Assembly: GCA_041661275.1 (NCBI GenBank) | Contig: JBAZUU010000005.1 | Location: 72 to 64,071, forward strand | Length of the DNA stretch: 64,000 bases | Direction: 5' to 3' | Source of the DNA: Parcubacteria group bacterium | GTDB taxonomy: Bacteria; Patescibacteriota; Minisyncoccia; Moranbacterales; UBA2206 | Shown here: positions 1-64,000 of the stretch, piece after piece | Layout of the letters: each line of letters opens with the position of its first letter | How positions within the stretch are numbered: the first letter of the stretch is position 1 | Notes under the pieces: generated by a model | Databases searched by the model: none | Told to the model about the DNA's origin: nothing | Seen by the model: only the letters and a program-made list of their open reading frames with translations | Made by a program: the position numbers and the translations under genes

Positions 1-274
1 TCATTTTGTATTGGAACGGAAACTCATTTGGGTACTTTCTTGTATTGGACAATACTGAGAGTTGTTTTTTTATGAATTTAGTGATATTCTATTGATGTCA
101 CGTTCAACTAAATAGGCTTTGCTTTTTAAGCAAAGGTAGGGTTGTGCCTAGAAATAGGGCAACCTTACTTAAAACAATTGGGCATAACCTGTCTAGTTGG
201 GCGTGACAACCAGTAGGGTTGTCCTTTTTTTATTGGCAATATTACTGGAAAAGTTAATTTGCTAATAAAAAAAT

Positions 275-856
275 ATGCAAAAAACGCCAATAAATTTTGA
301 AAAAATTCATGAAGAATTTGACGGAATGATGTTTGATTTATGCGATGAATGTGGAGGGAGATGTGAAAAAAATAATCTGAGTCTATATTTGCCAGGAGAG
401 GTAGAATTTATTGCAGGGAAGTTAAAAATTAATTTTAAGGACTTTGTAAAAAAGTATTGTAATCTTGTTAAAATATCTGAAAATTCTGAATTGTATATTC
501 AAAAAGCAGGAACTTGTCCGTTCCTGGATAATGATTATCGGTGTACTCTTGAAAAGCCGAATTGCAAAATAATACGCTGCATGCTTTATCCCGTCTTAAT
601 TGGTCATCCAACAGATAAATTTAAAATTTTTCTTGATTATGAGGATTGTCCAATGGCTAATAAATTAACTGATCAGTTTAAAAAACAAGCTTTTAAAATA
701 TACGAAGATATCAGAGATACAATACCTGAATATTGGCTAGAATTTGTTTCAAAATATGATTTTATTACATATGACTATTCCAAATTAGAAAAACTGCGAG
801 ATAAAGAAATAATCACTCCTGAAGAATTAGAAAAGTGCGCAATAAGTTCTCATTAA
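275..856 (+). CDS. YkgJ/UPF0153-family Cys-rich putative Zn/Fe-chelating domain protein
   Basis: Motifs CDECGGRC and CPFLDNDYRCTLEKPNCKIIRCMLYP match the YkgJ-type CxxC...CPFLD..C...C pattern. Confidence 0.55.
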   Translation: MQKTPINFEKIHEEFDGMMFDLCDECGGRCEKNNLSLYLPGEVEFIAGKLKINFKDFVKKYCNLVKISENSELYIQKAGTCPFLDNDYRCTLEKPNCKIIRCMLYPVLIGHPTDKFKIFLDYEDCPMANKLTDQFKKQAFKIYEDIRDTIPEYWLEFVSKYDFITYDYSKLEKLRDKEIITPEELEKCAISSH

Positions 857-1719
857 TCGGACAACTTGCGGAGTAACTTATTATTAATCCTTTTTCTTTT
901 TCCAGAAGATAAAAAATTATTTTTTGAGGTTACCGATTTGCCAGATTTGTGCTCAATATCTTTTCTCGTCCGGCCAGCTACGCCTCCTCCGTCTTTTGCA
1001 TCTCTTTTGAGAAAGTCTAATCCCTTTGAATTTCTGTCGCGATGAAATTTTGTGGTTGTTGCTTCTCCTAACATAGTCAAAATCAATTCTATGTCATCCA
1101 TATGATCACGAAGATTTTCTCGTTTTAGTCCCTTGAACTTTTTATATTCATCTGCCGTCATATCGAAAGCACCTTTCAAAATTTCGTTTGTTAAAATGGC
1201 AAATTCGATATTTTCCCTTGCTCCACGATTTTTCCATTCGTTGGTAAGAGTTTCTCTCACCTCAATGCCTCGCATTCTTTTTTCAATCCATGCTTCAGGA
1301 TATCCTTTCGCTCGATAAATCGCTCGCGCTCTCTGAGCCGCCAATTCCGGATCTTCAATTTCTTGAACTCTTTCATAGCCAACCTTAGCCAACCAACGCT
1401 TAAATGGTTCGGCTTTAGGAGAGGGAATGGATTGGATAATTCGGAGCATAGTTTCAGTATTGGCGCAATCAGTTTCACGCATTTTTCCGTCTGGCGCTTC
1501 CATTTTCAACTGTCCGATTTTTTCGGACACTTCAGAATATCCCTCGTCAATCATCTTTTTTTTCAAATCGCTCCAATACTTCCTTGGTCGGTCACTATTT
1601 GTTAAAATATCAATGACATCAATAATTGAAAACCACCATTCGCTATTATGAATTATTTTTCTTACCGCTTTACCTTTAAAAATGGCAATTCTTGTGCTGT
1701 TCATGACTAAATTATACAA
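853..1719 (-). CDS. Bro-N domain protein (DinD / phage antirepressor-like)
   Basis: N-terminal AIFKGKAVRKIIHNSEWWFSIIDVIDIL is a Bro-N-like signature. Sits beside a recombinase gene. Confidence 0.5.
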   Translation of the reverse strand: MYNLVMNSTRIAIFKGKAVRKIIHNSEWWFSIIDVIDILTNSDRPRKYWSDLKKKMIDEGYSEVSEKIGQLKMEAPDGKMRETDCANTETMLRIIQSIPSPKAEPFKRWLAKVGYERVQEIEDPELAAQRARAIYRAKGYPEAWIEKRMRGIEVRETLTNEWKNRGARENIEFAILTNEILKGAFDMTADEYKKFKGLKRENLRDHMDDIELILTMLGEATTTKFHRDRNSKGLDFLKRDAKDGGGVAGRTRKDIEHKSGKSVTSKNNFLSSGKRKRINNKLLRKLSD

Positions 1720-2051
1720 TAATTCTAGAAAAATAGAAAATATTAAAGCTGTTATTTATATTTCATAATAAAAAAAGGTAAATTTGAAAATAAAATAAAT
1801 TCCGCCACCGCCCGCCGAGACCGCGCGATTTCGCGTCCGGTTCTTTCGGAAAAGAAACCGGACTGCCAAGACTGAAAAATTTTCTTTTCATTTTTGATTT
1901 AAAATCGGCCGCCCATAAAAAATCCGAAAAGTAGAGAAAATTTTTCGAGTGTTGGCACGCAAGTTCTCGTGGGAGAGAACTTGCGGCGAAATCGCGCGCG
2001 TAGGCGGCAGGGCTAAAGTTTTTCGAAAAAGGTTCGAGCATGGTCAAAGAT

Positions 2052-2205
2052 TGCGCACCACAGAGGACTTCGCGATTTTTCGGTCGTCAAAGCCGAAGAG
2101 TGCGCGCCGCGCGCCAAAGCGCGGCGCGCCAGGATTTCAGAGGCGAAATCAAAAGGCGGAGCGAAATTCCAGGAGGCGGTTTTTCCGGAAATCAGGCGGT
2201 TCGTC
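2052..2205. repeat. Left copy of a ~154-bp near-perfect inverted repeat (partner 3735-3888)
   Basis: Reverse complement of 3735-3888 matches 2052-2205 with one mismatch. GC-rich with internal dyad tgcgcgccgcgcgccaaagcgcggcgcgcca. Confidence 0.8.
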
Positions 2206-2355
2206 CTCGCCAAAGGCGAGATAAAACTTTTTGAAAATTTATGGTTCAAAAATTTTCATTTCCAATTTTTGGAGCAAAATAATCCCGCTTTGCGGGATTG
2301 AGGCGATTTTTCCTCTCCCTCACCGAACATTCTTTTGCCACGCCAAAATAAAAAT

Positions 2356-3957
2356 ATGAATACATTATCACAACCAACAAGATATTTTCTCTACATCAGA
2401 AAAAGCACGGATGAGGAAGACCGCCAAGTCTTGAGTTTGGAAGCGCAACTGACGGAACTAAAAGAATTTGCCGAAAAGGAAAGTTTAGAAATAATCGAAA
2501 CATTCGTCGAAAAGAAAACAGCCAAAACTCCAGGACGAGAAATTTTTAACAGTATGCTTCAAAAAATCGAAAGCGGTCTTCCTCATCCGATAGGAATTTT
2601 AGCGTGGCATCCGGACAGATTGTCCAGAAATTCAATTGACGGAGGAAAAATGATTTATCTTTTGGACACCGGAAAATTATCCGACCTGAAATTTCCCACT
2701 TTTGCATTCGAAAACAATCCCAGTGGTAAATTTTTCTTGGCTATCGGACTCTCAAACGCCAAATATTATGTGGACAATCTGTCCGAGAATGTTCGGCGAG
2801 GGAACCGCGCCAAGTTGCGGCGAGGCGAATGGCCCGGACAAAAACCTTTCGGGTATATTTATGATCACCGATTAAGGAATATTGTCCCTGACCCTAAAAA
2901 AGCGAAAATAGTGAAAACTATATACGAAGAATTTACCACCGGCAAACATACCTTAAAATCAATTTCAAATCGCCTCGCCGCGCTTGGCAGCGGTAAAATG
3001 AAATCTAATGGCGCTATTGAACATTTTCTGACCGCTAAACTTTACATGGGCATAATGCCCTGGAAAGGAGAAGTTTATGAAGGCAAATTCCAACCGCTCA
3101 TCTCAAAGCAATTGTTTGCCAAAGTGCAGGAAACATTGAAAAATCGGCGCAAGCCGAGAAAAAGCAAAAAGCGTCATAATTTCCCGTTCGTCGGACTTTT
3201 TCGCTGTTCCTGCGGAGCCATGATAACGGCTCAATTTGCCAAAGGTCATGGCGGAATATACCGCTATTATCGTTGCACTAGAAAACATGGGGCTTGCGCC
3301 GAAAAATATATTCAGGAGCCAGAATTGAAACAGAAGATTGTCGAAAAAATGCAAACAATTGCTTTGCCCTCTGAATGGATAGAAAATATGAAAATTAAAT
3401 TGGAGCAAGAAGAAAAATCACAAGCTCAATTAGCAGGAGCTTTCGCAGAAGCGAATAAAAAGAAAATTATTTTGATTCAGAAAAAATTAGACAAACTATT
3501 GGAAGGATATCTGGATAATCTCATTGACGAAGAAAGCTATCGACGCAAAAAAGAAGAATTGGTGCAACAAAAAACTGCCCTCAAGAATGAGCAGGAGTCG
3601 CTTCTGCGAAAGCAGATGAGCGGGTGGATCGAACCAATGAGAGAATTCATAAACGACCTTAAATACGCAGGAAAAATCGCCTCGGAGCAATCTCTGGAAG
3701 AGATTGCTAATTTTGCGCAAAAAATTGGAACGAACCGCCTGATTTCCGAAAAAACCGCCTCCTGGAATTTCGCTCCGCCTTTTGATTTCGCCTCTGAAAT
3801 CCTGGCGCGCCGCGCTTTGGCGCGCGGCGCGCACTCTTCGGCTTTGACGACCGAAAAATCGCGAAGTCCTCTGTGGTGCGCCCTGCAGGAGTCGAACCTG
3901 CAACCCCTTGGTCCGAAGCCAAGTACTCTATCCATTGAGCTAAGGGCGCATCATTAA
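2356..3957 (+). CDS. Large serine recombinase (resolvase/invertase N-domain, recombinase domain, zinc-ribbon)
   Basis: YIRKSTDEEDRQVLSLEAQ catalytic-Ser motif, RLSRN and a C-terminal CSCG...CTRKHGAC ribbon. ATG at 2356 (track starts at TTG 2335). The 3' end runs through inverted repeat B and over tRNA-Arg on the opposite strand. Confidence 0.85.
   Translation: MNTLSQPTRYFLYIRKSTDEEDRQVLSLEAQLTELKEFAEKESLEIIETFVEKKTAKTPGREIFNSMLQKIESGLPHPIGILAWHPDRLSRNSIDGGKMIYLLDTGKLSDLKFPTFAFENNPSGKFFLAIGLSNAKYYVDNLSENVRRGNRAKLRRGEWPGQKPFGYIYDHRLRNIVPDPKKAKIVKTIYEEFTTGKHTLKSISNRLAALGSGKMKSNGAIEHFLTAKLYMGIMPWKGEVYEGKFQPLISKQLFAKVQETLKNRRKPRKSKKRHNFPFVGLFRCSCGAMITAQFAKGHGGIYRYYRCTRKHGACAEKYIQEPELKQKIVEKMQTIALPSEWIENMKIKLEQEEKSQAQLAGAFAEANKKKIILIQKKLDKLLEGYLDNLIDEESYRRKKEELVQQKTALKNEQESLLRKQMSGWIEPMREFINDLKYAGKIASEQSLEEIANFAQKIGTNRLISEKTASWNFAPPFDFASEILARRALARGAHSSALTTEKSRSPLWCALQESNLQPLGPKPSTLSIELRAHH
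3735..3888. repeat. Right copy of the ~154-bp inverted repeat
   Basis: See 2052-2205. Overlaps the recombinase 3' end and the last ~10 nt of tRNA-Arg(TCG). Confidence 0.8.
3877..3950 (-). tRNA. tRNA-Arg (anticodon TCG)
   Basis: Cloverleaf read by eye: acceptor GCGCCCT/AGGGCGC, T-loop GGTTCGACTCC, anticodon loop CTTCGGA. Confidence 0.85.
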
Positions 3958-3969
3958 ATTTAAAATCCG

Positions 3970-4042
3970 GGCGGTCACTGGGAGTCGGACCCAGATTCTC
4001 GGTACCACAAACCGATGTCTTAACCGTTAGACGATGACCGCC
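3970..4042 (-). tRNA. tRNA-His (GTG) with G-1
   Basis: G-1 + GCGGTCA acceptor, anticodon loop TTGTGGT, T-loop GGGTCCGACTCCC. Confidence 0.85.
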
Positions 4043-4061
4043 ATATTAAATTTTTTTCCAG

Positions 4062-4134
4062 TGCGCCGAGCAGGAATCGAACCTGCGACCAAAAGGTTAG
4101 AAACCTTCTGCTCTATCCACTGAGCTACCGGCGC
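4062..4134 (-). tRNA. tRNA-Arg (TCT)
   Basis: GCGCCGGTAGCTCAGTGGATAGAGC..., anticodon loop TTTCTAA, GGTTCGATTCC. Confidence 0.85.
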
Positions 4135-4153
4135 TTAAAATTGTAAAAAGTAG

Positions 4154-4226
4154 TGCGCCCACCAGGATTCGAACCTGGGACCGTTTGCTTAAGAGGCAAC
4201 TGCTCTACCAGCTGAGCTATGGGCGC
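4154..4226 (-). tRNA. tRNA-Lys (CTT)
   Basis: GCGCCCATAGCTCAGCTGGTAGAGC, loop CTCTTAA, GGTTCGAATCC. Confidence 0.8.
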
Positions 4227-4289
4227 AATATAAAATTGCCTTTTGGCAATAGAAATATATTACCAAGAATAATGCCGACAGTCAACTTG

Positions 4290-4359
4290 TCTCCCACCAC
4301 TTTTTTACTTGCATTAAGAGTGTAAAAAATATTAAAAACAAAAAAAGTGGTGGGGGATA
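4290..4359. repeat. Long palindromic element / bidirectional terminator (tctCCCACCACTTTTTT...AAAAAGTGGTGGGGGAT)
   Basis: ~17-bp perfect arms immediately after the VanW stop codon. Paralogous to 6365-6429. Confidence 0.6.
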
Positions 4360-4361
4360 AA

Positions 4362-5666
4362 TTATATTCCATGCTGTTTTTTATAGGTGGACCATTCTTT
4401 GTCCGACCAGCCGTTGGGTTTTTGAGTGAGGACATCAGAAGTTGTTCCGGGATGGGGATATTTGGAAGGGGAGTCATAGTTACTGTTAAAAGTATCATCG
4501 ATGATTATCTTTCCATTGGTGTCCGTAACTTTTTGCCCGAGCGTCGTTTTCATCGAGCCGTCAGGATTGCGTTCAATTATTTTGGGACCATTAAGCTCTA
4601 CCTTTCTTCCATCATTGGTTCCATAAAAATCGAATATCAGTTCTGTTCCCTCAATTCTGGTCTGGATCAAAATATATTTCGGAGTATTATTCATAAACCG
4701 CAAATCCGGACGGGGGACATAAACTGTCGCGTCCATCCCTTGCGGATTATAATATTGCACCGGATAAGCGTGATTGCGTCTGGCGGTAATTTTCAAGCCG
4801 GAGTTGAGCGCCGCACGGAAAGCAGTAGTGGAAACCTGACAAATTCCACCGCCAAATTCCGGTTCCGTTTTATCTTTTTTAATAACGAGCTCTGGCAGAT
4901 AGCCATGGTCGCCGTCCACTTCCCCCAGAACTTTCACAAAAGAAAAATCTTCCCCGGGTTTTATCAGGACACCGTTAAACCGGTTGGTAGCGACATTGAT
5001 ATTGAAAATTCTGTTTTTAGGCGAGCCTCGAAAATTAGAACGGCCCTCCCCGATAAGATCGCTCACCCCCAGCGCGTCAATTGAATCAACATTGGAAATT
5101 TTCGGGTCGGATTCTTTATATGGAAGATTTAGCGGTTTTTTAAAATCCGCTCCGATAATATAATTCATCAGCATTTCAGCGCTTTTTGCCTCGTCCAGTT
5201 CGATTCCCTTGGTTCCGGAAGAAAATTCTGACACTTTTCCAGCCGCTACCTTTAGCTTGGCATCCTCCGGATTTTTATTAACCTTCAGCGCCAGCGCCGC
5301 GACATAGCTGCCAATTGAATCTTCGTTTATTCTTACGACTGATTTTTTTTGAATATGAATTTTTTTTGACGGTTCAAATGAGAGAGCGCAAAAGAGCGAT
5401 TTTTTGTATCCGCAAAAATTAGAATTTTCTATTTCTGAAAAATATTGCGGATTATAAACCAGCGACGTGGATTCTTCCAGCCATTTTTTTATCTCATCTT
5501 TGGTGGCGGTATAAGTTGTGTCTTTTACGGAAATACTGACAGCATTAGGCAGGCTGGCAGTTACGGAAACCATCGAACCGGATACATCTTTAGCTTGGGT
5601 AGATAATGGCAATGTCAAAAGACATACCAACAAAACAAGGAATTTGTGAAATCCTTTTCCAATCAT
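4362..5666 (-). CDS. VanW-family secreted protein
   Basis: Signal peptide. GGGICQVSTTAFRAALNSGLKITARRNHAYPVQYY is a VanW-domain signature. Confidence 0.75.
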   Translation of the reverse strand: MIGKGFHKFLVLLVCLLTLPLSTQAKDVSGSMVSVTASLPNAVSISVKDTTYTATKDEIKKWLEESTSLVYNPQYFSEIENSNFCGYKKSLFCALSFEPSKKIHIQKKSVVRINEDSIGSYVAALALKVNKNPEDAKLKVAAGKVSEFSSGTKGIELDEAKSAEMLMNYIIGADFKKPLNLPYKESDPKISNVDSIDALGVSDLIGEGRSNFRGSPKNRIFNINVATNRFNGVLIKPGEDFSFVKVLGEVDGDHGYLPELVIKKDKTEPEFGGGICQVSTTAFRAALNSGLKITARRNHAYPVQYYNPQGMDATVYVPRPDLRFMNNTPKYILIQTRIEGTELIFDFYGTNDGRKVELNGPKIIERNPDGSMKTTLGQKVTDTNGKIIIDDTFNSNYDSPSKYPHPGTTSDVLTQKPNGWSDKEWSTYKKQHGI

Positions 5667-5790
5667 ATATTAAGAATATACCAGAAAGTTGACTTAATCA
5701 ACCGGCATTAATATGATCAAAAAAAGAAAACCTTTTTCTGATTTTCTCTTTCTAAAGCTAATTTCTTTTCTAATAAACCAGTCTCCAAAT

Positions 5791-6351
5791 CTAGAAACCT
5801 CTGACTTGGATTTTTTTTGTCCTGGTATTATTGGCTTTCGGCATGCGGATGGTCAAAATTCCGTTTTTCATCGACGCTTCCACTTTGTCAGGGACAATAT
5901 CAATCGGCAAAATGACTGATCGGGAAAAGCCACCCCAATAACATTCCTGGTAATAATAATTTTCGCCGGTGATCTGTTCATCCTGTTTTCTTTCCCCGCG
6001 AATAGTGATCATATCGTTATTGATGCTGACATCCAGATCTTCCGGCTTCACTCCGGCAATGGTAGACTTTATGACGATATCACTGTCGGTCTGATAGACA
6101 TCGATTGTCAATTGTCCCTCAGAATCGTCGGAAGAACGGGAGAAATTTTCGTCCCGGACATTGACATTTGGTCTCACTGGCGGAGAAGCGTAAACTTCCG
6201 TTTCTCTTTCATCCACGTATAAATTTCTGGAAGGTTCCAGACGGTTAGTGTCTATGGGCTGTTCAGTTTCATAAATATCATTTTCCATATCTCTGGCTCC
6301 GGTTAATTTTTCCAAAAATGATCTTTTGACTTTTACCATAATATTTTTCAA
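5791..6351 (-). CDS. Hsp20/alpha-crystallin small heat-shock protein
   Basis: LTIDVYQTD...VKPEDLDVSINNDMITIRGERK...GGFSRSVILP...KVEASMKNGILTIRMPK alpha-crystallin domain. Confidence 0.8.
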   Translation of the reverse strand: MKNIMVKVKRSFLEKLTGARDMENDIYETEQPIDTNRLEPSRNLYVDERETEVYASPPVRPNVNVRDENFSRSSDDSEGQLTIDVYQTDSDIVIKSTIAGVKPEDLDVSINNDMITIRGERKQDEQITGENYYYQECYWGGFSRSVILPIDIVPDKVEASMKNGILTIRMPKANNTRTKKIQVRGF

Positions 6352-6364
6352 AATTTAATGTTTA

Positions 6365-6429
6365 TCCCCCACCACTTTTTCACTTTTTTCTTTCGCACCA
6401 AAGGTGCGAGTGAAAAAGTGGTGGGGGAT
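6365..6429. repeat. Palindromic element (ATCCCCCACCACTTTTTCAC...GTGAAAAAGTGGTGGGGGAT)
   Basis: 20-bp perfect outer arms plus inner tcgcacc/ggtgcga pair. Lies between the stop of 6489-6959 and the hsp20 start. Confidence 0.6.
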
Positions 6430-6488
6430 GAATTAAGGCTAATTGCATTATAGTCCGGAGTGAACTTTTTGGCAAGGTTTCAGCATCA

Positions 6489-6959
6489 TTATAGCAGATA
6501 TATCACTGCCAGGTTGTATAGAATATGGATAACCGAGTTGAAAATGAGAACTCGGGTTGCCATGAAATATCGGTTTTGTTTTTTGGATATAACCATCGCG
6601 GCAAAAATAGAAGTGAAAATATGGACGGATATCATTCCTAAAAGAAAATAAAAAGGAACACTTATCAGGTTTATCTTGCCGTAATAGTTGAGAGAAAGTT
6701 CTGCAGCGGAAAAACCCAGACCCACCAAAAACCCGCCGAAAATTATTGACCGTCTTTTTTCCAGAACAGAGAAGCTTTTGTAAATTACGGCGTATTTGAC
6801 AGTTTCTTCAACCAACGCTGATAGGATGAGGAAAATACTGAAATGAGCAAAGAAAACGACTTGCTTTTCTTCCGGGAAAAAGAGTGAAAAAGAAAGTTCA
6901 AAAAACAAGGCGAAGAGAGCGGCTAAAATTCCCAGAAATAGTGATTTAATAGGAGGCAT
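6489..6959 (-). CDS. Small polytopic membrane protein, possible CPBP/CAAX-type intramembrane protease family
   Basis: Four to five hydrophobic segments; EETVKY and HILYN resemble CPBP motifs 1 and 3. Weak. Confidence 0.4.
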   Translation of the reverse strand: MPPIKSLFLGILAALFALFFELSFSLFFPEEKQVVFFAHFSIFLILSALVEETVKYAVIYKSFSVLEKRRSIIFGGFLVGLGFSAAELSLNYYGKINLISVPFYFLLGMISVHIFTSIFAAMVISKKQNRYFMATRVLIFNSVIHILYNLAVIYLL

Positions 6960-7083
6960 AAATTTCGCTCGGATACATTTTTATTTTTTGCGCGGATTTC
7001 TTCGAACAGTTTATATTTCACTTTAGGACGAGAAATCTATGCAAAAAATAAAAAGTATCCTCGCTCAATAATTAATGTAATTA

Positions 7084-8145
7084 TTATTTTAATCTTAAAT
7101 TAGCGTCGGCTTCCAATTTTTTCCAATTAGAAGATAGTATTTTTTTATTCTTTTGTGACTGATACCGAAAATGTCCAGCCGTAGCGATCATAGCGGCATT
7201 GTCAACGGAGTAAGTCATATCGGGAATAACGTACGAAGTATTTTTTAGTTCCGTATCTATTTTTTCGCCCAATTGACGGCGCAATTCGATGTTGGCTGAT
7301 ACTCCGCCGGCAATCATTATGGTTTTGGGTCTATATCTCCTGGCCGCTCGTATAGTTTTAGAGATTAAAACGTCAATAACCGCTTGCTGAAACTCATGGC
7401 ACATAGCGGATACATAATCTTTATTCTTAATTAGTTCAGGATGCTTTTTGGTTTCATACAAAACGGCGGTTTTCAGGCCAGAGAAAGAGAAGTCAAAATT
7501 CTTAGAATTAATCATCGGACGAGGCATGGCTAGCTTATAGTTGTTAGCTTTTAGCTTATAGGAATTGGCTGTTTTTGAAATAATTGGACCGCCTGGGTAA
7601 TCGAGTCCCAAAATTCTCGCTACTTTGTCAAAGGCTTCACCGGCCGCGTCATCCAGAGTCTGCCCGACTATTTCATAATTAAGATGTTTTTTCATCAACA
7701 CCAATTGCGTATGTCCGCCAGAAACTACAAGACAGAGAAGTGGAAATTTTATTCCTGATTTTTGATTTTTGCCAACGAAGTTGGCGTATATATGTCCTTC
7801 AATATGATGAATACCGATTAAGGGTTTTCCCCAAGAATAAGAAAGGGTCTTGGCGGAATTGACGCCGATGAGAAGGGCGGGGATGAGGCCTGGACCTGCG
7901 GTAACAGCAATAAGATCAATTTTTTCCGGAGTAACCCTGGCAGTTTTCAGCGCTCTTTTTATCACTGGCAAAATATTTTTCAAGTGTTCTCTGGCCGCCA
8001 AATTAGGCACAACACCACCCCATTTTGAATGAAGTGCTATTTGAGAAGAAACGACATTTGACAGCACTGAGATTCCTTTGAAATTCGCGGAAATTATGGC
8101 GGCCGCTGTCTCATCGCATGATGTTTCTATGCCTAAAATAATCAT
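7084..8145 (-). CDS. tsaD: tRNA N6-adenosine threonylcarbamoyltransferase TsaD (Kae1/Gcp)
   Basis: MIILGIETSCDETAAAI...GHIYANFV...VSGGHTQLV... are canonical TsaD motifs. Confidence 0.9.
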   Translation of the reverse strand: MIILGIETSCDETAAAIISANFKGISVLSNVVSSQIALHSKWGGVVPNLAAREHLKNILPVIKRALKTARVTPEKIDLIAVTAGPGLIPALLIGVNSAKTLSYSWGKPLIGIHHIEGHIYANFVGKNQKSGIKFPLLCLVVSGGHTQLVLMKKHLNYEIVGQTLDDAAGEAFDKVARILGLDYPGGPIISKTANSYKLKANNYKLAMPRPMINSKNFDFSFSGLKTAVLYETKKHPELIKNKDYVSAMCHEFQQAVIDVLISKTIRAARRYRPKTIMIAGGVSANIELRRQLGEKIDTELKNTSYVIPDMTYSVDNAAMIATAGHFRYQSQKNKKILSSNWKKLEADANLRLK

Positions 8146-8222
8146 AGTTTAACTATAGCTAAAGGCGGCAGATATTGCAAAAATAAGGTAACCGGAAAAT
8201 AAAACCTATAAGCAGCTATAAT

Positions 8223-8933
8223 ATGAAGACAAGCGCATATTGTCGCTTTGACTATCATCCGATGGGGCATCATAATAGATATAAGATAATAGAAATGGCT
8301 GAAAATTTTATGCCAACCCAAAAAGAAAAAAATATTTTTTTACCAACATCGGATGGCTCTAATAATTCACAAATTACCAGCCTAACTGACAACGAACTGG
8401 TGAAAATGATCAAAAATAATCCTGATCTTTTTAAGGAGATAACGGTTCGTTATCAAGGCAAACTTTTTGCCTATCTTTACCGTTTGATCGGGGATAAAGA
8501 TGAGGCGGAAGATCTTCTGCAAAATGTTTTTATCAAAAGCTATCGCAACATTGAAAGTTATGACACCAGTCGCAAATTTTCTTCCTGGATATATCGCATC
8601 GCGCATAACGAAGCGGTCAATCATATAAAAAGAAAATCCCTGAAGCGCTTTGTTTCCATCGAAAGCATTACCAGCGTGAAAGACAAAATAGACTCGGCCA
8701 GCGCTGAAGACAATGCCCATGAATCCTGGATCAGAAAAGAAACCAGTAAGGAAGTGGACGACGCTATTAAAAAATTGCCTTTCAAATATCGACAAGTTCT
8801 GGTTCTGCGTTATTATTCTGACAAGTCCTATGAAGAAATTTCCGAGATCTTGGGAAAGCCGGTCAATACCGTCGGAACGCTTATAAAACGCGCTAAAGAT
8901 AAATTGTCGGTGGAATTAGACGATCTAAAATGA
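8223..8933 (+). CDS. RNA polymerase sigma-70 family (ECF-type) sigma factor
   Basis: Region 2 (LLQNVFIKSYRNIESYD...SWIYRIAHNEAVNHIKRK) and region 4 HTH (YEEISEILGKPVNTVGTLIKRAKDKL). True start may be ATG 8295. Confidence 0.8.
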   Translation: MKTSAYCRFDYHPMGHHNRYKIIEMAENFMPTQKEKNIFLPTSDGSNNSQITSLTDNELVKMIKNNPDLFKEITVRYQGKLFAYLYRLIGDKDEAEDLLQNVFIKSYRNIESYDTSRKFSSWIYRIAHNEAVNHIKRKSLKRFVSIESITSVKDKIDSASAEDNAHESWIRKETSKEVDDAIKKLPFKYRQVLVLRYYSDKSYEEISEILGKPVNTVGTLIKRAKDKLSVELDDLK

Positions 8934-8965
8934 AAAATCCTTAAGCTAAGCTTAAGGATTTTTGT
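8934..8965 (+). terminator. Rho-independent terminator
   Basis: Perfect hairpin aatccttaagc-ta-agcttaaggatt followed by TTTTT, straight after the sigma-factor stop. Confidence 0.6.
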
Positions 8966-9216
8966 AATTCGCAGTTCCAGCTAATCCTTTTTTTTGGCGA
9001 TAAAAACAATAAGCAGAAGAGCGATAACCACCAACATTCCAAAGATATAAAAGCTTGTCATAAAATTAGAAATATTCATAATTATTTTTTAGCCATGGTT
9101 CGATTGTATCAAATATATTCGACGAGTCAAACGAAATTGGTATTGATTTTTTATAAACTATATGCTAATATTTTTTTGTTGATATGATGTGCCTTAGGCA
9201 CTTTGTTTTATGTTAC

Positions 9217-9289
9217 GGCGCTATCGTCTAGGGGTCAGGACAGCGGGTTTTCAATCCGTTAACCGGGGTTCGAATCCCCGTAGCGCTAC
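9217..9289 (+). tRNA. tRNA-Glu (TTC)
   Basis: GGCGCTATCGTCTAGGGGTCAGGACA, loop TTTTCAA, GGTTCGAATCCCC. Confidence 0.85.
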
Positions 9290-9489
9290 ACGCAAAAACG
9301 AGGCTAATTCAAGCCTTGTTTTTTGCTACCTTAGGGGACAGTTGGAACTTTTAAGAAATTTTAGAAACAAGCGCTGGACAATCAACATTTTTTGTGATAT
9401 GCTCATTTGTTACAAGCGACCCTGTATTTTGGCCTATTTAAAACAACTTGCAACACAGTCCATTTCAATTCAACAAAAGGAGTTTAATA

Positions 9490-10227
9490 ATGAACCGAAA
9501 AATCGGAGTAAGCGTGGTTTGTATGCTTCCTTGGAGTTTAGGAAGAAATGGATTGGCACGCGCCACAATTATGGCGCATAACGCAGGCTTTTCTGGCTTG
9601 CAGATATTGCCATTGCGCGGATGGGATCCGCTGACATTCACGGAAGCGTCTCCTGATCAGATCATTTCCTTTGAACTGGCCTGGAATTGCGGATCACTCT
9701 GCAAAGCGATTCTTCGCCATCTGCACTTGGCGGGAGAGGAAAATCCTCTCTTTCACGACTGGCTTCTTTTCGGCAAATGTGCAGCCACGGAACGCCGGGC
9801 GGAAATGATGTTCCGATATTTCCAAAGGACATCAATGTTTATCACCCACGATGTCATTCACGTCGGCGTAATGGAAATGCACCCCGAGTTGGATTTGGAA
9901 ACTGGCGTTTATGCCAACTATCCTCACGGACTGGTATGGGATACCAAACACGTGATTCGCTCTGGACGTCACGGACAACCGCCAGTTACCGAGGATTGGG
10001 TAAGACTGCTGGACGAAGTCGGCCATAACATCCGACTCATTCACGTGAAATACCCGGTCAATCCTAAAATGCTGAAAGCCTTGGCCGAAAAGACGAACTG
10101 TCCAGTGATATTTGAGGCCAGACCACCATTAGGAAATATTTTCAAACCCCCAATGAGACACGCCCAGAAAAGAGCCATTGAATGGCTTAAAGAAAAACGA
10201 ACCTTTCTCGGCTATTTCTTTGAATAG
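9490..10227 (+). CDS. Hypothetical protein (GC-richer; possible TIM-barrel sugar-phosphate isomerase-like)
   Basis: RBS aaaggag 8 nt before ATG 9490; long ORF at ~50% GC versus ~40% locally. No confident family assignment. Confidence 0.5.
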   Translation: MNRKIGVSVVCMLPWSLGRNGLARATIMAHNAGFSGLQILPLRGWDPLTFTEASPDQIISFELAWNCGSLCKAILRHLHLAGEENPLFHDWLLFGKCAATERRAEMMFRYFQRTSMFITHDVIHVGVMEMHPELDLETGVYANYPHGLVWDTKHVIRSGRHGQPPVTEDWVRLLDEVGHNIRLIHVKYPVNPKMLKALAEKTNCPVIFEARPPLGNIFKPPMRHAQKRAIEWLKEKRTFLGYFFE

Positions 10228-10355
10228 AATCCGTTACAAACGTATTGAATTAGAGAGGAGAGACTTCAAAAGCCTTTCCTCTCCATTTCTGAATCTATCA
10301 GTTTATGGTGGATTTGGATGATGGAAATTGTTCTTTACACAAAGGAGATCTGAAA

Positions 10356-10739
10356 ATGATGGATATAATAGTTGAAGCTAGAAGTTTCTTTTTGGATTTT
10401 CGCAAAGATTACGAAGAACTTCTTCGTGATTATCCCGATCGTTCCAAAGTCAGATGGTATCATAAGCTGTTTAGAATTAGGCCGAGAGGTGATCTCTACA
10501 AAGAGGCTGTATCTGTCTGTGACAATGGCTTAAAGGCGTTGAACGACAGTGAAATTTCCGAAGCAATTTCCGAGCTGGACAAACTCATTCAGTGGTATGA
10601 ATGGGAAGTGGAACGCTTTTCCGATTCAATCGTTGAAATGGGTAGAAATCTGGAAATCAAAGAGACTATTCGGTATATGTATTCCTTGCGGAATAAATTG
10701 ACTGATCTGAACAACAAAATGAAAGGAAAAAGAAAATGA
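10356..10739 (+). CDS. Hypothetical protein
   Basis: RBS aaaggag before ATG 10356; overlaps the next ORF by ATGA. Confidence 0.45.
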   Translation: MMDIIVEARSFFLDFRKDYEELLRDYPDRSKVRWYHKLFRIRPRGDLYKEAVSVCDNGLKALNDSEISEAISELDKLIQWYEWEVERFSDSIVEMGRNLEIKETIRYMYSLRNKLTDLNNKMKGKRK

Positions 10740-11260
10740 TACTCCTGGCGATCTGCACCATTATCGGCGGCTACATCTTCTGGAAAAAGGTGTGTAAAGA
10801 CGAGGACATTAAATTTCTCAAACCTCTTCTGGTCGTTCTGGGGTGCCTCATAGGAGCATTTGGCGGAATGTTGCTTTCAGCATTCTTTTCCGTCATTGTT
10901 CCCCAAACGACCTACGACATAGAGTTTGACAGGGTGGAGCTGGTAGCCCTTGGTAGCACCAGTGAAATGCAAGGCAATTTCTTCCTTGCTTCGGGCAGTA
11001 TCGGTTCCCATCAGTTTTATAAGTTTTATTACAAAACTCCTGACGGTGGGAAACAATTTGGCAAACTGCCTGCCGAAAGTGCCGTGATTTACGAAGAGGA
11101 TAGAAAAGACGCCTATATGGCAAAGGCGGGAAAGGAAAAACATTATCCAACCTGGGTTTACTGGTGGGTCAGAATATTCCCAGGAGGCACAAGTTGGGAA
11201 TATGCCATTCACGTTCCCAATGGAACAATCAAGGTGGAGTATAATCTAGATTTGAAATGA
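10736..11260 (+). CDS. Hypothetical membrane-anchored protein
   Basis: N-terminal TM segment, translationally coupled to the upstream ORF, hairpin+T-run after the stop. Confidence 0.5.
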   Translation: MILLAICTIIGGYIFWKKVCKDEDIKFLKPLLVVLGCLIGAFGGMLLSAFFSVIVPQTTYDIEFDRVELVALGSTSEMQGNFFLASGSIGSHQFYKFYYKTPDGGKQFGKLPAESAVIYEEDRKDAYMAKAGKEKHYPTWVYWWVRIFPGGTSWEYAIHVPNGTIKVEYNLDLK

Positions 11261-11282
11261 GAATACAATTCCACCTCAACAA

Positions 11283-11326
11283 AAAAGTCCCTCGTGGTCA
11301 TTGCACCACTTGGGACTTTTCTTTTT
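11283..11326 (+). terminator. Rho-independent terminator
   Basis: aaaagtccc...gggactttt stem followed by a T-run. Confidence 0.4.
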
Positions 11327-11480
11327 GTTGAAAAATGAATAGCACCGCGGATTAAATCATAGCGAATTCCATCTTTAACTGTTGCCATTGTTTAAATTCC
11401 GTGATAATCTGGTTCCAACTAATGAGCAAGTAGTCTACTACTACAAAAGATGCGGGAAGCCGCATTTTTTGATATAATCT

Positions 11481-12098
11481 ATGTATATTATGGAACAGAC
11501 CGGACAACAAATCTTCCAATTTTTGCATCATTATGGCTATGCCATTATGTTGCCTCTTATGATCATTGAGGGGCCGATAGCGACCTTGCTAGCGGCTATT
11601 ATGGCCAGTCTCGGCGCTTTCAATGTTTGGATAGTTCTCATTCTATCGATTGCCGGAGATATGATAGGGGACGTTTTGCTTTATGGCCTTGGATATAAAT
11701 ATGGGCTGAATTTTGTGCGGGGTTTTGGCCGGTACATGGGGATAACAGAAAAATTGGTGACAAGGATGGAAAAATATTTCACGCTTCATGGCGGCAAAAC
11801 AATTTTCGCGGTGAAATCCACTACCGGACTTTGCTGGGCGACTTTTGTGGCGGCGGGAATTGTGAAGATGGATTTCAAAAAATTTGTCAAAAATTCTTTT
11901 TTGGGCGGCGTTGTCTGGAGCGGATTTCTGATCTTTATGGGCTATTTCTATGGCTATCTCTGGCGCGAGATCCATGTTTATATAAAATACATCGGTTGGA
12001 TAATTTTTGTTGTGGCCATCATTACTTTTGTGGTGATTACTATTTACAAAAACAAAAAAGCGAAAAAACTTTTGGAGGAAAATGGGAATGAGGAATAG
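11481..12098 (+). CDS. DedA/VTT-domain (SNARE-associated) membrane protein
   Basis: YGYAIMLPLMIIEGPIATLLAA...GDMIGDVLLYGLGYKYG matches the DedA signature. Alternative start at 11490. Confidence 0.75.
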   Translation: MYIMEQTGQQIFQFLHHYGYAIMLPLMIIEGPIATLLAAIMASLGAFNVWIVLILSIAGDMIGDVLLYGLGYKYGLNFVRGFGRYMGITEKLVTRMEKYFTLHGGKTIFAVKSTTGLCWATFVAAGIVKMDFKKFVKNSFLGGVVWSGFLIFMGYFYGYLWREIHVYIKYIGWIIFVVAIITFVVITIYKNKKAKKLLEENGNEE

Positions 12099-12138
12099 TT
12101 CGTGAAAAATTAAACGGGACTCTATAGGAGGACAAGAC

Positions 12139-12411
12139 ATGAAGCAATATTTGACGGCTAATGTTGGTTGTTGGGTGACGATAGCGATAATAGGAATTGT
12201 CCTGTTTGCTATTGCCCTGTGGTTTTTTGACAAACACACTAAAGAAGGCCCAATGTCTGATCCGGAAAGTCCTGTGGCTTTGGGTTGCTTTGCGATGGCC
12301 GCTTATTCGTGGATAGCTATCTATTTTTTAAGTGCTATTGCTATCCATTGCACTGGCGTGGCGGAAAAATATTCGATATATGTGCCGCCATTTTCAAATC
12401 TACCGAAATAA
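12139..12411 (+). CDS. Small two-TM membrane protein
   Basis: Good RBS ggagga; GC-rich stem and T7 run after the stop. Confidence 0.45.
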   Translation: MKQYLTANVGCWVTIAIIGIVLFAIALWFFDKHTKEGPMSDPESPVALGCFAMAAYSWIAIYFLSAIAIHCTGVAEKYSIYVPPFSNLPK

Positions 12412-12551
12412 TTAAGTGGTAAATGTCCGTGCGGGACGCTGTTTCCTGCGCGGGCTTTTTTTATCCTTCATCGCGTCGGAAAGCGGCTAAAAATCGTATA
12501 AATCATATGTTTTGCTTGCAATCTGCGGGATATAACCTAATATAGGAATAT

Positions 12552-13373
12552 ATGGTCAAAAGACTTTACAACAAGGTAAAGAGTGTTTTATTTGCTGATC
12601 CGGAACTTCTGTATAAGGAAGAATTACATCTGGTGAACAAACCCTTTCTTTTTCAAGGCGATAATGGAAAGGCAGTTTTGCTTATCCATGGCTGGACTTC
12701 AACGCCGTATGAAGTCAGGCGTCTCGGAATATTCCTCAATGAAAATGGGTATACGACTTATGGCCCGATGCTCAAAGGCCACGGAACGGTATCAACCGAT
12801 CTGGAAGGAGTGAGATGGAACGACTGGTTGGCTGATGTTGAAACGGCATATGATGAACTCAAAAAAAATCACGAGAAAGTATATATAGCCGGAACTTCTA
12901 TCGGCGCGAGTCTGAGTGTGCTTCTTGCCCAAAAAAAATCGGACGTTTCCGGCTTGATTCTTATGGCGATGCCATACAAAATAAAGTTGGAAAGAATAAT
13001 GACGATGTTTGCCAAAATCACCGGACTTTTCAGAAAATATACAAAAAAGTTTTATCCACCAACGTTTGGGCTTTCCACTACAATCACTCGTTTGATTGCT
13101 TACCAGTCATATCCAGTTGAAAGTGCTATTGAAACTTTTAGATTAGTGAAGGAAGCCAGAAAAAACCTTATTAAAGTCCATCAACCTTGCCTTATTATGC
13201 AGTCAACCAGCGATCATATAGTCTCTCGAAACAGTTGTGAGCATATTTATACCAGCATCGGCTCAACAGTTAAGCAAAAAAAATATATTAAACGGGCTTA
13301 TCATACTTTTATATCGGACATCAAAAATGAGAATGTCTTTGAAGACATACTCGATTTTCTGAATTCTTTATGA
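12552..13373 (+). CDS. Alpha/beta-hydrolase fold esterase/lipase
   Basis: LLIHGWTSTP (HG oxyanion), GTSIGAS nucleophile elbow (GxSxG), late STSDHIV region. Confidence 0.75.
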   Translation: MVKRLYNKVKSVLFADPELLYKEELHLVNKPFLFQGDNGKAVLLIHGWTSTPYEVRRLGIFLNENGYTTYGPMLKGHGTVSTDLEGVRWNDWLADVETAYDELKKNHEKVYIAGTSIGASLSVLLAQKKSDVSGLILMAMPYKIKLERIMTMFAKITGLFRKYTKKFYPPTFGLSTTITRLIAYQSYPVESAIETFRLVKEARKNLIKVHQPCLIMQSTSDHIVSRNSCEHIYTSIGSTVKQKKYIKRAYHTFISDIKNENVFEDILDFLNSL

Positions 13374-14557
13374 AAATAGGGATTTTTACCAATAATTATC
13401 TTCCCAATCCTTATGGAGTTTCGACTTCCATCGAAACTTTTCGCCGTGATTTTGAGCGCCTGGGTCATCAGGTTTTTATTTTCGCCCCTCGTTGGCCAGG
13501 ATATATTGATGAAAATCCAAATGTTTTTCGTTATCCTTCAATTGATATTGAATTTAAATTCCGTTTTCCTCTGCCTATCCCATATTCCTGGAAAATGAGA
13601 AGAATATTGAAAAATTTAAATCTCGACATTATTCATTCCCAGCATCCAAATCTTCTTGGATCGGCGGCAATCAGATGGGCGAAAAAGAAAAAAATCCCAC
13701 TAGTTTTCACCTGGCATACGCTTTATGACAAATATGTGAATTTTGTGCCGTTTGTTCCGCCCAAAATTGCGGCCGGATTTATAATTCGGCGTGCGGTCAA
13801 ATTTGCTAACCAGGCTGACGCAGTGATTGTTCCGACAGATTCTATTATTCCAATTCTCCAAAGATGGGGCGTGAAAAATAAAAATATTGTTCCGATAGCG
13901 ACTGGAGTAATTGAAGAAAATTTCAAAAACGCCGACAAAAATTTAGTCAGGAATAAATATGGAATTAAAGATGATGAAACACTTCTTCTTCTGGTCTCTC
14001 GCCTTACGGCGGAAAAAAATATTTTATTTGTGATTAATGCGGTCAAGAATATTTTAAAAAACAATAAAGAATCCTCTCCTGAAGGGAGGGGAGGATATGG
14101 AATTAAGTTATTAATAGTTGGCGGAGGATATCTTTCCCAGGAAATAATAAAATTAGCTGAGAAAGAAGGCATCGCGGAGAAAATAATCCTTACCGGAGAA
14201 ATAGAGAATAAAAATATTGCTAACTATTTCGCGGCCGGGAATATATTCGTTTACGGTTCAAAATCAGAAACTCAAGGGATGGTCATGACTGAGGCGATGT
14301 TTTCCGGTTTGCCTGTTGTAGCGGTGAATGCTACCGGAACCAGTAGCCTCATAAAAAACAATATTAATGGATTTTTGGTTTCGGAAAATAAAAAAGAATT
14401 TGCAGAAGCAGTAGAAAAATTAATTGCTGATAAAAATTTGCGTCAGAAATTCGGCGAAGCATCCAAAAAAATCGCCCGGGAAAATTTTACCAGTTGCATT
14501 TGCGCCAAAAAGATGCTAGAAGTGTATAACAAAGCGATATTGGAAAAGAGCGAATAA
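13370..14557 (+). CDS. GT4-family glycosyltransferase
   Basis: MKIGIFTNNYLPNPYGVS N-domain; C-domain EX7E region (SKSETQGMVMTEAMFSGLPVVA). Overlaps the upstream gene by 4 nt. Confidence 0.8.
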   Translation: MKIGIFTNNYLPNPYGVSTSIETFRRDFERLGHQVFIFAPRWPGYIDENPNVFRYPSIDIEFKFRFPLPIPYSWKMRRILKNLNLDIIHSQHPNLLGSAAIRWAKKKKIPLVFTWHTLYDKYVNFVPFVPPKIAAGFIIRRAVKFANQADAVIVPTDSIIPILQRWGVKNKNIVPIATGVIEENFKNADKNLVRNKYGIKDDETLLLLVSRLTAEKNILFVINAVKNILKNNKESSPEGRGGYGIKLLIVGGGYLSQEIIKLAEKEGIAEKIILTGEIENKNIANYFAAGNIFVYGSKSETQGMVMTEAMFSGLPVVAVNATGTSSLIKNNINGFLVSENKKEFAEAVEKLIADKNLRQKFGEASKKIARENFTSCICAKKMLEVYNKAILEKSE

Positions 14558-14586
14558 AAACCATTCCTTTAAAATTGAGGTGATCC

Positions 14587-15039
14587 ATGAAGAGAGTCCT
14601 GCTTTTTGTTTTGTTGGTATTGGCAATTGTGTTTTTGGTGTATATCGACCATAACGACAAAGACGAAGCCGTTTGTTTCACCAGAGACGGCTTTGCGATT
14701 GTGGCATCTTCCAGCGATTCAAAAATAAAGGAGATTTTTTCCGACTGGAAGAAGGAGGATGCGGAAGCGGTCGATGTGGGAAATGTGGATGCTTTCGTGG
14801 TTGTCGCGCGCGGCAAAATCACGGTCTCGCTGACCAGGGGTTTCCGAGATCCGGCGGACGGACTCATCGTTAAGGGCTTCAATATATCATATGAAGCCAG
14901 TCTGAGTGATATAAAAGACTCTCTCTTCAAGTATCTTTTTAAGCAAAGAGGTGAACGTATTCAGGAGGAACAAGAGGAGCGGGAAAAGCCGTATAGGGAT
15001 CCTTATCCTTGGAACGAAAAGAAACCGAGAGAAGTGTAA
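14587..15039 (+). CDS. Hypothetical N-terminally anchored protein
   Basis: RBS gaggtga; signal-anchor MKRVLLFVLLVLAIVFLVYI. Confidence 0.5.
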   Translation: MKRVLLFVLLVLAIVFLVYIDHNDKDEAVCFTRDGFAIVASSSDSKIKEIFSDWKKEDAEAVDVGNVDAFVVVARGKITVSLTRGFRDPADGLIVKGFNISYEASLSDIKDSLFKYLFKQRGERIQEEQEEREKPYRDPYPWNEKKPREV

Positions 15040-15068
15040 CGACGGAGATATCATTAAAAAGTGAAATA

Positions 15069-17354
15069 CTATTCCAAATGAATCTTTTCCGAAAACTTTC
15101 GAAGGGCATCTCGCAGAGCGGGGTGCTTTTTTAATTGAGGATCATCTTTTAGGATAGTCTGCGCTTCTTCGCGGGCGAATTTGATGAGTTTTACATTGGT
15201 CAGGTTTTCCATAGCGATATCAGGAAGACCCGATTGGATGGTGCCGAAAAATTGTCCCGGGCCGCGCAGTTCCAGATCGATTTTGGATATTTCAAATCCG
15301 TCATTGGTTTTTTCAAGGGCTTTGAGGCGTTTTAGGGGGTCAGGTACCTTTTTTGTAGCAAAAAAGGTACCTGACCCCTTTCCTGCGCCAGTGAAAAGAA
15401 AACAATATGATTGATGCTCGCTGCGGCCGACTCGTCCACGAAACTGATGGAGTTGGGAAAGACCAAATCGTTCGGCGTTTTCAATGATCATAATGGTCGC
15501 ATTGGGAACATCTATGCCTACTTCTACGACAGATGTAGAAACAAGAATTTGTGATTTTTTATCCTTAAAATCCCGCATTACTTCTTCTTTTTCTTTGGCC
15601 TTTAATCTGCCGTGCATGAGGCCAATTTGGAATTCCGGAAATATTTCCTGCAGTTTTTTATGTTCTTTGGTGGCGGCTTTTACTTCACTCAAAGCTTTCG
15701 ATTCTTCTACTAGTGGGAAAATGACAAAGATTTGCCGGCCAGAATTAATCTCGTTCCTTATAAAATTATAAACTTCTTTTCTGCCTGTTGGCGGAACAAT
15801 TTTTGTGCTGATTGGCTTTCTATTTTTGGGCATTTCGTCGAGAATTGATAAATCTAGTGAACCAAAGAAAGCGATAGCCAGACTTCTGGGAATAGGAGTG
15901 GCCGTCATAGTAAGTAAATGTGGAATAATTTTATTGTTCCCATCAGAAATGCTCATAGTTTCCTGCTGCAAAAACGCTCGTTGGGCGACGCCAAAACGGT
16001 GTTGTTCGTCGATGATAACCAAGGCTAAATTTTTGAATTTAACGTCTTTTTGGATCAATGCGTGCGTGCCAATAATGAGGTTGATTTTTCCAGATTTTAT
16101 ATTTTCTAATAATTTATTACGAGCAATGGTCTTAAAGTTTATCGAGTCTAATGGGGTGCCCTCTCCCGATCCAGCAGACTGGCTCGACCTCTCCCGAGGG
16201 GAGAGGTGGAAATTCTTTTCTTCCTCCTCTCCCTTTGGGAGAGGATGTCCGCCTAAATTTTTCTTAAAATTTTGGCGGACAGGAGAGGGTTCTTGGTTAA
16301 ATTCACAAATTATTTTATAAGAATTTGTCAGCAGTGCAACATTAAAATCATAATCCTTAAACAACTCACAAAAGCTTTCGAAATGTTGCCTGGCGAGGAC
16401 TTCAGTCGGTGCCATAATGGCCACTTGATAGCCAGAGGATATTGCCTGGAGCGTTGCCATAGCGGCCACTACTGTTTTTCCGCTCCCGACATCACCTTCC
16501 AAAAGCCGGTTCATCGGTTTCGGTTTTTCCAAATCTTTCAAAATTTCAAAGGAGGATTTTCTTTGGGCGTCGGTCAAAGTAAATGGCAATTTTTCCACAA
16601 AGTTTTTGATCAATTTTTCATCGAAATTAATGGCAATAGAATTATTATCTTCCCATTGATGTTTCACCTGCAAGGATTTCAGTTGAACCAGGAACATTTC
16701 CTGGAAAGCGAATCTTTTTTGGGCGCGGATCAGTTTTTCTTTGGAATCGGGAAAATGAATTTGAGTGATGGCAGTATAGATATCATAAAGATTAAATTTC
16801 TGTCTGATCTCATGTGGCAAAACATCCGGCAAATCTTTGGCGAGATATAAAAGCGGTTTCAGTTGCCAGCGAATCCATTTAGAACTGATGCCGGTTGTTT
16901 CAGAATACACCGGAACGAGTCGGCCAGTGTTAGTCGCGTCGCGTCCGGATTTTTCCCAAGCAGGACTAGTCATGGAAAAATGTTTTCCTTTTTGTTCCAA
17001 TTTTCCTGAAACGCGAATACCAGAGCCAATCGATAGTCCTTCCAAAATATATGGTTGATTGAACCAAGCGAGTTTGAGTGGTGTGCCATTTTTGTCGGTA
17101 ATCGTCACTTCTTGCACCGTCATTCTTCTTCTGAAAATCCGGTTATTTCTGGCTTTTTCTACTTTGCCTTCGACTGTTATGACAGCGCCGATGTATTTTT
17201 CATCAATTTCCACTATGCGTGAAAAATCATCATAACGGAAGGGGAAATACAGAAGCAGATCCTGCACAGTCAAAAGCCCCAATTTTTCCAGAACTTTGAC
17301 ATATTTGGGGGTGATTTTAGGGATGGACTTTAATAGTGTATCTAGATTGACCAT
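15069..17354 (-). CDS. recG: ATP-dependent DNA helicase RecG
   Basis: Wedge/N-domain, GDVGSGKT Walker A, DEQHRFG, QLHQFRGRVGR helicase motifs. Carries an ~45-aa in-frame insert from a repeat element. Confidence 0.9.
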   Translation of the reverse strand: MVNLDTLLKSIPKITPKYVKVLEKLGLLTVQDLLLYFPFRYDDFSRIVEIDEKYIGAVITVEGKVEKARNNRIFRRRMTVQEVTITDKNGTPLKLAWFNQPYILEGLSIGSGIRVSGKLEQKGKHFSMTSPAWEKSGRDATNTGRLVPVYSETTGISSKWIRWQLKPLLYLAKDLPDVLPHEIRQKFNLYDIYTAITQIHFPDSKEKLIRAQKRFAFQEMFLVQLKSLQVKHQWEDNNSIAINFDEKLIKNFVEKLPFTLTDAQRKSSFEILKDLEKPKPMNRLLEGDVGSGKTVVAAMATLQAISSGYQVAIMAPTEVLARQHFESFCELFKDYDFNVALLTNSYKIICEFNQEPSPVRQNFKKNLGGHPLPKGEEEEKNFHLSPRERSSQSAGSGEGTPLDSINFKTIARNKLLENIKSGKINLIIGTHALIQKDVKFKNLALVIIDEQHRFGVAQRAFLQQETMSISDGNNKIIPHLLTMTATPIPRSLAIAFFGSLDLSILDEMPKNRKPISTKIVPPTGRKEVYNFIRNEINSGRQIFVIFPLVEESKALSEVKAATKEHKKLQEIFPEFQIGLMHGRLKAKEKEEVMRDFKDKKSQILVSTSVVEVGIDVPNATIMIIENAERFGLSQLHQFRGRVGRSEHQSYCFLFTGAGKGSGTFFATKKVPDPLKRLKALEKTNDGFEISKIDLELRGPGQFFGTIQSGLPDIAMENLTNVKLIKFAREEAQTILKDDPQLKKHPALRDALRKFSEKIHLE
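16158..16290. repeat. In-frame RPE-like palindromic insert within recG
   Basis: GGGAGAGGATGTCCGCCTAAATTTTTCTTAAAATTTTGGCGGACAGGAGAGGG is near-identical to the reverse complement of the 46441-46510 element. Additional cctctccc/gggagagg hairpins. Encodes ...HPLPKGEEEEKNFHLSPRERSSQSAGSGEGTPLD. Confidence 0.55.
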
Positions 17355-17400
17355 ATAGATAGTATAAAGTACTATGAATAAAGTACAAATAAGTTTTATT

Positions 17401-17473
17401 GTCCTTGTAGCTCAGTGGATAGAGCGTCTGGTTGCGGTCCAGAAGGTCGGAGGTTCGATTCCTCCCAAGGACA
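17401..17473 (+). tRNA. tRNA-Arg (anticodon read as GCG)
   Basis: GTCCTTGTAGCTCAGTGGATAGAGCG, stem TCTGG/CCAGA, loop TTGCGGT, GGTTCGATTCC. Confidence 0.7.
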
Positions 17474-17766
17474 CTAAATTTTAAAACGCGCCTGAGATCG
17501 GACGCGTTTTTTGAGTTTATTTTTGAAAAATCGATTATTATCGACGTGGCCAGGGGCAGGAATCATACGCGCTTCTTTCCTCTGGCGGTTTCCAGACAGA
17601 GGCCGATGCTCTAAAAATAAGTATAATATTTTCAGGATCAATTTTAAAGCATACCAATTTTTCGCCATAGCGATGCTTAGAGCGGGTGGCGTGTCGGTAA
17701 TAGCCTTTGTTTATGGATAAGTTATCTCGCCAGCACATTTTTCCCTCCTCATTTTTAGGAACTGAG

Positions 17767-18366
17767 TCATATCTTCAAAAGTCTCTCCATTGTTTCGACC
17801 AATCCTGGTTCTTTTTTTTCTTCCGGCAAAAATTCGAGAAGTATCTGGCGGATGTGGACAGGATCTTCTTCGTGGATGGGAATGTGGATATAGGGCATAA
17901 TACCGCTTTTGGTATGGAGGCAAGCCGATTTCAAACCTTCCGGTTCATAGAAAATCCAAAAAGATTCCAAATTGTCAAATTCGTAAATTTCACGTCTCGC
18001 AACGACGCCTTCGGTAGTGATCATAAAATCAATGATGCGCGGTTCCTGATTGATGTGGAGATAGCCGACTATTCCGATAAGGATAAAAGTGATAGCCATG
18101 ACAGGGCTGTTGGAATAGAGCGCCCAAGCGACAATGCCGACAAGAATCAGGGTGACAACGACATACCACTTTTTGTCGCGCTCAAAAACCTCATATTCCG
18201 GCGCTCGCCAGTGAGCAAGAACGTCAGTCGAGTGTTCAGAAATCTGAAAATCATGAGGAGATTCCAAGAGTTCCTCTTCTTGCGCTTCCGGTTTTGGGGC
18301 GAGAAAGTTATCTATCTGCCTTTCCTTTTTTACTTTTCTTCTTGGGTCGTCGTGTTCGATATACAT
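17767..18366 (-). CDS. Hypothetical two-TM membrane protein
   Basis: Long ORF with central hydrophobic segments. No family recognised. Confidence 0.5.
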   Translation of the reverse strand: MYIEHDDPRRKVKKERQIDNFLAPKPEAQEEELLESPHDFQISEHSTDVLAHWRAPEYEVFERDKKWYVVVTLILVGIVAWALYSNSPVMAITFILIGIVGYLHINQEPRIIDFMITTEGVVARREIYEFDNLESFWIFYEPEGLKSACLHTKSGIMPYIHIPIHEEDPVHIRQILLEFLPEEKKEPGLVETMERLLKI

Positions 18367-18582
18367 ACCCGGTAATAGAATTTTGACTCTGATGTTATTT
18401 AAATCAAATTTCTCGATATAATACTTGGAATTATTTTAATATTTGCCCGTCAGTAATATTTTTTTGGCCAAAGGCCAGTCAAAATTTCACTACCGGGCAT
18501 AATGAAATATTAGCACAACCATTCAGGTTTACAAAATCAGGATTTGGATATAGTATTGGTTAATTGTATAATTAGATTAACT

Positions 18583-18673
18583 GGAGAAGTCGCATAGCCT
18601 GGCTTAGTGCGGCAGATTGCTAATCTGCTATACGGGTTAAACCGTATCGAGGGTTCGAATCCCTCCTTCTCCG
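18583..18673 (+). tRNA. tRNA-Ser (GCT), class II long variable arm
   Basis: GGAGAAGTCGCATAGCCTGGC..., loop TGCTAAT, variable arm, GGTTCGAATCC. Confidence 0.85.
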
Positions 18674-18685
18674 CTTCCAATACTG

Positions 18686-18939
18686 GGAAGCGTGGCCGAG
18701 TGGCTGAAGGCGACAGCTTGTCCCGCACCATTTTTCATTTAAAGTCGAGTCTTTTTAAGTTTTTTATTGGAAGAGTGCCCGAGTGGTTTAAGGGAACAGT
18801 CTTGAAAACTGTCGTATCCGAAAGGGTACCGTGAGTTCGAATCTCACCTCTTCCGCAAAAAATGAAAAATGGTGCGGGATCGCGAAAAACTGCAGTACCG
18901 GAAACGGTACCGAAGGTTCGAATCCTTCCGCTTCCGCCA
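18686..18939 (+). other. Split tRNA-Ser-like gene interrupted by a ~160-nt insert
   Basis: 5' part 18686-18720: acceptor GGAAGCG plus Ser-type D-arm. 3' part 18880-18939: class-II variable arm GTACCGGAAACGGTAC, T-arm, CGCTTCC-G-CCA. The insert is bounded by the 10-bp inverted repeat TCCCGCACCA/TGGTGCGGGA and contains tRNA-Ser(TGA). Confidence 0.5.
18769..18855 (+). tRNA. tRNA-Ser (TGA), nested inside the split tRNA-like gene
   Basis: GGAAGAGTGCCCGAGTGGTTTAAGGGA, loop CTTGAAA, variable arm, GAGTTCGAATCTCAC, acceptor CTCTTCC. Confidence 0.85.
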
Positions 18940-18973
18940 AGCAGATATCACAACAAAGAAAGGAGGGCGTGTT

Positions 18974-19642
18974 ATGAAGTTCTTTGCAATATTAGCACTT
19001 TGTTTTTTTATCTTTCTCCAGAAACCGGCGCTCTCCCAGGAAGTGGAGGATCCCGGAAAATTTATGGAGAGGGTATTCGGAAACGGGTCAGAGCTCATAA
19101 ACAAAGAGCCGACCCCTGAAGGCCGTCGAGAGGTGGTGCGGAGGATAGTTCTCAAGTTTTTTGATGTTCCCGGACTTGGATTGAACGCGCTCGGGAGACT
19201 GGGAAAAAAATTGCTGCCCGAGCAACAAAAAGAATTTGAAATAAGGTTCCAAAAATATTTTTGCCTGTATAACGGGCCTCTGGACGAGCTGGCAAAATCG
19301 TCCAAAACCTGTTATGCGGATATGCCACGGAAAAGAAGCGAAGGACTCAACGGCACTGTCAATATCAATGGCAAGCTGCATCTTTCCGGCTGGGAAAAAC
19401 CGTTTGATGTCTCATACAATATGTTATGGAAAGGAGACGGCTGGTTGGTTTTGGACAGCACTATTGAAGGACGGAGCAGTAAGGACAAATTCAGGACGGA
19501 ATTCAACGATCTTATCACCGCTGATCCCGGAAAATCATATGAGGCGGTGATCGGGTATATTGAGTGCCGACTGAACGGAATGGGAGAGCCGCAATGCAAA
19601 AAAAGAGAATCGCATATTGCGACAAGGGGAGGAGATAATTAA
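18974..19642 (+). CDS. Secreted hypothetical protein (possible MlaC-like fold)
   Basis: RBS aaaggaggg; signal peptide MKFFAILALCFFIFLQKPALS. The track ORF starts upstream at 18869, inside the tRNA. Confidence 0.55.
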   Translation: MKFFAILALCFFIFLQKPALSQEVEDPGKFMERVFGNGSELINKEPTPEGRREVVRRIVLKFFDVPGLGLNALGRLGKKLLPEQQKEFEIRFQKYFCLYNGPLDELAKSSKTCYADMPRKRSEGLNGTVNINGKLHLSGWEKPFDVSYNMLWKGDGWLVLDSTIEGRSSKDKFRTEFNDLITADPGKSYEAVIGYIECRLNGMGEPQCKKRESHIATRGGDN

Positions 19643-19735
19643 ACAGTTTCAATGGGCGCCCGAATGGACGCCTTGTTTTATTGCTATAATTTCTTATTGA
19701 TATTAAAATTGTTTTAGAAGTTGTTAATAGTTTTT

Positions 19736-19803
19736 CCCTCTCCTGTCAGCCATAAATTTTCAGAAAAATTTAGGCTGACATCCTCTCCCTTCGGGAGAGG
19801 AGA
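19736..19803. repeat. RPE-like palindromic element copy A (CCCTCTCCTGTCAGCC...GGCTGACATCCTCTCCC..GGGAGAGGAG)
   Basis: Two nested hairpins. 19 nt upstream of tRNA-Pro(GGG). Confidence 0.7.
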
Positions 19804-19822
19804 ATAAGGAAGGTAGTTTTCG

Positions 19823-19893
19823 CGGAGCGTAGTATAGTGGTAGTACGCAAGGCTGGGGGTCTTGTAGTCCGAGTTCGATTCTCGGCGCTCCGA
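19823..19893 (+). tRNA. tRNA-Pro (GGG)
   Basis: CGGAGCG acceptor, loop CTGGGGG, GAGTTCGATTCTC. Confidence 0.8.
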
Positions 19894-19906
19894 CTAATAA
19901 AAAAAT

Positions 19907-20323
19907 ATGTCAAAAAATATCGAAATAATTTCAAGAGCGTTCATTGTAAAAGAGGGAGAGGTCTTGCTGTGTAAGGTTAAATCCAAAGATAATTATTTTT
20001 TCCCTGGTGGGCATGTGGAATACGGAGAAAAAGTTGAGGATGCTTTGAAAAGAGAGTTGAAAGAAGAAATTGGCAAAGAATTGGAAAATATAAATTTTAT
20101 CGGAATTTGCGAAAATACTTTTCAGTTTATGGGAGAACATCAGGAAATCAATCTGGTTTTTGAAGCGGAAATTAATGATGATAAATTAGAAGTTTTAGAA
20201 GACCATATGGAATTTGGTTGGTTTTCTTTTAATAGAATTGAATCAATGAATGTTTTGCCAGAAAAATTAAAAAAGGAATTTTTGAAGTGGATAAAAAATA
20301 AGAAGATTTTTTATATAGTTTAA
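19907..20323 (+). CDS. NUDIX hydrolase
   Basis: Nudix box GGHVEYGEKVEDALKRELKEEIG. Confidence 0.8.
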   Translation: MSKNIEIISRAFIVKEGEVLLCKVKSKDNYFFPGGHVEYGEKVEDALKRELKEEIGKELENINFIGICENTFQFMGEHQEINLVFEAEINDDKLEVLEDHMEFGWFSFNRIESMNVLPEKLKKEFLKWIKNKKIFYIV

Positions 20324-20428
20324 CCCTCTCCTGTCAGCCATAAATTTTCAGAAAAATTTAGGCTGACATCCTCTCCCGCTCCGCCAGCCGGCGGACGGGC
20401 GAGGAGGATTTGAAAGAACTACTCATAG
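20324..20428. repeat. RPE-like palindromic element copy B with extended GC hairpin and GGAGGATTTGAAAG tail
   Basis: First 54 nt identical to copy A. Immediately upstream of tRNA-Pro(CGG). Confidence 0.7.
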
Positions 20429-20500
20429 CGGGCTGTGGTATAGTGGTATTACGCACGATTCGGGTTCGTGTAATCCGAGTTCGATTCTCGGCAGCCCGAC
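20429..20500 (+). tRNA. tRNA-Pro (CGG)
   Basis: CGGGCTG acceptor, loop TTCGGGT, GAGTTCGATTCTC. Confidence 0.8.
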
Positions 20501-20511
20501 AAACAAAAAAA

Positions 20512-20536
20512 GACTCTCGCCAGGAGAGCTTTTTGT
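20512..20536. terminator. Bidirectional rho-independent terminator
   Basis: gactctcgccaggagagc hairpin flanked by A-run and T-run, between tRNA-Pro and the convergent minus-strand ORF. Confidence 0.5.
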
Positions 20537-20539
20537 TTG

Positions 20540-20818
20540 TTAGCTAATTTTTTCCATCCACGTCCTTCCCGCTGATTCCCGTTTCATTCTTTCTTTTGTC
20601 CGTTCAGAAAAAAATTTTGGTTCTTTTTTTTCAGTCAGATTTTTCAACTCTTTCTTCGCGTCTCTTTCGAAAGAAGGATAAGAAGATTCTTCCAGAAAAT
20701 GTTCTCGGGCGGCTTTTCTAAATGATCCGCTAATCTGTCCATCGGTATACGGCTCATTTCCAAAAGCTTCTTTAGCGATCTCTTTTGTCCGTTCTAATAT
20801 TTTTTCAAAATCAGCCAT
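20540..20818 (-). CDS. Hypothetical small charged protein
   Basis: ORF only. Confidence 0.4.
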   Translation of the reverse strand: MADFEKILERTKEIAKEAFGNEPYTDGQISGSFRKAAREHFLEESSYPSFERDAKKELKNLTEKKEPKFFSERTKERMKRESAGRTWMEKIS

Positions 20819-20867
20819 AGGTTTTTTTGATAATTTAATTGTATTTCATAATTTAGTAGTCCGCAAA

Positions 20868-21614
20868 TTAATTTATTTCCTGTCTGGCGATGACTATTCC
20901 AAAGACTTTTTTGGCGCCGTGTTTTTTCAGTATTTTTCCACATTCAAAAAGTGTCGAGCCGGTGGTAGCGATGTCGTCGACAAGAAGGATGTTGAGAGAG
21001 GTTAAGAAGGTGAATGTTTTCGAAAAAGAAAAAGCGTTTTGAAGGTTTTTTTGTCTTTCCTGATAGTTTTTTATCTTCATTTGCGGTTTAGTGTAATGAT
21101 TTCTGATGATAATATTGTCAGAAATGGGGATGCTCATGCCGGGCGTTAGATTTTCGCTTAGATAACGAGCCAAAAGTTCTGACTGGTTGAATCCGCGCCA
21201 ACGAAGACGTCGCCGGTGAAGCGGAACAGGAATAATGAGATCGGGAAGAGGAAGATTGTTTTTTAAGATGGATTTTATAATAATTTTCCCCAAAGGAACC
21301 GAAAGATCGCTGACAAAATTATATTTATAAGTGTGAACGAGTCGTGAAACAATATTTTCCCGATAAGAGGTAGCAATAATAAGATTATCCAGGGGAATAA
21401 TGGCGTTTTTTGACAGGAACTTTTCCTTGCAGTGTACGCATATCTGACCTGCGTCAGTAATAATCTTTTCGCAATAAGGACAAACTTGTTCTGATAATAA
21501 TTTTATCTTTTCCAGACATTTATGGCAGAACCACTCATCGTCTTTATTGCAAGATAAGCAAGAGATAGGAAAGAGGGTATCTAAAAATAATTTTTTAATG
21601 GAAGAAATAATCAT
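20868..21614 (-). CDS. comFC: ComF-family protein (ComFC-like phosphoribosyltransferase with N-terminal zinc finger)
   Basis: CLSC...CHKC...CPYC...CVHC zinc ribbon; PRTase motif LLVDDIATTGSTL. Confidence 0.75.
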   Translation of the reverse strand: MIISSIKKLFLDTLFPISCLSCNKDDEWFCHKCLEKIKLLSEQVCPYCEKIITDAGQICVHCKEKFLSKNAIIPLDNLIIATSYRENIVSRLVHTYKYNFVSDLSVPLGKIIIKSILKNNLPLPDLIIPVPLHRRRLRWRGFNQSELLARYLSENLTPGMSIPISDNIIIRNHYTKPQMKIKNYQERQKNLQNAFSFSKTFTFLTSLNILLVDDIATTGSTLFECGKILKKHGAKKVFGIVIARQEIN

Positions 21615-21639
21615 TGTTGAAATTATATCATAAGCCCGT

Positions 21640-21730
21640 CCCTCTCCTGTCAGCCAGAATTTTAAGAAAAATTCAGGCTGACATCCTCTCCCAAGGGGAG
21701 AGGAGGATTTGAAAGTTACTATTTATAGGG
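21640..21730. repeat. RPE-like palindromic element copy C
   Basis: CCCTCTCCTGTCAGCCagaattttaagaaaaattcaGGCTGACATCCTCTCCCaaggGGAGAGGAGGATTTGAAAG. Confidence 0.7.
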
Positions 21731-21776
21731 TGTGGATAACTTTTGTTTTTCTCAAAAGTAGTGGCGCTTGATAAAA

Positions 21777-21787
21777 TGTGGTATAAT
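21777..21787 (+). promoter_or_regulatory. Extended -10 promoter TGTGGTATAAT
   Basis: TGnTATAAT 6 nt before leader element copy 1. Confidence 0.4.
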
Positions 21788-21792
21788 CAAAG

Positions 21793-21913
21793 CACGACTT
21801 GTCCTCTCACCAATTCCGCGAAAGATTTTCCAGGGAGAAAATCAGAAGACGAAGTCGCCTAGCGGCTTCAGTTGGTTGAATGGGGAAGTTTTTTCAAGAA
21901 TTGGTGAGGGGAT
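21793..21913 (+). promoter_or_regulatory. Pilus-locus leader element copy 1 (candidate cis-regulatory RNA / MITE)
   Basis: Outer stem CCTCTCACCAATTC...GAATTGGTGAGGGGAT, conserved core AGTCGCCTAGCGGCTTC. 24 nt upstream of the pilM ATG. Confidence 0.55.
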
Positions 21914-21936
21914 AAAAAAATAAAAACAATTAGAAA

Positions 21937-23004
21937 ATGTTTGGATTAAGTTTTGGAAAAAACGTCTTTGTTGGCGTTGATATTGGAACTTCCGCTATTA
22001 AGCTGGTTGAAATGAGAAACGATTCCGGAAAACCCGTACTTTCCAATTATGCTTGGGTGTCTTTTGACGGATATTTCCAGCGAGACGAAAACAACTCCCA
22101 GCTATACGAAACAATTTTGCCGGAATATATCAAGAAGATGATAAAAGAGTCGGGGATGAAAGGCAGAAAGGCCTGCGTTTCCATCCCGGCTTTTGGCGGG
22201 CTCATCACCCTTATTGAATTCCCGCCAATGGCCAAAGAGGATATGGAACAAGCAGTGCGGTTTGAAGCTCATAAATATGTTCCCACGTCGCTCGACGAAG
22301 TAGTTTTAAGTTGGGATATCATAAATCAAGTCGATCCGGGAAATAAGGAATTGCCCGACGGAAAAACGCAAGTGCTTCTGGTGGCGGCTTCCCGAAACAA
22401 AGTCATCAGATATGAAAAAATGATAACTGATTCAGGACTGAAGCTGGACTCAATTGAAATAGAAGGTTTTTCCATAGTCAGGTCGCTTATTGGCAACGAT
22501 CCGGGAAACTTCATCATTGCTGACATTGGTTCGAGAGTTTGCAATATCCTTCTGGTGGAAAAAGGAATAATCAGGGCTAACAGAAATATCGATGCCGGAG
22601 GAGAAGATATTACCAAAATCATTGCCAAGTCGATGTCAGTGACTGAAGAGAGGGCGGAAAAACTGAAGATAAGCGGAAAAGATTTTTTTGCCGCTGATTC
22701 ATATATCAAGTTTCCGGCGCTGGAACTCATTTCCAATGAGATTATCCGGATAACAAACGCCTATTCCAAAGACGGGCAAAAACTAAAAATCGACAGCGTC
22801 ATCCTTTCAGGAGGAACGGCGAAACTTGCCGGGCTTTGCCAGTATCTGACGCAGGTGTTGAAAATCAAAACTATAGTAGGCAATCCGTTCGGTCGCGTGA
22901 GTTTTGACAAAAAATTGGAGCCGGCGATAAGAGATATGGGAACAAAGTTTTCTGTTTCTGTCGGTCTGGCCATTAAGGAAATGGAACAAATTAAAAATAA
23001 ATAA
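21937..23004 (+). CDS. pilM: Type IV pilus assembly protein PilM (actin-like ATPase)
   Basis: VGVDIGTSAIKLVEM ... ADIGSRVCNILLVEKG ... VILSGGTAKL ASKHA-fold motifs. Confidence 0.85.
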   Translation: MFGLSFGKNVFVGVDIGTSAIKLVEMRNDSGKPVLSNYAWVSFDGYFQRDENNSQLYETILPEYIKKMIKESGMKGRKACVSIPAFGGLITLIEFPPMAKEDMEQAVRFEAHKYVPTSLDEVVLSWDIINQVDPGNKELPDGKTQVLLVAASRNKVIRYEKMITDSGLKLDSIEIEGFSIVRSLIGNDPGNFIIADIGSRVCNILLVEKGIIRANRNIDAGGEDITKIIAKSMSVTEERAEKLKISGKDFFAADSYIKFPALELISNEIIRITNAYSKDGQKLKIDSVILSGGTAKLAGLCQYLTQVLKIKTIVGNPFGRVSFDKKLEPAIRDMGTKFSVSVGLAIKEMEQIKNK

Positions 23005-23017
23005 ATAATAAAAAAAT

Positions 23018-23542
23018 ATGGCTAACATAAATTTGAGTACGGGCGAGGTGAGGGAAAAAGTTGATCTTAGCGTGGGTCAGGGCGGACTCGTCGCGCTTAT
23101 TGTCGTTCTGGTTCTGATTCTTGTCCTCTATGGAGTGGAAATTGTCTGGGGTCAGCAAATGACCAAAGATACGGAAGCGATCCAGACGGAGTTCAGCACA
23201 AAGTATAAAAATCTTTCCCAGGGAAATCCGATAACGGTAGTTGATTTTCAAAACCGTCTGACAGCCGCCAAGAAAATGGCGAGTGAAGGCAGGGATATCA
23301 GAGGAAGTCTTCTGGAAATCGAAAAGTCGATCATTCCCGGGGTATATCTTAAGGGATACGAGTTTGACCAAAAGGCCGGAACCATAGTTCTTACCTGCAT
23401 AGGGGACAACTACAATCTGGCGGCCAAACAGATACTTAATTTCAAAAAATCAACTTATTTTTCCGATGCTTCGGGCGGTGAGACTACTTTTGTAGCTGAA
23501 ACAGGAAAGGTGGAATTCAAGGTTAATTTAACATTAAAATAA
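23018..23542 (+). CDS. pilN: PilN-like bitopic pilus assembly protein
   Basis: Single TM after a short N-terminus; synteny pilM-N-O. Confidence 0.5.
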   Translation: MANINLSTGEVREKVDLSVGQGGLVALIVVLVLILVLYGVEIVWGQQMTKDTEAIQTEFSTKYKNLSQGNPITVVDFQNRLTAAKKMASEGRDIRGSLLEIEKSIIPGVYLKGYEFDQKAGTIVLTCIGDNYNLAAKQILNFKKSTYFSDASGGETTFVAETGKVEFKVNLTLK

Positions 23543-23591
23543 AGTATGCGAACGCGCACTACGAACGCGCACATACGAATAAAACAAAACT

Positions 23592-24383
23592 ATGAAAGTT
23601 AAAATTCTTCTTCCACCGCTGATCATCGTTTCCTGCATCGCCCTTATGGTCTGGCTGGTTTATCCGGCCTATACCAACGGAGTTGATGGATGGAAAGAAA
23701 AGAGAGATAAGTTGACCAGTGAAAAAAATAATCTGGATGATGCCCAGAAGAAAGCGGAAAATGTTTCCCGGATGGTGGCTCAACTGGGAAGCAACAAGGT
23801 TGATCAGGATACCATCGCGACCTACATTCCGGACGAGCTGAAAGAAGAGGAAATAATAGACAATCTCAATTTTATCGCCAGCAACGAAGGGCTTTCGGTT
23901 GTCAAACTTTCCGTAAAACCCGAAACCGTCGTCCAGCAGGAGGTACCGACTGATATGTCGGGTAATCCTGTAGTTGATGTTTCTGGAGGAAATCCATCTG
24001 CCACAGAGGATGTTACCGTCAAGGCCAAAAACTATAATGTGGAATTTTCTGTCGTTGGAAACTATGAAAAAATAAAAAATGTTTTGGACAAGGTGTATAA
24101 GCTCAAGCGGTATAATAGCTTCAAGACGCTTGAGATCGCGGCCAATGAAACACCGGGGGCTGATGGAAAAAAAGCCGCTCCTACCGACAGTCTGAAAGCG
24201 GATATGATTTTGAGTTTTGACGTCCTTAAAAAGTTCAGCCAGACAGTCAGCATGAACAATCCTATCTTTTCACAAACCAGTTTTGATATGAAAGTGGCTC
24301 AGGAAATTCGGGACAAGAAAAGCGTCGATGTTTTGAAAATGAGCATTGATCAGGCCGGAAGGACTAATCCGTTTATTCCCTAA
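23592..24383 (+). CDS. pilO: PilO-like pilus assembly protein
   Basis: N-terminal TM, coiled-coil, synteny. Confidence 0.5.
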   Translation: MKVKILLPPLIIVSCIALMVWLVYPAYTNGVDGWKEKRDKLTSEKNNLDDAQKKAENVSRMVAQLGSNKVDQDTIATYIPDELKEEEIIDNLNFIASNEGLSVVKLSVKPETVVQQEVPTDMSGNPVVDVSGGNPSATEDVTVKAKNYNVEFSVVGNYEKIKNVLDKVYKLKRYNSFKTLEIAANETPGADGKKAAPTDSLKADMILSFDVLKKFSQTVSMNNPIFSQTSFDMKVAQEIRDKKSVDVLKMSIDQAGRTNPFIP

Positions 24384-24408
24384 AAATCAAGAATAAGAAA
24401 GAAAAATA

Positions 24409-26118
24409 ATGAACTTACCATCCGGAAATGATTCTGATAAAAAAAGTGTCTCTGATGTCGCGTCAGACGTGGCAGAAAAAGCTGATCCCGGAAACGAGGG
24501 GCAGCCGGTTTTGAGCAAGAAAAAAAATACAATTGCCAGGCTGGACGAAGCGCCGGAGAAGATAAAAGAGGATGTCATCGGCCTCATTCCGGAAGAGGTG
24601 GCAAAAAAATATAAAATAGTCGCTTTTGAGAGGAAGGGAAATGTGGTGAAGGTGGCGATGGCTGATCCCCAGGATTTAGACGCGCTTAATGCTTTGCGAT
24701 TTGTGGCGGAAAAGGAAAAATTGGAAATAGAAGCTTTCCAGGTCTCGGAGGAAGTTTTGGAAGAAATATTCAAATTTTATTCCGGTCCGGGGGCGGTGAT
24801 AAAAAGCGCTGTGGCTTCCCTGAAAGACGATGTGCTGATAGAGGTTGATGATGGAAAAAAAAGCGACAAAAGAAGAGAAGAGCTGAAAGATGCTCCGGTG
24901 GCAAAATTAGTGCAGGTGATAATCAGTCATGCTATCGAAGGAAAGGCTAGCGATATTCATATCGAACCGATGGAAGAGGATTTTCGAGTGCGTTATCGAG
25001 TAGATGGAGTTCTGCACATCAGTCTGCTTCTTCCAAAAGAAATCGGGCCGGCCATAATTTCACGGATAAAAATTCTGGCTAATCTGAAAATAGATGAAAA
25101 AAGGAAACCGCAAGATGGGCGGTTCAGGTTGAATTTTAATGGTAATAATATCGATTTTCGTGTTTCTTCGCTCCCGGTTATCGAGGGAGAGAAGATAGTG
25201 ATGCGAATTTTGGATAAAGAAGAAGGCGTATCCAGCGTGGAAAAATTAGGGTTCTCCGGAACGGCGCTGGAAAATACCAGACTGGCTCTCAAGGAAACAT
25301 ACGGAATGATTCTTATGACCGGTCCGACCGGAAGCGGAAAATCAACCACTCTCTACGCGCTTTTAAAAATACTAAACAGCGAAGAAAGAAATATAATAAC
25401 ACTGGAAGATCCGATAGAATATTATATAGAAGGCCTGAACCAAAGTCAGATAAAGCCGGAAATCGGTTATACCTTTGCTAACGGTTTGCGTTCTGTATTG
25501 CGACAAGACCCCAATGTTATAATGGTGGGAGAAATACGCGATTCGGAAACGGCCGAGCTGGCGGTACACGTCGCGCTCACCGGGCACCTGATGTTTTCCA
25601 CGCTGCACACCAATACGGCCATCGGCGCCATTCCGCGGCTGATCGATATGGGCATAGAACCATTTTTGCTCTCATCATCTTTGCGATTAGTGATGGCGCA
25701 GAGGCTCGTGCGAAAGATCTGCGAGGATTGCAAGGAGGAAAAACAGGTTCCTGACGCGGTAAGACAAAAGATTACGGAAGAAATAAAAAGAATATCCCCG
25801 AAGGAACTGGAAAAATATGGGATAAAAATGACTGACAGACTGTCTTTTTTTCACGGAAAGGGATGTGATAAGTGTGGCGGAAAAGGGCTCAAGGGTCGAG
25901 TAGCGATCTTTGAAGCCGTGCCGATTTCAGACAAAATGAAGGATATTATCGTGGAAAAAAGAGGAAACGAGGATTTGCTGACAAAAGAACGGGATGCTAT
26001 GGGAATTCTAACCATAAAACAAGACGGACTTTTGAAAATAATAAAAGGCCTTACCACTGTTGAAGAAGTGGAAAGGGTAACGGAGGGTAATATCGCTCCG
26101 GTAGTGGAGAACGAATAA
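24409..26118 (+). CDS. pilB: Type IV pilus assembly ATPase PilB (GspE family)
   Basis: N-terminal T2SSE_N region, Walker A GPTGSGKSTT, Asp box, His box, CDKCGGKG tetracysteine. Confidence 0.9.
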   Translation: MNLPSGNDSDKKSVSDVASDVAEKADPGNEGQPVLSKKKNTIARLDEAPEKIKEDVIGLIPEEVAKKYKIVAFERKGNVVKVAMADPQDLDALNALRFVAEKEKLEIEAFQVSEEVLEEIFKFYSGPGAVIKSAVASLKDDVLIEVDDGKKSDKRREELKDAPVAKLVQVIISHAIEGKASDIHIEPMEEDFRVRYRVDGVLHISLLLPKEIGPAIISRIKILANLKIDEKRKPQDGRFRLNFNGNNIDFRVSSLPVIEGEKIVMRILDKEEGVSSVEKLGFSGTALENTRLALKETYGMILMTGPTGSGKSTTLYALLKILNSEERNIITLEDPIEYYIEGLNQSQIKPEIGYTFANGLRSVLRQDPNVIMVGEIRDSETAELAVHVALTGHLMFSTLHTNTAIGAIPRLIDMGIEPFLLSSSLRLVMAQRLVRKICEDCKEEKQVPDAVRQKITEEIKRISPKELEKYGIKMTDRLSFFHGKGCDKCGGKGLKGRVAIFEAVPISDKMKDIIVEKRGNEDLLTKERDAMGILTIKQDGLLKIIKGLTTVEEVERVTEGNIAPVVENE

Positions 26119-26203
26119 TAGTTTCTAAATTCACCCTGTTAAGTAATTTTTTCTTCAAAAATAAATTTTGCAAAGCAAAATTTACTTAACAGGGTAAAAA
26201 AAT

Positions 26204-26572
26204 ATGGCGAAAAAAATCCTTATAGTCGAAGACGATTCGTTTGTGATGGATATCTATCACACCAAGCTTACTCAGGAAGGTTTTAAAGTAAGCACCGCCG
26301 CCAATGGCATGGAAGCCTTGAAAAAACTGGAAAAAGAAAGGCCGGATCTGATTCTTCTGGACATCATTATGCCTTATGTGGACGGACTTGAAGTTTTGAA
26401 AAAGGTGAGAATGATGGAACAGATGAAAAGCGTTCCGATTATACTTCTCACCAACTTGAGCCAGAAAGAAGAAGTAGATGAGGGATTGGCGTTGGGGGCG
26501 AACGACTATCTCATTAAATCCCATTTTACTCCGTCAGAAGTTTTGGAAAAGATAAACAAATATTTAAAATAA
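26204..26572 (+). CDS. Single-domain response regulator (CheY-like receiver)
   Basis: ILIVEDD...DLILLDIIMP...K receiver motifs. Confidence 0.85.
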   Translation: MAKKILIVEDDSFVMDIYHTKLTQEGFKVSTAANGMEALKKLEKERPDLILLDIIMPYVDGLEVLKKVRMMEQMKSVPIILLTNLSQKEEVDEGLALGANDYLIKSHFTPSEVLEKINKYLK

Positions 26573-26575
26573 AAA

Positions 26576-27652
26576 ATGAGCACAGTTCACGCCGAACAAA
26601 GGATAAAAAATTTACTCCGCATGGTGGCGCAGGAAGGAGCGTCCGACCTCCATCTTGTCGTGGGAAGATATCCCACTTTTCGGGTTGACGGAAAATTAAT
26701 TCCTTTTAAAGAGGATAGCGTTCTTGCTCCGCCGGACACCAAAGCGATAAGCGAGGTGATTATGGGAGATGAAGCCAAAGCAAAATTTTTGAAAGAAGGC
26801 CAGATGGATTTTTCGTATAATTTCGAAGACAAAGCTCGTTTTCGCGTTAACGCTTTTTTCCAGCAAGGATATGTTAGCATCGCTTTCCGGCTCATTCCCA
26901 AAGAAATCAGGACGCTTCAGGAACTGAATATGCCGGAAGGACTTTATGAATTTACCAAGTTTTCCCAAGGACTTCTTTTGATCGTCGGTCCGGTAGGGCA
27001 TGGAAAATCAACCAGTCTCGCCGCTCTCATTAATGACATAAATCATAACCAGGAAAAGCACATCATAACCATCGAAGATCCGATAGAATATGTCTATGAA
27101 CAGGATAGATGCATCATCAATCAAAGGGAAATTTATCAGGATAGCCGTTCTTTTCAGGCGGCGCTGAAATCAGTTTTTCGCGAAGACGCCAACATTGTCC
27201 TTATCGGTGAGATGCGCGATCTGGATACGATCTCCACAGCAATGACGGCGGCGGAAACAGGGCATCTGATTTTAGCTACTCTCCACACCAACGATTCAGC
27301 GCAGACTATCGATCGTATTGTTGATGTTTTTCCGGCGCACCAGCAAAACCAGATCCGGTCGCAACTGGCCAATGTTCTTTTGGGAGTAGTGTCGCAGAGG
27401 CTCGTTCCACAGGTTGACGGCGGAAGAATCCCGGCGGTGGAGATAATGATAAAGAACCATGCTATTGAAAATCTCATCCGGGAGAATAAGTCGTATCAGA
27501 TGGACAATGTCATTGAAACCAGCTCGGGAAGCGGAATGATAACTCTCGATCGGTCGCTGACCAATCTGGTAAAACGCGGAGTGATTTCGGTTGATGCCGC
27601 TATGGCCTATGCCAAAGATCCGAAAAGTTTTCAGTCGCTTCTTAAATTCTGA
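26576..27652 (+). CDS. pilT: Twitching-motility retraction ATPase PilT
   Basis: GPVGHGKSTS Walker A; AIRNLIRE-type motif AIENLIRENK. Confidence 0.9.
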   Translation: MSTVHAEQRIKNLLRMVAQEGASDLHLVVGRYPTFRVDGKLIPFKEDSVLAPPDTKAISEVIMGDEAKAKFLKEGQMDFSYNFEDKARFRVNAFFQQGYVSIAFRLIPKEIRTLQELNMPEGLYEFTKFSQGLLLIVGPVGHGKSTSLAALINDINHNQEKHIITIEDPIEYVYEQDRCIINQREIYQDSRSFQAALKSVFREDANIVLIGEMRDLDTISTAMTAAETGHLILATLHTNDSAQTIDRIVDVFPAHQQNQIRSQLANVLLGVVSQRLVPQVDGGRIPAVEIMIKNHAIENLIRENKSYQMDNVIETSSGSGMITLDRSLTNLVKRGVISVDAAMAYAKDPKSFQSLLKF

Positions 27653-27680
27653 CCAGCTCTCTTGGGAAATATCAATTTTT

Positions 27681-27691
27681 TGTGGTATAAT
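27681..27691 (+). promoter_or_regulatory. Extended -10 promoter TGTGGTATAAT
   Basis: TGnTATAAT 17 nt before leader element copy 2. Confidence 0.4.
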
Positions 27692-27707
27692 AAAAACAGA
27701 CGGTATA

Positions 27708-27820
27708 ATCCCAGCACCAATTCCGACAAAGATTAGTGAAGTATAGAGATTAGTGCTCGGATTCGCCTGCGGCTTGACATCGAAATAAAAATAAATTAGT
27801 TTTGCGAATTGGTGCGGGAT
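27708..27820 (+). promoter_or_regulatory. Pilus-locus leader element copy 2
   Basis: ATCCCAGCACCAATTCC...ATTCGCCTGCGGCTTG...GAATTGGTGCGGGAT. 47 nt upstream of the pilC ATG 27867. Confidence 0.55.
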
Positions 27821-27866
27821 GCTCAATTTTGTAGCTACTCGCTTCGCTCGCAGACAAAATTGGCAA

Positions 27867-29078
27867 ATGCGATATAATTTTAAAGCTAAAACACAAGCAG
27901 GAGAAATAAAGGAAGGCACGATAGACGCGGCCAGTTCGGATGCCGCTCTTTCCATCCTTCAAAAGAATGGACTTTTTCCCATGAAGCTGGCTTCCGAAAG
28001 AGAAGGCGATTTTTTCACCAAGCTTTTTCTGAAATATTACGATCGGGTGACGGACAAGGAACAGATGATTTTTTTCAGGCAGTTAGCCATTCTCATCGAA
28101 GCTCGGGTGCCAATCATCGTTTCGCTTACCGCCATTGGTGAGCAATCAGTCAATCGCTATTTCAGCAAAGTAATCGCTGAAGTGGTCAATGATATAGATG
28201 ACGGAATGTCTCTTTCTGATGCTATGACGCGCCACAAGGATGTTTTTTCCAATCTGGCAATCAATATAATCCGAGCCGGTGAAACGTCCGGAAATCTGAA
28301 AAAATCAGTGGAATATGTGGCGGATAATATAGAAAAAAACTACAACCTGACCAGCCGGGTCAGAAGCGCCTTGATATATCCGGGTGTCATCCTTTTTGTC
28401 TTTTTCATTATCGGATTTATAACCATCTCTTTCATCTTGCCCAAACTGACGGAAATGATAAAAAGCATGAATGTGGAAGTGCCCTGGTACACCAAGCTGG
28501 TGATTGGAATCGGAGACTTCATGTCTTCCTACTGGTGGGCGGCGGCAATAATGATTATCGGATTTATCGGTGGCATTCTCTATTATCTGAAAACTCCTGA
28601 TGGCAAAAAAGAATGGGATTATATAAAGCTGAAACTGCCGCTTGTGGGAAATGTTTTCAGAGGAATATATATCGCCCGATTTGCAGAAAACCTCTCCGTG
28701 CTTCTTGTGGGCGGCATTCCCATTATTCGCGCTCTTACTGTGGTTAGCACGGTTATCAATAATTCGCTCTATGAAGATTTGCTTTTAAAGACGGCCGAAC
28801 AGGTGAAAGTTGGAGGATCAATGAGCGACACTCTGAAAAAAAGCTCTCTTATCCCGCCTGTCGTGGCGAATATGGTGAAGATCGGCGAAGAATCGGGGCA
28901 GATAGACTCAGTGCTGACTCACGTTGCTCGATTTTATGACCAGGAAACGGAGATAACGACAAAAAATTTGTCAACACTCATCGAACCGATTTTGATGGTA
29001 GTTATTGGTTTCGCGGTCGGGTTTATGGCGATTGCCATTTTGTTGCCGATATATAACGTGGCCAGCCAAATAAAATAA
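27867..29078 (+). CDS. pilC: Type IV pilus platform protein PilC (GspF family)
   Basis: Two T2SSF repeats. Start moved to ATG 27867 because the track start 27819 lies inside the leader element. Confidence 0.85.
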   Translation: MRYNFKAKTQAGEIKEGTIDAASSDAALSILQKNGLFPMKLASEREGDFFTKLFLKYYDRVTDKEQMIFFRQLAILIEARVPIIVSLTAIGEQSVNRYFSKVIAEVVNDIDDGMSLSDAMTRHKDVFSNLAINIIRAGETSGNLKKSVEYVADNIEKNYNLTSRVRSALIYPGVILFVFFIIGFITISFILPKLTEMIKSMNVEVPWYTKLVIGIGDFMSSYWWAAAIMIIGFIGGILYYLKTPDGKKEWDYIKLKLPLVGNVFRGIYIARFAENLSVLLVGGIPIIRALTVVSTVINNSLYEDLLLKTAEQVKVGGSMSDTLKKSSLIPPVVANMVKIGEESGQIDSVLTHVARFYDQETEITTKNLSTLIEPILMVVIGFAVGFMAIAILLPIYNVASQIK

Positions 29079-29118
29079 AAGATAGTTGATTAAGATAGAA
29101 AAATAAAAATAAAAAACT

Positions 29119-29258
29119 AGAAAGCGAGGTGTATTATGGCTAAAAAGAAAACAAAAAAGAAAAAAAAGAAAGGGTTTACCCTGATTGAACTTTTGATCGT
29201 TATCGCGATCATCGGAATTCTGGCTTCGATCGTTTTAGTGAGCTTGAGTAGCGCGAGA
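29119..29258. repeat. 140-bp segment identical to 29599-29738 (pilin 5' region)
   Basis: Includes RBS, Lys-rich leader and conserved pilin N-terminus. Confidence 0.9.
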
Positions 29259-29504
29259 CAAAAGGCCAAGGATGCAGAATTTAAGTCAGCAGTTTCAAGT
29301 TTGGTTGCGGCCTATGTTATCTATTGTGATGACACTGTCAATCAGACACAGCCTACTGATCCTCCATCATTAACGTCGACTATAACGACCTGTGCTGACG
29401 GAGCACTCGCAGGCACTGCGGCTCCAACGGCAGCTACCGGAGCCTTGAATTGTACGGGCGCTACTTTTACAGAAACCGGGGTCACTTCTTTTACCGGATG
29501 CTAA
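29136..29504 (+). CDS. pilA: Type IV pilin (major pilin candidate 1)
   Basis: Leader MAKKKTKKKKKKG | FTLIELLIVIAIIGILASIV (class III signal, Glu+5). Confidence 0.8.
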   Translation: MAKKKTKKKKKKGFTLIELLIVIAIIGILASIVLVSLSSARQKAKDAEFKSAVSSLVAAYVIYCDDTVNQTQPTDPPSLTSTITTCADGALAGTAAPTAATGALNCTGATFTETGVTSFTGC

Positions 29505-29598
29505 TTTAACTTAAAAATTTTTATGCTTGCTGATTGATTTGAAAATCGGCAAGCAAATAAAATTCATTAAAGATAAAATAGTAACTAAATATTTATAT

Positions 29599-29738
29599 AG
29601 AAAGCGAGGTGTATTATGGCTAAAAAGAAAACAAAAAAGAAAAAAAAGAAAGGGTTTACCCTGATTGAACTTTTGATCGTTATCGCGATCATCGGAATTC
29701 TGGCTTCGATCGTTTTAGTGAGCTTGAGTAGCGCGAGA
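29599..29738. repeat. Second copy of the pilin 5' repeat
   Basis: Identical to 29119-29258. Confidence 0.9.
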
Positions 29739-30014
29739 ACCAGAGCCAATGTTGCAAAGGCAAAATCTATCGCGTCAAGTATGGGAGCCGCAGTTGTTAT
29801 GGAATGTGACAAGGTCGCTGCCGATAGAGCTGTTATTACTTCTACTGATACAGCTTTTGTACCCACACTAACAGTGGCTAATATAAACACGATTTGTGGA
29901 GCCGCTGCTGGAACAGTTGCTCTTACTACAGCATTTGGGGCTTCTGCTCCGAACTGCTCGGCGCAATGGATAGCAGAAGGAATAGGTGTAAGTTTTACCG
30001 GAACTGGTTGCTAA
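29616..30014 (+). CDS. Type IV pilin (paralogue 2: identical N-terminus, divergent C-terminus)
   Basis: Same 45 N-terminal residues as 29136, then an unrelated C-domain. Confidence 0.8.
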   Translation: MAKKKTKKKKKKGFTLIELLIVIAIIGILASIVLVSLSSARTRANVAKAKSIASSMGAAVVMECDKVAADRAVITSTDTAFVPTLTVANINTICGAAAGTVALTTAFGASAPNCSAQWIAEGIGVSFTGTGC

Positions 30015-30187
30015 CTGCTCTATAAAGAGAGATAAAAGTGGCCAGATACCTTTTTGCGTTTTTGCGGCGAACCAATAATCAGGTTCAAAAATAGAAAAAT
30101 TATATATTTTCCAGCCGTCCCGCAATTTGGGGCGGTTTTGGTTTTTGCCTTAGAGAAGCTATTTTTTGTAGAAGAAAGGACAAAAAT

Positions 30188-30216
30188 TTGACAGAACATG
30201 ATGATTTGTGTATAAT
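30188..30216 (+). promoter_or_regulatory. Sigma70-type promoter TTGACA-17-TATAAT
   Basis: Perfect consensus hexamers 30 nt upstream of the DUF4143 gene. Confidence 0.45.
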
Positions 30217-30245
30217 TAGTACATAGATTAACTAAAAAGTATGTA

Positions 30246-31388
30246 TTGATAATACACAAATTTATGATTAAACGCTTTTTTAGCCCTCCTGAGCCATTAT
30301 TAGAGTCAAACAAAGTGCTTATTATTTATGGGCCGAGAAGGGTCGGAAAAACGACACTGCTTAAGGAACTGCTCGATAACACATCATTAAGATATCGTTT
30401 TGACTCCGGAGAAAATATTCGAGTTCAGGAAGTGCTTAGCTCAAATGATTTTGAAAAAATCAAAGAATATGTTGGAAACAACGAGTTGATAGCGATTGAC
30501 GAAGCGCAACAAATTCCTAATATTGGGATGGGACTAAAAATTATCATCGATCAGGTGCCGAAGATAAAAGTCGTAGTGACAGGGTCATCAAGCTTTGAAT
30601 TGTTTAATCAGATCGGAGAACCGCTCGTGGGAAGAAAAAAAACAATAACTTTGTTTCCGTTCGCGCAAGTGGAACTTGCCAAGATATATAATACTTTTGA
30701 TCTTGAAGGCAGGCTGAAAGAATTTCTCATATATGGAACCTACCCGGACGTATATCTCGCGAAGACGAAACATGAAAAGGAGACGCTCCTCAACGAAATC
30801 GTTGACGCTTATCTTTTGAAGGATGTTCTAGCGCTTGACGATGTGAAAAAATCACGTACACTTGTTGATTTGGTAAAATTGCTCGCGCTTCAAGTGGGAA
30901 GCGAGGTGTCGCTGAATGAACTGGCGCAACAGTTGAGCGCCAATGTACGTACCATCGAAAAATATCTTGATATATTGGAGAAAGGGTTTGTAATTATTTC
31001 TCTTTCAGCTTTGAAGCGCAATTTGCGCAATGAAATACGTGATAAAAGAAAATATTATTTTTACGATACTGGAGTGCGCAACGCTTTACTCTCGCAATTC
31101 AATGACGTGACGCTTCGTAATGATGTGGGCGCGCTGTGGGAGAATTTTCTTTTTATCGAGCGACTAAAAAAATGTTCCTATCGGTCGATGTTTGCCAACA
31201 GATATTTTTGGCGCACCTATGATCAAAAAGAACTGGATCTCATTGAGGAATATGATGGAATTTTTCATGCTTATGAATTCAAATGGAAAAAAGAAACTGC
31301 GCCGTATCCGAAAAAATTTATAGAAAGTTATCCACAATCTTCATTTGAAGTAATAAACAAGGATAATTATCGTGGTTTCGTGGCGTAG
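30246..31388 (+). CDS. AAA+ ATPase with DUF4143 domain
   Basis: Walker A GPRRVGKTT, DEAQ Walker B, DUF4143-like C-terminus. Paralogue at 51136. Confidence 0.75.
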   Translation: MIIHKFMIKRFFSPPEPLLESNKVLIIYGPRRVGKTTLLKELLDNTSLRYRFDSGENIRVQEVLSSNDFEKIKEYVGNNELIAIDEAQQIPNIGMGLKIIIDQVPKIKVVVTGSSSFELFNQIGEPLVGRKKTITLFPFAQVELAKIYNTFDLEGRLKEFLIYGTYPDVYLAKTKHEKETLLNEIVDAYLLKDVLALDDVKKSRTLVDLVKLLALQVGSEVSLNELAQQLSANVRTIEKYLDILEKGFVIISLSALKRNLRNEIRDKRKYYFYDTGVRNALLSQFNDVTLRNDVGALWENFLFIERLKKCSYRSMFANRYFWRTYDQKELDLIEEYDGIFHAYEFKWKKETAPYPKKFIESYPQSSFEVINKDNYRGFVA

Positions 31389-31489
31389 GTAAGATAATAC
31401 TGGGATAATTGGTTTCTTTGGACATGTTTAATCTAATTTGTGCATATCATTGTTTTTCATTCTTCTATTTTATGGTATAATTTGGACAG

Positions 31490-31996
31490 ATGAAAACGAA
31501 GAGAAAAAACAAAAAAGGCGTTACGCTTATTGAGCTGATGACTGCTATTGCCGTTATGGGGATTTTGGCGTCCATTGTTACGATAAGTCTTTCGGCGGGA
31601 AGACAAAAAGCCCAGGCGTCTTCGGTTCTCCAGTCAATGACGAGTGTCGCGCCGCTGGCGTATAAGTGTCTGACCAAGGGTACTTCGGACGCAAAAACCA
31701 GAATTAATATTGGCGCGTCGGGAAGTGATATTTGTTTAAATAGCGCTAGCGCCGTCGAACTTTCCAGCTGGCCGGATATAACAAGCACCGGTTGGAGTTA
31801 TGGTGGTGATTTTTACTGGTGCAAGGTAAATTATTCCGGAACGACTCATCCTACCGGATCTAATGTGTGTAATTATGCTGACGGCACTTGTGGCGGGGAC
31901 TGGACTAATAAGAAATTTTGTTATGGAATCAATAACACCACAACCGATCAGCATATCTGGTGTACTGATCAAGGATGCCAAAAAGAGGGATTTTAA
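31490..31996 (+). CDS. Type IV pilin-like protein
   Basis: MKTKRKNKKG | VTLIELMTAIAVMGILASI prepilin signal. Confidence 0.65.
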   Translation: MKTKRKNKKGVTLIELMTAIAVMGILASIVTISLSAGRQKAQASSVLQSMTSVAPLAYKCLTKGTSDAKTRINIGASGSDICLNSASAVELSSWPDITSTGWSYGGDFYWCKVNYSGTTHPTGSNVCNYADGTCGGDWTNKKFCYGINNTTTDQHIWCTDQGCQKEGF

Positions 31997-32056
31997 TAGT
32001 TTGATATAAGAACCTTAAGTGGCTTAGGTTACTTAGGATTAAATGAAAAAACAAAA

Positions 32057-32860
32057 ATGATTATTATATTGTTTGCAATTCTCGGACTCATTATTGGCAG
32101 TTTTTTGAATGTTCTGGTTTTCAGGACGAAAATTGAAGATTCACTTTTAGGGCGGTCATATTGTCCAAAATGCAAAAAGAAAATTGACTGGTATGACAAT
32201 ATTCCGGTTTTGAGTTTCATTATTCTTGGCGCCCAATGTCGCCAGTGCCGCCAGAAAATTTCCTGGCAGTATCCGATCGTAGAAATAATAACGGCCATTG
32301 TTTTCGCACTGGTTGCTTCTCGTTTTTTTTCCGTTTTTGATCCGGCCACCTGGACGATTACTTTCTATTACTTGGTAACATTTTCCCTGCTCATCGCCAT
32401 TTTGGTCTACGATTATCTCTATATGGAAATTCCCGGCATAATTTTGTGGCCGGCCATCGGTTTTGTCGTCGCCTTCGGCCTCATTTTTGACTGGACGCAA
32501 AAAGATACTTTTTTTGACATTTTGGAACTAAACATTTATTCCGGAGCGCTGGCGGCTTTTTTAGCATTTCTTTTTTTCTTTCTACTGGTTACGCTTTCCA
32601 AAGAGAGATGGATGGGGATGGGAGATGCCTATCTCGTTATTCTTCTCGGGCTTTTTGCCGGCTGGCCAAAGATTTTCCTGGGACTATTTCTGGCTTTTTT
32701 TCTGGGATCGATTTATGGTATCACTCTTATCGCTATGAAAAAGAAAAATATGAAAAGCCAGGTGCCCTTTGCCCCATTTTTGATTATCGGGACAGCCATT
32801 GCCGTTTTTGCCTATAGCCCGATCACGATCTGGTATTTTAATTTATTCAGCGCTTACTAA
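32057..32860 (+). CDS. pilD: Prepilin peptidase PilD (A24 family)
   Basis: CPKC...CRQC zinc-binding N-terminus, polytopic, catalytic-Asp region GMGDAYL. Confidence 0.85.
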   Translation: MIIILFAILGLIIGSFLNVLVFRTKIEDSLLGRSYCPKCKKKIDWYDNIPVLSFIILGAQCRQCRQKISWQYPIVEIITAIVFALVASRFFSVFDPATWTITFYYLVTFSLLIAILVYDYLYMEIPGIILWPAIGFVVAFGLIFDWTQKDTFFDILELNIYSGALAAFLAFLFFFLLVTLSKERWMGMGDAYLVILLGLFAGWPKIFLGLFLAFFLGSIYGITLIAMKKKNMKSQVPFAPFLIIGTAIAVFAYSPITIWYFNLFSAY

Positions 32861-32862
32861 AA

Positions 32863-33411
32863 ATGAGAAAGAAATTTTTTAGAAGAAATGCTTCCGGAGT
32901 GACGCTGGTCGAACTGGTTATTACCATGAGCATCATGGGAATTTTGGCGGTCATAGCCGTAGTTTCCATGAGTGAAACGAGAACAGCGTCAAAAGTGGAG
33001 GCGGCGCAAAAAGAAGTGGCGTCAGAGATAACTCTGGCCAAAGCCTATGCCCTTCAGGGAAAAACCCAAAGCGGAACAACGCCCTGTGGATATGGGGTAT
33101 ATTTTACAGCGACTGACAAATATCGAATTTATTACAATTATCAGAAAAGCGGAAAAACTTGTGACGAAACCAACACCGATTCCGATTATTGCCATTATAG
33201 AAATGGTTCTTCGGGAAAATTAGATGAAAAAGCGCTGTCCAACGGAATAACAGCGACTTCCGGCACAGATATATATTTCACCGTTCCCAATGCCCGGGCT
33301 CATAACGCAGGGGGTGAATTTAGCGGATCGGTGGATATCGGCCTGACTGTCGGAAGCATAAATAAAAACGTGTCCGTCAGCGGTTCAGGACTGGTTACGA
33401 TAGGAGAGTAA
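32863..33411 (+). CDS. Minor pilin / pseudopilin
   Basis: G|VTLVELVITMSIMGILAV prepilin N-terminus. Confidence 0.65.
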   Translation: MRKKFFRRNASGVTLVELVITMSIMGILAVIAVVSMSETRTASKVEAAQKEVASEITLAKAYALQGKTQSGTTPCGYGVYFTATDKYRIYYNYQKSGKTCDETNTDSDYCHYRNGSSGKLDEKALSNGITATSGTDIYFTVPNARAHNAGGEFSGSVDIGLTVGSINKNVSVSGSGLVTIGE

Positions 33412-33417
33412 AAACCA

Positions 33418-33984
33418 ATGAAAAAAATAATCAAAAACAAAAAATACCATGGGTTTTATCTGGTGGAAGCAATCATCGCCTTGTTTTTGATCACGGTCGG
33501 ACTTCTGGTGACTGTCGATCTGCTTTCCAGCACGATGAAAAATACCTTTGAAGATCGCGACAATATTACGGCTGTCCTTTTGGCGCAGGAAGGCGTGGAA
33601 CTGGTGAGAAACCTGCGGGATAATAATTTTGCCTTAGGGTTAGAAGCTTTTGAAGCACCCAGATTTCCGTCGACAACTAATCTATGCAGTATAGACAAAA
33701 ATAGCCCCAGGCTTTTTTGTGGCGCTGAAAAGAATTTTAATCTGAATTTAAGTAACAAGTTTTATGTTACCGGCTCGGGTAGCAAATTTAAGAGAAGAGT
33801 AGCTATCCAATATAGCGGCGACGGTACTGCCAGCGATCCGACCAACGATACTGCTGTTACCGTTACAGTAATTTGGAAAGGGGACATGTCGTCTGATTTT
33901 CCTGCTGACGGCACGCTGGCTACCAAATGTACGGCGGCCAAAGGTTGCGCTTATGTCGAAGTTCACCTAACCAGATGGAATTAG
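33418..33984 (+). CDS. Minor pilin (PilV-like)
   Basis: G|FYLVEAIIALFLITVGLL. Confidence 0.65.
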   Translation: MKKIIKNKKYHGFYLVEAIIALFLITVGLLVTVDLLSSTMKNTFEDRDNITAVLLAQEGVELVRNLRDNNFALGLEAFEAPRFPSTTNLCSIDKNSPRLFCGAEKNFNLNLSNKFYVTGSGSKFKRRVAIQYSGDGTASDPTNDTAVTVTVIWKGDMSSDFPADGTLATKCTAAKGCAYVEVHLTRWN

Positions 33985-34040
33985 TACGCAAAAGCGCGCA
34001 TGCGAATGTTTCTTAAGTAAATTAAGTTTCTCAGGACTCT

Positions 34041-34616
34041 ATGGAAAAAATTTTTGAAAATAAAAAACGTTACAAAGGGTTTTCGCTGGTGGAAATGATT
34101 TTGGTCGTGGCGATTTCCGCTATCATTGCTTTGGCTGTCGGACAAATATTTTTGACCGGGATGAAAACTTCCGAAAGAAACAAGGAAATGCAAAAAAACC
34201 TGGAGGAAGGCCGGTCGGCAATGGAAATGATGGCCAAAGATATCAGGATGAGTAAACTGACTAAGGGCGACTCCACTAATATTTTTATGTATAACAATTC
34301 ACAAGGCAAATGTATCAGCTATCAGTTTGATAACACCAAGAAAAAACTTGGGGTGGATCGAATTTATCCCGATGCAGACGTAACTGACCCCAATAAGCTT
34401 ACTTGTAAAACTACTGCCACTTCTTATTCTTACAGTGATTTAACTTCAGTAAATATTACCGGCAATTTTTTTATACCATTTGAAACAAACAGAACAACCC
34501 CCCCTTATTCAATCGGTCGGGCGACTATCCGGATGACGATGGGAGACGGGACGGACATGGAAGAGACTCTGCAGACATCGATTTCATTCAGAGATTATGA
34601 GGATATTTTGCAATAA
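34041..34616 (+). CDS. Minor pilin (PilW-like)
   Basis: G|FSLVEMILVVAISAIIALAV. Confidence 0.65.
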   Translation: MEKIFENKKRYKGFSLVEMILVVAISAIIALAVGQIFLTGMKTSERNKEMQKNLEEGRSAMEMMAKDIRMSKLTKGDSTNIFMYNNSQGKCISYQFDNTKKKLGVDRIYPDADVTDPNKLTCKTTATSYSYSDLTSVNITGNFFIPFETNRTTPPYSIGRATIRMTMGDGTDMEETLQTSISFRDYEDILQ

Positions 34617-34629
34617 AAAATAATGAGTA

Positions 34630-34742
34630 ATCCCGCACCAATTCCAATATGGCGCAGATATGGCCTAAGGAGTAGTGTGCGAATTCGCCTAACAGCTAAG
34701 TTTTAAATAAAAAATTAATATAACTGCGAATTGGTGCGGGAC
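34630..34742 (+). promoter_or_regulatory. Pilus-locus leader element copy 3
   Basis: ATCCCGCACCAATTCC...GAATTCGCCTAACAGC...GAATTGGTGCGGGAC. The track ORF start (TTG 34731) lies inside it. Confidence 0.55.
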
Positions 34743-34784
34743 ACTAAATTTTGTTTCCACTCGCCAAGCTCGCGGACAAAATTT

Positions 34785-35444
34785 GTGAAACACAAAGCAT
34801 CTATTCTGGCAGTAACGCTCATAACTTTGAGTATTATCCTTGTTACCGCGTTAGCCGTATCTTTGGCGGCGATAAAACAGAGGAACGCTTCTTTGGGATC
34901 GGGAAAATCCAATCTGGCTTTCCAAAACGCCGATACGGGCGTGGAAGAGGCGATGAATGAGATTACCGGAGGCACCAGCGCCACAGTTGGTGATGTATGC
35001 GGAAATTTACCTGGTACATATACGGGATATACTGTAAAATTTTTTGATAAAGATAATATTGAATTGAGTTGTTCAGGCGATGCTGGAAAATCAAAAAATG
35101 AAATAACTTCCATTAAATCAGTAGGTGTGGGAGCCAATCAAGAATCGAGAGCGATCGAAGCGGCAGTGGCGGCAGTGAAAAGCAGTAAAATTTGCGCCAC
35201 TTGGAATGGAAATGGTCTTCCCGATAAATCATTTGCTGATTATTTACCGGTTCCGATGAATTGGCAAATAGATGATTGTAAAAAGTGGGCCAAGCAAGTT
35301 TTTGATAATGCAAAAAATTCATACGCCGTAGGCTGTATTACGGATGAATCTGCCGGTAGCAACGGTGTTGTATTTGGTTCTTTTTGCGATACGACAAGTT
35401 GTGATGCAGATGCTCCGAGCGGAACAAAAAATTGCGGCTGGTAA
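34785..35444 (+). CDS. PilX-like minor pilin/adhesin
   Basis: GTG start. Hydrophobic N-terminus ASILAVTLITLSIILVTALAVSLAAI followed by a Cys-rich variable domain. Confidence 0.5.
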   Translation: MKHKASILAVTLITLSIILVTALAVSLAAIKQRNASLGSGKSNLAFQNADTGVEEAMNEITGGTSATVGDVCGNLPGTYTGYTVKFFDKDNIELSCSGDAGKSKNEITSIKSVGVGANQESRAIEAAVAAVKSSKICATWNGNGLPDKSFADYLPVPMNWQIDDCKKWAKQVFDNAKNSYAVGCITDESAGSNGVVFGSFCDTTSCDADAPSGTKNCGW

Positions 35445-35509
35445 TGGATAAATTTCCGCGATCTTTGCAAACAGGCCTGGTTTGGCCTGTTTTTTGTATT
35501 AATATATGA

Positions 35510-37753
<2,244 letters not shown>

Positions 37754-37772
37754 GTTTTTTGAGGTTTCCTTG

Positions 37773-37842
37773 GTTTCTTAGGTTACTTAAGTTGCTTACG
37801 ACTCGCCAAAATTTTTGCTTCGCAAAAACTTAGGCGAGAGAA
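37773..37842. repeat. CTTAGG-motif element + UUCG-loop hairpin upstream of gatC
   Basis: gtttcttaggttacttaagttgcttacgac then imperfect hairpin actcgccaaaatttttgc-ttcg-gcaaaaacttaggcgag. Confidence 0.55.
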
Positions 37843-37847
37843 GGATT

Positions 37848-38129
37848 ATGATCTCGAAAGATGAAGTAAAACATATCGCGGAACTGGCGAGGATTGGACT
37901 GGACAAAAAAGAGATCGAAAAGTTTTCGACTGATTTGTCGTCTATTTTGGACTGGATAGAGCAGTTGAAAGAAGTGGATATTGAGAATGTTGAGGCAATA
38001 GGGCATATTACGGGGATGGAAAATATCACGCGGAAGGATAAAACTCATGAATTTGATAATACTAGCGGAATCAAGGAATTGTTTCCAGAGGAAAAGGATG
38101 GATATGACAAGGTGAAGAGCGTTTTGTAG
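37848..38129 (+). CDS. gatC: Glu/Asp-tRNA amidotransferase subunit GatC
   Basis: MISKDEVKHIAELARIGL...LDWIEQLKEVD are typical GatC. ATG 37848. Confidence 0.8.
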   Translation: MISKDEVKHIAELARIGLDKKEIEKFSTDLSSILDWIEQLKEVDIENVEAIGHITGMENITRKDKTHEFDNTSGIKELFPEEKDGYDKVKSVL

Positions 38130-38130
38130 G

Positions 38131-38191
38131 ATTCTTAGGACTCTTAGGTTACTTACGACCCGCCCAAATTTTGCAGACAAAACTTGGGCGG
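38131..38191. repeat. CTTAGG-motif element + hairpin upstream of gatA
   Basis: attcttaggactcttaggttacttacgacc then hairpin cccgcccaaattttg-cagac-aaaacttgggcggg. Confidence 0.55.
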
Positions 38192-38199
38192 GAGAAAAA

Positions 38200-39675
38200 A
38201 TGATTAGAGAGCTACACGAAAAATTAATAAACGGCAAAATTACTTCTGTTGAATTGACACAGCAGTATTTTGACGCGATTGAAAAAAAAGACAAAGATAT
38301 ATTTGCATACCTGACACTTACAAAAGACCTGGCCATGGAACAGGCCAAAAAAGTGGATGAAAAAATTGCGCGGGGTGAGAAAATAGAACTACTCGAGGGT
38401 ATTCCAGGCGCGATAAAGGATGTTATTTGCACTGAAGGTGTACGCACTACTGCCGGATCGAAAATACTGGACAACTATATCGCTCCGTATGACGCAACGG
38501 CGGTAAAAAATCTGAGAAGTTTAGGCGCGGTCATTTTGGGCAAAACCAATTGTGATGAGTTTGCCATGGGATCGAGCACAGAAAACAGCGCCTATGGCCC
38601 GACAAAAAATCCACACGACCTGACTCGAGTGCCAGGCGGAACTTCCGGAGGATCAGCGGCGGCTATTGCGGCTGATATGGCAGTGTGGACGCTGGGAACA
38701 GATACTGGCGGTTCGATCAGGCAACCATCGTCACTTTGCGGAACAGTTGGGCTAAAACCAACTTACGGTCGGGTGTCACGCTATGGCCTCATCGCGGCCG
38801 CATCAAGTTTTGATTGTATTGGTCCTATCGCAAAAACAGTTGAAGACGCGGCCATTATCCTTTCGGCTATTTCCGGGCAGGATAAAAATGACGCCACTTC
38901 CGCGCATTCCAGTGACAAAAAATATGAAGACTATCTGACAGGAGTTGTGAGGGGAATGAAAATCGGAGTGGTGAAAGAATATCTGAAAGAGTTGAAAGAG
39001 GACGTTAGAAAAGTTATGGAAGAGGTGATAGAAAAATATAAAAAATTGGGAGCGGAAATTGTTGAAATTGAATTGCCGTATAATAAATATGCCTTGCCGG
39101 CTTACTACATAATCCAGCCTTCAGAAGTCAGCTCGAATTTGGCGAGATTTGACGGAGTGAAATACGGATTGAGAGTAAACGATGCAAAGGATTCTGTTGG
39201 AGATCGGGGAGATAAGGGGGATTGGGGAAATATGCCGAAAACTCTTCTGGAAACATATTTGGATACCAGGAAATATGGGTTAGGCGCTGAAGCGAAAAGA
39301 AGAATAATGCTGGGGACTTACGCGCTGTCATCCGGATATTATGAAGCGTATTATGTCCGGGCGCAAAAAGTCCGCGCGCTTATCAGGAAAGACTTTGAAA
39401 GAATATTTAATGAAGTAGATCTTATCCTGACTCCGACGACGACTGGCCCGGCGTTTAAGATTGGAGAAAAAATAGACGATCCGTTAGTCATGTATTTGGA
39501 AGATATTTTTACGGTTCCTGCCAACATCACCGGCGTACCGGCTATTTCCGTTCCAGCAGGCGTGGTAGAATTAGAAGGCAAGAAATTGCCTATCGGATTC
39601 CAACTTATGGGGAAATGGTTTGATGAAGAAAATTTGTTGCGCGCGGCGCACGCGTGGGAGAACGTATCCGTCTGA
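38200..39675 (+). CDS. gatA: Glutamyl-tRNA(Gln) amidotransferase subunit A
   Basis: Amidase signature GGSSGGSAAAIAA and Ser-cisSer-Lys region. In-frame purine-rich insert around 39190-39240. Confidence 0.9.
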   Translation: MIRELHEKLINGKITSVELTQQYFDAIEKKDKDIFAYLTLTKDLAMEQAKKVDEKIARGEKIELLEGIPGAIKDVICTEGVRTTAGSKILDNYIAPYDATAVKNLRSLGAVILGKTNCDEFAMGSSTENSAYGPTKNPHDLTRVPGGTSGGSAAAIAADMAVWTLGTDTGGSIRQPSSLCGTVGLKPTYGRVSRYGLIAAASSFDCIGPIAKTVEDAAIILSAISGQDKNDATSAHSSDKKYEDYLTGVVRGMKIGVVKEYLKELKEDVRKVMEEVIEKYKKLGAEIVEIELPYNKYALPAYYIIQPSEVSSNLARFDGVKYGLRVNDAKDSVGDRGDKGDWGNMPKTLLETYLDTRKYGLGAEAKRRIMLGTYALSSGYYEAYYVRAQKVRALIRKDFERIFNEVDLILTPTTTGPAFKIGEKIDDPLVMYLEDIFTVPANITGVPAISVPAGVVELEGKKLPIGFQLMGKWFDEENLLRAAHAWENVSV

Positions 39676-39846
39676 GAAATCAAAAATTTTCTCGAAATTG
39701 AACTCGAATCATGAATTTTCTAGCCAAAAATTTCCCTCAATCAAAGGCTGCCACAGGAAATTTTTGGAGAAAATTCAGATTCTCAAACAGTAATTTCTCA
39801 AAATTTTTTGATTTCTCAGTCGTTTATTTAATATAAAATAAAAAAT

Positions 39847-40407
39847 ATGGACACTTCCGGCAATATTATGGCGGACGTAACTAATTCGCTTTTGTATTTC
39901 TATAACTCGACGACTTTTTCGGTTATCAAGTTTATCATTGGAATATATGTGGCGGTGATTTTTGTCGACATCATTCTTTTTCTTTTTCAACGGGGATTGG
40001 GCGGGGATGTCCGCGATACGCGGCTTGGTATGAACGTTCCTAAGGAGTTTCTAAGAAAAAAGCCGCGGCAAAAATTGGCGATGCGATGGAAAAAATTAAG
40101 AGAAGAAATAGAAACAGGAGAAAATAATAAAATAAAAGTAGCCATAATTTCTGCTGACGACATAATAGCGAACCTTATTCGACGAATGTATGCCGGAGCG
40201 CCGTTTGCCAAAAAAGAGATTCCGATCGATGAGATGCTAAACGCCATTCCGGACGGACAGATAGAGAATATGGCGGATATAAAAAACTCTCATTTGGAAA
40301 GAAACAGGATTATCCATGATGAGAGTTTCCATCCAACCAAAGAAGAAGCGTACGAAATCTTAGCGCCTTTTGAAGAATTTTTACGCTATCATGGGGTGCT
40401 GGATTGA
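39847..40407 (+). CDS. Hypothetical membrane-anchored protein
   Basis: ORF with N-terminal TM. Confidence 0.5.
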   Translation: MDTSGNIMADVTNSLLYFYNSTTFSVIKFIIGIYVAVIFVDIILFLFQRGLGGDVRDTRLGMNVPKEFLRKKPRQKLAMRWKKLREEIETGENNKIKVAIISADDIIANLIRRMYAGAPFAKKEIPIDEMLNAIPDGQIENMADIKNSHLERNRIIHDESFHPTKEEAYEILAPFEEFLRYHGVLD

Positions 40408-40540
40408 CAAAGCAGGATTTTACGGATAAAATAGAGAGCAGTCTTTGTATTTATATATATAGCGGGGTGGAGTCCCGCCAAGGCGGGAGTAACTCGCAGT
40501 ACAATGACTATGAGTAAATTTAAGTTTAGCTTGAAAACAT

Positions 40541-40614
40541 AGCGGGGTGGAGCAGTCTGGTAGCTCGCGTGGCTCATAACCACGAGGTCGCCGGTTCAAA
40601 TCCGGCCCCCGCAA
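40541..40614 (+). tRNA. Initiator tRNA-fMet (CAT)
   Basis: AGCGGGGTGGAGCAGTCTGGTAGCTCG...CTCATAA...GGTTCAAATCCGGCCCCCGCAA. Unpaired 1:72 (A:A) is initiator-like. Confidence 0.75.
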
Positions 40615-40678
40615 CATTGAAGTTGATATATTTTCGAACTAGCCGTATAATTAATGCATAACATATACGGTAGGTTTT

Positions 40679-41356
40679 ATGTCAAAATCAAAGGAACAAC
40701 TTTTAGCTCGCGATTTAAGAAAAAAGGGACTAAGTATAAACGAAATCTCGAGAAGGCTTAAGGTTTCGAAAAGCTCTGTTAGTCGCTGGTGTTCCGATAT
40801 TCAGTTGTCCAAAAAGCAGATTAAAATCCTGCATGACCAAATGGTCAGGGGAAGTTACAAGGGTAGAATGATCGGAGTAGAAATTCAAAAGCAGAGGAAG
40901 AAGAAAAAAATTGAAGAATGTTTATTAAGGGCAAAAAAAGATATTCCAATTCTGACGAAAAGAGAGTTATTCATTGCGGGGTTATCGCTTTATTGGGGAG
41001 AAGGAGCGAAAAATTGTTCCAATGTTCGGTTATATAATTCCGATCCATTTGTGATAAAGCTCATTATGAAATGGTTCAGAGAGTCATTGAATATTAAGGA
41101 TGATGAATTTCAGATGTATGTAAATGTTAACGGAATCCACAAGAATAGATCGGATGACATAATTAAATATTGGTCAAAAATAACCAAAGTTCCTACAAAT
41201 CAGTTTAGAAAACCTACCCTTATTAAGGTGAAAAATAAGAAGATTTATGAGAATTTTAACGAACACTACGGAACGCTCTCAATCAGAATCGCTAAGAGTA
41301 AGTACTTACTTTATCAGATTTTAGGGTGGATAGAGGCATTGGGTGAGGCAGGGTAG
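40679..41356 (+). CDS. HTH-domain protein with LAGLIDADG-like motif (possible homing-endonuclease relative)
   Basis: N-terminal LSINEISRRLKVSKSSVSRWC HTH; FIAGLSLYWGEGAK resembles LAGLIDADG. Embedded among tRNA genes. Confidence 0.45.
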   Translation: MSKSKEQLLARDLRKKGLSINEISRRLKVSKSSVSRWCSDIQLSKKQIKILHDQMVRGSYKGRMIGVEIQKQRKKKKIEECLLRAKKDIPILTKRELFIAGLSLYWGEGAKNCSNVRLYNSDPFVIKLIMKWFRESLNIKDDEFQMYVNVNGIHKNRSDDIIKYWSKITKVPTNQFRKPTLIKVKNKKIYENFNEHYGTLSIRIAKSKYLLYQILGWIEALGEAG

Positions 41357-41420
41357 CTCAGTTGGTTAGAGCACGGCACTCATAAGGCCGGGGTCAAGAG
41401 TTCGAGTCTCTTCCCTGCTA
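41347..41420 (+). tRNA. tRNA-Met or tRNA-Ile2 (CAT)
   Basis: GGCAGGGTAGCTCAGTTGGTTAGAGC, loop CTCATAA, GAGTTCGAGTCTC. Confidence 0.75.
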
Positions 41421-41438
41421 CAAAATTAAATAATAATT

Positions 41439-41512
41439 GGGGGCGTAGCTCAGTTGGTTAGAGCGATTGCCTGTCACGCAATAGGTCGAGGGTTCGAGTC
41501 CCTTCGCTCCCG
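41439..41512 (+). tRNA. tRNA-Asp (GTC)
   Basis: GGGGGCGTAGCTCAGTTGGTTAGAGC, loop CTGTCAC, GGGTTCGAGTCCC. Confidence 0.85.
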
Positions 41513-41526
41513 CAAAATCATTGAAA

Positions 41527-41552
41527 TAGCCCGTGTTTAGGCTATTTTTTGA
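41527..41552 (+). terminator. Rho-independent terminator after the tRNA pair
   Basis: atagcc-cgtgttt-aggctat hairpin + TTTTTT. Confidence 0.5.
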
Positions 41553-41564
41553 TGCCAAAAAGGC

Positions 41565-41593
41565 TTGCAAATATCCGAAAAAAAGACTATAAT
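41565..41593 (+). promoter_or_regulatory. Sigma70-type promoter TTGCAA-17-TATAAT
   Basis: 15 nt upstream of leader element copy 4. Confidence 0.4.
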
Positions 41594-41608
41594 TAACAGG
41601 TAATATCG

Positions 41609-41719
41609 ATCCCTACACCAATTTCAGGAGGGGTTATCCGAGGGAAAAACAGGAAAACAAATTCGCCTGACGGCTTTAATTAGCTGAAATAAAAGACTTT
41701 ACAAAAATTGGTGAGGGAT
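41609..41719 (+). promoter_or_regulatory. Leader element copy 4
   Basis: ATCCCTACACCAATTTC...AAATTCGCCTGACGGCTTTA...AAATTGGTGAGGGAT. 12 nt upstream of ATG 41731. Confidence 0.55.
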
Positions 41720-41730
41720 AAACATAAAAT

Positions 41731-42102
41731 ATGACACTCAAAGCCTATATTTGGATCGGGAGGCTCTTGTCTTTGTTATCCCTTGCGTCATTAGTTTTAA
41801 TTATCAATTATATTGGACCTGATGATTATGGCTGGCAAGGAAAGGCAATTTTTTATTTAATTTTAGGGCTGTTTTTGACCGGATTTTTTAGCCTCGTCAT
41901 GTTGTTTATCCGACGAAAAACCTTAGGCGAGGATTCTGCTGGAAAAAACGCCAGGCTAAGTATGCGGCAAGGAATGCTTCTGGCACTTCTTACTATTGCG
42001 CTTCTCATCCTTCAAAGTTTTCGTATGCTTGTATGGTGGGACGGACTTCTAGTAGTTGCTGCTGTTTTTTTAGTAGAGTTGTATTTTCTAAGTAGAAATT
42101 AA
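41731..42102 (+). CDS. Hypothetical small polytopic membrane protein
   Basis: Four hydrophobic segments. Downstream of leader element copy 4. Confidence 0.5.
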   Translation: MTLKAYIWIGRLLSLLSLASLVLIINYIGPDDYGWQGKAIFYLILGLFLTGFFSLVMLFIRRKTLGEDSAGKNARLSMRQGMLLALLTIALLILQSFRMLVWWDGLLVVAAVFLVELYFLSRN

Positions 42103-42153
42103 TTTGTTTAGTTTCTTATGATACTTAAGTAACTTACGAAAAGGAAATAATTT

Positions 42154-44190
42154 ATGCCAAAAGACAAAGAACCGAAAAAAGATAATGGCGATTATACCGC
42201 CAAATCCATCCAGGTTTTGGAAGGGTTGGAACCGGTCAGAAAGCGTCCGGGTATGTATATCGGTGGCACATCCACTGAAGGGCTCCATCATTTGATCTGG
42301 GAAGTGGTCAATAATGCTATCGATGAAGCAATGGCCGGATATTGCAAGAATGTTAAAGTGAAGCTGCTTCCGGACAACGTAATCGAGATCGAAGATGATG
42401 GGCGGGGAATTCCAGTAGAAAAACATCCTCAGACCAAAAAATCAACTTTGGAAACGGTCTTGACCGTCCTTCACGCCGGAGGAAAATTTGGTGGAAATGG
42501 GTATAAGATTTCCGGAGGACTTCATGGTGTCGGAGTGTCAGTGGTTAACGCTCTTTCCGAATGGCTTCACGCGGAAGTGAAAAGAGACGGAAAAATTTAT
42601 GCCATGGATTTTGAAAGGGGAAAACCTAAGTCAAAAGATCCAAAAGTTGTCGGTAAAGCCAAGGAAACCGGATTTAAGGTTTCTTTCAAAGCTGATTCAA
42701 AGATTTTTCCGGAGATAAACTATTCCTGGGAAAAAATTCTGGGCTATCTCCGCCAGCAAGCCTATCTGACCAAGGGAGTGAATATAAAAATTTACGATGA
42801 ACGCGAAGAAGATAAAAAACGCGCCTATGGGTTTCTTTTTGACGGCGGAGTGATCTCATATGTCAAATTTCTCAATCGCGGCAAGGAAGTGAAGAACGAA
42901 ATGCCATTTTATGTGGAGAAAAAATTAGAAGATAGCGAAGTAGAAATCGCCTTGCAATATACCGATGGATATAAGGAGCACGTATTTTCTTTTGCCAACA
43001 ATATTTTCACGCCGGAAGGCGGAATGCACGAAGCCGGATTTCGGGCGGCATTAACGCGAGTACTCAACGCTTATGCCAAGAAAAACAATTTTCTGAAAGA
43101 AAAAGATGGCAGTTTTACGTCCGAAGATCTGGCAGAAGGGCTTACTGCGGTGATTTCGGTGAAACTGAAAAACCCACAATTTGAAGGGCAGACCAAATCA
43201 AAACTGGGAAATGGAGAAATGCGCGGAATAGTTTCGAGCGTTACTGCCGAAGCGTTGGCTGAATATCTGGAACATCATCCGCATAACGCCAAGGCAATCC
43301 TTAATAAATGTCTTCTGACAGCCAAAGCGCGCCTCGCTGCCCGCGCGGCCAAAGATGCGGTCATCAGAAAAGGGGCTCTAGAAGGAATGACACTTCCGGG
43401 GAAGCTGGCTGACTGCACATCGCGCGACGCGTCAAAATCCGAACTATATATCGTTGAGGGCGATAGCGCCGGTGGCTCGGCAAAACAAGGGCGCGACAGA
43501 ATGTTTCAGGCTATCTTGCCACTTCGTGGAAAATTGGTAAACGTAGAAAAAACAACGCTCGACAAAGTGGTAAAATCAGATACCTTGAAGCCGATCATTA
43601 TCGCTCTTGGAACTGGCATCAGCGATAGTTTCGACATTGGGCGTCTTCGTTATCATAAAATAATTATCATGGCCGATGCCGATGTGGACGGTTCTCATAT
43701 CAGAACACTGCTTCTGACATTTTTCTATCGCTATTTTGAAAAGCTTATCCGTGAAGGACATATCTATATCGCGCAACCTCCGCTTTACCGTTTGCAGAAA
43801 GGAAAAGAGATTCGCTATGTCTATACTGATGAACAGAAGAATAGAGAAGTGGCGGAGATGCAAAGTAAGGGCAACGTTGGAGATAAGGGAAAGAAGGGAA
43901 ATAGGGGAGATGAAGAAATTATTATGGAAACCGATACCGAATCAGAAAGTGAAGTGGGAGAAAAGGTATTTGGAATAAATATCCAACGTTACAAAGGTCT
44001 TGGAGAAATGAATCCGACTCAACTTTGGGAAACGACAATGGATCCAGGAAGCCGACTGATGATGCAAGTGACCATCAATGATGCCGAAGCGGCAGACAAG
44101 ATGTTCGATGTTCTTATGGGGACAGAAGTAGAACCGCGTCGACGATTCATCCAAGCGAGGGCGAGGAGTGTGAAGAATCTTGACGTTTAG
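42154..44190 (+). CDS. gyrB: DNA gyrase subunit B
   Basis: GHKL ATPase motifs (EVVNNAIDEA, GLHGVGVSVVNALS), Toprim (YIVEGDSAGGSAKQGRD), PLRGK. In-frame GDKGKKGNRGDEE insert near the C-terminus. Confidence 0.9.
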   Translation: MPKDKEPKKDNGDYTAKSIQVLEGLEPVRKRPGMYIGGTSTEGLHHLIWEVVNNAIDEAMAGYCKNVKVKLLPDNVIEIEDDGRGIPVEKHPQTKKSTLETVLTVLHAGGKFGGNGYKISGGLHGVGVSVVNALSEWLHAEVKRDGKIYAMDFERGKPKSKDPKVVGKAKETGFKVSFKADSKIFPEINYSWEKILGYLRQQAYLTKGVNIKIYDEREEDKKRAYGFLFDGGVISYVKFLNRGKEVKNEMPFYVEKKLEDSEVEIALQYTDGYKEHVFSFANNIFTPEGGMHEAGFRAALTRVLNAYAKKNNFLKEKDGSFTSEDLAEGLTAVISVKLKNPQFEGQTKSKLGNGEMRGIVSSVTAEALAEYLEHHPHNAKAILNKCLLTAKARLAARAAKDAVIRKGALEGMTLPGKLADCTSRDASKSELYIVEGDSAGGSAKQGRDRMFQAILPLRGKLVNVEKTTLDKVVKSDTLKPIIIALGTGISDSFDIGRLRYHKIIIMADADVDGSHIRTLLLTFFYRYFEKLIREGHIYIAQPPLYRLQKGKEIRYVYTDEQKNREVAEMQSKGNVGDKGKKGNRGDEEIIMETDTESESEVGEKVFGINIQRYKGLGEMNPTQLWETTMDPGSRLMMQVTINDAEAADKMFDVLMGTEVEPRRRFIQARARSVKNLDV

Positions 44191-44207
44191 GGTCGCGCGA
44201 GCGAATG

Positions 44208-44236
44208 AAGCTTTCCTTTGCGGAAAGCTTTTTTTG
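44208..44236 (+). terminator. Rho-independent terminator of gyrB
   Basis: aagctttcc-tttgc-ggaaagctt + TTTTTTT. Confidence 0.55.
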
Positions 44237-44283
44237 TTGGAAGGAGTTTGCCGAGCTTCTTTCGTTTCTTGGGTTGCTTTCGA

Positions 44284-44327
44284 GAACTAAAAAAGTTTTG
44301 ACTAATAGTCAAAACTTTTTTAGTTCA
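44284..44327. repeat. Perfect 21-bp-arm palindrome between convergent genes
   Basis: gaactaaaaaagttttgacta-a-tagtcaaaacttttttagttc. Confidence 0.5.
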
Positions 44328-44353
44328 AGAGTTTTCCGGGTTTAATTTTTTCT

Positions 44354-44851
44354 TCAAAACTTGCTTCCGGATTTTTTTCGAAATTCAATTCTTTTTCGAT
44401 ATAACTCTTCGGTCAGACCTCCTTCTTGTTCGTGTTTCTTTTTCAGAGATTCAACCTGACGATTAAGAAGATAAGTTGCCTGATGACAAAGGGTGAGAAG
44501 AAAGTTAGCGGCGTCTTCAGGGTCTTGAGGGAGCGGGAGTGTTTTCAGAAACTCTGGGTTTCTTAGGTTGCTTAAGTTTCTTACGAGCGTTGCGGACTTC
44601 GCTCGCAACGCAGTTACGCGCGGATCATTTTTGTTCCATTGTTTCAAATTTCTTTGACGCAAAAAATCTTCCAGGTCTCCGATCAATTCTTCAATCGAAC
44701 TTTTGGCGACTCCAGTGAGACCAGTACAAAGTTTCAAGGATGTTGTCAAATTATCTGAACCTTCCACGATATTTTGTTTGCCGCTTCTAGCCGCTCCGTT
44801 CATCTGTTCTTTCAACTTCCAGCTGCGAATTTCCCGGTCGCAAAATTCCAC
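44354..44851 (-). CDS. Hypothetical protein with weak four-helix-bundle (TIGR02436-like) signature and an embedded CTTAGG-hairpin element
   Basis: ARSGKQNIVEGS...AKSSIEEL pattern. Codons for RAKSATLVRNLSNLRNPEF are supplied by the repeat element 44557-44613. Confidence 0.45.
   Translation of the reverse strand: MEFCDREIRSWKLKEQMNGAARSGKQNIVEGSDNLTTSLKLCTGLTGVAKSSIEELIGDLEDFLRQRNLKQWNKNDPRVTALRAKSATLVRNLSNLRNPEFLKTLPLPQDPEDAANFLLTLCHQATYLLNRQVESLKKKHEQEGGLTEELYRKRIEFRKKSGSKF
44557..44613. repeat. CTTAGG-motif element + hairpin (inside ORF 44354-44851)
   Basis: ggtttcttaggttgcttaagtttcttacgagc + gcgttgcggacttcgctcgcaacgc. Confidence 0.55.
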
Positions 44852-44951
44852 TGTGCGATCATAAATGATAACCGAAAACTAGTATGTAAAAAGTTTTTTG
44901 TATGGTTGCATGAGTTTATTGTAGCACAATTTTTTCAACGTTTCGGCTCCG

Positions 44952-45022
44952 GAGTTTCTTGCGTCACTTAAGTTTCTTACGAGAACTCGAGAATTGACTT
45001 AGTCAATTCTCGAGTTCATTTT
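44952..45022. repeat. CTTAGG-motif element + terminator-like hairpin
   Basis: gagtttcttgcgtcacttaagtttcttacgag + aactcgagaattgac-tta-gtcaattctcgagtt + T8. Confidence 0.55.
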
Positions 45023-45237
45023 TTTCTTATTTTATCAAATACGATATTTTGGCTTGAATGAAGGGCATATTTGATAGAAAATAATAATATTTGATATCAA
45101 ATAATTTTTTAAACTATAAATTTTCAATAAAAATTTGCCGATTTTTGAGCTGTGGATAAGTCATAAATTTGTGTTGTTGGCAAGGGTGAAAAATGATATA
45201 ATTTAAGCAGGTTTATCCAGTCAAAAAAACACAAAAA

Positions 45238-46395
45238 ATGGCTCTCAATAAAGCAAAAATCAAAAACGAAATAGACGTGAAATTCATCCCACTTTCCGAG
45301 GCCGCAAAAAGGTCCGGATATACTCCTGAACACCTGAACCTTTCCGCCCGGAAAGGAAAATTGCAGGCGCAAAAGATCGGGCGCAACTGGTACACAACCG
45401 AAGAATGGTTGTGTACCTTTTTAGAGTTGGCGCTTGGGAGGAGCGGAGAGGAGAAGGTTGGCGCGAGCGAGGAAATTGGAGAAGGCGTTGAGACTGACGA
45501 GACTCTGTCGAACCTTGAGTCACTTAGGTCGCTTAGGATTCTTACGAGGTCAGAATTTCCATTCGAAAATTCCGATGAGAAGAAAAGCAGCAACGACGAG
45601 AAGGAAGTTTTTAGAGACGCTTTGCTGGAAGTGGCGGGAGAAAAAAAATCAGAAAAAATCTTTTCCAAAAACTTGGTGCAAATGCTGGCTGGTGTTTCAT
45701 TGGTTGTAATTTTTATCCCGATAATTTTCTTTTCAGTTTATTCGGTGAAATATTACGCGGCGCAAAAAAATAACCAAGCGGAAAAAATCGCCCTCGTCAA
45801 TGAAACGCCGTCAGAAGTCATCGTGAACGAAAATGGAAATAATTTAACATCCGAAAATCCGGAAGAAAAAGTTTTGGGAATTGTCGCGGGCGAAACTACT
45901 GCTGCTGACACAGAAGCTCAAAAAAAATCAGGAGTGGTTCTGGCATCGGAAAATTTCAAAGCGCAAAATGTCAGTATGGGAGTGGGAATAGTTTTAGCTT
46001 CCGCCGAAGAAAATGCGCCGCTTGAAATAACGGATGTAAAATCGGAATCGTTCATCACCGGCAAAAAAAATAATGCTAACTCGCAAGAAGAAGTTAAGCT
46101 GGTGGTTTCCTGGAAGACGAACAAGCTCGCTATGTCGGAACTGGATTTTTCCAAAAACAACGGACAGGATCCAAAAGTGCTGAAAGAAAATTCTTTCGGA
46201 TTTAACCATGCCGTAGTTCTGACCGGGATCGATCCGCGGACGTCGTATGTCTATCAGGTGAAAGGCAAAGACCATTGGGGCGCGGAAGTCAGTTCGGATT
46301 TCTATGGGCTGTTCACCGCGTCGAAACCGGTTTCTGTTTTTGATTTGATTTCTAATCAGATAAATGAAATTTTCGGTTGGGCGATCAAGAAGTGA
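45238..46395 (+). CDS. Membrane-anchored protein with N-terminal HTH_17/excisionase-like motif and C-terminal FN3-like domain
   Basis: IPLSEAAKRSGYTPEHLNLSARKGKLQAQKIGRNWYTTEEW, TM segment LVQMLAGVSLVVIFIPIIFFSVYSV, C-terminal TSYVYQVKGKDHWG. Contains an in-frame CTTAGG repeat at 45514-45547. Confidence 0.6.
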   Translation: MALNKAKIKNEIDVKFIPLSEAAKRSGYTPEHLNLSARKGKLQAQKIGRNWYTTEEWLCTFLELALGRSGEEKVGASEEIGEGVETDETLSNLESLRSLRILTRSEFPFENSDEKKSSNDEKEVFRDALLEVAGEKKSEKIFSKNLVQMLAGVSLVVIFIPIIFFSVYSVKYYAAQKNNQAEKIALVNETPSEVIVNENGNNLTSENPEEKVLGIVAGETTAADTEAQKKSGVVLASENFKAQNVSMGVGIVLASAEENAPLEITDVKSESFITGKKNNANSQEEVKLVVSWKTNKLAMSELDFSKNNGQDPKVLKENSFGFNHAVVLTGIDPRTSYVYQVKGKDHWGAEVSSDFYGLFTASKPVSVFDLISNQINEIFGWAIKK

Positions 46396-46425
46396 GTTTC
46401 TTGCGTCGCTTAGGAAGCTTACGAG
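46394..46425. repeat. CTTAGG-motif element
   Basis: gagtttcttgcgtcgcttaggaagcttacgag. Confidence 0.5.
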
Positions 46426-46440
46426 TCCGCCTAAAATGTT

Positions 46441-46510
46441 CCCTCTCCTGTCAGCCTAAATTTTTAAGAAAAAATTTGGCTGACATCCTCTCCCGGAGGG
46501 AGAGGAGGAA
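46441..46510. repeat. RPE-like palindromic element copy D
   Basis: CCCTCTCCTGTCAGCCtaaatttttaagaaaaaatttGGCTGACATCCTCTCCCggagGGAGAGGAGG. 20 nt before the giant gene. Confidence 0.7.
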
Positions 46511-46530
46511 AATGAAAATGACAAATTAAA

Positions 46531-49500
46531 ATGAAAATTAATTTCCAAAATAAAATAATCAGAATCATTTTCGCTCTCGCGGTGTCTTTGGAAATGGCCA
46601 GTCTTCTTTTTGATTTTTCTTTCGCGCAAGTGGCTGGCACCGTAAGCACTCCGAGAAAATTGGACGTGTCGGCCGTTATCCTTAACAACGAAAATAAAAT
46701 AATTGCCAATGGAGAATATGATGTTCGTTTTTCTCTCTATCAAACTGATCGGACTGACAATACGGCAACTGAGGGAACGCCGCTTTGGCAGGAGACGCAA
46801 AAAGTGACTATCTACAACGGCATCCTTCACGCGTTTCCCGGAACGGTCACGCCACTTCCGACAACTGTTAATTTTTCAAGCGGAGAATTTTATGTCGGGA
46901 TAAAAATAGGAACTGATTCGGAGATGATTCCGCGAAAAAGGATTGGCGCTGTTCCTCTGGCTCTCGATTCTTTTTCGGTTGGCGGCGCGACTGTCGGAAC
47001 AGCCGAAGGAAATATTTTGAAATTAGGTGTCGGTGGCAAAGTAGATATTACCAGTCTTCCGACAGGAACTTCCGGAAAGAAACTGGTACTAGCTAATGAC
47101 TCAAGATTATCTACCGGAAAAATTACTGTCAGCGGACAAAAATATATCACTGCTTCCGGAATGAAACTGACGCTAAAACAGATCGACCTGACATCGAATG
47201 TTACCGGAATTCTACCAGTAGCCAATGGCGGAACGGGCGTTGCCTCATATGCTGTCGGCGATATGCTTTATGCCAGCGCCGCGGCAACTCTTGCGAAACT
47301 TCCTGTCGGCGCTGACGGGAAAGTGCTGACGGTGGCAGGCGGAGTTCCGACTTGGGCAGCAGCAACCGGAACGGCCTATACCGCGGCGGCCGGAAATTTG
47401 CTTCAACTGGTTGGCACGGAATTTTCTTTCAAGCAAGGAGCTCTGGCTGACGGCAAGCTTTGCACATATGATTTGGCTAACAACCGATTGGTGTGCAATA
47501 CCGATCCAAGCGGAGTGGCCTATACTGCCGGATCAGGACTAACCCTGGCAGCAACGGAATTCAAATTGGGCGGGACAATCACGGAAAATACCAGCCTCAA
47601 TCTTTATGGCGCGGCTGACAATCGGGATTTTAGATTCTATAATTCCAATTCCGCTCAAGAAATATTATTCCTCGACAGTTCTACTGGAAGAGTCGGAATT
47701 GGAAAAACTGATCCCGGAACAGCGCTCGATGTTAACGGCGTCATCACTGCAACGGGAGGCAGCTCTACCGATTGGAATAACGCTTTTACCTATCGCCTGA
47801 CTTCCGCTTCCGGATCAAGTCCGCTTACCCTTACTCTGGCAGTCAACGCTCTTACCGGTTCTATTTCTGACGCTACCACTCTTGCCAAGGGTGTGGCTTC
47901 TTTTTCCGACACTGATTTTGATGTAGCGGTCGGAGCGGTAACAATAGACTCAACGATTGCCAGAGATTCGGAACTGCACAACTCTGTTACTCTTGCTGGT
48001 CTTGGTTATCTTTCAATTGATGGCTCGCAAGTCATCACGGCCGGACAAATCAACATCGGCACTACGCAGGTGACAGGGATTCTTGCTGTTAATAACGGCG
48101 GAACAGGAACTGGCACCACGCCAGCTTCTGGACAGATTCTTATCGGTAATGCTTCTGGTGGATATGAAGTTTCTACTATTACAGATGGTACTGGCATATC
48201 CATTGCTGAAGGTTCAGGCACAATTACTATCGCCGCCGCCCTTGGCACGGCTATCGATACTACCGAAATCACTGATGGCACCATTTTACCAACAGATCTT
48301 AATTCAACCAATAGTCCGGATGTTTCCAACTATGTCCTGACTTATGATAATGCTACCCAACACTTTACCTGGAAAGATGTGTCCGGAGCGGGAGCGGTGG
48401 ATACGAGTGGCACTGCTTCTAACTATATTCCCAAGCTTCAAGATTCCAATACTCTGACCAATTCCGTCATCTATGAAACCGGGGGAATGTTGGGCATCGG
48501 AAAAACCGATCCCGGAACCGCCCTTGACGTCAATGGCGTCATCACTGCCACTGGCGGAACAAGCACTAATTGGAACAGCGCTTATTCGGCGATGCACAAC
48601 TCGGTTACGCTTGACACGGCCACCCACGATTATCTTTCTTTGGCTACCCAGGTTATCACTTTGGGGCAAATTGATATTTCTGATGACACCAACTTGGGAG
48701 TGGGCGGAACATTTTTGCAAAGAGTCGGTGATACTATTTCCCTTCGGGAAGGAGCTATGGGCGAGGGAAAACTGTGTACCTTCAACGCTTCCGGACAATT
48801 GGAATGCAATACCGATTCCGGAACTGTCGGACACGCGTCAGCTACTATTTTGGATTCGGCTTCAATTAACTTTTCCATCATCGGACAGGAAATTTCCGGC
48901 GTAGTCCTGCCGGCGGGAGTGGATCATAATTCTTTGGCTAATCTCACAACGGGTGACGCGCACACGCAATACGCTCTCCTGGCTGGCCGCGCCAACGGAC
49001 AAACTCTTATCGGCGGTACGGGACCAACTGATACTCTCACCCTTCAAGCTACTTCCGGCAATGCCACTACCGGTATTGGAATGAATTTCAATGTCGGCAA
49101 CAACGGAGCAATAAAAGCAATGACCATTCTTAATTCCGGATATGTCGGCATTGGGACGACAAATCCACTTCAAAAACTTTCCATCAGCGGAACATTGGGA
49201 ATTGCCGCGAGCAATCTGCAATACTACACAATTTTTTCCGGCGGGAACCAGACGATGGATATTAATTATATTCTTCCGGCCGGAACCGGAGCAGCCGGAC
49301 AATATTTGAAAGTTGATGGAGTAGGTGCTCTTTCTTGGGCAACAATAATGGGCGGTACCGGTGGCATCGGAACAGTAACGAGCGTGGCAACCGGAAACGG
49401 ACTGACTGGCGGACCGATCGTCGATAGTGGAACAATATCGATAAATCTTCTTAATGTCGGAACAACTTCACCAACCACTTCTTCTAATTCTGGCCTGGAG

Positions 49501-51039
49501 TTTGTCGGAGCATCGAACCAGTTAGGCCTTCTTCACGGCTGTTCTAACACTCAAGTGTTAAGTTGGGACAGTGTCGCCCAGGTGTGGAAATGCGATTCAG
49601 TTTCCGGCATTGGCGGGTTGTCCGGAACGGGAACGGACGGATATATTACGAGATATACGAGTACCAACACTTTAGGTAATTCCGTACTTTTTGAAACTGG
49701 TGGAAACGTGGGAGTAGGGACAACGGATCCACTTTCACTTTTTTCTGTCGGCAGTTCATCGCAATTTCAGGTCACTTCCTCCGGTTATGTTTCTATCCCT
49801 CTCGGAATTGGGACATCTCAACCATCGCTATATTTCGGCTCGGACACCAATACCGGCCTCTGGTCGGCTGGCGCGGATATTTTCAATATTTCCGCCGGTG
49901 GCGTAGAAATGTTTAGAGCGACTGCAACTAATGTGACAGTTGGTGATGCCAGCGCAGTTACCGCTATGACCATTGATGCCAATGGGCTGGTGGGAATCGG
50001 CACGACTGCGCCGGCTTATGCTCTCGACGTCAAAGGAAGCGGAACGGGGATTATCGCCCGGTTTACCAGTAACAATACTTCCGGCTGTTCAGTGGCAGAC
50101 GGAGGAACAATCACATGCACGTCTGACGTGAACCTCAAAAAAAATATCGCTGACTCCGGATACGGTCTTGACGCTGTCTTGAGCTTGCGTCCGGTGGAAT
50201 ACAATTGGAAATATCAGTCGGACGGCACCACAAAAACCATTGGCTTTATCGCCCAGGATGTGGAAGGTGTCATGCCTCAACTGGTTATCACTGACGCGGA
50301 AGGATACAAAGAGCTGAACACTATCGGCATGATTCCGGTTTTGGCGAAAGCGATTCAGGAACAACAGACAATGATCAATGAACAAGGAACTCGCCTCATC
50401 GGCGAACAGGCAGTGAACAGTGAACAGGAACAAATGCTGGCGACTCTAAACAACAAAGATGTTTCTATTGATGAAAAAATAAATGTGGTCGGAGCCAGCC
50501 TAAGCCAGATTTCAACCAAACAAACTACCGATGAAACTAAGATTGCGACACTGGAAACAAAAGTTACTAATCTTGAACAACAGATGGCGATGCTGGAAGA
50601 AAAATACAAAGCGGTCATTGATTTTGCCGCGGTGCTCGAAACGGACAAGTTGGTATATAAAGACGCGTATGGCAATGTCAATATTTTAGGCGGCTCTCTT
50701 GTGGCAGATGGTGTTGTGGCTGGCGCTTTCACGGTCAAAGTGGCAGACGAGACAGCGAGAACTATTGGCACAGAGGCTATACATATATATACAGATGAAA
50801 ATCTGGACGGAATTGATGATAAATATCCGGGCAACAATGGAAAATCAGTAGAGGTTTTGACTACCGCTGTCACGGCTACATCTAAGATATTCATCACTCC
50901 GCAAGGGGACGCGGGGGGTTCGGTTTGGACGGAAAAGAAACTTGATGGGGAAGGAAATTATACCGGCTTTATTATTCACGTCAGCAAAGTGGTGGAGAAA
51001 GATATTAAAATTGATTGGTTTATAATAGAAGAAAAATAG
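46531..51039 (+). CDS. Giant secreted tail-fibre-like repeat protein with C-terminal peptidase-S74 intramolecular-chaperone domain
   Basis: Signal peptide; repeated G[IV]G[KT]TDP/GIGTTNP...L.V.G units; C-terminal SDVNLKKNIADSGYGLDAVLSLRPVEYNWK...TIGFIAQDVEGVMPQLV (S74 Ser-Lys signature) followed by a coiled coil. Confidence 0.8.
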   Translation: MKINFQNKIIRIIFALAVSLEMASLLFDFSFAQVAGTVSTPRKLDVSAVILNNENKIIANGEYDVRFSLYQTDRTDNTATEGTPLWQETQKVTIYNGILHAFPGTVTPLPTTVNFSSGEFYVGIKIGTDSEMIPRKRIGAVPLALDSFSVGGATVGTAEGNILKLGVGGKVDITSLPTGTSGKKLVLANDSRLSTGKITVSGQKYITASGMKLTLKQIDLTSNVTGILPVANGGTGVASYAVGDMLYASAAATLAKLPVGADGKVLTVAGGVPTWAAATGTAYTAAAGNLLQLVGTEFSFKQGALADGKLCTYDLANNRLVCNTDPSGVAYTAGSGLTLAATEFKLGGTITENTSLNLYGAADNRDFRFYNSNSAQEILFLDSSTGRVGIGKTDPGTALDVNGVITATGGSSTDWNNAFTYRLTSASGSSPLTLTLAVNALTGSISDATTLAKGVASFSDTDFDVAVGAVTIDSTIARDSELHNSVTLAGLGYLSIDGSQVITAGQINIGTTQVTGILAVNNGGTGTGTTPASGQILIGNASGGYEVSTITDGTGISIAEGSGTITIAAALGTAIDTTEITDGTILPTDLNSTNSPDVSNYVLTYDNATQHFTWKDVSGAGAVDTSGTASNYIPKLQDSNTLTNSVIYETGGMLGIGKTDPGTALDVNGVITATGGTSTNWNSAYSAMHNSVTLDTATHDYLSLATQVITLGQIDISDDTNLGVGGTFLQRVGDTISLREGAMGEGKLCTFNASGQLECNTDSGTVGHASATILDSASINFSIIGQEISGVVLPAGVDHNSLANLTTGDAHTQYALLAGRANGQTLIGGTGPTDTLTLQATSGNATTGIGMNFNVGNNGAIKAMTILNSGYVGIGTTNPLQKLSISGTLGIAASNLQYYTIFSGGNQTMDINYILPAGTGAAGQYLKVDGVGALSWATIMGGTGGIGTVTSVATGNGLTGGPIVDSGTISINLLNVGTTSPTTSSNSGLEFVGASNQLGLLHGCSNTQVLSWDSVAQVWKCDSVSGIGGLSGTGTDGYITRYTSTNTLGNSVLFETGGNVGVGTTDPLSLFSVGSSSQFQVTSSGYVSIPLGIGTSQPSLYFGSDTNTGLWSAGADIFNISAGGVEMFRATATNVTVGDASAVTAMTIDANGLVGIGTTAPAYALDVKGSGTGIIARFTSNNTSGCSVADGGTITCTSDVNLKKNIADSGYGLDAVLSLRPVEYNWKYQSDGTTKTIGFIAQDVEGVMPQLVITDAEGYKELNTIGMIPVLAKAIQEQQTMINEQGTRLIGEQAVNSEQEQMLATLNNKDVSIDEKINVVGASLSQISTKQTTDETKIATLETKVTNLEQQMAMLEEKYKAVIDFAAVLETDKLVYKDAYGNVNILGGSLVADGVVAGAFTVKVADETARTIGTEAIHIYTDENLDGIDDKYPGNNGKSVEVLTTAVTATSKIFITPQGDAGGSVWTEKKLDGEGNYTGFIIHVSKVVEKDIKIDWFIIEEK

Positions 51040-51135
51040 GAATTTAACAAAACGAATATAAGCGAATAATTGACAGAATTCTATAAATAATATACATTAG
51101 TAATGTATAAAAAATAGTATTAGTATGCATTAGAA

Positions 51136-64000: not shown

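Follow-up and report, generated by a model that had tools for sequence, protein, structure and literature searches.

The recombinase gene and its inverted repeat

Near the left end of the 64-kb stretch of DNA analysed here (the window), a gene for a large serine recombinase runs into the last gene of a convergent tRNA operon (order Lys, Arg, His, Arg; 3874-4226), with a structured non-coding region and two further genes on its other side (Table 1). The reading frame extends from an ATG at 2356 to a stop at 3957 and encodes 533 aa, or 540 aa with an upstream TTG start. The catalytic domain matches Resolvase (PF00239, residues 11-159, E = 1.1e-18), DBD1 corresponds to Recombinase (PF07508, residues 180-264), and DBD2 to Zn_ribbon_recom (PF13408, residues 277-332). 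Residues Y13, R15, S17, and Q24 are invariant in an alignment of 21 sequences, as are the zinc-ribbon residues C284, C286, C307, and C314. The catalytic serine motif, together with DBD1 and the four-Cys zinc ribbon, places the enzyme among the large serine recombinases, more specifically the serine integrases. Residues ~335-430 appear heptad-like by eye (KLDKLLEGYLDNLIDEE...) and are a candidate for the coiled-coil insertion of DBD2, which controls directionality in serine integrases. The nearest solved relative that includes the C-terminal domains is the SPbeta integrase (E = 6e-6), and an exact-protein look-up returned no identical recombinase on record.

Table 1 Features at the left end of the window, with the basis of each assignment
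Feature	Position	Strand	Basis
Right-hand part of the cargo, which extends left beyond the window	1-1800		Pfam; contig L165
CxxCxxCC-like gene	275-856	+	Pfam CxxCxxCC, weak (E = 0.01, under its cut-off)
Bro-N domain gene	853-1719	-	Pfam Bro-N, E = 4.6e-14
GC-rich, strongly structured non-coding (nc) region; inner part of the near arm of IR2	1801-2022	+	DNA folding
T-loop mimic tcgaaaaaGGTTCGAGCatggtcaaagatt, proposed P-type half-site of attP	2023-2052	+	Position weight matrix
Core GCGCAC, common to all three sites	2053-2058		L165 identity break; tRNA acceptor end
Left arm (X arm, P' side of the intact attP-like site)	2053-2204	+	Repeat search, direct comparison; layout in relatives
GC hairpin/dyad	dyad 2101-2131 (left arm) and 3803-3833 (right arm); hairpin 2102-2129, twin 3805-3832		Repeat search; RNAalifold
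Recombinase upstream region, with terminator-like hairpin 2281-2299	2205-2355	+	Hairpin search
Large serine recombinase gene, 533 aa	2356-3957	+	ORF, Pfam domains
Right arm (X arm of the attL-like junction; encodes recombinase residues ~459-509)	3730-3881	-	Repeat search, comparison
tRNA-Arg(TCG), last of the four-tRNA operon	3874-3949	-	ARAGORN; Rfam tRNA, 70 bits

The gene is bracketed by two arms of 152 nt that are reverse complements of each other (99% complementary, 1525 nt between them), with a single mismatch (2185, C vs T) and an abrupt loss of identity at either end. The near-perfect repeat of the original prediction is thus present, with its left coordinates right to within 1 nt and its right copy, placed at 3735-3888, shifted by 5-7 nt. 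Within the 64-kb window, the inverted repeat is the sole strong match to this region (E = 2e-76) and, as it also recurs in 117 of the 163 related loci, a chance origin is excluded. As had been noticed from the sequence, the right arm overlaps the 3' end of tRNA-Arg(TCG), the overlap being 8 nt: the outer end of the right arm consists of the final 8 nt of the tRNA, GCGCACCA, which also occur in the left arm.

The recombinase frame reaches the right arm near residue 459 and terminates inside the antisense tRNA, its last 24 codons being the antisense strand of the tRNA gene. The left arm encodes on its minus strand the alternative tail that had been predicted, which ends in ...WCAIFDHARTFFEKL before a stop (ORF 2013-2249). 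In the alignment, the two types of tail diverge solely beyond the conserved end of the protein.

Both arms contain a GC dyad (stem GCGCGCCGCGC, loop GCCAAA), for which RNAalifold predicts 10 pairs from 20 diverse arms, 8/10 with compensatory changes on both sides. Judged from this covariation, the dyad is a structurally conserved hairpin and not a crossover. A second hairpin, 2281-2299, lies upstream of the recombinase gene, is followed by T-runs on both strands (minus-strand site 2299-2281, plus-strand site 2286-2305) and is kept in two related loci (L100 and L103).

Candidate attachment sites and a second repeat

The left arm directly follows a T-loop mimic, which scores 28.5 with a position weight matrix from 86 loci. 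The left flank was also considered as a pseudo-tRNA, which was rejected, T-stem pairing being absent and ARAGORN negative. In the window, the distance from GGTTCGA to the arm boundary is 15 nt in the mimic vs 10 nt in the real T-loop. Across the family the mimic box is likewise further from the core, the offset being 5 nt in 55 loci, 6 nt in 18, and 4 nt in 2, and unselected distances from GTTCR to the core peak at 18 nt (mimic) vs 13 nt (tRNA). In serine integrases, the distance of the DBD2/zinc-ribbon motif from the centre of the site is 5 bp shorter in attB than in attP (PMC11722253). On sequence, the displacement between mimic and T-loop matches this published half-site rule, and we propose the T-arm of tRNA-Arg as the B-type half-site; under this rule, DBD2 would be the domain that contacts the GTTCR motif. 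The tRNA-Arg is intact, with its final bases, including CCA, coming from the element.

The core was delimited with a second contig, L165, which is 100% identical to window 1-2058 and runs 1.59 kb further to the left, via an rve-like gene, up to the far arm of a second repeat (IR2). L165 matches the window through 2058 and then continues into host DNA, and the GCGCAC that precedes this break is also the acceptor end of the tRNA (3876-3881, minus strand). The same delimitation in about 30 loci gives cores of 3-10 nt, with CA present in every core examined, and the crossover probably takes place within GCGCAC. Three sites share this core, namely tRNA T-arm-core-X (attL-like) at the right arm, mimic-core-X (an intact attP-like site) at the left arm and its flank, and, where the cargo terminates on its far side in L165, mimic-core-host DNA (attR-like). 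Tables of the three sites (mimic-core-D, mimic-core-X, tRNA-core-X) contain hybrid junctions with a shared core of 3-10 nt, and almost every locus has the mimic-core-X layout upstream of its recombinase gene.

On the host side of the far junction, L165 reads GCGCAC followed by ataaaaaatcccccgctatagcgggggattttt, a hairpin with a T-run; immediately after the mimic and GCGCAC this gives the hairpin ccccCGCtataGCGgggg and TTTTT. We read this, from its sequence, as the native terminator of the tRNA operon, which would have been moved to the far junction, and a terminator-like sequence is what should follow the final tRNA gene of an operon. A look-up of the neighbouring VanW gene returned only short contigs that stop in the tRNA cluster.

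The position of the core bears on the suggestion that the GC dyad serves as the crossover in an invertase-like reaction, whose main effect would be to swap the C-terminus of the recombinase. The dyad is indeed present in both arms and both tails are used in nature, but the repeat boundaries, the hybrid sites, and the far junction all put the exchange in the tRNA-end core, which forms the outer margin of the arms and lies 45-50 nt from the dyad. Moreover, the dyad varies in sequence while its pairing is kept, which is typical of a hairpin and not of a recombinase core, and the tails that would be swapped differ only past the conserved protein end. We consider a crossover at the dyad very improbable.

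The structured region extends the duplication to the left. Folded as DNA, 1801-2058 reaches -75 kcal/mol (z = -8.3 vs shuffles), and the reverse complement of window 1800-1928 is identical (100%) to L165 1-129, where the far arm is cut by the contig end, so that this 129-nt piece is all that is seen of the far arm in the window's element. In 37 other loci, the equivalent nc region has an inverted duplicate 0.1-4.3 kb away; IR2 in these loci has a median length of 164 nt and 98.8% identity, and it ends 3-10 nt inside the first repeat. IR2 was detected in 25 of the 48 loci having at least 3 kb of left flank; the loci where it was not detected may have longer cargo, as in the window's element, or no far arm. 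The structured region aligns poorly between subfamilies, and an Rfam search of window 1-8000 (E ≤ 1) returned the four tRNAs and chance microRNA-type matches, with no RNA family on the nc region or the arms.

The prediction of an integrated element at the tRNA cluster is supported, with the Bro-N and CxxCxxCC genes as its cargo. The recombinase cassette is nevertheless not self-contained, as had been supposed, the repeat around it being half of a larger duplication in which IR2 (structured region, mimic, and core) brackets the cargo. No recombination directionality factor was found among the heterogeneous cargo genes, nor any conserved small gene, such factors being too diverse for recognition by sequence.

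The insertion boundaries also argue against an IS-like transposon, with the 152-bp arms as terminal inverted repeats and the serine recombinase as transposase. That reading would account for a compact unit of 1.83 kb (2053 to 3881) with one gene, for the many homologue contigs of just 1.7-2.3 kb, and for the occurrence of the family at many different tRNA genes. However, the mimic and nc region outside the left arm are kept within subfamilies and have a second copy on the distal side of the cargo, and the true boundaries lie elsewhere, at the tRNA end and at the far mimic-core junction (L046, L032, L165), while short contigs are expected from assembly breaks at long repeats. A transposon of this type is accordingly hard to reconcile with the locus, and we give it very little weight.

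Related loci and module orientation

Where present in the related loci, the inverted repeat has a median length of 132 nt and a median identity of 99%, and it is perfect in 44. It is absent in 46 of the 163, and 43 of these 46 are cut by contig ends. The related islands occur mostly in Patescibacteria/CPR assemblies. A convergent tRNA is found at the right arm in 78 of 103 loci, with 32 isoacceptor types, and a single close subfamily occupies Arg-CCG, Arg-TCG, Arg-TCT, Arg-GCG, Tyr-GTA, Leu-GAG, and Lys-CTT genes, which indicates mobility. In L046 and L032, the far arm of IR2 is 26 nt and 5 nt, respectively, from the next tRNA of the cluster, making these two loci precise insertions between two tRNA genes. 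With precise insertion at the 3' end, a restored tRNA, and variable cargo, the elements are integrative islands at tRNA genes.

A few loci have more complex layouts. L100 reads tRNA-Leu-X'-small ORF-mimic'-X-recombinase, a hybrid site that would be the expected product of a core crossover between attP and an occupied tRNA site (accretion), going by its sequence. Exceptions are L103, with two different X arms, L058, with tRNA genes on both sides, and L172, with mimic sites on both sides and a second, inverted copy of the recombinase. Viral contigs gave only two partial N-terminal matches to the recombinase, and thus no evidence for a phage-borne or free form; neither a free circle nor, in this lineage, an unoccupied tRNA site was found.

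The recurrence of the repeat also answers whether it could be an assembly artefact, i.e. a collapsed or chimeric duplicate. Metagenome assemblies do produce fold-back chimeras, and many related contigs stop at or near the repeats. Against this, the same architecture is seen in 117 loci from many studies and assemblers, among them contigs 0.5-1.1 Mb long, CP174360.1, which was deposited as a complete chromosome, and the non-MAG genome record of Chitinophagaceae PMP191F, and the arm sequences vary by locus yet always match the adjoining tRNA end. We therefore take the repeat to be real, an artefact being next to inconceivable.

As predicted for an invertible segment, the recombinase module is found in both orientations among relatives. 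L131 and L140 taken together read tRNA, X, recombinase, X, reverse-complement mimic, and the module is also flipped in L118, L137, L138, L147, L161, L001, and L173. At least 11 homologues have mimic-type tails vs at least 63 with tRNA-type tails (about 85% tRNA-type), and P0002/P0003 are proteins with the predicted alternative type of tail (...WCPLFENARTFFERN before the stop). Recombinase and cargo modules occur in every combination of orientations (L001 vs L173), with cargo genes mostly co-directional with the tRNA. None of the fetched loci showed the same host locus in both orientations. We infer that orientation changes through the use of either attP copy or through homologous recombination between arms, and not through integrase action.

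One alternative is a switch in which the integrase itself inverts the recombinase module (mimic-core-X vs tRNA-core-X) and likewise the cargo module, a one-way integrase becoming reversible without a directionality factor. Each inversion would regenerate the same two sites, because each pair of sites has an identical inner arm. The two module orientations across the family, the full set of recombinase and cargo combinations, the near-perfect arms in most loci, and the relative orientation of the cores, which suits inversion, are all consistent with such a switch, as is the identical cargo end that is joined to X in the window or to host DNA in L165 in 100%-identical assemblies. Nevertheless, known serine integrases recombine attP with attB only, unless a directionality factor is present (PMC11722253), and the pairs involved here, attP x attL and attP x attR, would break these directionality rules. 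The skew in orientation (mostly tRNA-type tails, and cargo mostly with the tRNA) argues against fast free flipping, RecA-type recombination between perfect repeats of 150-370 bp would give the same products, and the difference between the window and L165 may be the assembler's path through a 259-nt repeat. Inversion by the integrase is, in our view, unlikely, though well ahead of the dyad and transposon readings.

It is equally doubtful, at about the same level, that the duplicated inverted attP is a functional device for repeated integrase-driven inversion of both modules without a directionality factor. If it were, the device might set the expression of recombinase and cargo relative to read-through from the tRNA operon, or might operate while the element is free, by analogy with the 2-micron plasmid, and an attP arrangement that supported reversible inversion would be directly relevant to genetic switches and to genome engineering with recombinases.

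Proposed integration model and known systems

The reading that we favour, with a probability of about 80%, is a ~5.6-kb integrative island driven by its serine integrase and carrying two inverted copies of the attP region, with integration via one copy splitting it. The window would hold the tRNA-proximal end of this island. The attP-like site would be asymmetric, consisting of the T-loop mimic (AAAAA-GGTTCGnGC), a core equal to the last bases of the target tRNA, and then X, an arm that doubles as coding sequence for the recombinase C-terminus. [quoted passage not shown] The whole attP region (nc, mimic, core, and X, about 400 bp here) would be doubled and inverted, the two copies parting the recombinase module from the cargo module.

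Integration would split one copy into tRNA-core-X (attL, the right arm) and mimic-core-host (attR, at the far end of the cargo), with the second copy presumably remaining intact as the left arm and its flank. Because one attP copy is split and the other intact, the integrated island has two pairs of inverted repeats that adjoin each other at the core. The free circle with two attP copies is a reconstruction, and gene conversion may keep the arms identical. The predicted empty site is tRNA-Arg...GCGCAC followed by ataaaaaatcccccgc, with the junction tRNA-Arg...GGGCGCAC and ATAAAAAATCCCCCGC, and the predicted circle junction, from the tRNA-facing state, is recombinase 3' end-X-GCGCAC-reverse-complement mimic. 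A second intact attP beside an expressed integrase looks hazardous for the host.

Two other layouts were rejected. A palindromic attP formed from joined arms predicts a displaced tRNA end by the left arm, which is absent, and a single attP x attB inversion switch predicts two sites where three are present.

In the literature searched, we found no account of serine integrases that target tRNA genes and have their attP duplicated in inverted orientation, nor of such elements in Patescibacteria, and this large family of small cargo-carrying islands is apparently undescribed there. Most examples come from Patescibacteria/CPR assemblies, where mobile elements are poorly known, and they put serine integrases at tRNA 3' ends, a niche usually tied to tyrosine integrases. 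The T-loop box and its mimic, which is displaced by 5 bp, would exemplify in nature, and throughout the family, the half-site rule on which integrase directionality is based, the family offers more than 100 predicted attP/attB pairs with a near-universal target motif, and the duplicated inverted attP would be a new architecture. In addition, repeats of 150-400 bp appear to break metagenome assemblies at tRNA loci, which makes the module orientation in contigs unreliable.

The closest known systems are large serine integrases such as phiC31, Bxb1, A118/LI, and SPbeta, which have the same domain set, asymmetric attP and attB (about 50 and 40 bp) with a short core, a motif 5 bp closer to the centre in attB, and hybrid attL/attR, all as here, even if the sequence kinship to the solved enzymes is distant. 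Unlike in these systems, the target is the extreme 3' end of tRNAs of many isoacceptors, the T-loop box is mimicked in attP, the attP region is doubled and inverted, and the recombinase frame always crosses the core into the flank. Islands and prophages at tRNA genes with tyrosine integrases (P4-like, Ms6, tycheposons) share insertion at the tRNA 3' end with restoration of that end, small variable cargo, and tandem accretion at one tRNA. Nevertheless, they use tyrosine recombinases and leave a direct repeat of the 3' part of the tRNA, with tens of bp of identity, whereas here the recombinase is a serine enzyme, the shared sequence is limited to 3-10 nt, and it is inverted repeats that stand out.

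Replicons of the yeast 2-micron (Flp/FRT) type have two segments between large identical inverted repeats with a recombinase site, like the free form proposed here, and both exist as isomers by segment orientation, a likeness of layout only. Flp is a tyrosine recombinase that inverts freely, and 2-micron is a replicating plasmid, whereas the cargo here contains no conserved replication gene and the free form is a reconstruction. The invertases Hin, Gin, Cin, and Pin also have a serine recombinase gene between inverted repeats (Hin inside its own segment), with both orientations natural. These DNA invertases have about 190 aa and a C-terminal helix-turn-helix, act on 26-bp sites where the repeats end, and depend on Fis together with an enhancer; the 533-aa integrase-type enzyme described here, with 150 bp repeats and asymmetric tRNA/mimic hybrid sites, differs from them in size, domains, and site type. 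Finally, in myxophage Mx8 (intP/attP) and SSV1-type elements the attP also lies within the integrase gene and recombination alters the 3' end of the reading frame, the C-terminus thus differing between the integrated and the free form. Their integrases are tyrosine recombinases with a single attP, and in the island described here the change is confined to a non-conserved tail past the conserved protein.

Inverted repeat around the recombinase gene

The large serine recombinase gene is flanked by two arms (X) of 152 nt that are 99% complementary in a repeat search; base by base, they differ at a single position, 2185, and identity drops sharply at either end. The repeat of about 154 bp in the original prediction is therefore real, with right-arm coordinates 5-7 nt off. 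At its outer edge, the right arm shares 8 nt with tRNA-Arg(TCG), namely the last 8 nt of the tRNA, GCGCACCA, and the left arm ends likewise. The recombinase ORF runs into the right arm near residue 459 and finds its stop codon within the antisense tRNA, and the alternative tail expected from the left copy is indeed encoded on the minus strand of that arm. A hairpin with T-runs on both strands precedes the recombinase start. The protein is distantly related to structures already solved (SPbeta integrase, E = 6e-6).

Features of the island and its surroundings in the window
Feature	Position	Details
Island, in order		far arm; cargo; near arm; X; recombinase module; X; tRNA
Cargo		rve-like, CxxCxxCC-like and Bro-N genes
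Near arm	1801-2058	structured non-coding region, mimic, start of X
Degenerate mimic	1905-1917	aaaatcGGCCGCCCataaaa
T-loop mimic	2023-2052	tcgaaaaaGGTTCGAGCatggtcaaagatt; directly outside left arm
X, left and right	2053-2204; 3730-3881	inverted repeat
GC dyad	2102-2129; 3805-3832	45-50 nt inside arm
Hairpin	2281-2299	T-runs on both strands
Recombinase ORF	2356-3957	533 aa; Resolvase, Recombinase, Zn_ribbon_recom domains
tRNA-Arg(TCG)	3874-3949	minus strand
tRNA-Arg(TCT), tRNA-Lys(CTT)	4058-4237	same operon
Hairpin copies, ~25-nt arms	4284-4363; 6361-6432	TTGTCTCCCACCACTTTTTT ... AAAAAAGTGGTGGGGGATAAATT

Homologues span the whole protein at identities down to 47%. Nearly all end in W(C/S)..(D/E)SN(L/P)RP, a tail that results when the CCA end and T-loop of a tRNA are translated antisense; a few end in ...ARTFFE.. 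instead, resembling the alternative tail of the window. Comparison loci were fetched from genomes (80) and metagenomes (80). The recombinase gene is present in 163 loci and bracketed by an inverted repeat in 117 of them, with a median length of 132 nt (range 33-307) and a median identity of 99%; 44 of the repeats are perfect, and 43 of the other 46 loci are cut by a contig end. According to ARAGORN, a convergent tRNA of one of 32 isoacceptor types abuts the right arm in 78 of the 103 loci with enough flank, and the outer 4-8 nt of both arms are always the 3' end of that locus's own tRNA. This inverted repeat is a family trait, not an accident. An assembly artefact was ruled out, since the architecture is present in contigs of 0.5-1.1 Mb, in one record deposited as a complete chromosome and in a genome record without a MAG label (Chitinophagaceae PMP191F). 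One close subfamily occupies Arg-CCG, Arg-TCG, Arg-TCT, Arg-GCG, Tyr-GTA, Leu-GAG and Lys-CTT genes, and thus the element moves. Near or next to islands, ARAGORN also reported tRNAs with anticodons TTA ('Stop'; L011, 1832-1905) and CTA ('Pyl'; L037, 6670-6745), which may be suppressor tRNAs or reflect an altered genetic code in those Patescibacteria.

The GC-rich dyad inside the arms had been proposed as the crossover site. At this position, RNAalifold predicts in 20 diverse arms a 10-pair hairpin with compensatory double changes in 8 pairs; structure is conserved and sequence is not, the opposite of a crossover core. Because X always follows the tRNA, this hairpin may have a role in forming the tRNA 3' end or in termination.

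Proposed half-sites and crossover core

Directly outside the left arm, nearly all loci carry AAAA-n-GGTTCG-nGC, a mimic of the GGTTCGA box of the tRNA T-loop, the box outside the right arm. The mimic box lies farther from the arm boundary than the T-loop box, by 5 nt in 55 loci, 6 nt in 18 and 4 nt in 2, and unselected distance histograms peak at 18 nt (mimic) versus 13 nt (tRNA). In serine integrases, the DBD2 motif sits 5 bp (4 bp in SPbeta) more centrally in attB half-sites than in those of attP, and this displacement is what tells them apart (PMC11722253). Since the offset matches this rule, we interpret the mimic as a P-type half-site and the T-arm of the tRNA as its B-type counterpart, with recombinase binding presumed. 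The long AT-rich hairpin of the structured region carries a degenerate second mimic copy in its loop (e.g. TTGGTCGCGCGCAAA among L164, L051, L054, L053 and others), and contigs L087, L092, L165 and L166 stop exactly there.

In many loci, a mimic weight matrix revealed a second identical mimic, located 0.8-4.5 kb further to the left on the other strand. By self-comparison, 37 loci contain a second inverted repeat (median length 164 nt, from 82 to 372 nt; median identity 98.8%), whose near arm comprises the structured region, the mimic and the first 3-10 nt of the first repeat, and whose far arm is its inverse, with 0.1-4.3 kb of cargo between them. The near arm of the window forms a much more stable fold than shuffled sequences do (z = -8.3); related regions in other loci are likewise rich in hairpins, and too divergent to align.

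In a common orientation, three sites can be written: mimic-core-D, where D is host DNA at the far junction, mimic-core-X and tRNA-core-X. In L053, GTACCAG is common to all three. The far arm lies 26 nt (L046) or 5 nt (L032) from the next tRNA in its cluster; in these loci the entire unit has thus inserted precisely between two tRNA genes. L101 still carries the original ...GCACCA end, displaced to the far junction, and its tRNA now runs on into X, which confines the exchange to GCAC. CA, the sole dinucleotide common to every core examined, is probably the crossover dinucleotide.

Proposed integration of a two-attP island

A 299,612-nt contig, L165, also encodes the CxxCxxCC-like protein of the window. 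It matches window 1-2058 at 100% identity; the match ends precisely with GCGCAC and gives way to ataaaaaatcccccgctatagcgggggatttttgcg, an intrinsic-terminator-like hairpin with a T-run, followed by pilus genes. The opposite end of L165 holds window 1800-1928 in reverse complement, representing the far arm truncated by the end of the contig. On this basis, the target would have been tRNA-Arg...GGGCGCAC + ATAAAAAA + hairpin. As this tRNA closes an operon of four tRNA genes, we take the hairpin to be the likely native terminator. The island would measure about 5.6 kb; self-comparison of the 64-kb window found no far arm, since the cargo extends beyond the window's first position. In the window the Bro-N side of the cargo is joined to X, in L165 to host DNA, reflecting either a genuine cargo inversion or the assembler's choice through a 259-nt repeat.

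The cargo also holds a 415-aa gene that weakly matches rve (DDE integrase core), at L165 288-1535, which is 1.3-0.05 kb before the window begins; this gene may represent a nested insertion sequence. Across the family, cargo is heterogeneous (radical SAM enzymes, HTH regulators, DNA methyltransferases, LexA/S24-like, SocA/Panacea, SLOG domains), and no conserved replication or directionality gene was found among the cargo genes of the family loci. Outside the island, two intergenic hairpin copies on either side of VanW-like and Hsp20-like genes look like a repeated terminator or REP-like palindrome.

The simplest account of this layout would be a free island with two inverted identical attP regions (structured region-mimic-core-X) between a recombinase module and a cargo module. 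Integration through one copy into tRNA-core-D would yield attL (tRNA-core-X) and attR (mimic-core-D), leaving the second attP intact. This would explain the two repeat pairs, their abutting at the core, and the recombinase module always being next to the tRNA. No free form was observed, and a search of viral contigs was negative. tRNA-Arg(TCT) and tRNA-Lys(CTT) also end in the core GCGCAC (read by eye), which makes them potential secondary targets for the internal attP.

Locus L100 reads tRNA-Leu, X', small ORF, mimic', X, recombinase..., as expected if a recombinase-less element of another subfamily had integrated into an occupied site. Such hybrid arrays, similar in L097, L035 and L172, support crossover at the core. 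The recombinase-less element of L100 (5540-6240) contains a small ORF of ~100 aa and separates the tRNA from the recombinase-bearing island; it may be a satellite that is mobilised in trans. On the 5.2-kb contig L172, two inverted recombinase genes (1-1531 and 3141-4663) are 83% identical over 1.5 kb, and the complete copy has mimic sites on both sides. L103 (3695-5599) is a chimeric element with arms from different subfamilies (GCACCAAATTGGACTTCGTG... upstream, CGCACAACAAAGGACTTCGTG... downstream), so arms need not match. In L058 (4777-6601), the recombinase module lies between two convergent tRNA-Leu genes (CAA, GAG), not a tRNA and a mimic, the product expected if an intact internal attP had recombined with a second tRNA gene.

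Orientation isomers and known systems

A flipped state (tRNA, X, promoter, recombinase, X, reverse-complement mimic) is seen in L131 and L140, which overlap at 100% identity, and in L118, L137, L138, L147, L161, L001/L002 and L173. Among ~85 full-length homologues, at least 11 have mimic-type tails versus at least 63 tRNA-type tails, and cargo genes are mostly co-directional with the tRNA, L001 and L173 differing. All isomers therefore exist, in skewed proportions. They could arise from use of either attP copy or from homologous recombination between perfect arms of 150-370 bp. Flipping driven by the integrase would also produce them, but we consider it unlikely, since known rules predict no attP x attL or attP x attR reaction (PMC11722253).

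In the searched literature, which omits many subscription papers, we found neither tRNA 3'-end targeting with a T-loop mimic, nor an ORF crossing the core, nor a duplicated inverted attP. By its protein and its site logic, the island recombinase belongs with the serine integrases.

Follow-up and report, generated by a model that had tools for sequence, protein, structure and literature searches.

Inverted terminal motifs of a Patescibacteria contig as the probable strands of a conserved RNA helix

In a contig of a Parcubacteria group bacterium, several palindromic elements with otherwise different interiors share the same inverted termini, which raises the question of what these termini are. 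The initial annotation regarded them as the ends of a MITE-like superfamily, that is, of non-autonomous elements with conserved ends and variable cargo that are mobilised by a transposase. Here, the repeated "ends" are best explained as the 5′ and 3′ strands of a single conserved closing helix, formed in RNA, of the form 5′-(A)UCCCNCACCA(AUU)...(AAU)UGGUGNGGGA(U)-3′.

The terminal motif in the 64-kb window

In the window (the whole stretch of 64,000 nucleotides that was analysed), ATCCCNCACCA has 7 matches compared with 0.11 expected from shuffled sequence, none of the shuffles reaching 7, and TCCCGCACCA with at most one mismatch has 10 compared with 2.59 expected. All of the matches form inverted pairs except one at 62761, which belongs to a coding repeat. 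This enrichment and pairing bear out the recurrence of the signature at most of the annotated places, including four leader elements (E1-E4, with variations in the arms), an insert that splits a tRNA-Ser-like gene (perfect 20-nt arms at 18721-18740 and 18860-18879), and, as a C variant (ATCCCCCACCAC/GTGGTGGGGGAT), two hairpins at 4290-4359 and 6364-6429. The copy claimed inside intein 1 gave no match with any pattern run, and the name "pilus leader" proved too narrow, because recognisable pilus genes follow only E1 (pilM) and E2 (pilC).

Both C-variant hairpins are on the minus strand. The one at 6364-6429 (ATCCCCCACCACUUUUUCACU...AGUGAAAAAGUGGUGGGGGAU) contains an inner mini-hairpin (CGCACC-UUU-GGUGCG), folds with -46.4 kcal/mol (z = -11.1), and ends 24 nt upstream of the start of hsp20 (6339), the downstream gene with an HSP20 Pfam match; its GGGAUAAAC tail is shared with E4. 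The hairpin at 4290-4359 is located between the 3′ end of the VanW gene and a tRNA-Lys/Arg/His/Arg cluster and consists of a 14-bp stem with an imperfect left arm (TCTCCCACCAC) and a loop of 34 nt; it is not followed by a U tract. Smaller hairpins are also present. The weaker copy annotated near a tRNA-fMet 5′ duplication is genuine: TCCCGCCAAGGCGGGA (40473-40488) interrupts a plus-strand copy of the tRNA-fMet 5′ fragment (TAGCGGGGTGGAG..., 40453-40500) upstream of the intact tRNA-fMet (40541-40615). Another hairpin (2281-2299, no strand assigned), AATCCCGCTTTGCGGGATT, composed of AATCCCGC-TTT-GCGGGATT, lies 36 nt upstream of a serine recombinase gene, and its outermost 7 bp are identical to those of the larger elements.

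A family of structured 5′ leaders

E1-E4, and most likely also the hsp20 hairpin, are best explained as cis-acting 5′-UTR leaders of a previously undescribed Patescibacteria family, which spans this ultra-small (Moranbacteria/CPR) bacterium and many of its relatives; no Rfam family matches it. Each leader is composed of the closing helix P1 (UCCCGCACCAAUU/AAUUGGUGCGGGA), the conserved hairpins P2 (UUCCG/CGGAA) and P3 (GCC..GGC), an A/U-rich linker and, in the full form, which is the usual one, a second hairpin, H2 (UGCUCAUUUUUG...CAAAAAUGGCA), predicted to pair with the start codon and codon 2.

All four leaders in the window are on the plus strand, and their folding energies are far below those of shuffled controls. 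E1 (21800-21914), a nhmmer match to the leader profile, is located upstream of pilM (ATG 21937; PilM_2 Pfam match), has P1 arms UGUCCUCUCACCAAUU/AAUUGGUGAGGGGAUA and an interior hairpin CGCCUAGCGGC, and folds with -52.8 kcal/mol (z = -7.2); a -10 box, TGGTATAAT, ends approximately 12 nt upstream of it. E2 and its H2 (27708-27866; leader 27708-27820, H2 27820-27865) lie directly 5′ of pilC, whose product has a T2SSF Pfam match. E2 is the best nhmmer match to the leader profile (136.5 bits) and has a bulged A in the left arm of P1. The real pilC start is the ATG at 27867 rather than position 27819. E3 with its H2 (34630-34787; leader 34630-34742, H2 34742-34784) ends at a GTG start (34785) and is the only one of the four with the exact 14-mer on both arms (ATCCCGCACCAATT/AATTGGTGCGGGA); the gene that follows encodes a membrane protein (MKHKASILAVTL...) and is itself upstream of ligA. 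E4 (41608-41719) has P1 arms GAUCCCUACACCAAUU/AAUUGGUGAGGGAU, the right one followed by AAACAUAAAAU and the ATG at 41731 of a 123-aa membrane protein, after which comes gyrB; a TTGCAA-17-TATAAT promoter is found immediately upstream. Both E1 and E4 lack H2, and at the N position they carry a U:A pair or a bulge, with the opposite arm changed to match.

Outside the window, leaders precede genes for ribosomal proteins, nusG, secY, murA-like, ddl, gap, smc and pilC in metagenomes, with Pfam matches of the downstream products to ribosomal proteins S14, S5 and L11, NusG, SecY, Ddl, NTP transferase, GAPDH and SMC, the murA-like product being an EPSP_synthase-family protein. Among the matches listed, all copies with readable downstream sequence are sense-oriented and directly before an ORF, with the AUG located within the 3′ arm of H2 or immediately behind it, and -10 boxes lie directly 5′ of E1, E2, E4 and about one-third of the metagenome copies. 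Many leader copies lack a promoter of their own. The helix also occurs between the cistrons of ribosomal-protein operons (nusG-rplK in locus L073, several sites in L091). In relatives without the pilC leader, an ordinary promoter and a Shine-Dalgarno (SD) sequence, GAGGGTGA, take its place.

In an alignment of 36 leader sequences, 92.6% of cells are paired compared with 34-46% when partner columns are slid, and both-sided changes occur in 17 pairs. Compensatory changes affect 12 of the 16 pairs of H2, a U·G wobble on the sense strand of H2 is kept in 33 of the 36 sequences, and the base following GGGA and the wobble base of codon 2 change together. The near-invariance of P1 is in part a product of the exact-arm pattern by which the metagenome loci were collected, and its sequence conservation is thus overstated; the sequence can drift, as diverged orthologues show. 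Leaders orthologous to E1 are present in the related genomes L001, L003 and L010, and those orthologous to E2 in L001 and L003; across the window and these genomes, P1 is retained by compensatory changes (for example, CACC/GGUG to GAAA/UUUC, and C:G to U:A), and orthologous copies persist in genomes whose PilC proteins share only about 60% identity. Similarity among copies of a single genome does not exceed background (0.43-0.58 identity in variable regions versus a mean of 0.45), and the most similar ones are found before the same gene in different organisms, such as murA (0.77). This compensatory retention of the helix fits an RNA structure under selection, not decaying transposon ends.

With regard to function, pairing of H2 with the start codon would keep the gene off until H2 is opened, a form of translational gating. 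An SD sequence is missing from most genes in the window; in a genome whose translation starts are mostly SD-less, initiation should depend on how accessible the AUG is. As E1 and E4 have no H2, this start-codon mechanism, as stated, cannot apply to them. The P1-P3 domain may serve as a platform for a trans-acting factor, which could be a small ligand or else an RNA-binding protein or nuclease specific for the helix, and such a factor might set the balance between closed and open H2 or control mRNA stability.

Helix-bounded tRNA and rRNA cassettes

The insert in the tRNA-Ser-like gene has a nested arrangement. On the plus strand, an intact tRNA-Ser(TGA) (18769-18856) is enclosed by the perfect arms TCCCGCACCATTTTTCATTT and AAATGAAAAATGGTGCGGGA in a cassette (18721-18879), which splits the anticodon loop of an outer, degenerate tRNA-Ser-like gene (18686-18939; 5′ part 18686-18720, 3′ part 18880-18939) at approximately 35/36. 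The outer gene has intact acceptor, D, variable and T arms and no usable anticodon loop after removal of the cassette.

A metagenome scan revealed at least 119 stretches with the arms, so that the family extends far beyond the copies visible in the window; 11 hits are in loci of more than 55% G+C and may be chance matches. Among the matches listed, the 109 unique elements include 17 tRNA genes of 11 isotypes within the same 10-bp arms, 4 rRNA-associated inserts, 39 leaders and 38 other interiors. The bracketed tRNAs lie within decayed copies of themselves or next to them, an arrangement for which the reading as RNA modules does not account. In the inner helix extension of the tRNA cassettes, 13 G·U and 2 A·C oppositions are observed on the tRNA sense strand. 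The same arms also bracket a 23S rRNA insert and form a hairpin 12 nt upstream of the 16S 5′ end. The helix might be a generic, sequence-specific handle, here around a tRNA gene and elsewhere around many tRNAs, the 23S rRNA insert and further structured RNAs; a common factor that binds it would presumably exist.

Origin of the elements and competing explanations

The explanation that we favor, with a probability of about 0.5, is that the elements are helix-bounded RNA modules under RNA-level selection that were spread in the past by a DNA-level copying process. One conserved helix would form in RNA and bound modular cassettes of structured RNA, and new copies may have arisen by DNA-level copy-insertion or local duplication of helix-bounded segments, with the loops of structured-RNA genes and the positions in front of start codons as probable targets. 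Such spread would not be classical cut-and-paste transposition, and most copies would be old and vertically inherited.

An unlikely, if still credible, alternative is that an endoribonuclease specific for double strands or hairpins (RNase III, Mini-III or Cas6 type) would cut at the helix and so punctuate transcripts, releasing tRNAs, detaching leader domains from operon mRNAs and fragmenting or trimming rRNA. Such a role would suit the positions of the helix around tRNAs, shortly before the 16S gene, inside the 23S gene and between operon cistrons, as well as the promoterless leaders, the sense-strand G·U bias and the tail of the right arm (GCGGGAUAAAC), which we take to resemble the 3′ part of type I-E CRISPR repeats. 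However, of the 13 tRNAs in the window a single one is flanked by the helix, which therefore does not act as a general tRNA-processing signal; moreover, cleavage alone explains neither the conserved P2/P3 interior and H2 nor the decayed tRNA halves outside the cassettes.

The proposal that the elements are MITEs, whose ends are recognised by a transposase encoded elsewhere and whose cargo is incidental, is rather improbable in this form, although part of it stands: there is one family with conserved inverted ends and variable interiors, namely regulatory hairpins, a tRNA and, elsewhere, rRNA inserts. In its favour are terminal inverted repeats of 10-14 bp whose outer edge is sharp and which have a purine at position -1 of 173 of the 192 arms (among the matches listed), as well as insertions within tRNA and rRNA genes and in the loops of other hairpins. 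Furthermore, L001 has a nested 77-nt element that is missing in L003 and the window, and L003 an extra hairpin missing in L001, which point to DNA-level mobility beyond the needs of a purely regulatory role; together with the tRNA cassettes within decayed tRNA genes, these differences support the occurrence of some DNA-level insertion or duplication. Short repeats are also seen. Among the matches listed, 4-nt repeats occur at 7 of 96 elements (0.4 expected), and in 7 of 37 leaders ATGGC is found no more than 12 nt before P1, mirroring the ATGGC that stands at the H2 3′ end; in L135, a 10-bp direct repeat surrounds the element that precedes 16S. The last two observations are left unaccounted for by the RNA-module explanation. 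What did not stand is mobilisation by a transposase with consistent target-site duplication: no duplication is consistent at 1-3 nt, the window contains no IS200/IS605, TnpB or other transposase apart from the serine recombinase, and none recurs in the approximately 120 loci (among the matches listed). Moreover, the strict sense orientation and fixed position relative to start codons, the dissimilarity of same-genome copies, the retention of orthologues with compensatory changes in their arms, and the covariation of H2 with its strand-specific G·U argue against the proposal.

It is very unlikely that the cassettes represent mini-circles that became integrated, or remnants of integration through a site-specific serine recombinase, in which the joined arms (..GCGGGAT·ATCCCGC..) would be a palindromic crossover site and the tRNA fragments att-site debris. 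A large serine recombinase (2335-3957) does adjoin the tRNA cluster, the small hairpin and the 4290 hairpin, and a homologue with 40% identity is located about 450 nt from a nested tRNA-Ser cassette in L110. Displaced tRNA 3′ fragments that start in the T loop or anticodon loop are typical of integrase targets, and tRNA-Ser(CGA) cassettes are flanked by CGAA repeats. Nevertheless, the recombinase is present at only 2 of the approximately 120 loci (among the matches listed), the break points in the outer tRNAs vary (26/27, 35/36, 37/38, T loop), cargo and outer fragments always have the same orientation, and the leaders are, from their covariation, clearly RNA elements.

The idea that an intron (archaeal bulge-helix-bulge or degenerate group I) forms the insert in the tRNA-Ser-like gene, and that its splicing restores the outer tRNA, is largely refuted. 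The break at about 35/36 coincides with the unusual position at which group I introns of Patescibacteria tRNAs are reported to sit (PMC13011429), the outer arms are intact, and removal of the insert yields a callable tRNA in L081 and perhaps L061. By contrast, in 10 of 16 loci removal restores no tRNA, whichever boundary between -10 and +12 nt is chosen, removal in the window leaves an 8-nt loop without a serine anticodon, Rfam gives no group I intron match, bulge-helix-bulge geometry is absent at the helix base, and many outer copies lack whole arms. Finally, a DNA uptake sequence for the type IV pilus/competence machinery, with inverted pairs arising as in Neisseria, is disfavoured almost entirely: the motif was first noticed beside pilus genes and its core GTGCGG presumably resembles the Haemophilus uptake sequence, but its copies in the window are paired rather than solitary and outside coding regions (except that at 62761), the arms are 50-160 nt apart with structured interiors between them, the leader is not confined to pilus genes, and the covariation is at the RNA level.

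Inverted termini in the window and in metagenomes

The window belongs to Candidatus Moranbacteria (CPR/Patescibacteria), as judged by its PilC. The initial annotation had taken a set of terminal sequences in it to be a recurring signature, and this was borne out as real and non-random: ATCCCNCACCA occurs seven times in the window versus 0.11 expected, and TCCCGCACCA, with at most one mismatch, ten times versus 2.59 expected. All occurrences in the window except one are halves of inverted pairs, and the palindromic pairs described at four leaders, a tRNA-Ser insert and two further hairpins are indeed present. The leader elements, all on the forward strand and each with an inverted arm pair, lie at 21800-21914 (E1), 27708-27820 (E2), 34630-34742 (E3) and 41608-41719 (E4). 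The tRNA-Ser(TGA) cassette (18721-18879), a tRNA gene between helix arms and nested in a decayed copy of the same tRNA, has a perfect 20-nt arm pair, and the hairpins at 4290-4359 and 6364-6429 carry the C variant of the arms. Two small hairpins (2281-2299 and 40473-40488, the latter within a 5′ fragment copy of tRNA-fMet) have the same outer 6-7 bp as the larger elements. An additional copy that had been placed inside intein 1 could not be found by motif searches of the window. Arms of 10-14 bp, and up to 20 bp, are present at every element. The two C-variant hairpins do not resemble intrinsic terminators: their loops measure 34 nt and 24 nt, and neither strand has a U run after the stem. A role as DNA uptake sequence is largely excluded, since the motif has no solitary copies and none within coding sequence in the window.

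A metagenome scan for exact 10-mer arms 84-144 nt apart returned at least 119 stretches. Among the matches listed, 109 unique elements were distinguished, including 39 leaders of the window type, 17 elements with an enclosed tRNA gene, 4 associated with rRNA and 38 with other interiors, as well as 11 in loci of >55% G+C that may be chance matches. Based on Rfam, one rRNA-associated element is located within a 23S gene (L062) and another ends 12 nt ahead of a 16S gene (L135). The conserved helix is a simple sequence tag for locating such elements in metagenomes. In L052, L082, L131 and L154, and in reverse in L066, this helix also closes a separate long hairpin (UCCCGCACCAAUUGUCCUAUAGUG...) that matches no Rfam family. 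The contigs concerned have 46-50% G+C, and the gene directly downstream is one we take, from its N-terminal sequence only, to be mnmG/gidA.

A structured leader family with a start-codon hairpin

The supposed termini are the two strands of a conserved helix, and the leaders make up a family of structured RNAs in which a hairpin pairs at the start codon. Paired as RNA, the arms form a closing helix (P1) around inner hairpins (P2 and P3), and a second hairpin (H2) may follow. All four window leaders fold far better than their shuffles (z of -2.9 to -7.2) and have in common an interior UCGCCU..GGCU hairpin, while the N position of their arms covaries between C-G-C/G-C-G and C-U-C/G-A-G. H2 stands directly after E2 and E3, with its 3′ arm ending at the start codon, and is absent from E1 and E4; a -10 box (TGGTATAAT or TTGCAA-17-TATAAT) is located 10-20 nt ahead of E1, E2 and E4. 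In an alignment of 36 sequences, P1, P2, P3 and H2 together are 92.6% paired, compared to 34-46% in slid controls, and both-side changes were found in 17 pairs, among them 12 of the 16 H2 pairs. On each of five structure measures the observed value was reached by only 0-1 of 500 shuffles. Furthermore, a sense-strand U·G wobble is kept in 33 of the 36 sequences, and the third base of codon 2 covaries with the base following GGGA. This covariation and the sense-strand wobble are the mark of selection at the RNA level. The outward extension of P1 (GGCUA/UGCUC) is weakly conserved and its first position does not covary. In the aligned leaders AUG and codon 2 are contained in the 3′ arm of H2, and where H2 is altered to CAAUUUUG/CAAAAUUG, AUG comes immediately after it. 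When 4227 Rfam models were applied at the gathering threshold, only tRNA and rRNA were detected and the leader matched no family; at a permissive threshold, the best sub-threshold match for the elements had E = 0.65. A small palindrome family, CCTGCCTACCGGCAGGCAGG(TAG), was also noticed, inserted in H2 apical loops, in a pilM leader and, in one decayed tRNA, in the T arm (L075, ~840-870; L088, ~745-775; L010, 205-230; L002, ~9930-9960; and the downstream flank of the L086 cassette).

The designation of these elements as pilus leaders proved too narrow. In the window, only E1 (PilM) and E2 (PilC/T2SSF) stand before pilus genes recognisable by Pfam, and the families detected downstream of leaders comprise ribosomal proteins S14, S5 and L11, NusG, SecY, Ddl, an EPSP_synthase-family (murA-like) protein, NTP transferase, GAPDH and SMC. 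From our own reading of N-termini, the genes for L24, L16, S7, L28, ParB, glycyl-tRNA synthetase and pilins are presumably preceded by leaders as well. Adjacent nusG and rplK genes on a single 2.4-kb contig each have their own copy. Among the matches listed, every leader copy is in sense orientation, with AUG within or just past the 3′ arm of H2. Its place, after the promoter or upstream gene and ahead of the start codon, is constant. Most of the proteins behind leaders start with MA..., because AUGGC belongs to the H2 hairpin. The true start of pilC can be placed at ATG 27867, since the alignments of its relatives begin there. Window genes mostly lack a Shine-Dalgarno (SD) sequence, being A-rich ahead of the start or apparently leaderless (for example 8223, 11481, 31490 and 35522; 14587 and 29136), and a full SD (GAGGTGATCC) is found at only a few of them; pairing of AUG should therefore matter for initiation. 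TATAAT lies only 7-10 nt ahead of some starts, a spacing that suggests leaderless mRNAs.

Comparison with relatives indicates that leaders are retained at orthologous positions. In L001 and L003, the species representatives nearest to the window (PilC 63-64% identical), a leader occurs both at the pilT-pilC position and ahead of pilM, and in L010 ahead of pilM. No pilC leader was found in eight further loci (L002, L004-L009 and L030; PilC 53-63% identical), and in L004-L006 and L008 an ordinary promoter with the SD GAGGGTGA stands where it would be. The P1 arms of orthologous pilM leaders differ (CCUCUCACCAAUU/AAUUGGUGAGGGG, CCCCGCACUAAUU/AAUUAGUGCGGAG and CCCCGGCGAAAAAUU/AAUUUUCGCAGGG); as the helix is kept with differing sequences, it is maintained by compensation. 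Fixed orientation, covariation and orthologous retention are features of the leader family, and the same helix also brackets tRNAs and other RNAs. With regard to age, identity of the variable region between copies from the same (partial) genome is 0.43-0.58, against a background of 0.45, and the copies most alike are those of the same gene in different organisms (murA, 0.77 and 0.61; rplK pairs with rplK). Since same-genome copies are no more alike than the background and same-gene copies are the closest, the copies are old.

tRNA genes nested in their own remnants

In 17 listed loci and the window, the arms surround an intact tRNA gene (Ser, Trp, Val, Thr, Ala, Phe, Ile, Asn, Leu or Tyr) and the sequence on either side of the cassette carries remnants of a tRNA of that isotype. 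The point at which the outer tRNA is broken varies (past the D arm, 35/36, 37/38 or the T loop). The outer copy is almost complete in some cases (the window, L070 and L081), while others have lost arms or gained additional small palindromes. A 43-nt stretch of identity between the inner and outer copy in L133 indicates that duplication of the tRNA can be recent and local. Copying of flank sequence into the cargo was seen only with tRNA cargo and in one nested element of L001.

Nesting of one RNA gene inside a tRNA gene recalls functional RNAs carried in tRNA introns and the split or permuted tRNA genes of archaea and red algae. In Patescibacteria tRNAs, group I introns are known at position 35/36 (PMC13011429), and the break in the window is at this same unusual position; elements of the present kind are not mentioned in that report. 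In contrast to tRNA introns, the cassettes have neither a bulge-helix-bulge motif nor a group I core, and the outer tRNA is usually dead, its complete counterpart being the RNA inside. In 10 of 16 loci, removal of the insert restored no tRNA, whichever boundary was chosen, and in the window it leaves an outer tRNA with an 8-nt loop and no serine anticodon. The insert is therefore not the intron of a working gene, and an intron is largely excluded. The inner helix extension has, on the tRNA strand, 13 G·U versus 2 A·C, a hint of helix formation in the tRNA precursor. Of the 13 tRNAs in the window, a single one has the helix. Mimicry of a tRNA acceptor-end hairpin by the arms was also considered and rejected because the strand order is reversed; GCGGGAU/AUCCCGC, followed by ACCA, is the acceptor stem of one tRNA-Gly in the fetched loci. 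A tRNA housed in its own pseudogene represents a way to replace or duplicate essential RNA genes, of which no description was found in the literature, and the split outer genes mislead tRNA annotation.

Possible processing, mobility and translational control

We assign a probability of roughly one in four to the reading that Patescibacteria possess a system in which a dedicated factor recognises one 11-14-bp RNA helix, bounding all cassettes as a common handle, and in which the cassettes copy themselves. The cassettes would then comprise tRNAs, expansion segments of rRNA and a translational leader that precedes housekeeping genes by the dozen, and their copying into loops within genes for structured RNAs and onto start codons would yield a live tRNA within its own dead copy, an arrangement otherwise unreported.

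The most likely mechanism is that, in the leaders, H2 would block initiation on mRNAs without an SD, and that the P1-P3 domain would be bound by a common factor, or serve as a 5′ stabiliser or processing site, and so set the balance between the on and off states. Cassettes probably spread by copy-insertion or local duplication, with start codons and the loops of genes for structured RNAs as their targets. A single leader that hid the start codons of genes for ribosomal proteins, the cell wall, secretion, glycolysis and pili would be a candidate global translational switch, notable in bacteria largely without Shine-Dalgarno sequences. CPR organisms are hard to culture and, to our knowledge, their gene regulation and RNA processing are almost unknown.

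Such a leader shares several properties with T-box leaders and translational riboswitches, namely many paralogous copies ahead of different genes in one genome, covarying conserved helices with variable peripheral hairpins, and an initiation region hidden by a downstream hairpin. Unlike these, it has no Rfam match, and the genes it precedes are not confined to one pathway: they encode ribosomal proteins or act in the cell wall, secretion, pili and glycolysis, a range too broad to point to any one effector. Its closing helix is conserved in sequence and recurs around tRNAs and rRNA inserts, as in no known riboswitch class. A resemblance to CsrA sites, to a 16S segment and to type I-E CRISPR repeats may also exist.

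A doubtful, though serious, alternative is that the helix is a nuclease cleavage site. RNase III stems of the rRNA operon and the phage T7 intercistronic regions are likewise conserved helices around stable RNAs and between cistrons, and processing of this type would account for the helix at tRNA, rRNA and mRNA alike; however, known RNase III sites are less sequence-conserved across organisms and lack a conserved inner domain and start-codon hairpin.

A true MITE superfamily, as originally proposed, now seems unlikely. Correia/NEMIS elements of Neisseria, ERIC/IRU of enterobacteria and RUP/BOX of pneumococci are co-transcribed bacterial MITEs that form RNA hairpins. They resemble the present elements in size (~100-160 bp), in their intergenic position and terminal inverted repeats (found here at every element), probably in being long hairpins transcribed with their neighbours that can alter expression, and in nested or extra copies varying among related genomes. 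Two presence/absence cases of this sort were found between L001 and L003: a 77-nt helix-bounded element (L001, 9901-9977) in the H2 loop of the pilC leader, which L003 and the window lack and whose interior opens with a 14-nt copy of the pilC ORF start (AATTTATATTCAAA), and an extra hairpin in L003 that is not in L001. Both look like DNA-level insertions. The strain-level comparison for PilM had as its sole match the same genome (L046, 100% identical). The palindromic arms give the non-leader classes no orientation. The other expectations of mobility were disappointed: among 96 unique elements listed, there was no target-site duplication of fixed length, and 1-2-nt matches did not exceed the shuffled expectation, whereas Correia elements duplicate TA. 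Four-nucleotide flanking repeats occur at 7 of the 96 and a 10-bp repeat at L135; a purine precedes the arm in 173 of 192 cases and outward helix extension is rare. No transposase was present in the window, and neither a transposase nor any other mobile-element gene is recurrent near elements in the loci, where only housekeeping families recur, and near-identical same-genome copies, as recent amplification would leave, were not seen in the partial genomes. Also in contrast to Correia-type MITEs, interiors are unrelated across classes and diverged within a genome, the leaders keep strictly to the sense orientation and to one register relative to the start codon, and orthologous copies evolve by compensation. 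Rickettsia palindromic elements are comparable as ~100-150-bp palindromes tolerated inside essential genes, including RNA genes, that are old and no longer obviously mobile, but they are inserted in frame within protein-coding genes and have a conserved interior. The present elements, by contrast, stay out of coding sequence, differ in their cargo and contain the interrupted tRNA gene in a functional copy. The elements lack the defining marks of MITEs and match no Rfam family; by analogy, they would seem to work like multi-copy leader families with T-box-like logic and to look like co-transcribed MITEs. The searchable literature on the 10-mer, CPR MITEs, nested tRNAs and CPR leaders yielded no description of them.

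That the elements are relics of recombinase-mediated integration is highly improbable. The joined arms AATTGGTGCGGGAT·ATCCCGCACCAATT form a palindrome and in L110 a recombinase 40% identical to that of the window lies ~450 nt from a nested tRNA-Ser cassette, a lead of two loci. The sole recombinase in the window, a large serine recombinase (Resolvase + Recombinase + Zn ribbon; 2335-3957), is bounded by a 152-bp inverted repeat of its own (2053-2204 and 3730-3881; 99.3% identity) and not by arms. The right copy of this repeat covers the C-terminal codons 466-517 of the recombinase and ends 8 nt into tRNA-Arg (3874-3949), and a phage-type Bro-N gene (853-1719) adjoins; the region resembles either an invertible segment or one border of an integrated element. 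In 7 of 37 leaders, versus ~0.3 expected by a rough estimate, the 12 nt ahead of P1 contain ATGGC, the word in which H2 also ends at the start codon, and the 5-7 nt preceding P1 tend to a weak consensus (AU)GGCUA (L072, L073 twice, L085, L091, L104, L163 and others); these could be relics of start-codon insertion or a structural part.

Genes for a 23S-rRNA-intervening-sequence-type protein (56784-57167), a PD-(D/E)XK nuclease (52499-52903) and two AAA_14+DUF4143 ATPases (30246-31388 and 51136-52383), types that often accompany mobile or defence DNA, are present in the window. A second repeat family, CCCTCTCCTGTCAGCC...GGCTGACATCCTCTCCC-loop-GGGAGAGGAG, forms two interlocking hairpins and has no Rfam match; its copies (19716-19820, 20304-20408, 21639-21723 and 46421-46525) stand ahead of both tRNA-Pro genes, the pilM promoter and a 1502-aa ORF. 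Runs of a 9-nt periodic repeat (CTTAGGTNG / CTTAAGTNN / CTTACGA) are located at or just past gene ends, before the next gene (34000-34037, 37743-37810, 38109-38167, 42090-42139, 44234-44595, 44933-44982, 45511-45548 and 46388-46425). Two tandem paralogous small genes (29107-29329 and 29587-29809) both begin with MAKKKTKKKKKK and are 85% identical over 223 nt, and a coding-repeat array (GGCAACGTCGGCATCGGGACGACG...) occupies 60142-63415, in the last 4 kb of the window.

What the first reader, a model, noticed from the sequence alone, without database searches (positions are those of the whole stretch)
16158..46510. RPE-like palindromic element family: four intergenic copies (two beside tRNA-Pro genes) plus one inserted in-frame in recG
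- CCCTCTCCTGTCAGCC-(~22 nt A/T)-GGCTGACATCCTCTCCC-NNNN-GGGAGAGGAGG occurs at 19736, 20324, 21640 and 46441, the latter three extended by GGAGGATTTGAAAG-like tails.
- Copies A and B each sit 16-19 nt upstream of a tRNA-Pro gene (GGG and CGG).
- Copy D sits 20 nt before the giant gene 46531.
- Inside recG (16158-16290) a diverged copy, GGGAGAGGATGTCCGCC...GGCGGACAGGAGAGGG, plus extra cctctccc/gggagagg hairpins, is in-frame and adds ~45 aa between helicase motifs.
- This is the behaviour described for Rickettsia palindromic elements (in-frame colonisation of essential genes).
Basis: partly seen in the sequence, partly recalled or inferred. Interest (0 to 1): 0.7.

Follow-up and report, generated by a model that had tools for sequence, protein, structure and literature searches.

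The report
Gene-invading hairpin repeats with nuclease partner
A short self-folding DNA repeat scattered through this ultra-small (Patescibacteria) bacterium's genome has also inserted, in frame, into the DNA-repair gene recG, and in related genomes the same repeat sits next to a small nuclease gene that may be what spreads it.

Summary
There are four near-identical ~70-nt copies (19736, 20324, 21640, 46441, + strand) and one diverged composite copy in frame inside recG (16158-16289, - strand), against 0.23 matches expected by chance.

The RPE-like interpretation holds and can be extended:
- The element has the layout pyrimidine box, variable hairpin, mirror-image pyrimidine box, loop, purine box.
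- It occurs in more than 112 metagenome loci. The purine box, which was not searched for, is present in 101 of 104 copies, and 61 different hairpin sequences all keep their pairing.
- In other genomes it lies in frame, in either orientation, inside LeuRS, GluRS, ArgRS, KsgA, DnaE and MgsA.
- The recG insert is absent from the 36 closest RecG proteins. It replaces a 6-residue loop of Thermotoga RecG and is modelled as disordered.
- Its only two hairpin-stem changes are complementary, and one removes an in-frame TGA.
- The recG site and the comF-pilM spacer carry different palindromes in a close relative.

New here: 16 of 17 DUF559 (Vsr-like nuclease) genes in the repeat-selected loci lie within about 110 nt of a copy. 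Six DUF559 loci chosen by protein similarity alone are also flanked by such hairpins. I infer a REP/RAYT-like partnership. This is not shown, and the window has no DUF559 gene.

The parts
19736..19802 (+). Copy A. Layout: CCCTCTCCT, 37-nt AT-rich hairpin, A, TCCTCTCCC, TTCG, GGGAGAGGAG. It lies 20 nt upstream of tRNA-Pro(GGG).
   Evidence: Fold energy is -38.3 kcal/mol, z -5.7. The orthologous tRNA-Ser to tRNA-Pro(GGG) spacer of relative L142 is 43 nt with no element. The following AATAAGGAAGG is ancestral flank, because L142 has AATAAGGATAAGG there.
20324..20428 (+). Copy B. The core is 20324-20408; its second hairpin is extended by a GC-rich insert and its purine box is degenerate (GCGAGGAGGA). 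The tail GGATTTGAAAGAACTACTCATAG runs to 20428. The copy starts directly after the NUDIX stop codon and ends directly before tRNA-Pro(CGG).
   Evidence: fold z -6.6. An orthologous, diverged copy of another sub-family (CCCTCATCC ... CACCTTCTCCC AAA GGGAGAAGG, with the same tail) occupies the same place in relative L142.
21636..21727 (+). Copy C with the tail GGATTTGAAAGTTACTATTTATA, in the spacer between the divergent genes comF-like (-) and pilM (+).
   Evidence: fold z -4.6. The flanks align with L142 and L144. Between them L142 has a different GC-rich palindrome and L144 has nothing. These alignments set the boundaries given here.
46441..46509 (+). Copy D. It lies 45 nt after the stop of gene 45238-46395 and 21 nt before the ATG of the 1502-aa Peptidase_S74 protein gene.
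   Evidence: fold z -6.0. Neighbouring genes were identified by Pfam.
16158..16289 (-). Composite copy in frame inside recG. The core is 16223-16289, with its hairpin stem changed to TGTCCGCC/GGCGGACA. It is followed by a second box hairpin (16187-16207) and a closing GGGAGAGG box (16160-16167). The encoded peptide is PSPVRQNFKKNLGGHPLPKGEEEEKNFHLSPRERSSQSAGSGEG.
   Evidence: Fold energy is -78.7 kcal/mol, z -8.8, with the two ends paired. The insert is 132 nt, frame 0, and is the only open sense frame. The T-to-G stem change removes the TGA that the same frame has in copy C. The segment is absent from 36 relatives.
15069..17354 (-). recG, the host gene (761 aa).
   Evidence: The protein is 100% identical to a Parcubacteria MAG RecG. 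It matches Thermotoga RecG 1GM5 with E = 1.8e-145 in two blocks split at the insert. AlphaFold model.
15336..15378 (.). A second, unrelated in-frame palindrome in recG: GGGGTCAGGTACCTTTTTTG, 3 nt, CAAAAAAGGTACCTGACCCC. It encodes part of GKGSGTFFATKKVPDP.
   Evidence: The arms are 20 nt and 100% complementary. It is unique in the window. It corresponds to a 10-residue gap in the alignment with 1GM5 and to pLDDT below 50 at residues 658-671.
19823..19894 (+). tRNA-Pro(GGG), downstream of copy A.
20429..20500 (+). tRNA-Pro(CGG), directly after the tail of copy B. A terminator-like hairpin follows at 20514-20528.

Best explanation
The five sequences are copies of a non-autonomous, hairpin-forming DNA repeat. 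It is of the kind known as REP, MITE or RPE elements and is common in Patescibacteria.

**Anatomy (shown).** Each copy has the following parts in order:
1. A pyrimidine box, CCCTCTCCT.
2. A hairpin whose sequence is free but whose pairing is kept.
3. The mirror image of the first box, TCCTCTCCC.
4. A short loop.
5. The purine complement, GGGAGAGGA.

**Behaviour (shown).**
- Copies gain, lose and replace one another at recurrent sites.
- They survive inside coding regions. The all-purine and all-pyrimidine boxes cannot contain a stop codon, and they encode Pro/Ser/Gly/Glu-rich stretches.
- In recG a 132-nt composite copy is translated as part of a roughly 61-residue disordered loop. The loop lies in the first helicase domain, at a site that takes many different inserts in related RecG proteins.

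**Mechanism (inferred, not shown).** Related genomes carry a 112-120-aa DUF559 (Vsr-like PD-(D/E)XK) endonuclease gene bracketed by these same elements. The reverse-strand box GGAGAGGG often sits about 10 nt before its ATG, where it could serve as the ribosome-binding site. I propose that this nuclease acts in trans on the hairpins, as RAYT transposases do for REP sequences or as a homing endonuclease does. It would nick or cut at hairpin-bearing sites, and repair would then copy an element in. This would account for different palindromes succeeding one another at the same spots.

**How sure.** That this is a selfish or neutral palindromic repeat with RPE-like in-frame insertion: about 0.85. 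That DUF559 is the enzyme that spreads it: about 0.4.
For: **Repeat family and architecture**
- The window has 5 copies against 0.23 expected. They fold with z from -4.6 to -8.8.
- 101 of 104 unique copies carry GGAGAGG 3-10 nt downstream, although it was not in the pattern. A control window 200 nt away had it in 2 of 104.
- The 61 distinct hairpin interiors pair down to 3-5-nt loops. Mean consecutive pairs were 2.6 against 0.6 in shuffles.

**Life inside genes**
- Copies lie in frame in LeuRS, GluRS, ArgRS, RsmA/KsgA, DnaE (the same site in two genomes), MgsA and others, in both orientations. Host genes were confirmed by Pfam.
- The recG insert is absent from 36 relatives. It replaces 6 residues of 1GM5 and has pLDDT below 50.
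- Its two hairpin-stem substitutions are complementary, and one removes an in-frame TGA.

**Turnover at fixed sites**
- In the closest relative, the recG site holds a GTCATTGCGAG-type palindrome and the comF-pilM site holds a GC-rich palindrome. The comF-pilM site is empty in a more distant relative.
- The site upstream of tRNA-Pro(GGG) is empty in the closest relative.
- The NUDIX to tRNA-Pro(CGG) site keeps an old, diverged copy.

**DNA-level rather than RNA-level behaviour**
- Intergenic copies show no orientation bias relative to neighbouring genes: 11 co-directional sense against 19 antisense.

**DUF559 link**
- tblastn found 17 DUF559 ORFs in 0.8 Mb of element-selected loci. Two of them, L016 and L098, are the same sequence. 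16 of the 17 lie within 112 nt of an element. The product of the per-locus random-placement probabilities is 10^-16.6.
- Several ORFs are flanked on both sides.
- In L107 the unit element + DUF559 + inverted element sits in frame inside an M14 peptidase gene.
- Reverse test: six independent DUF559 loci, chosen only by protein similarity, all have CCTCYCC-loop-GGRGAGG hairpins within about 100 nt. Three of them show the full architecture.
- The ORFs match Pfam DUF559 with E = 1e-36 to 1e-38 and PDB 3HRL with E = 1e-20. They match the intron homing endonuclease 3R3P weakly, E = 0.035.
- The nuclease residues D, E-x-D and H are invariant across 14 proteins that share only 37-69% identity with the first.
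- Published classification places Vsr, DUF559 and that homing endonuclease in one clade (PMC3424549).
Against: - There is no DUF559 gene or remnant in the 64-kb window or in 4 kb beyond it. A trans-acting partner in this genome is therefore unverified.
- The orientation of the elements relative to DUF559 varies: head-to-head, tail-to-tail and direct arrangements all occur. This fits a strict transposon-end model poorly.
- No target-site duplication could be defined.
- The adjacency could instead mean that the nuclease gene homes into the repeats, or that both simply collect at permissive spots.
- Copy B has stayed at one orthologous site across about 18% protein divergence, with compensated changes in its second hairpin. 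All five window copies are in the sense orientation. Both facts would also fit a host-useful RNA role.
- Copy number in the whole genome is unknown.
Confidence: 0.7

Rival explanations
1. The element is a host-useful cis-acting RNA module. It is transcribed with its neighbours, and its alternative pairings (one pyrimidine box can pair with either purine-rich partner, one of which is a Shine-Dalgarno sequence) control translation, processing or stability of the adjacent tRNA or mRNA.
For: - All five window copies are on the sense strand of the local transcription units. Copies A and B lie between a promoter-like site at 19681-19709 and a terminator-like hairpin at 20514-20528.
- The purine box contains GGAGG. 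An ATG follows within a few nt in several loci (L040, L023, L062, L103).
- On the reverse strand, GGAGAGGG lies about 10 nt before DUF559 start codons.
- Folds of three such leaders show near-equal alternative structures that free or bury that box.
- Copy B is conserved at an orthologous site, with compensated changes.
Against: - Across 54 intergenic copies there is no sense-orientation bias: (+,+) 11 against (-,-) 19.
- Copies lie in both orientations inside coding regions of unrelated housekeeping genes.
- The neighbouring genes are unrelated to one another: tRNA, pilM, a surface protein and recG.
- Sites are empty or filled by other palindromes in close relatives.
- No Rfam family matches, even at E up to 10.
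- The promoter scan found no more sites than in shuffled sequence.
Confidence: 0.12
2. The nuclease gene is a parasite of the repeats, not their mobiliser. DUF559 would be a free-standing homing endonuclease gene whose target is the abundant hairpin repeat, so it is found next to or between copies. The repeats themselves would spread by another route, such as an unseen transposase, or template switching or gene conversion at hairpins.
For: - DUF559 ORFs are found with an element on one side only, or with elements in varying relative orientation.
- The window has five copies and no DUF559.
- The Vsr/DUF559 clade contains a proven intron homing endonuclease (PMC3424549; weak match to 3R3P).
- Repeats are known landing sites for mobile genes; REPs are targets of IS elements (PMC3184786).
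Against: - DUF559 genes chosen without reference to the repeat are flanked by the hairpins in 6 of 6 loci, in lineages whose hairpins have different sequences. This looks like co-evolution of a unit rather than opportunistic landing.
- The hairpin often supplies the gene's ribosome-binding site.
- No alternative mobilising gene was seen, although the roughly 1 Mb of loci were not searched systematically for transposases.
Confidence: 0.2
3. The element is a classical MITE: an internally deleted insertion sequence moved by the transposase of a full-length IS that has the same terminal inverted repeats.
For: - The two ends, CCCTCTCC and GGGAGAGG, are 8-bp inverted repeats of each other.
- The size is below 200 bp and there is no coding capacity for a transposase.
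- Copies are multiple and sites differ in occupancy between relatives.
Against: - No target-site duplication is visible at the sites with defined boundaries.
- An internal third copy of the box, in mirror orientation, is not a MITE feature.
- The only gene family found recurrently at the ends is DUF559, not a transposase.
- The pattern had no match in 2.9 million viral contigs.
Confidence: 0.06

Closest known systems
Rickettsia palindromic elements (RPE; Ogata et al. 2000, as summarised in PMC3184786)
   Same: Both are short palindromic repeats of roughly 70-150 nt. Both are found between genes and also inserted in frame in essential protein-coding genes without breaking them. The inserted peptide lies in a loop outside the conserved fold. 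No enzyme is known to move either.
   Different: The host is Patescibacteria, not Rickettsia. The architecture differs: two mirror-image pyrimidine boxes, a free hairpin and one purine box. The family spans many lineages and G+C contents. It has a recurrent gene partner (DUF559), which has not been reported for RPEs in the literature I could search. Sequence similarity to RPE-1 to RPE-8 could not be tested.
REP/REPIN sequences and their RAYT transposases
   Same: Both pair an abundant short hairpin repeat with a single small nuclease-type gene flanked by copies of that repeat, often in inverted orientation (PMC3184786). Here DUF559 genes are flanked in the same way.
   Different: The enzyme is a Vsr-like PD-(D/E)XK nuclease, not a Y1 (IS200/IS605-type) transposase. 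There is no GTAG head. The copies are not strictly extragenic. The relative orientation of the flanking copies is not fixed.
Bacterial MITEs that fuse with or enter reading frames (Correia/NEMIS, Coxiella QMITEs in PMC5896051, Nezha, BOX/RUP)
   Same: All are small, non-coding, stem-loop-forming and dispersed. Some are transcribed with neighbours, and some lie in frame in genes.
   Different: No target-site duplication and no parent IS were found. The box arrangement is a mirror repeat rather than a simple terminal inverted repeat.
Vsr / DUF559 / EDxHD homing endonuclease I-Bth0305I clade of PD-(D/E)XK nucleases (PMC3424549)
   Same: The partner ORFs match Pfam DUF559 (E = 1e-38) and PDB 3HRL (E = 1e-20). 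They keep the acidic and histidine residues. The clade includes a mobile-intron homing endonuclease.
   Different: These ORFs are free-standing genes of 112-120 aa. They are not inside an intron or intein and not next to a cytosine methyltransferase. No activity or target is known.
Neisseria REP2 repeats
   Same: Both are repeats that bring a ribosome-binding site, and sometimes a start, to the gene beside them (PMC3184786). Here the box GGAGAGG(G/A) lies a few nt before start codons on either strand.
   Different: REP2 is a promoter-RBS-ATG cassette upstream of a regulon. The present element has no orientation bias and enters coding regions.
H-DNA-forming homopurine/homopyrimidine mirror repeats
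   Same: The first pyrimidine box is the parallel complement of the purine box. This is the sequence rule for a pyrimidine-motif triple helix.
   Different: The tract is only 8-10 nt and C-rich, so it would need protonated cytosines. It is interrupted by a hairpin. No physical evidence exists.

Membership tests
Rickettsia palindromic elements (RPE) | Repeated palindromic sequence of about 105-146 bp present in many copies | tested here: inconclusive
   The core is 67-85 nt and the recG composite is 132 nt. There are 5 copies in 64 kb. The genome-wide count is unknown.
Rickettsia palindromic elements (RPE) | In-frame insertion in protein-coding genes that leaves the ORF intact | tested here: met
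   recG: 132 nt, frame 0, no stop. The same occurs in LeuRS, GluRS, ArgRS, KsgA, DnaE and MgsA of other genomes.
Rickettsia palindromic elements (RPE) | The insert lies outside the conserved fold, in a surface loop | tested here: met
   It replaces residues 454-459 of 1GM5. In the AlphaFold model it has pLDDT below 50 and no secondary structure at residues 354-403.
Rickettsia palindromic elements (RPE) | Sequence similarity to RPE-1 to RPE-8, in a Rickettsia host | not tested
   No RPE consensus sequences were available. The host is a Parcubacteria/Moranbacteria MAG, so I file it as RPE-like in behaviour, not as a member.
REP/REPIN-RAYT | An imperfect palindrome of about 35 nt with a conserved GTAG head | tested here: not met
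   The head is CCCTCTCC, with no GTAG.
REP/REPIN-RAYT | A Y1-transposase (RAYT) gene flanked by inverted copies | tested here: not met
   The flanked gene is DUF559 (PF04480), not a Y1 transposase. The arrangement is analogous only.
MITE | Terminal inverted repeats | tested here: inconclusive
   The ends CCCTCTCC and GGGAGAGG are 8-bp inverted repeats. An internal mirror copy of the box also pairs with the right end.
MITE | Target-site duplication flanking the insert | tested here: not met
   No direct repeat is visible at the boundaries defined by comparison with L142 and L144, or at the L107 composite. (T/C)ATAG motifs occur near the ends but not as a clean duplication.
MITE | A parent IS with the same ends | not tested
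   The loci (about 1 Mb) were queried only with a DUF559 protein sequence. No transposase or IS search was run on them, and complete genomes were not available.
Rfam structured RNA families | A match to a curated covariance model | tested here: not met
   Only tRNAs reach the gathering score over the whole window. Nothing overlaps the copies at E up to 10 in 19650-21800.
Homing endonuclease genes of the Vsr-like (EDxHD) kind | A Vsr-like nuclease fold with conserved catalytic residues | tested here: met
   This applies to the partner ORFs in related loci, not to the window. Pfam DUF559 E = 1e-38; 3HRL E = 1e-20 and 3R3P E = 0.035; invariant D, E-x-D and H.
Homing endonuclease genes of the Vsr-like (EDxHD) kind | Location inside an intron or intein, and cleavage of the empty allele | not testable with these tools
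   The ORFs are free-standing, or in L107 fused in frame. Cleavage needs biochemistry.

The most novel reading that the evidence does not exclude
The novel reading has three parts.

1. **A new repeat-enzyme partnership.** These elements and the small DUF559 nuclease would form a system analogous to REPIN-RAYT but built on a Vsr-like PD-(D/E)XK nuclease. It would be spread across bacterial phyla. This would give a first candidate enzyme for RPE-type in-frame palindromes.
2. **A possible source of common spurious peptides.** I recall Pro-Leu-Pro...Gly-Glu-Gly-type peptides as common among predicted bacterial proteins, and translated copies of these repeats could be one source. That prevalence is my own recollection; no tool result here measured it.
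3. **An unusual nucleic-acid structure.** The substrate would not be a plain hairpin. The conserved mirror symmetry of the two pyrimidine boxes means the 5' box is exactly the third strand of a pyrimidine-motif triple helix on the box hairpin, with the variable hairpin as linker. The element would therefore be a protein-recognised or recombinogenic triplex (H-DNA-like) structure.
Probability: 0.3. Interest if true: 0.85.

Novelty: new variant of a known kind. Interest (0 to 1): 0.74.

Why it matters
How RPE-type palindromes get into essential genes, and what moves them, has been open since they were described in Rickettsia. No enzyme partner is mentioned in the literature I could search.

- **A second large lineage.** The same phenomenon is shown here in Patescibacteria, bacteria with very small genomes where selfish DNA is not expected to be plentiful. 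It affects aminoacyl-tRNA synthetases, DnaE, KsgA, MgsA and RecG.
- **A testable candidate enzyme.** The small DUF559 nuclease, a very widespread domain of unknown function, would gain a first biological context.
- **Practical consequences.**
  - These repeats inflate and distort protein predictions in metagenome-assembled genomes, through variable-length inserts and spurious ORFs.
  - The hot spots they mark are natural permissive sites for insertions in conserved enzymes.
- **A structural claim open to physical test.** The mirror-repeat rule can be tested directly with short oligonucleotides.

Tried and rejected
- **Known RNA family.** Rfam at gathering score over the whole window, and at E up to 10 over 19650-21800, gave only tRNAs and noise.
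- **Promoter carried by the tail (TTGAAA...).** The spacing to any -10-like hexamer does not fit by eye. The consensus scan found no more sites than in shuffles.
- **Intrinsic terminator.** No U-run follows either hairpin on either strand, and copies sit inside genes.
- **Phage-borne element.** There were 0 matches in the viral contig collection.
- **Target-site duplication.** I looked at the L107 composite ends and at sites B and C with defined boundaries. Only loose (T/C)ATAG motifs appear.
- **Orientation-dependent function.** No bias was found among 54 intergenic copies.
- **DUF559 in the window.** tblastn with three diverse DUF559 proteins at E up to 50 gave only noise.
- **Extending the window.**
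  - 4 kb to the right is 100% identical to another assembly and has no further copy.
  - The left-end gene is shared with an unrelated contig next to an integrase, so that extension was not informative.
- **Covariance model.** An alignment was made, but the variable loops aligned poorly. I used explicit pattern and pairing scripts instead.
- **First mirror-versus-direct scoring.** This attempt was invalid because the main family's core reads the same in both directions. I redid it on sub-families whose boxes are not self-mirror.
- **Genome-collection scan.** It required a 20-45-nt hairpin and so found only 6 loci. Three of them (two in a Hyphomicrobiaceae MAG, one in a rumen MAG) show the full architecture. 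The other three look like chance.

Full report
- The 16-mer CCCTCTCCTGTCAGCC occurs exactly at 19736, 20324, 21640 and 46441 on the + strand. It occurs with one mismatch on the - strand at 16274-16289. Chance would give 0.23 matches.
- The 8-mer GGGAGAGG or its complement occurs 15 times against 1.06 expected, and 12 of these lie in the five copies.
- An alignment gives a shared core of about 70 nt.
- tRNA-Pro(GGG) and tRNA-Pro(CGG) start 20 nt after the purine boxes of copies A and B. The ATG at 46531 is 21 nt after copy D.
- The fifth copy lies in a 761-aa ORF (15069-17354, - strand). This ORF is 100% identical to a RecG of a Parcubacteria-group MAG and has the full RecG domain set.
- The organism is a Patescibacteria (Moranbacteria-like) bacterium, judged from the names of its nearest RecG relatives.

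**2. Anatomy.** Each copy reads, 5' to 3':
1. Box X1, CCCTCTCCT.
2. A hairpin Y. In the window this is GTCAGCC, an AT-rich sub-hairpin, then GGCTGAC.
3. A single A.
4. Box X2, TCCTCTCCC.
5. A loop of 3-4 nt (21 nt in copy B).
6. The purine box X', GGGAGAGGA, usually followed by GG.

As single strands the copies fold into two adjacent hairpins (Y, and X2/X') with energies far below shuffled sequence, z from -4.6 to -8.8.

The recG copy is composite. It has the core, then a second box hairpin, then a closing GGGAGAGG that pairs with X1, so the two ends of the 132-nt insert are brought together (-78.7 kcal/mol, z -8.8). No Rfam family matches.

**3. The family is large.** I scanned public metagenome contigs for CCTCTCCTGTC, 5-35 nt, GACATCCTCTCC. 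Two features that were not in the pattern are nevertheless conserved.
- 101 of 104 unique copies have GGAGAGG (at most 1 mismatch) 3-10 nt after X2. A control window 200 nt away had it in 2 of 104.
- The 61 different interiors of hairpin Y almost all pair down to a loop of 3-5 nt.

A looser search found variants with other stem bases and box variants, and found none in shuffled sequence. A scan of one genome per species, restricted to long hairpins, found the full architecture in a Hyphomicrobiaceae MAG and a rumen MAG. There were no matches in viral contigs.

**4. In-frame life in genes.** In the fetched loci the element lies inside long ORFs. Pfam identifies these as:
- leucyl-, glutamyl- and arginyl-tRNA synthetases;
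- the rRNA dimethylase RsmA/KsgA;
- DNA polymerase III alpha, at the same site in two genomes, in antisense orientation;
- MgsA/RarA;
- an M14 peptidase.

The sense-strand peptide is PSPV..HPLP..GEE, as in recG. The antisense peptide is PPLP.GEDV..GEG. Boxes made only of pyrimidines or only of purines cannot contain a stop codon in any frame; this follows directly from the genetic code. It explains why such elements pass the filter of selection in coding DNA.

In the window's recG only one sense frame is open. Compared with the four intergenic copies, the Y stem of the recG copy differs at exactly two positions, which are complementary: TGTCAGCC/GGCTGACA becomes TGTCCGCC/GGCGGACA. The T-to-G change removes the TGA that the same frame contains in copy C, the most similar copy. 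So the ORF was kept open and the pairing was kept as well.

**5. The recG insert.**
- Against the solved Thermotoga RecG (1GM5), residues 345-411 of the window protein stand in for six residues between the strand after motif Ia and the helix that precedes GTHAL.
- An AlphaFold model built on 37 RecG sequences gives pLDDT below 50 and no secondary structure for residues 354-403, between confidently modelled core elements.
- None of the 36 closest RecG proteins has this segment. Five have no insert. The others have inserts of very different kinds at the same place, 0 to about 100 residues long: HCERSEAIS...ATVATLPRND, HP(E/A)LD...LDSRFRGNDN, NFQFSIFNFQS and others.
- The DNA of the closest relative (81% identity) shows that its insert is another palindrome, GTCATTGCGAG...CTCGCAATGAC. 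Its 13.5-kb locus has no X box at all.
- The site is therefore a hot spot that different palindromic elements have occupied in different lineages.
- recG holds a second in-frame palindrome, a perfect 20-bp inverted repeat at 15336-15378. It too is a disordered insertion relative to 1GM5.

**6. Intergenic sites compared with relatives.** A contig of the same close relative (NUDIX 82% identical) and one of a more distant relative (59%) cover the tRNA-Pro / NUDIX / comF / pilM region.

| Site | Window | Close relative (L142) | More distant relative (L144) |
|---|---|---|---|
| A: upstream of tRNA-Pro(GGG) | copy A | empty, 43-nt spacer after tRNA-Ser | not compared |
| B: NUDIX stop to tRNA-Pro(CGG) | copy B | orthologous, diverged copy of another sub-family | not compared |
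| C: comF-pilM spacer | copy C plus tail | a GC-rich palindrome | nothing |

- At site B the relative's copy reads CCCTCATCC, hairpin, CACCTTCTCCC, AAA, GGGAGAAGG. It ends with the same tail, GGATTTGAAGG...TTTATAG, directly before the tRNA.
- At site C the flanks are conserved in all three.
- Together with recG this shows gain, persistence and replacement at recurrent sites.
- Across the family, intergenic copies show no preference for the sense orientation of neighbouring genes: 11 against 19, with 17 convergent and 7 divergent. This argues for a DNA-level element rather than an orientation-dependent RNA signal. The uniform sense orientation in the window may be chance, about 1 in 16.

**7. 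A recurrent gene partner.**
- *Discovery.* In one locus (L107) two copies in inverted orientation bracket a DUF559 domain, and the whole unit sits in frame inside an M14 peptidase. Using that domain as a tblastn query against all fetched DNA gave 17 DUF559 ORFs, two of which (L016 and L098) are the same sequence. 16 of the 17 lie within 112 nt of an element. The product of the per-locus probabilities under random placement is 10^-16.6.
- *Arrangement.* The ORFs are free-standing and 112-120 aa long. The element often lies directly upstream in reverse orientation, so that GGAGAGGG sits about 10 nt before the ATG. Several ORFs have elements on both sides.
- *Reverse test.* I searched for homologues of one DUF559 protein. 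I then fetched six independent loci chosen only by protein similarity and contig length. All have CCTCYCC-loop-GGRGAGG hairpins within about 100 nt. Three show the complete architecture.
- *The protein.* It matches Pfam DUF559 (E = 1e-36 to 1e-38) and the Neisseria endonuclease-like protein 3HRL (E = 1e-20). It matches the mobile-intron endonuclease 3R3P weakly. D, E-x-D and H are invariant in 14 sequences that share only 37-69% identity with the first. A published survey places Vsr, DUF559 and that homing endonuclease in one clade (PMC3424549).
- *Limits.* I found no paper in the searchable library that links DUF559 to repeats, or that reports RPE-like elements in Patescibacteria. There is no DUF559 in the window.

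**8. Mirror symmetry (unexplained).** X1 is not a direct repeat of X2. It is its mirror image: CCCTCTCCT | hairpin | A | TCCTCTCCC.

Because the core reads the same both ways, I tested sub-families with asymmetric boxes, for example CCCCTCATCC / ACCTTCTCCCC, CCCTCTC / TCTCTCCC and CCCTCTCT / TTCTCCCCC. In 12 of 12 the mirror match (7-9 of 10) exceeded the best direct match (4-7), although the direct comparison was allowed more shifts. These 12 are not independent, since several share the same box type, so they amount to about 6-7 distinct types.

Since X' is the Watson-Crick complement of X2, X1 is the parallel complement of X'. That is the rule for the third strand of a pyrimidine-motif triple helix, with hairpin Y as the linker. 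This is an inference from sequence only. The tract is short and C-rich, and one sub-family keeps a conserved mismatch.

**9. Interpretation.**
- *Shown:* a large family of structured repeats; lineage-specific in-frame insertion in recG in a disordered loop; the same behaviour in other housekeeping genes; turnover at hot spots; a strong physical association with DUF559 genes.
- *Inferred:* the nuclease acts on the hairpins and drives copying, either in a REP/RAYT-like way or by homing. The reverse relation, in which the nuclease gene homes into the repeats, and an additional RNA-level role (Shine-Dalgarno supply or sequestration) remain open.
- *Classification:* the finding behaves like an RPE but is not a member of that family. 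I rate it a new variant of a known kind.

Noticed in passing
window 15336-15378 (inside recG): A second, unrelated perfect 20-bp palindrome (GGGGTCAGGTACCTTTTTTG / CAAAAAAGGTACCTGACCCC) is inserted in frame near the RecG C-terminal domain. It has no other copy in the window.
   Followed up: partly
RecG relatives P0002-P0116 (alignment A2), at the site equivalent to window 16100-16330: The same RecG loop carries at least three other families of translated palindromes in relatives: HCERSEAIS...LPRND, HPxLD...LDSRFRGND and NFQFSIFNFQS. The NFQFSIFNFQS type also occurs in the KsgA of L103, next to an X-type insert.
   Followed up: partly
P0111 and P0113 (RecG relatives of 886 and 839 aa): A whole PDDEXK_3 (PF13366, GxxExxY-type nuclease) domain is inserted in frame at a different RecG site, between the DExH region and PHLLTMTATPIPR. 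Its linkers look like TDTDLTQTN repeats.
   Followed up: partly
L144 6770-7295 (relative, GCA_030837625.1 JAUPKF010000015.1): By eye, both tRNA-Pro genes appear to be interrupted by an insert with complementary GC-rich arms. Each insert itself contains a second complete tRNA-Pro gene, so these look like nested tRNA genes. ARAGORN calls only the inner ones.
   Followed up: no
window 4284-4363 and 6361-6432: Two copies of another hairpin repeat, CCCCCACCACTTTTT ... AAAAAGTGGTGGGGG, with 23-24-nt arms 87-96% complementary. One lies next to the tRNA cluster at 3874-4226.
   Followed up: no
window 32007-32035, 37321-37342, 37777-37800, 38134-38155, 42115-42138, 44562-44585, 44967-44981, 45514-45544, 46409-46421: Short arrays of a 9-nt unit, CTTA(A/G)GNNN, occur at about ten gene boundaries between 32 and 46.4 kb. 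There are 28 pattern matches against 6.5 expected. The perfect matches are almost all on the + strand, and the - strand hits overlap them because CTTAAG is palindromic. One array lies just upstream of copy D. They may be a regulatory or terminator-like motif for this gene cluster.
   Followed up: no
window 51136-58275: Between giant surface-protein genes lie small genes typical of selfish cassettes: AAA_14/DUF4143 (51136-52383), PDDEXK_3 (52499-52903) and two 23S_rRNA_IVP proteins (56784-57167, 57886-58275). The next gene, whose start lies in the window near 58.5 kb, encodes a 2648-aa protein with an intein (Hint) signature.
   Followed up: partly
window 275-1719; L120: The first two genes of the window (a 193-aa ORF and a Bro-N protein) occur, with the 193-aa protein 100% identical, on a 300-kb contig of another assembly. 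There they lie next to an rve integrase and in a different neighbourhood. This suggests a shared mobile element or prophage fragment.
   Followed up: partly
L142 6098-6145 (relative, comF-pilM spacer): A GC-rich perfect palindrome, CCCGCCCGCAACGCTTCGCGAAGCGTTGCGGGCGGG, sits exactly where the window has copy C. It is another palindromic family using the same insertion point, immediately 5' of GGGTGTGGATAAC.
   Followed up: partly
window 60142-63440 and 47686-49747: The giant genes contain many copies of a coding repeat with the core GGCAACGTCGGCATCGGGACGACG (11 copies listed). This looks like a repeated peptide motif of tail-fibre-like proteins, not a mobile element.
   Followed up: no

Follow-up and report, generated by a model that had tools for sequence, protein, structure and literature searches.

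Several described systems come close to the locus reported here. Integrative elements that target tRNA genes (phages, ICEs) are kilobases long and carry an integrase; they repeat no more than the 3' portion of the tRNA, in direct orientation, and restore a single hybrid gene. MITEs and the REP- or PATE-like elements are short and non-coding; they have hairpin-forming terminal inverted repeats and occur in several copies, some of them intergenic. Group I introns are found at position 35/36 of tRNA genes in Patescibacteria, where they are self-splicing ribozymes; covariance models of group I served to detect them (Nakagawa et al. 2026, PMC13011429). Their 5' exon ends with U and the intron ends with G, and their hosts are the genes for the tRNAs specific for Asn, Asp, Tyr, Met, Phe and Thr (PMC13011429). 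In archaea, tRNA genes may contain multiple or non-canonical introns or may be split, as exemplified by intron transposition in the Thermoproteales and by Nanoarchaeum (PMC4090602, PMC3978253). Phage T4 codes for SegB, a free-standing homing endonuclease encoded in a tRNA cluster, which moves itself together with the flanking tRNA genes (PMC2330249).

In the locus described here, a complete tRNA-Ser(UGA) gene is nested within a second, interrupted tRNA-Ser gene. We consider it probable that a hairpin-ended mobile cassette with a rescue tRNA interrupts the resident Ser(UGA) gene, and that the outer gene is a decaying relic. The family to which this insert belongs combines known kinds of system (tRNA-targeting mobile DNA, MITE-like hairpins and homing-type conversion). 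[quoted passage not shown]

The window (the whole stretch of DNA that was analysed, 64,000 nt) codes for RecG, PilM, a ComF-like protein, a NUDIX protein and MlaC. A neighbouring protein of the nest, with 199 aa, has homologues named Candidatus Moranbacteria and Patescibacteria group. Together, these genes and names assign the window to the candidate phyla radiation. The block consisting of Arg(GCG), the 199-aa gene and Ser(UGA) is kept in about 45 related contigs, which can thus be compared as orthologous loci. In the window, a Ser(GCT)/Ser(UGA) tRNA cluster is preceded by a putative promoter (TGGATA-16-TATAAT, 10/12 consensus match, 18545-18572, plus strand), which probably drives transcription of the complete nest. 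No promoter-like site was found on the plus strand inside the insert, the one upstream of Ser(GCT) being the single one found. The upstream neighbour of the nest is an ordinary tRNA-Ser(GCU) (18583-18674, plus strand; ARAGORN; Rfam 53.2 bits), and the order Ser(GCT)-then-Ser(TGA) is also present in relatives.

The nest itself extends over positions 18686-18939, with all its parts on the plus strand. The 5' part of the outer tRNA-Ser(UGA) (18686-18720; GGAAGCG TG GCC GAGTGGCTGAA GGC G ACAG CTTG) comprises the acceptor strand, the D-arm and, of the anticodon arm, the damaged 5' stem strand and positions 32-35 of the loop (CTTG). It is followed by the insert (18721-18885, 165 nt), which has a non-tRNA portion of about 77 nt and is devoid of an ORF. 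The insert begins with the 5' arm of its terminal helix (TCCCGCACCATTTTTCATTT, 18721-18740, 20 nt, 100% complementary to 18860-18879), followed by an A+T-rich spacer of 28 nt without significant structure of its own (18741-18768). Then follows the complete inner tRNA-Ser(UGA) (18769-18856), which is the cargo and presumed working gene. The 3' arm (AAATGAAAAATGGTGCGGGA, 18860-18879) is the inverted-repeat partner of the 5' arm, and a 6-nt tail (TCGCGA, 18880-18885) is the last part of the insert according to a spliced alignment to an intact reference gene (with inner tRNAs masked). The 3' part of the outer gene (18886-18939; AAA ACTGC A GTACCGGAAACGGTAC C GAAGG TTCGAAT CCTTC CGCTTCC G CCA) contains loop positions 36-38 (AAA), the stem strand ACTGC, a variable arm (GTACCG-GAAA-CGGTAC), a T-arm (GAAGG-TTCGAAT-CCTTC), the acceptor strand CGCTTCC, the discriminator G and an encoded CCA.

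Much of this had been described in a sequence-only reading of the window, and all strings quoted there are present at the positions given for them. The two outer acceptor strands, which it called perfectly complementary, pair in 7/7 positions, and the tRNA-Ser(TGA) that it placed in the insert is complete by both ARAGORN (tga) and Rfam (tRNA, 57.8 bits). Its inverted repeat is indeed exact but has 20 bp instead of the reported 10. The reported insert size of about 160 nt agrees with the 165 nt found; the 3' part of the outer gene, however, starts at 18886 and not at 18880, the intervening TCGCGA being the tail of the insert. The window has 4 inverted repeats of at least 20 bp and 17 of at least 14 bp, compared to 0.0 and 0.3 per 64 kb in simulations with the same composition. 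Chance is thus not expected to produce a perfect inverted repeat of 20 bp. In the predicted fold of the whole unit (z = -5.8), the outer acceptor, T and variable arms form together with the long helix and the inner cloverleaf.

Compared with the inner gene, the two outer halves show identities of 81% and 76% (78% overall); the inner gene itself is 94-98% identical to the standalone Ser(UGA) genes of relatives. The identity of the outer gene is revealed by relatives which have it uninterrupted. In one contig (L092, neighbour protein 67% identical), a Ser(UGA) gene that is almost identical to the outer gene of the window has a perfect anticodon arm (GCAGT-CTTGAAA-ACTGC) and folds as a textbook cloverleaf. 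In two others (L090 and L091, neighbour protein 75% identical), a gene of this type is present in intact form, 13 nt downstream of Ser(GCU). L090/L091 and also L063 have no insert at the orthologous locus, in which the 199-aa gene is followed by the Ser cluster. The outer gene is thus the original resident Ser(UGA), with CTTG and AAA as loop positions 32-35 and 36-38, and the insert is located exactly between anticodon-loop positions 35 and 36 as judged from these alignments. The sequence-only reading had suggested a comparison with relatives and an inventory of isoacceptors. The comparison shows an uninterrupted gene, and the outer gene does not prove to be a GGA or CGA isoacceptor that might have been missing: its identity to standalone Ser(UGA) genes (about 89%) and its original loop CTTG|AAA make it a second UGA gene. 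Outer anticodons CGA, GGA or UAA and shifted boundaries were considered and rejected, as all of them result in 6- or 8-nt loops or in G33. An interpretation of the inner gene of the window as the vertically inherited resident had been derived from more distant relatives (59-62%) and was rejected upon comparison with the closer relatives L090-L092.

The outer gene is damaged where it adjoins the insert. It differs from its L092 counterpart at five positions, three of which are adjacent to the insert (A26G, G27A, T31 deleted), and two of these three changes break pairs of the anticodon stem. The others are a D-loop change (GGTTG>GGCTG) and one variable-loop base in the 3' part. With T31 lost and G27 changed to A, no splicing of any kind restores an anticodon arm. 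All in-silico splices yield a 6- or 8-nt loop with A.C mismatches in ARAGORN, and none yields a 7-nt loop on a 5-bp stem. The minimum-energy fold of the spliced outer gene is devoid of an anticodon arm. The failure to build a canonical anticodon arm from the two halves had already been reported from the sequence, together with the suspicion of a pseudogene, and this suspicion fits best with the damaged arm and with the decayed outer genes described below.

Like the group I introns of Patescibacteria (PMC13011429), the insert resides in a tRNA gene of this phylum, at position 35/36, and such interrupted genes are missed by standard tRNA finders. That 35/36 is also a group I intron site in this phylum counts to some extent against the outer genes being relics (PMC13011429). 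In contrast to group I introns, the inserts of the nests have only 105-165 nt, most of which is tRNA, their boundaries are G...A, their hosts are Ser, Pro and Arg genes, and these hosts decay. With a permissive cut-off (E up to 1), an Rfam scan of positions 17000-21000 gave only tRNA-related matches and no group I core. The boundaries in the window (...CTTG|TCCC...TCGCGA|AAA) deviate from the U...G rule, as do those of L018 (G35|C...A|G36), which are forced by the Pro loop.

Similarities to the archaeal systems concern the presence of several inserts per gene (D-loop, anticodon loop, variable region, T-loop), the paired insert ends, and the spread of related inserts among different tRNA genes. 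Archaeal introns, however, have a bulge-helix-bulge motif that is cut by EndA, and the genes are functional, whereas the hosts found here are bacterial and decaying and contain a nested backup tRNA. A bulge-helix-bulge motif (two 3-nt bulges, 4-bp helix) could not be drawn by inspection for the window, L018 or L066. Instead, the helix starts directly after position 35, and an unpaired tail of 4-6 nt precedes position 36, so that there are no symmetric bulges. Neither an EndA splicing endonuclease nor a ligase is among the eleven window ORFs that were scanned.

The nested arrangement recurs as a family in Ser, Pro and Arg genes of related bacteria. A degenerate pattern of the Ser 5' half was used to scan metagenomes and gave 73 loci, to which further ones were added via protein look-ups. 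Among 562 kb of related contigs with 245 called tRNAs, nine tRNA genes are interrupted, a frequency which is biased, the loci having been sampled by a sequence pattern for Ser(UGA) and by a single neighbouring protein. These are Ser(UGA) genes in the window, in L066/L077, in L075 and in L096, Pro genes in L018, in L074 and twice in L066, and an Arg(GCG) gene in L063. All nine contain a complete nested tRNA for the same amino acid, and in eight of them the anticodon is also the same; interrupted genes that contain no nested tRNA were not encountered in these 562 kb. The exception is L018, which has the outer loop CTTG|GGT; its intact orthologue in L074 is Pro(CGG), which matches the inner gene of L018. 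Six of the nine nests are at position 35/36. Empty sites are available beyond Ser(UGA) of the window: L087 is an empty site for the Ser outer gene of L066, and for two Pro genes L074 and L018 are reciprocal, each being empty where the other is filled. The intron-aware tRNA search proposed with the sequence-only reading was done with ARAGORN in intron mode (0-400 nt); no intron-containing tRNA was called in any locus, and Rfam reported no intron family. A scan of a genome collection with the outer 5' half returned only ordinary tRNA-Ser genes, mostly from Erwinia and related proteobacteria, and one Ser(GCU) from Paceibacterota.

The outer genes form a decay series from intact to half-destroyed, as would be expected if the inner gene takes over. 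At one end, ARAGORN calls a normal Pro(UGG) for L018 and a normal Ser(UGA) for the Ser gene of L066 once the insert is removed, and the outer gene of L074 aligns with a single mismatch to an intact Pro(GGG) reference and gives a nearly intact cloverleaf with one C31.A39 mismatch. In the window, the anticodon arm is broken while the acceptor, D, T and variable arms are perfect. The outer gene of L063 has the aberrant T-loop CACG and a poor D-stem. The two Pro genes of L066 have up to five inserts, A.C mismatches and non-matching (chimeric) acceptor halves, and a second 3' half is located behind the first one. They share identical inserts of 44 nt and 19 nt, and their exon pieces are well kept despite the five inserts. 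At the other end, the outer gene is devoid of its 3' half in L075 and of its T-arm and 3' acceptor strand in L096. In L221-L223, there is no outer gene, but 10 nt of an L096-type arm are found directly upstream of a standalone Ser(UGA). The intact and near-intact outer cloverleaves of L018 and L074, and the preserved exons of L066, would also be expected of spliced functional genes and are thus a point against a general relic status.

The ends of the inserts are conserved across the family, most of them having the form CCCC[G/C]CACCA(T)n...(A)nTGGTG[C/G]GGGG. The 3' arm is followed by a tail, which is TCGCGA or TCGAGA in the Ser nests (window, L066, L075, L096) and TGAA or TAAA in the Pro nests and in a T-loop insert of L063. 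A connection of the arm motif CCCGCACCA to tRNA 3' ends (acceptor strand plus ACCA) was considered and dropped, as most tRNAs here have no encoded CCA. Pairing between the arms amounts to 99%, and double-sided changes occur at 7 of 14 positions; this covariation measure is biased and partly circular because the copies were found through their own complementarity.

Four dispersed copies with conserved ends exist in the 64-kb window (starting at 4293, 6364, 18721 and 34631). One is a hairpin without cargo which has the same terminal motif (CCCACCACTTTTTT...AAAAAAGTGGTGGG, 4293-4354) and is located in intergenic DNA, adjoining tRNA-Lys. Another cargo-less hairpin, of 66 nt and with a perfect 21-bp stem (ATCCCCCACCACTTTTTCACT, 6364-6429), is intergenic, as is a 111-nt element with 14-bp arms (TCCCGCACCAATTC...GAATTGGTGCGGGA, 34631-34741), inside of which a tRNA is not recognisable. 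Cargo-less hairpins also occur within genes that are already interrupted (at 10/11, in the D-loop, at 43/44 and in the T-loop). Most of the extra inserts occupy unpaired cloverleaf positions. This is a hint of selection, or of a process guided by RNA or single-stranded DNA structure; either would weigh against the outer genes being mere relics.

The inserts of the nests resemble MITEs in being short and non-coding, in having terminal inverted repeats, and in the presence of several copies with conserved ends, including intergenic ones. Of the explanations offered by the sequence-only reading, a tRNA gene disrupted by a tRNA-carrying MITE is the one that fits best, given that the gene is intact in L092, L090 and L091 and that the insert, bounded by inverted repeats, is a member of a recurrent family. 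Unlike for MITEs, neither a target-site duplication nor a partner transposase was found, the cargo tRNA corresponds to the gene that is interrupted, and the sites are at specific positions within tRNA genes. The flanks of the inserts (CTTG / TCGCGA-AAA, CTTG / TGAA-GGT, ATGG / TAAA-GGT) show no target-site duplication. A duplication in the loop (TCTTG / TCGCG) was considered; it fits loosely in the Ser nests and fails in the Pro nests. With respect to the fixed flank of IS200/IS605- or REP-type elements, six inserts have a CTTG before the helix (in some of them this CTTG is not tRNA sequence), and elsewhere the flank is ATGG, CTCG, CACG, TGGA or GTAG. Beside the nest and the other hairpins, Pfam reveals no nuclease or transposase, but only MlaC, HSP20, PrsW, a pilin-like protein and VanW. 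Since no target-site duplication, transposase or recombinase is tied to the element, its mobility at the DNA level is inferred from its distribution only. The window also codes for a large serine recombinase (2335-3957), whose own repeats have 152 bp and which is not evidently linked to the element.

With integrative elements, the nests share the tRNA gene as target, often in the anticodon loop or T-loop, and a replacement tRNA sequence that spares the host. They differ in that the cassette has 165 bp and no ORF, supplies a whole, separately folded tRNA, and leaves the old gene broken. A direct repeat of the tRNA 3' segment is not present in the nest of the window; the inner gene is a complete diverged paralogue. 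A viral collection was scanned for the arm 14-mer and gave at least 120 chance matches, none of which has the partner arm, so that there is no sign of a phage vector.

The exons flanking the inserts are mosaics. The resident gene of the window is of the GGAAGCG type and its cargo of the GGAAGAG type; in L075, the types are reversed, even though arms and tails are homologous. The 5' exon of the Ser outer gene of L066 is identical to the intact gene of L087 (37/37), and its 3' exon begins with 22 nt of the GGAAGAG type before it returns to the L087 type. In the window, the 9 nt of the 5' exon that abut the insert match the flank of L075 and not L092. Mosaic exon tracts are the usual footprint of gene conversion in recombinational transfer. 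We interpret the foreign exon tracts as co-conversion, with other gene-conversion routes giving the same pattern. On the basis of these tracts, the cassettes appear to pass between lineages by recombination into a homologous tRNA gene. Such a mode of entry would also account for the constant match in tRNA kind between host and cargo. As in the case of SegB (PMC2330249) and of collaborative homing, there are nucleases in the same tRNA cluster (an HNH ORF in L087 and a GIY-YIG ORF in L092, both at empty sites), foreign exon tracts, and a spread restricted to homologous genes. The differences are that Pfam detects no nuclease gene beside the nest of the window and that a replacement gene is nested here.

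The events at this locus may thus be reconstructed as follows. A cassette of 165 bp (two 20-bp arms, a complete tRNA-Ser(UGA) and a 6-nt tail) would have entered the resident gene at 35/36. The host would tolerate this insertion, as a working copy of the very tRNA that is destroyed comes with the cassette. The interrupted outer gene would no longer be needed and, as a relic, would decay. We assume that the inner tRNA is probably transcribed from the resident promoter of the tRNA operon (the putative site at 18545-18572). The pairing of the arms probably shields the inner tRNA from mispairing with the outer halves, to which it is about 80% identical, and the paired arms may offer a double-stranded processing site or stem. 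The cassettes would represent a family of hairpin-ended elements of Moranbacteria-like Patescibacteria, found in Ser, Pro and Arg tRNA genes. If this holds true, it would be a compact strategy of selfish DNA: a geneless cassette of 100-170 bp destroys an essential tRNA gene and replaces it at once, and the host comes to depend on the invader while the original gene rots. It would also explain the turnover and horizontal movement of tRNA genes in the ultra-small genomes of Patescibacteria, the different "types" of the same tRNA at one locus in neighbouring lineages, and the half-genes which litter their tRNA clusters. For genome annotation, it is relevant that tRNA finders report only the inner gene, and that the outer halves may be mistaken for introns or for missing isoacceptors.

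Among the alternatives, a new class of bacterial tRNA introns survives best, and we nevertheless regard it as unlikely. In this case, a helix-bounded insert would be excised by protein machinery (e.g. a double-strand-specific nuclease together with an RNA ligase), the outer tRNA would be functional, and the nested tRNA would be a by-product. The situation would resemble the multi-intron tRNA genes of the archaeal Thermoproteales. Slightly less likely still is that the arms set the cut sites of protein-dependent introns, with functional outer tRNAs at least in L018/L074-like lineages and with one transcript yielding two tRNAs. The near-intact outer genes of L018 and L074, the absence of a target-site duplication and of a linked enzyme, the T31 deletion in three lineages and the preference of extra inserts for unpaired positions keep alive, at this low probability, the reading of some inserts as protein-spliced introns. 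The normal tRNA called for the spliced Ser gene of L066 also speaks for it. An intron would also be in line with inserts at 35/36, in the D-loop, at 25/26, at 43/44 and in the T-loop, which are mostly unpaired positions, and with arms that remain complementary while their sequence varies. The identical 44-nt and 19-nt inserts of the L066 Pro genes look as if an insert-bearing gene was duplicated and kept. Patescibacteria are rich in introns, and 35/36 is a favoured site (PMC13011429). Several observations argue against excision, though, and speak against the intron option of the sequence-only reading. The outer gene of the window has no anticodon arm after any splice, and those of L075 and L096 are half-destroyed, with that of L063 being aberrant. 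Every interrupted gene comes with a backup tRNA, which a harmless intron would not need. The boundaries (G35|C/T...A|N36) are not the U...G of group I, no Rfam intron family was detected, no bulge-helix-bulge can be drawn at the junctions, and hairpins with the same ends occur in intergenic DNA. Such machinery is not known from bacteria. If splicing does occur, it would be a new kind of bacterial RNA processing, a counterpart of the multi-intron tRNA genes of archaea.

It is improbable that the outer halves and the helix have been co-opted, either as a scaffold for processing or expression of the inner tRNA or as a non-decoding tRNA-like RNA. Such a role would agree with the perfect acceptor, D, T and variable arms that accompany the broken anticodon arm in the window, and with the perfect 20-bp helix. 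The deletion of T31 is common to three lineages and could be a selected state. Perfect arms are, however, equally expected from a recent insertion. L075 and L096 have lost the outer 3' halves and have kept the inner gene, and most relatives have the same tRNA without any scaffold.

Marginally less probable again is a scar of local rearrangement that does not involve a mobile element (duplication, deletion or replication slippage at a palindrome among tandem paralogous tRNA genes, with a gene-in-gene arrangement arising by chance). It would be consistent with the inner and outer genes being paralogues, and with the tRNA cluster being a hot spot of rearrangement, as illustrated by the chimeric L066 halves and by L089 and L090, which code for an identical neighbouring protein but have different sequences downstream of Ser(GCT). 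This reading, and with it the one-off recombination scar of the sequence-only reading, is already largely refuted by recurrence: the same helix termini and tails are shared by three tRNA families and several organisms, and by copies in intergenic DNA. The location at 35/36 is precise in six independent nests, the inner gene is of another lineage type than the resident, with the types swapped in L075, and terminal inverted repeats are not produced by tandem duplication.

An assembly artefact, in which reads of two similar tRNA-Ser genes would have been joined into a chimera, has a negligible probability: assemblers can be misled by tRNA paralogues, and the inner tRNA is where Logan contigs break, but the L001 assembly is 100% identical to the window over 12.6 kb, the right-hand junction is exactly reproduced in a separate Logan assembly (L227, run SRR6484324), and homologous nests are found in unrelated samples and MAGs (L066/L077, L075, L096, L018, L074 and L063).

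The extreme cases of interrupted tRNA genes are those of two related loci. An Arg-like gene in L063 (locus coordinates about 5665-6085, minus strand) carries three helix-bounded inserts, located in the D-loop (with a nested tRNA-Arg), the anticodon loop and the T-loop. The Pro-like genes of L066 (locus coordinates 2896-3215 and 3656-4010) have up to five inserts, and a 44-nt and a 19-nt insert are common to the two paralogues. In these genes, a 3' half lies behind another 3' half.

The Ser tRNA cluster itself is variable. The 211-aa protein encoded next to it is identical in L089 and in L090/L091, but these contigs diverge downstream of tRNA-Ser(GCU). Ser(UGA) is located 13 nt from Ser(GCU) in L090/L091 but is absent from L089, and the variable arm of Ser(GCU) also differs between them. 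These differences point to rearrangement of the cluster at the strain level. Two other relatives, in both of which Ser(UGA) is uninterrupted, have a nuclease ORF between tRNA-Ser(GCU) and tRNA-Ser(UGA): an HNH nuclease of 172 aa in L087 (locus coordinates 363-881) and a GIY-YIG nuclease of 86 aa in L092 (1859-2119). They look like free-standing homing endonucleases residing in the tRNA cluster.

The window contains additional repeats and hairpins. A 67-nt repeat (19724-19789 and 20311-20377, 95.5% identical), which includes the hairpin GTCAGCC...GGCTGAC, is found just upstream of both tRNA-Pro genes. The counterparts of these two genes are nested or interrupted in the relatives L066, L018 and L074. 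The recG coding region contains a 20-bp palindrome (GGGGTCAGGTACCTTTTTTG...; 15336-15378) whose arms match perfectly around a 3-nt loop, possibly a hairpin inserted in frame.

Next to a tRNA cluster lies a separate element, mobile or invertible. It consists of a large serine recombinase gene (2335-3957, plus strand; domains Resolvase, Recombinase and Zn_ribbon_recom) flanked by 152-bp inverted repeats (2053-2204 and 3730-3881, 99.3% identical), one of which begins exactly at the 3' end of tRNA-Arg(TCG) (...GCACCA). Another tRNA-Arg (17401-17474) has the anticodon GCG, as throughout the clade, rather than ACG, which is usual for this tRNA in bacteria.

A tRNA-like element with a G3:U70 acceptor (60591-60661, minus strand) aligns with the Rfam model for tmRNA at its two ends, with a score (34.5 bits, E = 4.4e-12) under the gathering score of 47. 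Only 28 nt replace the expected mRNA-like domain of ~328 nt. A 17-bp perfect inverted repeat pairs the interior of the element with a partner arm ~110 nt downstream (60498-60514). This may be an unusual tmRNA (two-piece or rearranged) or a remnant.
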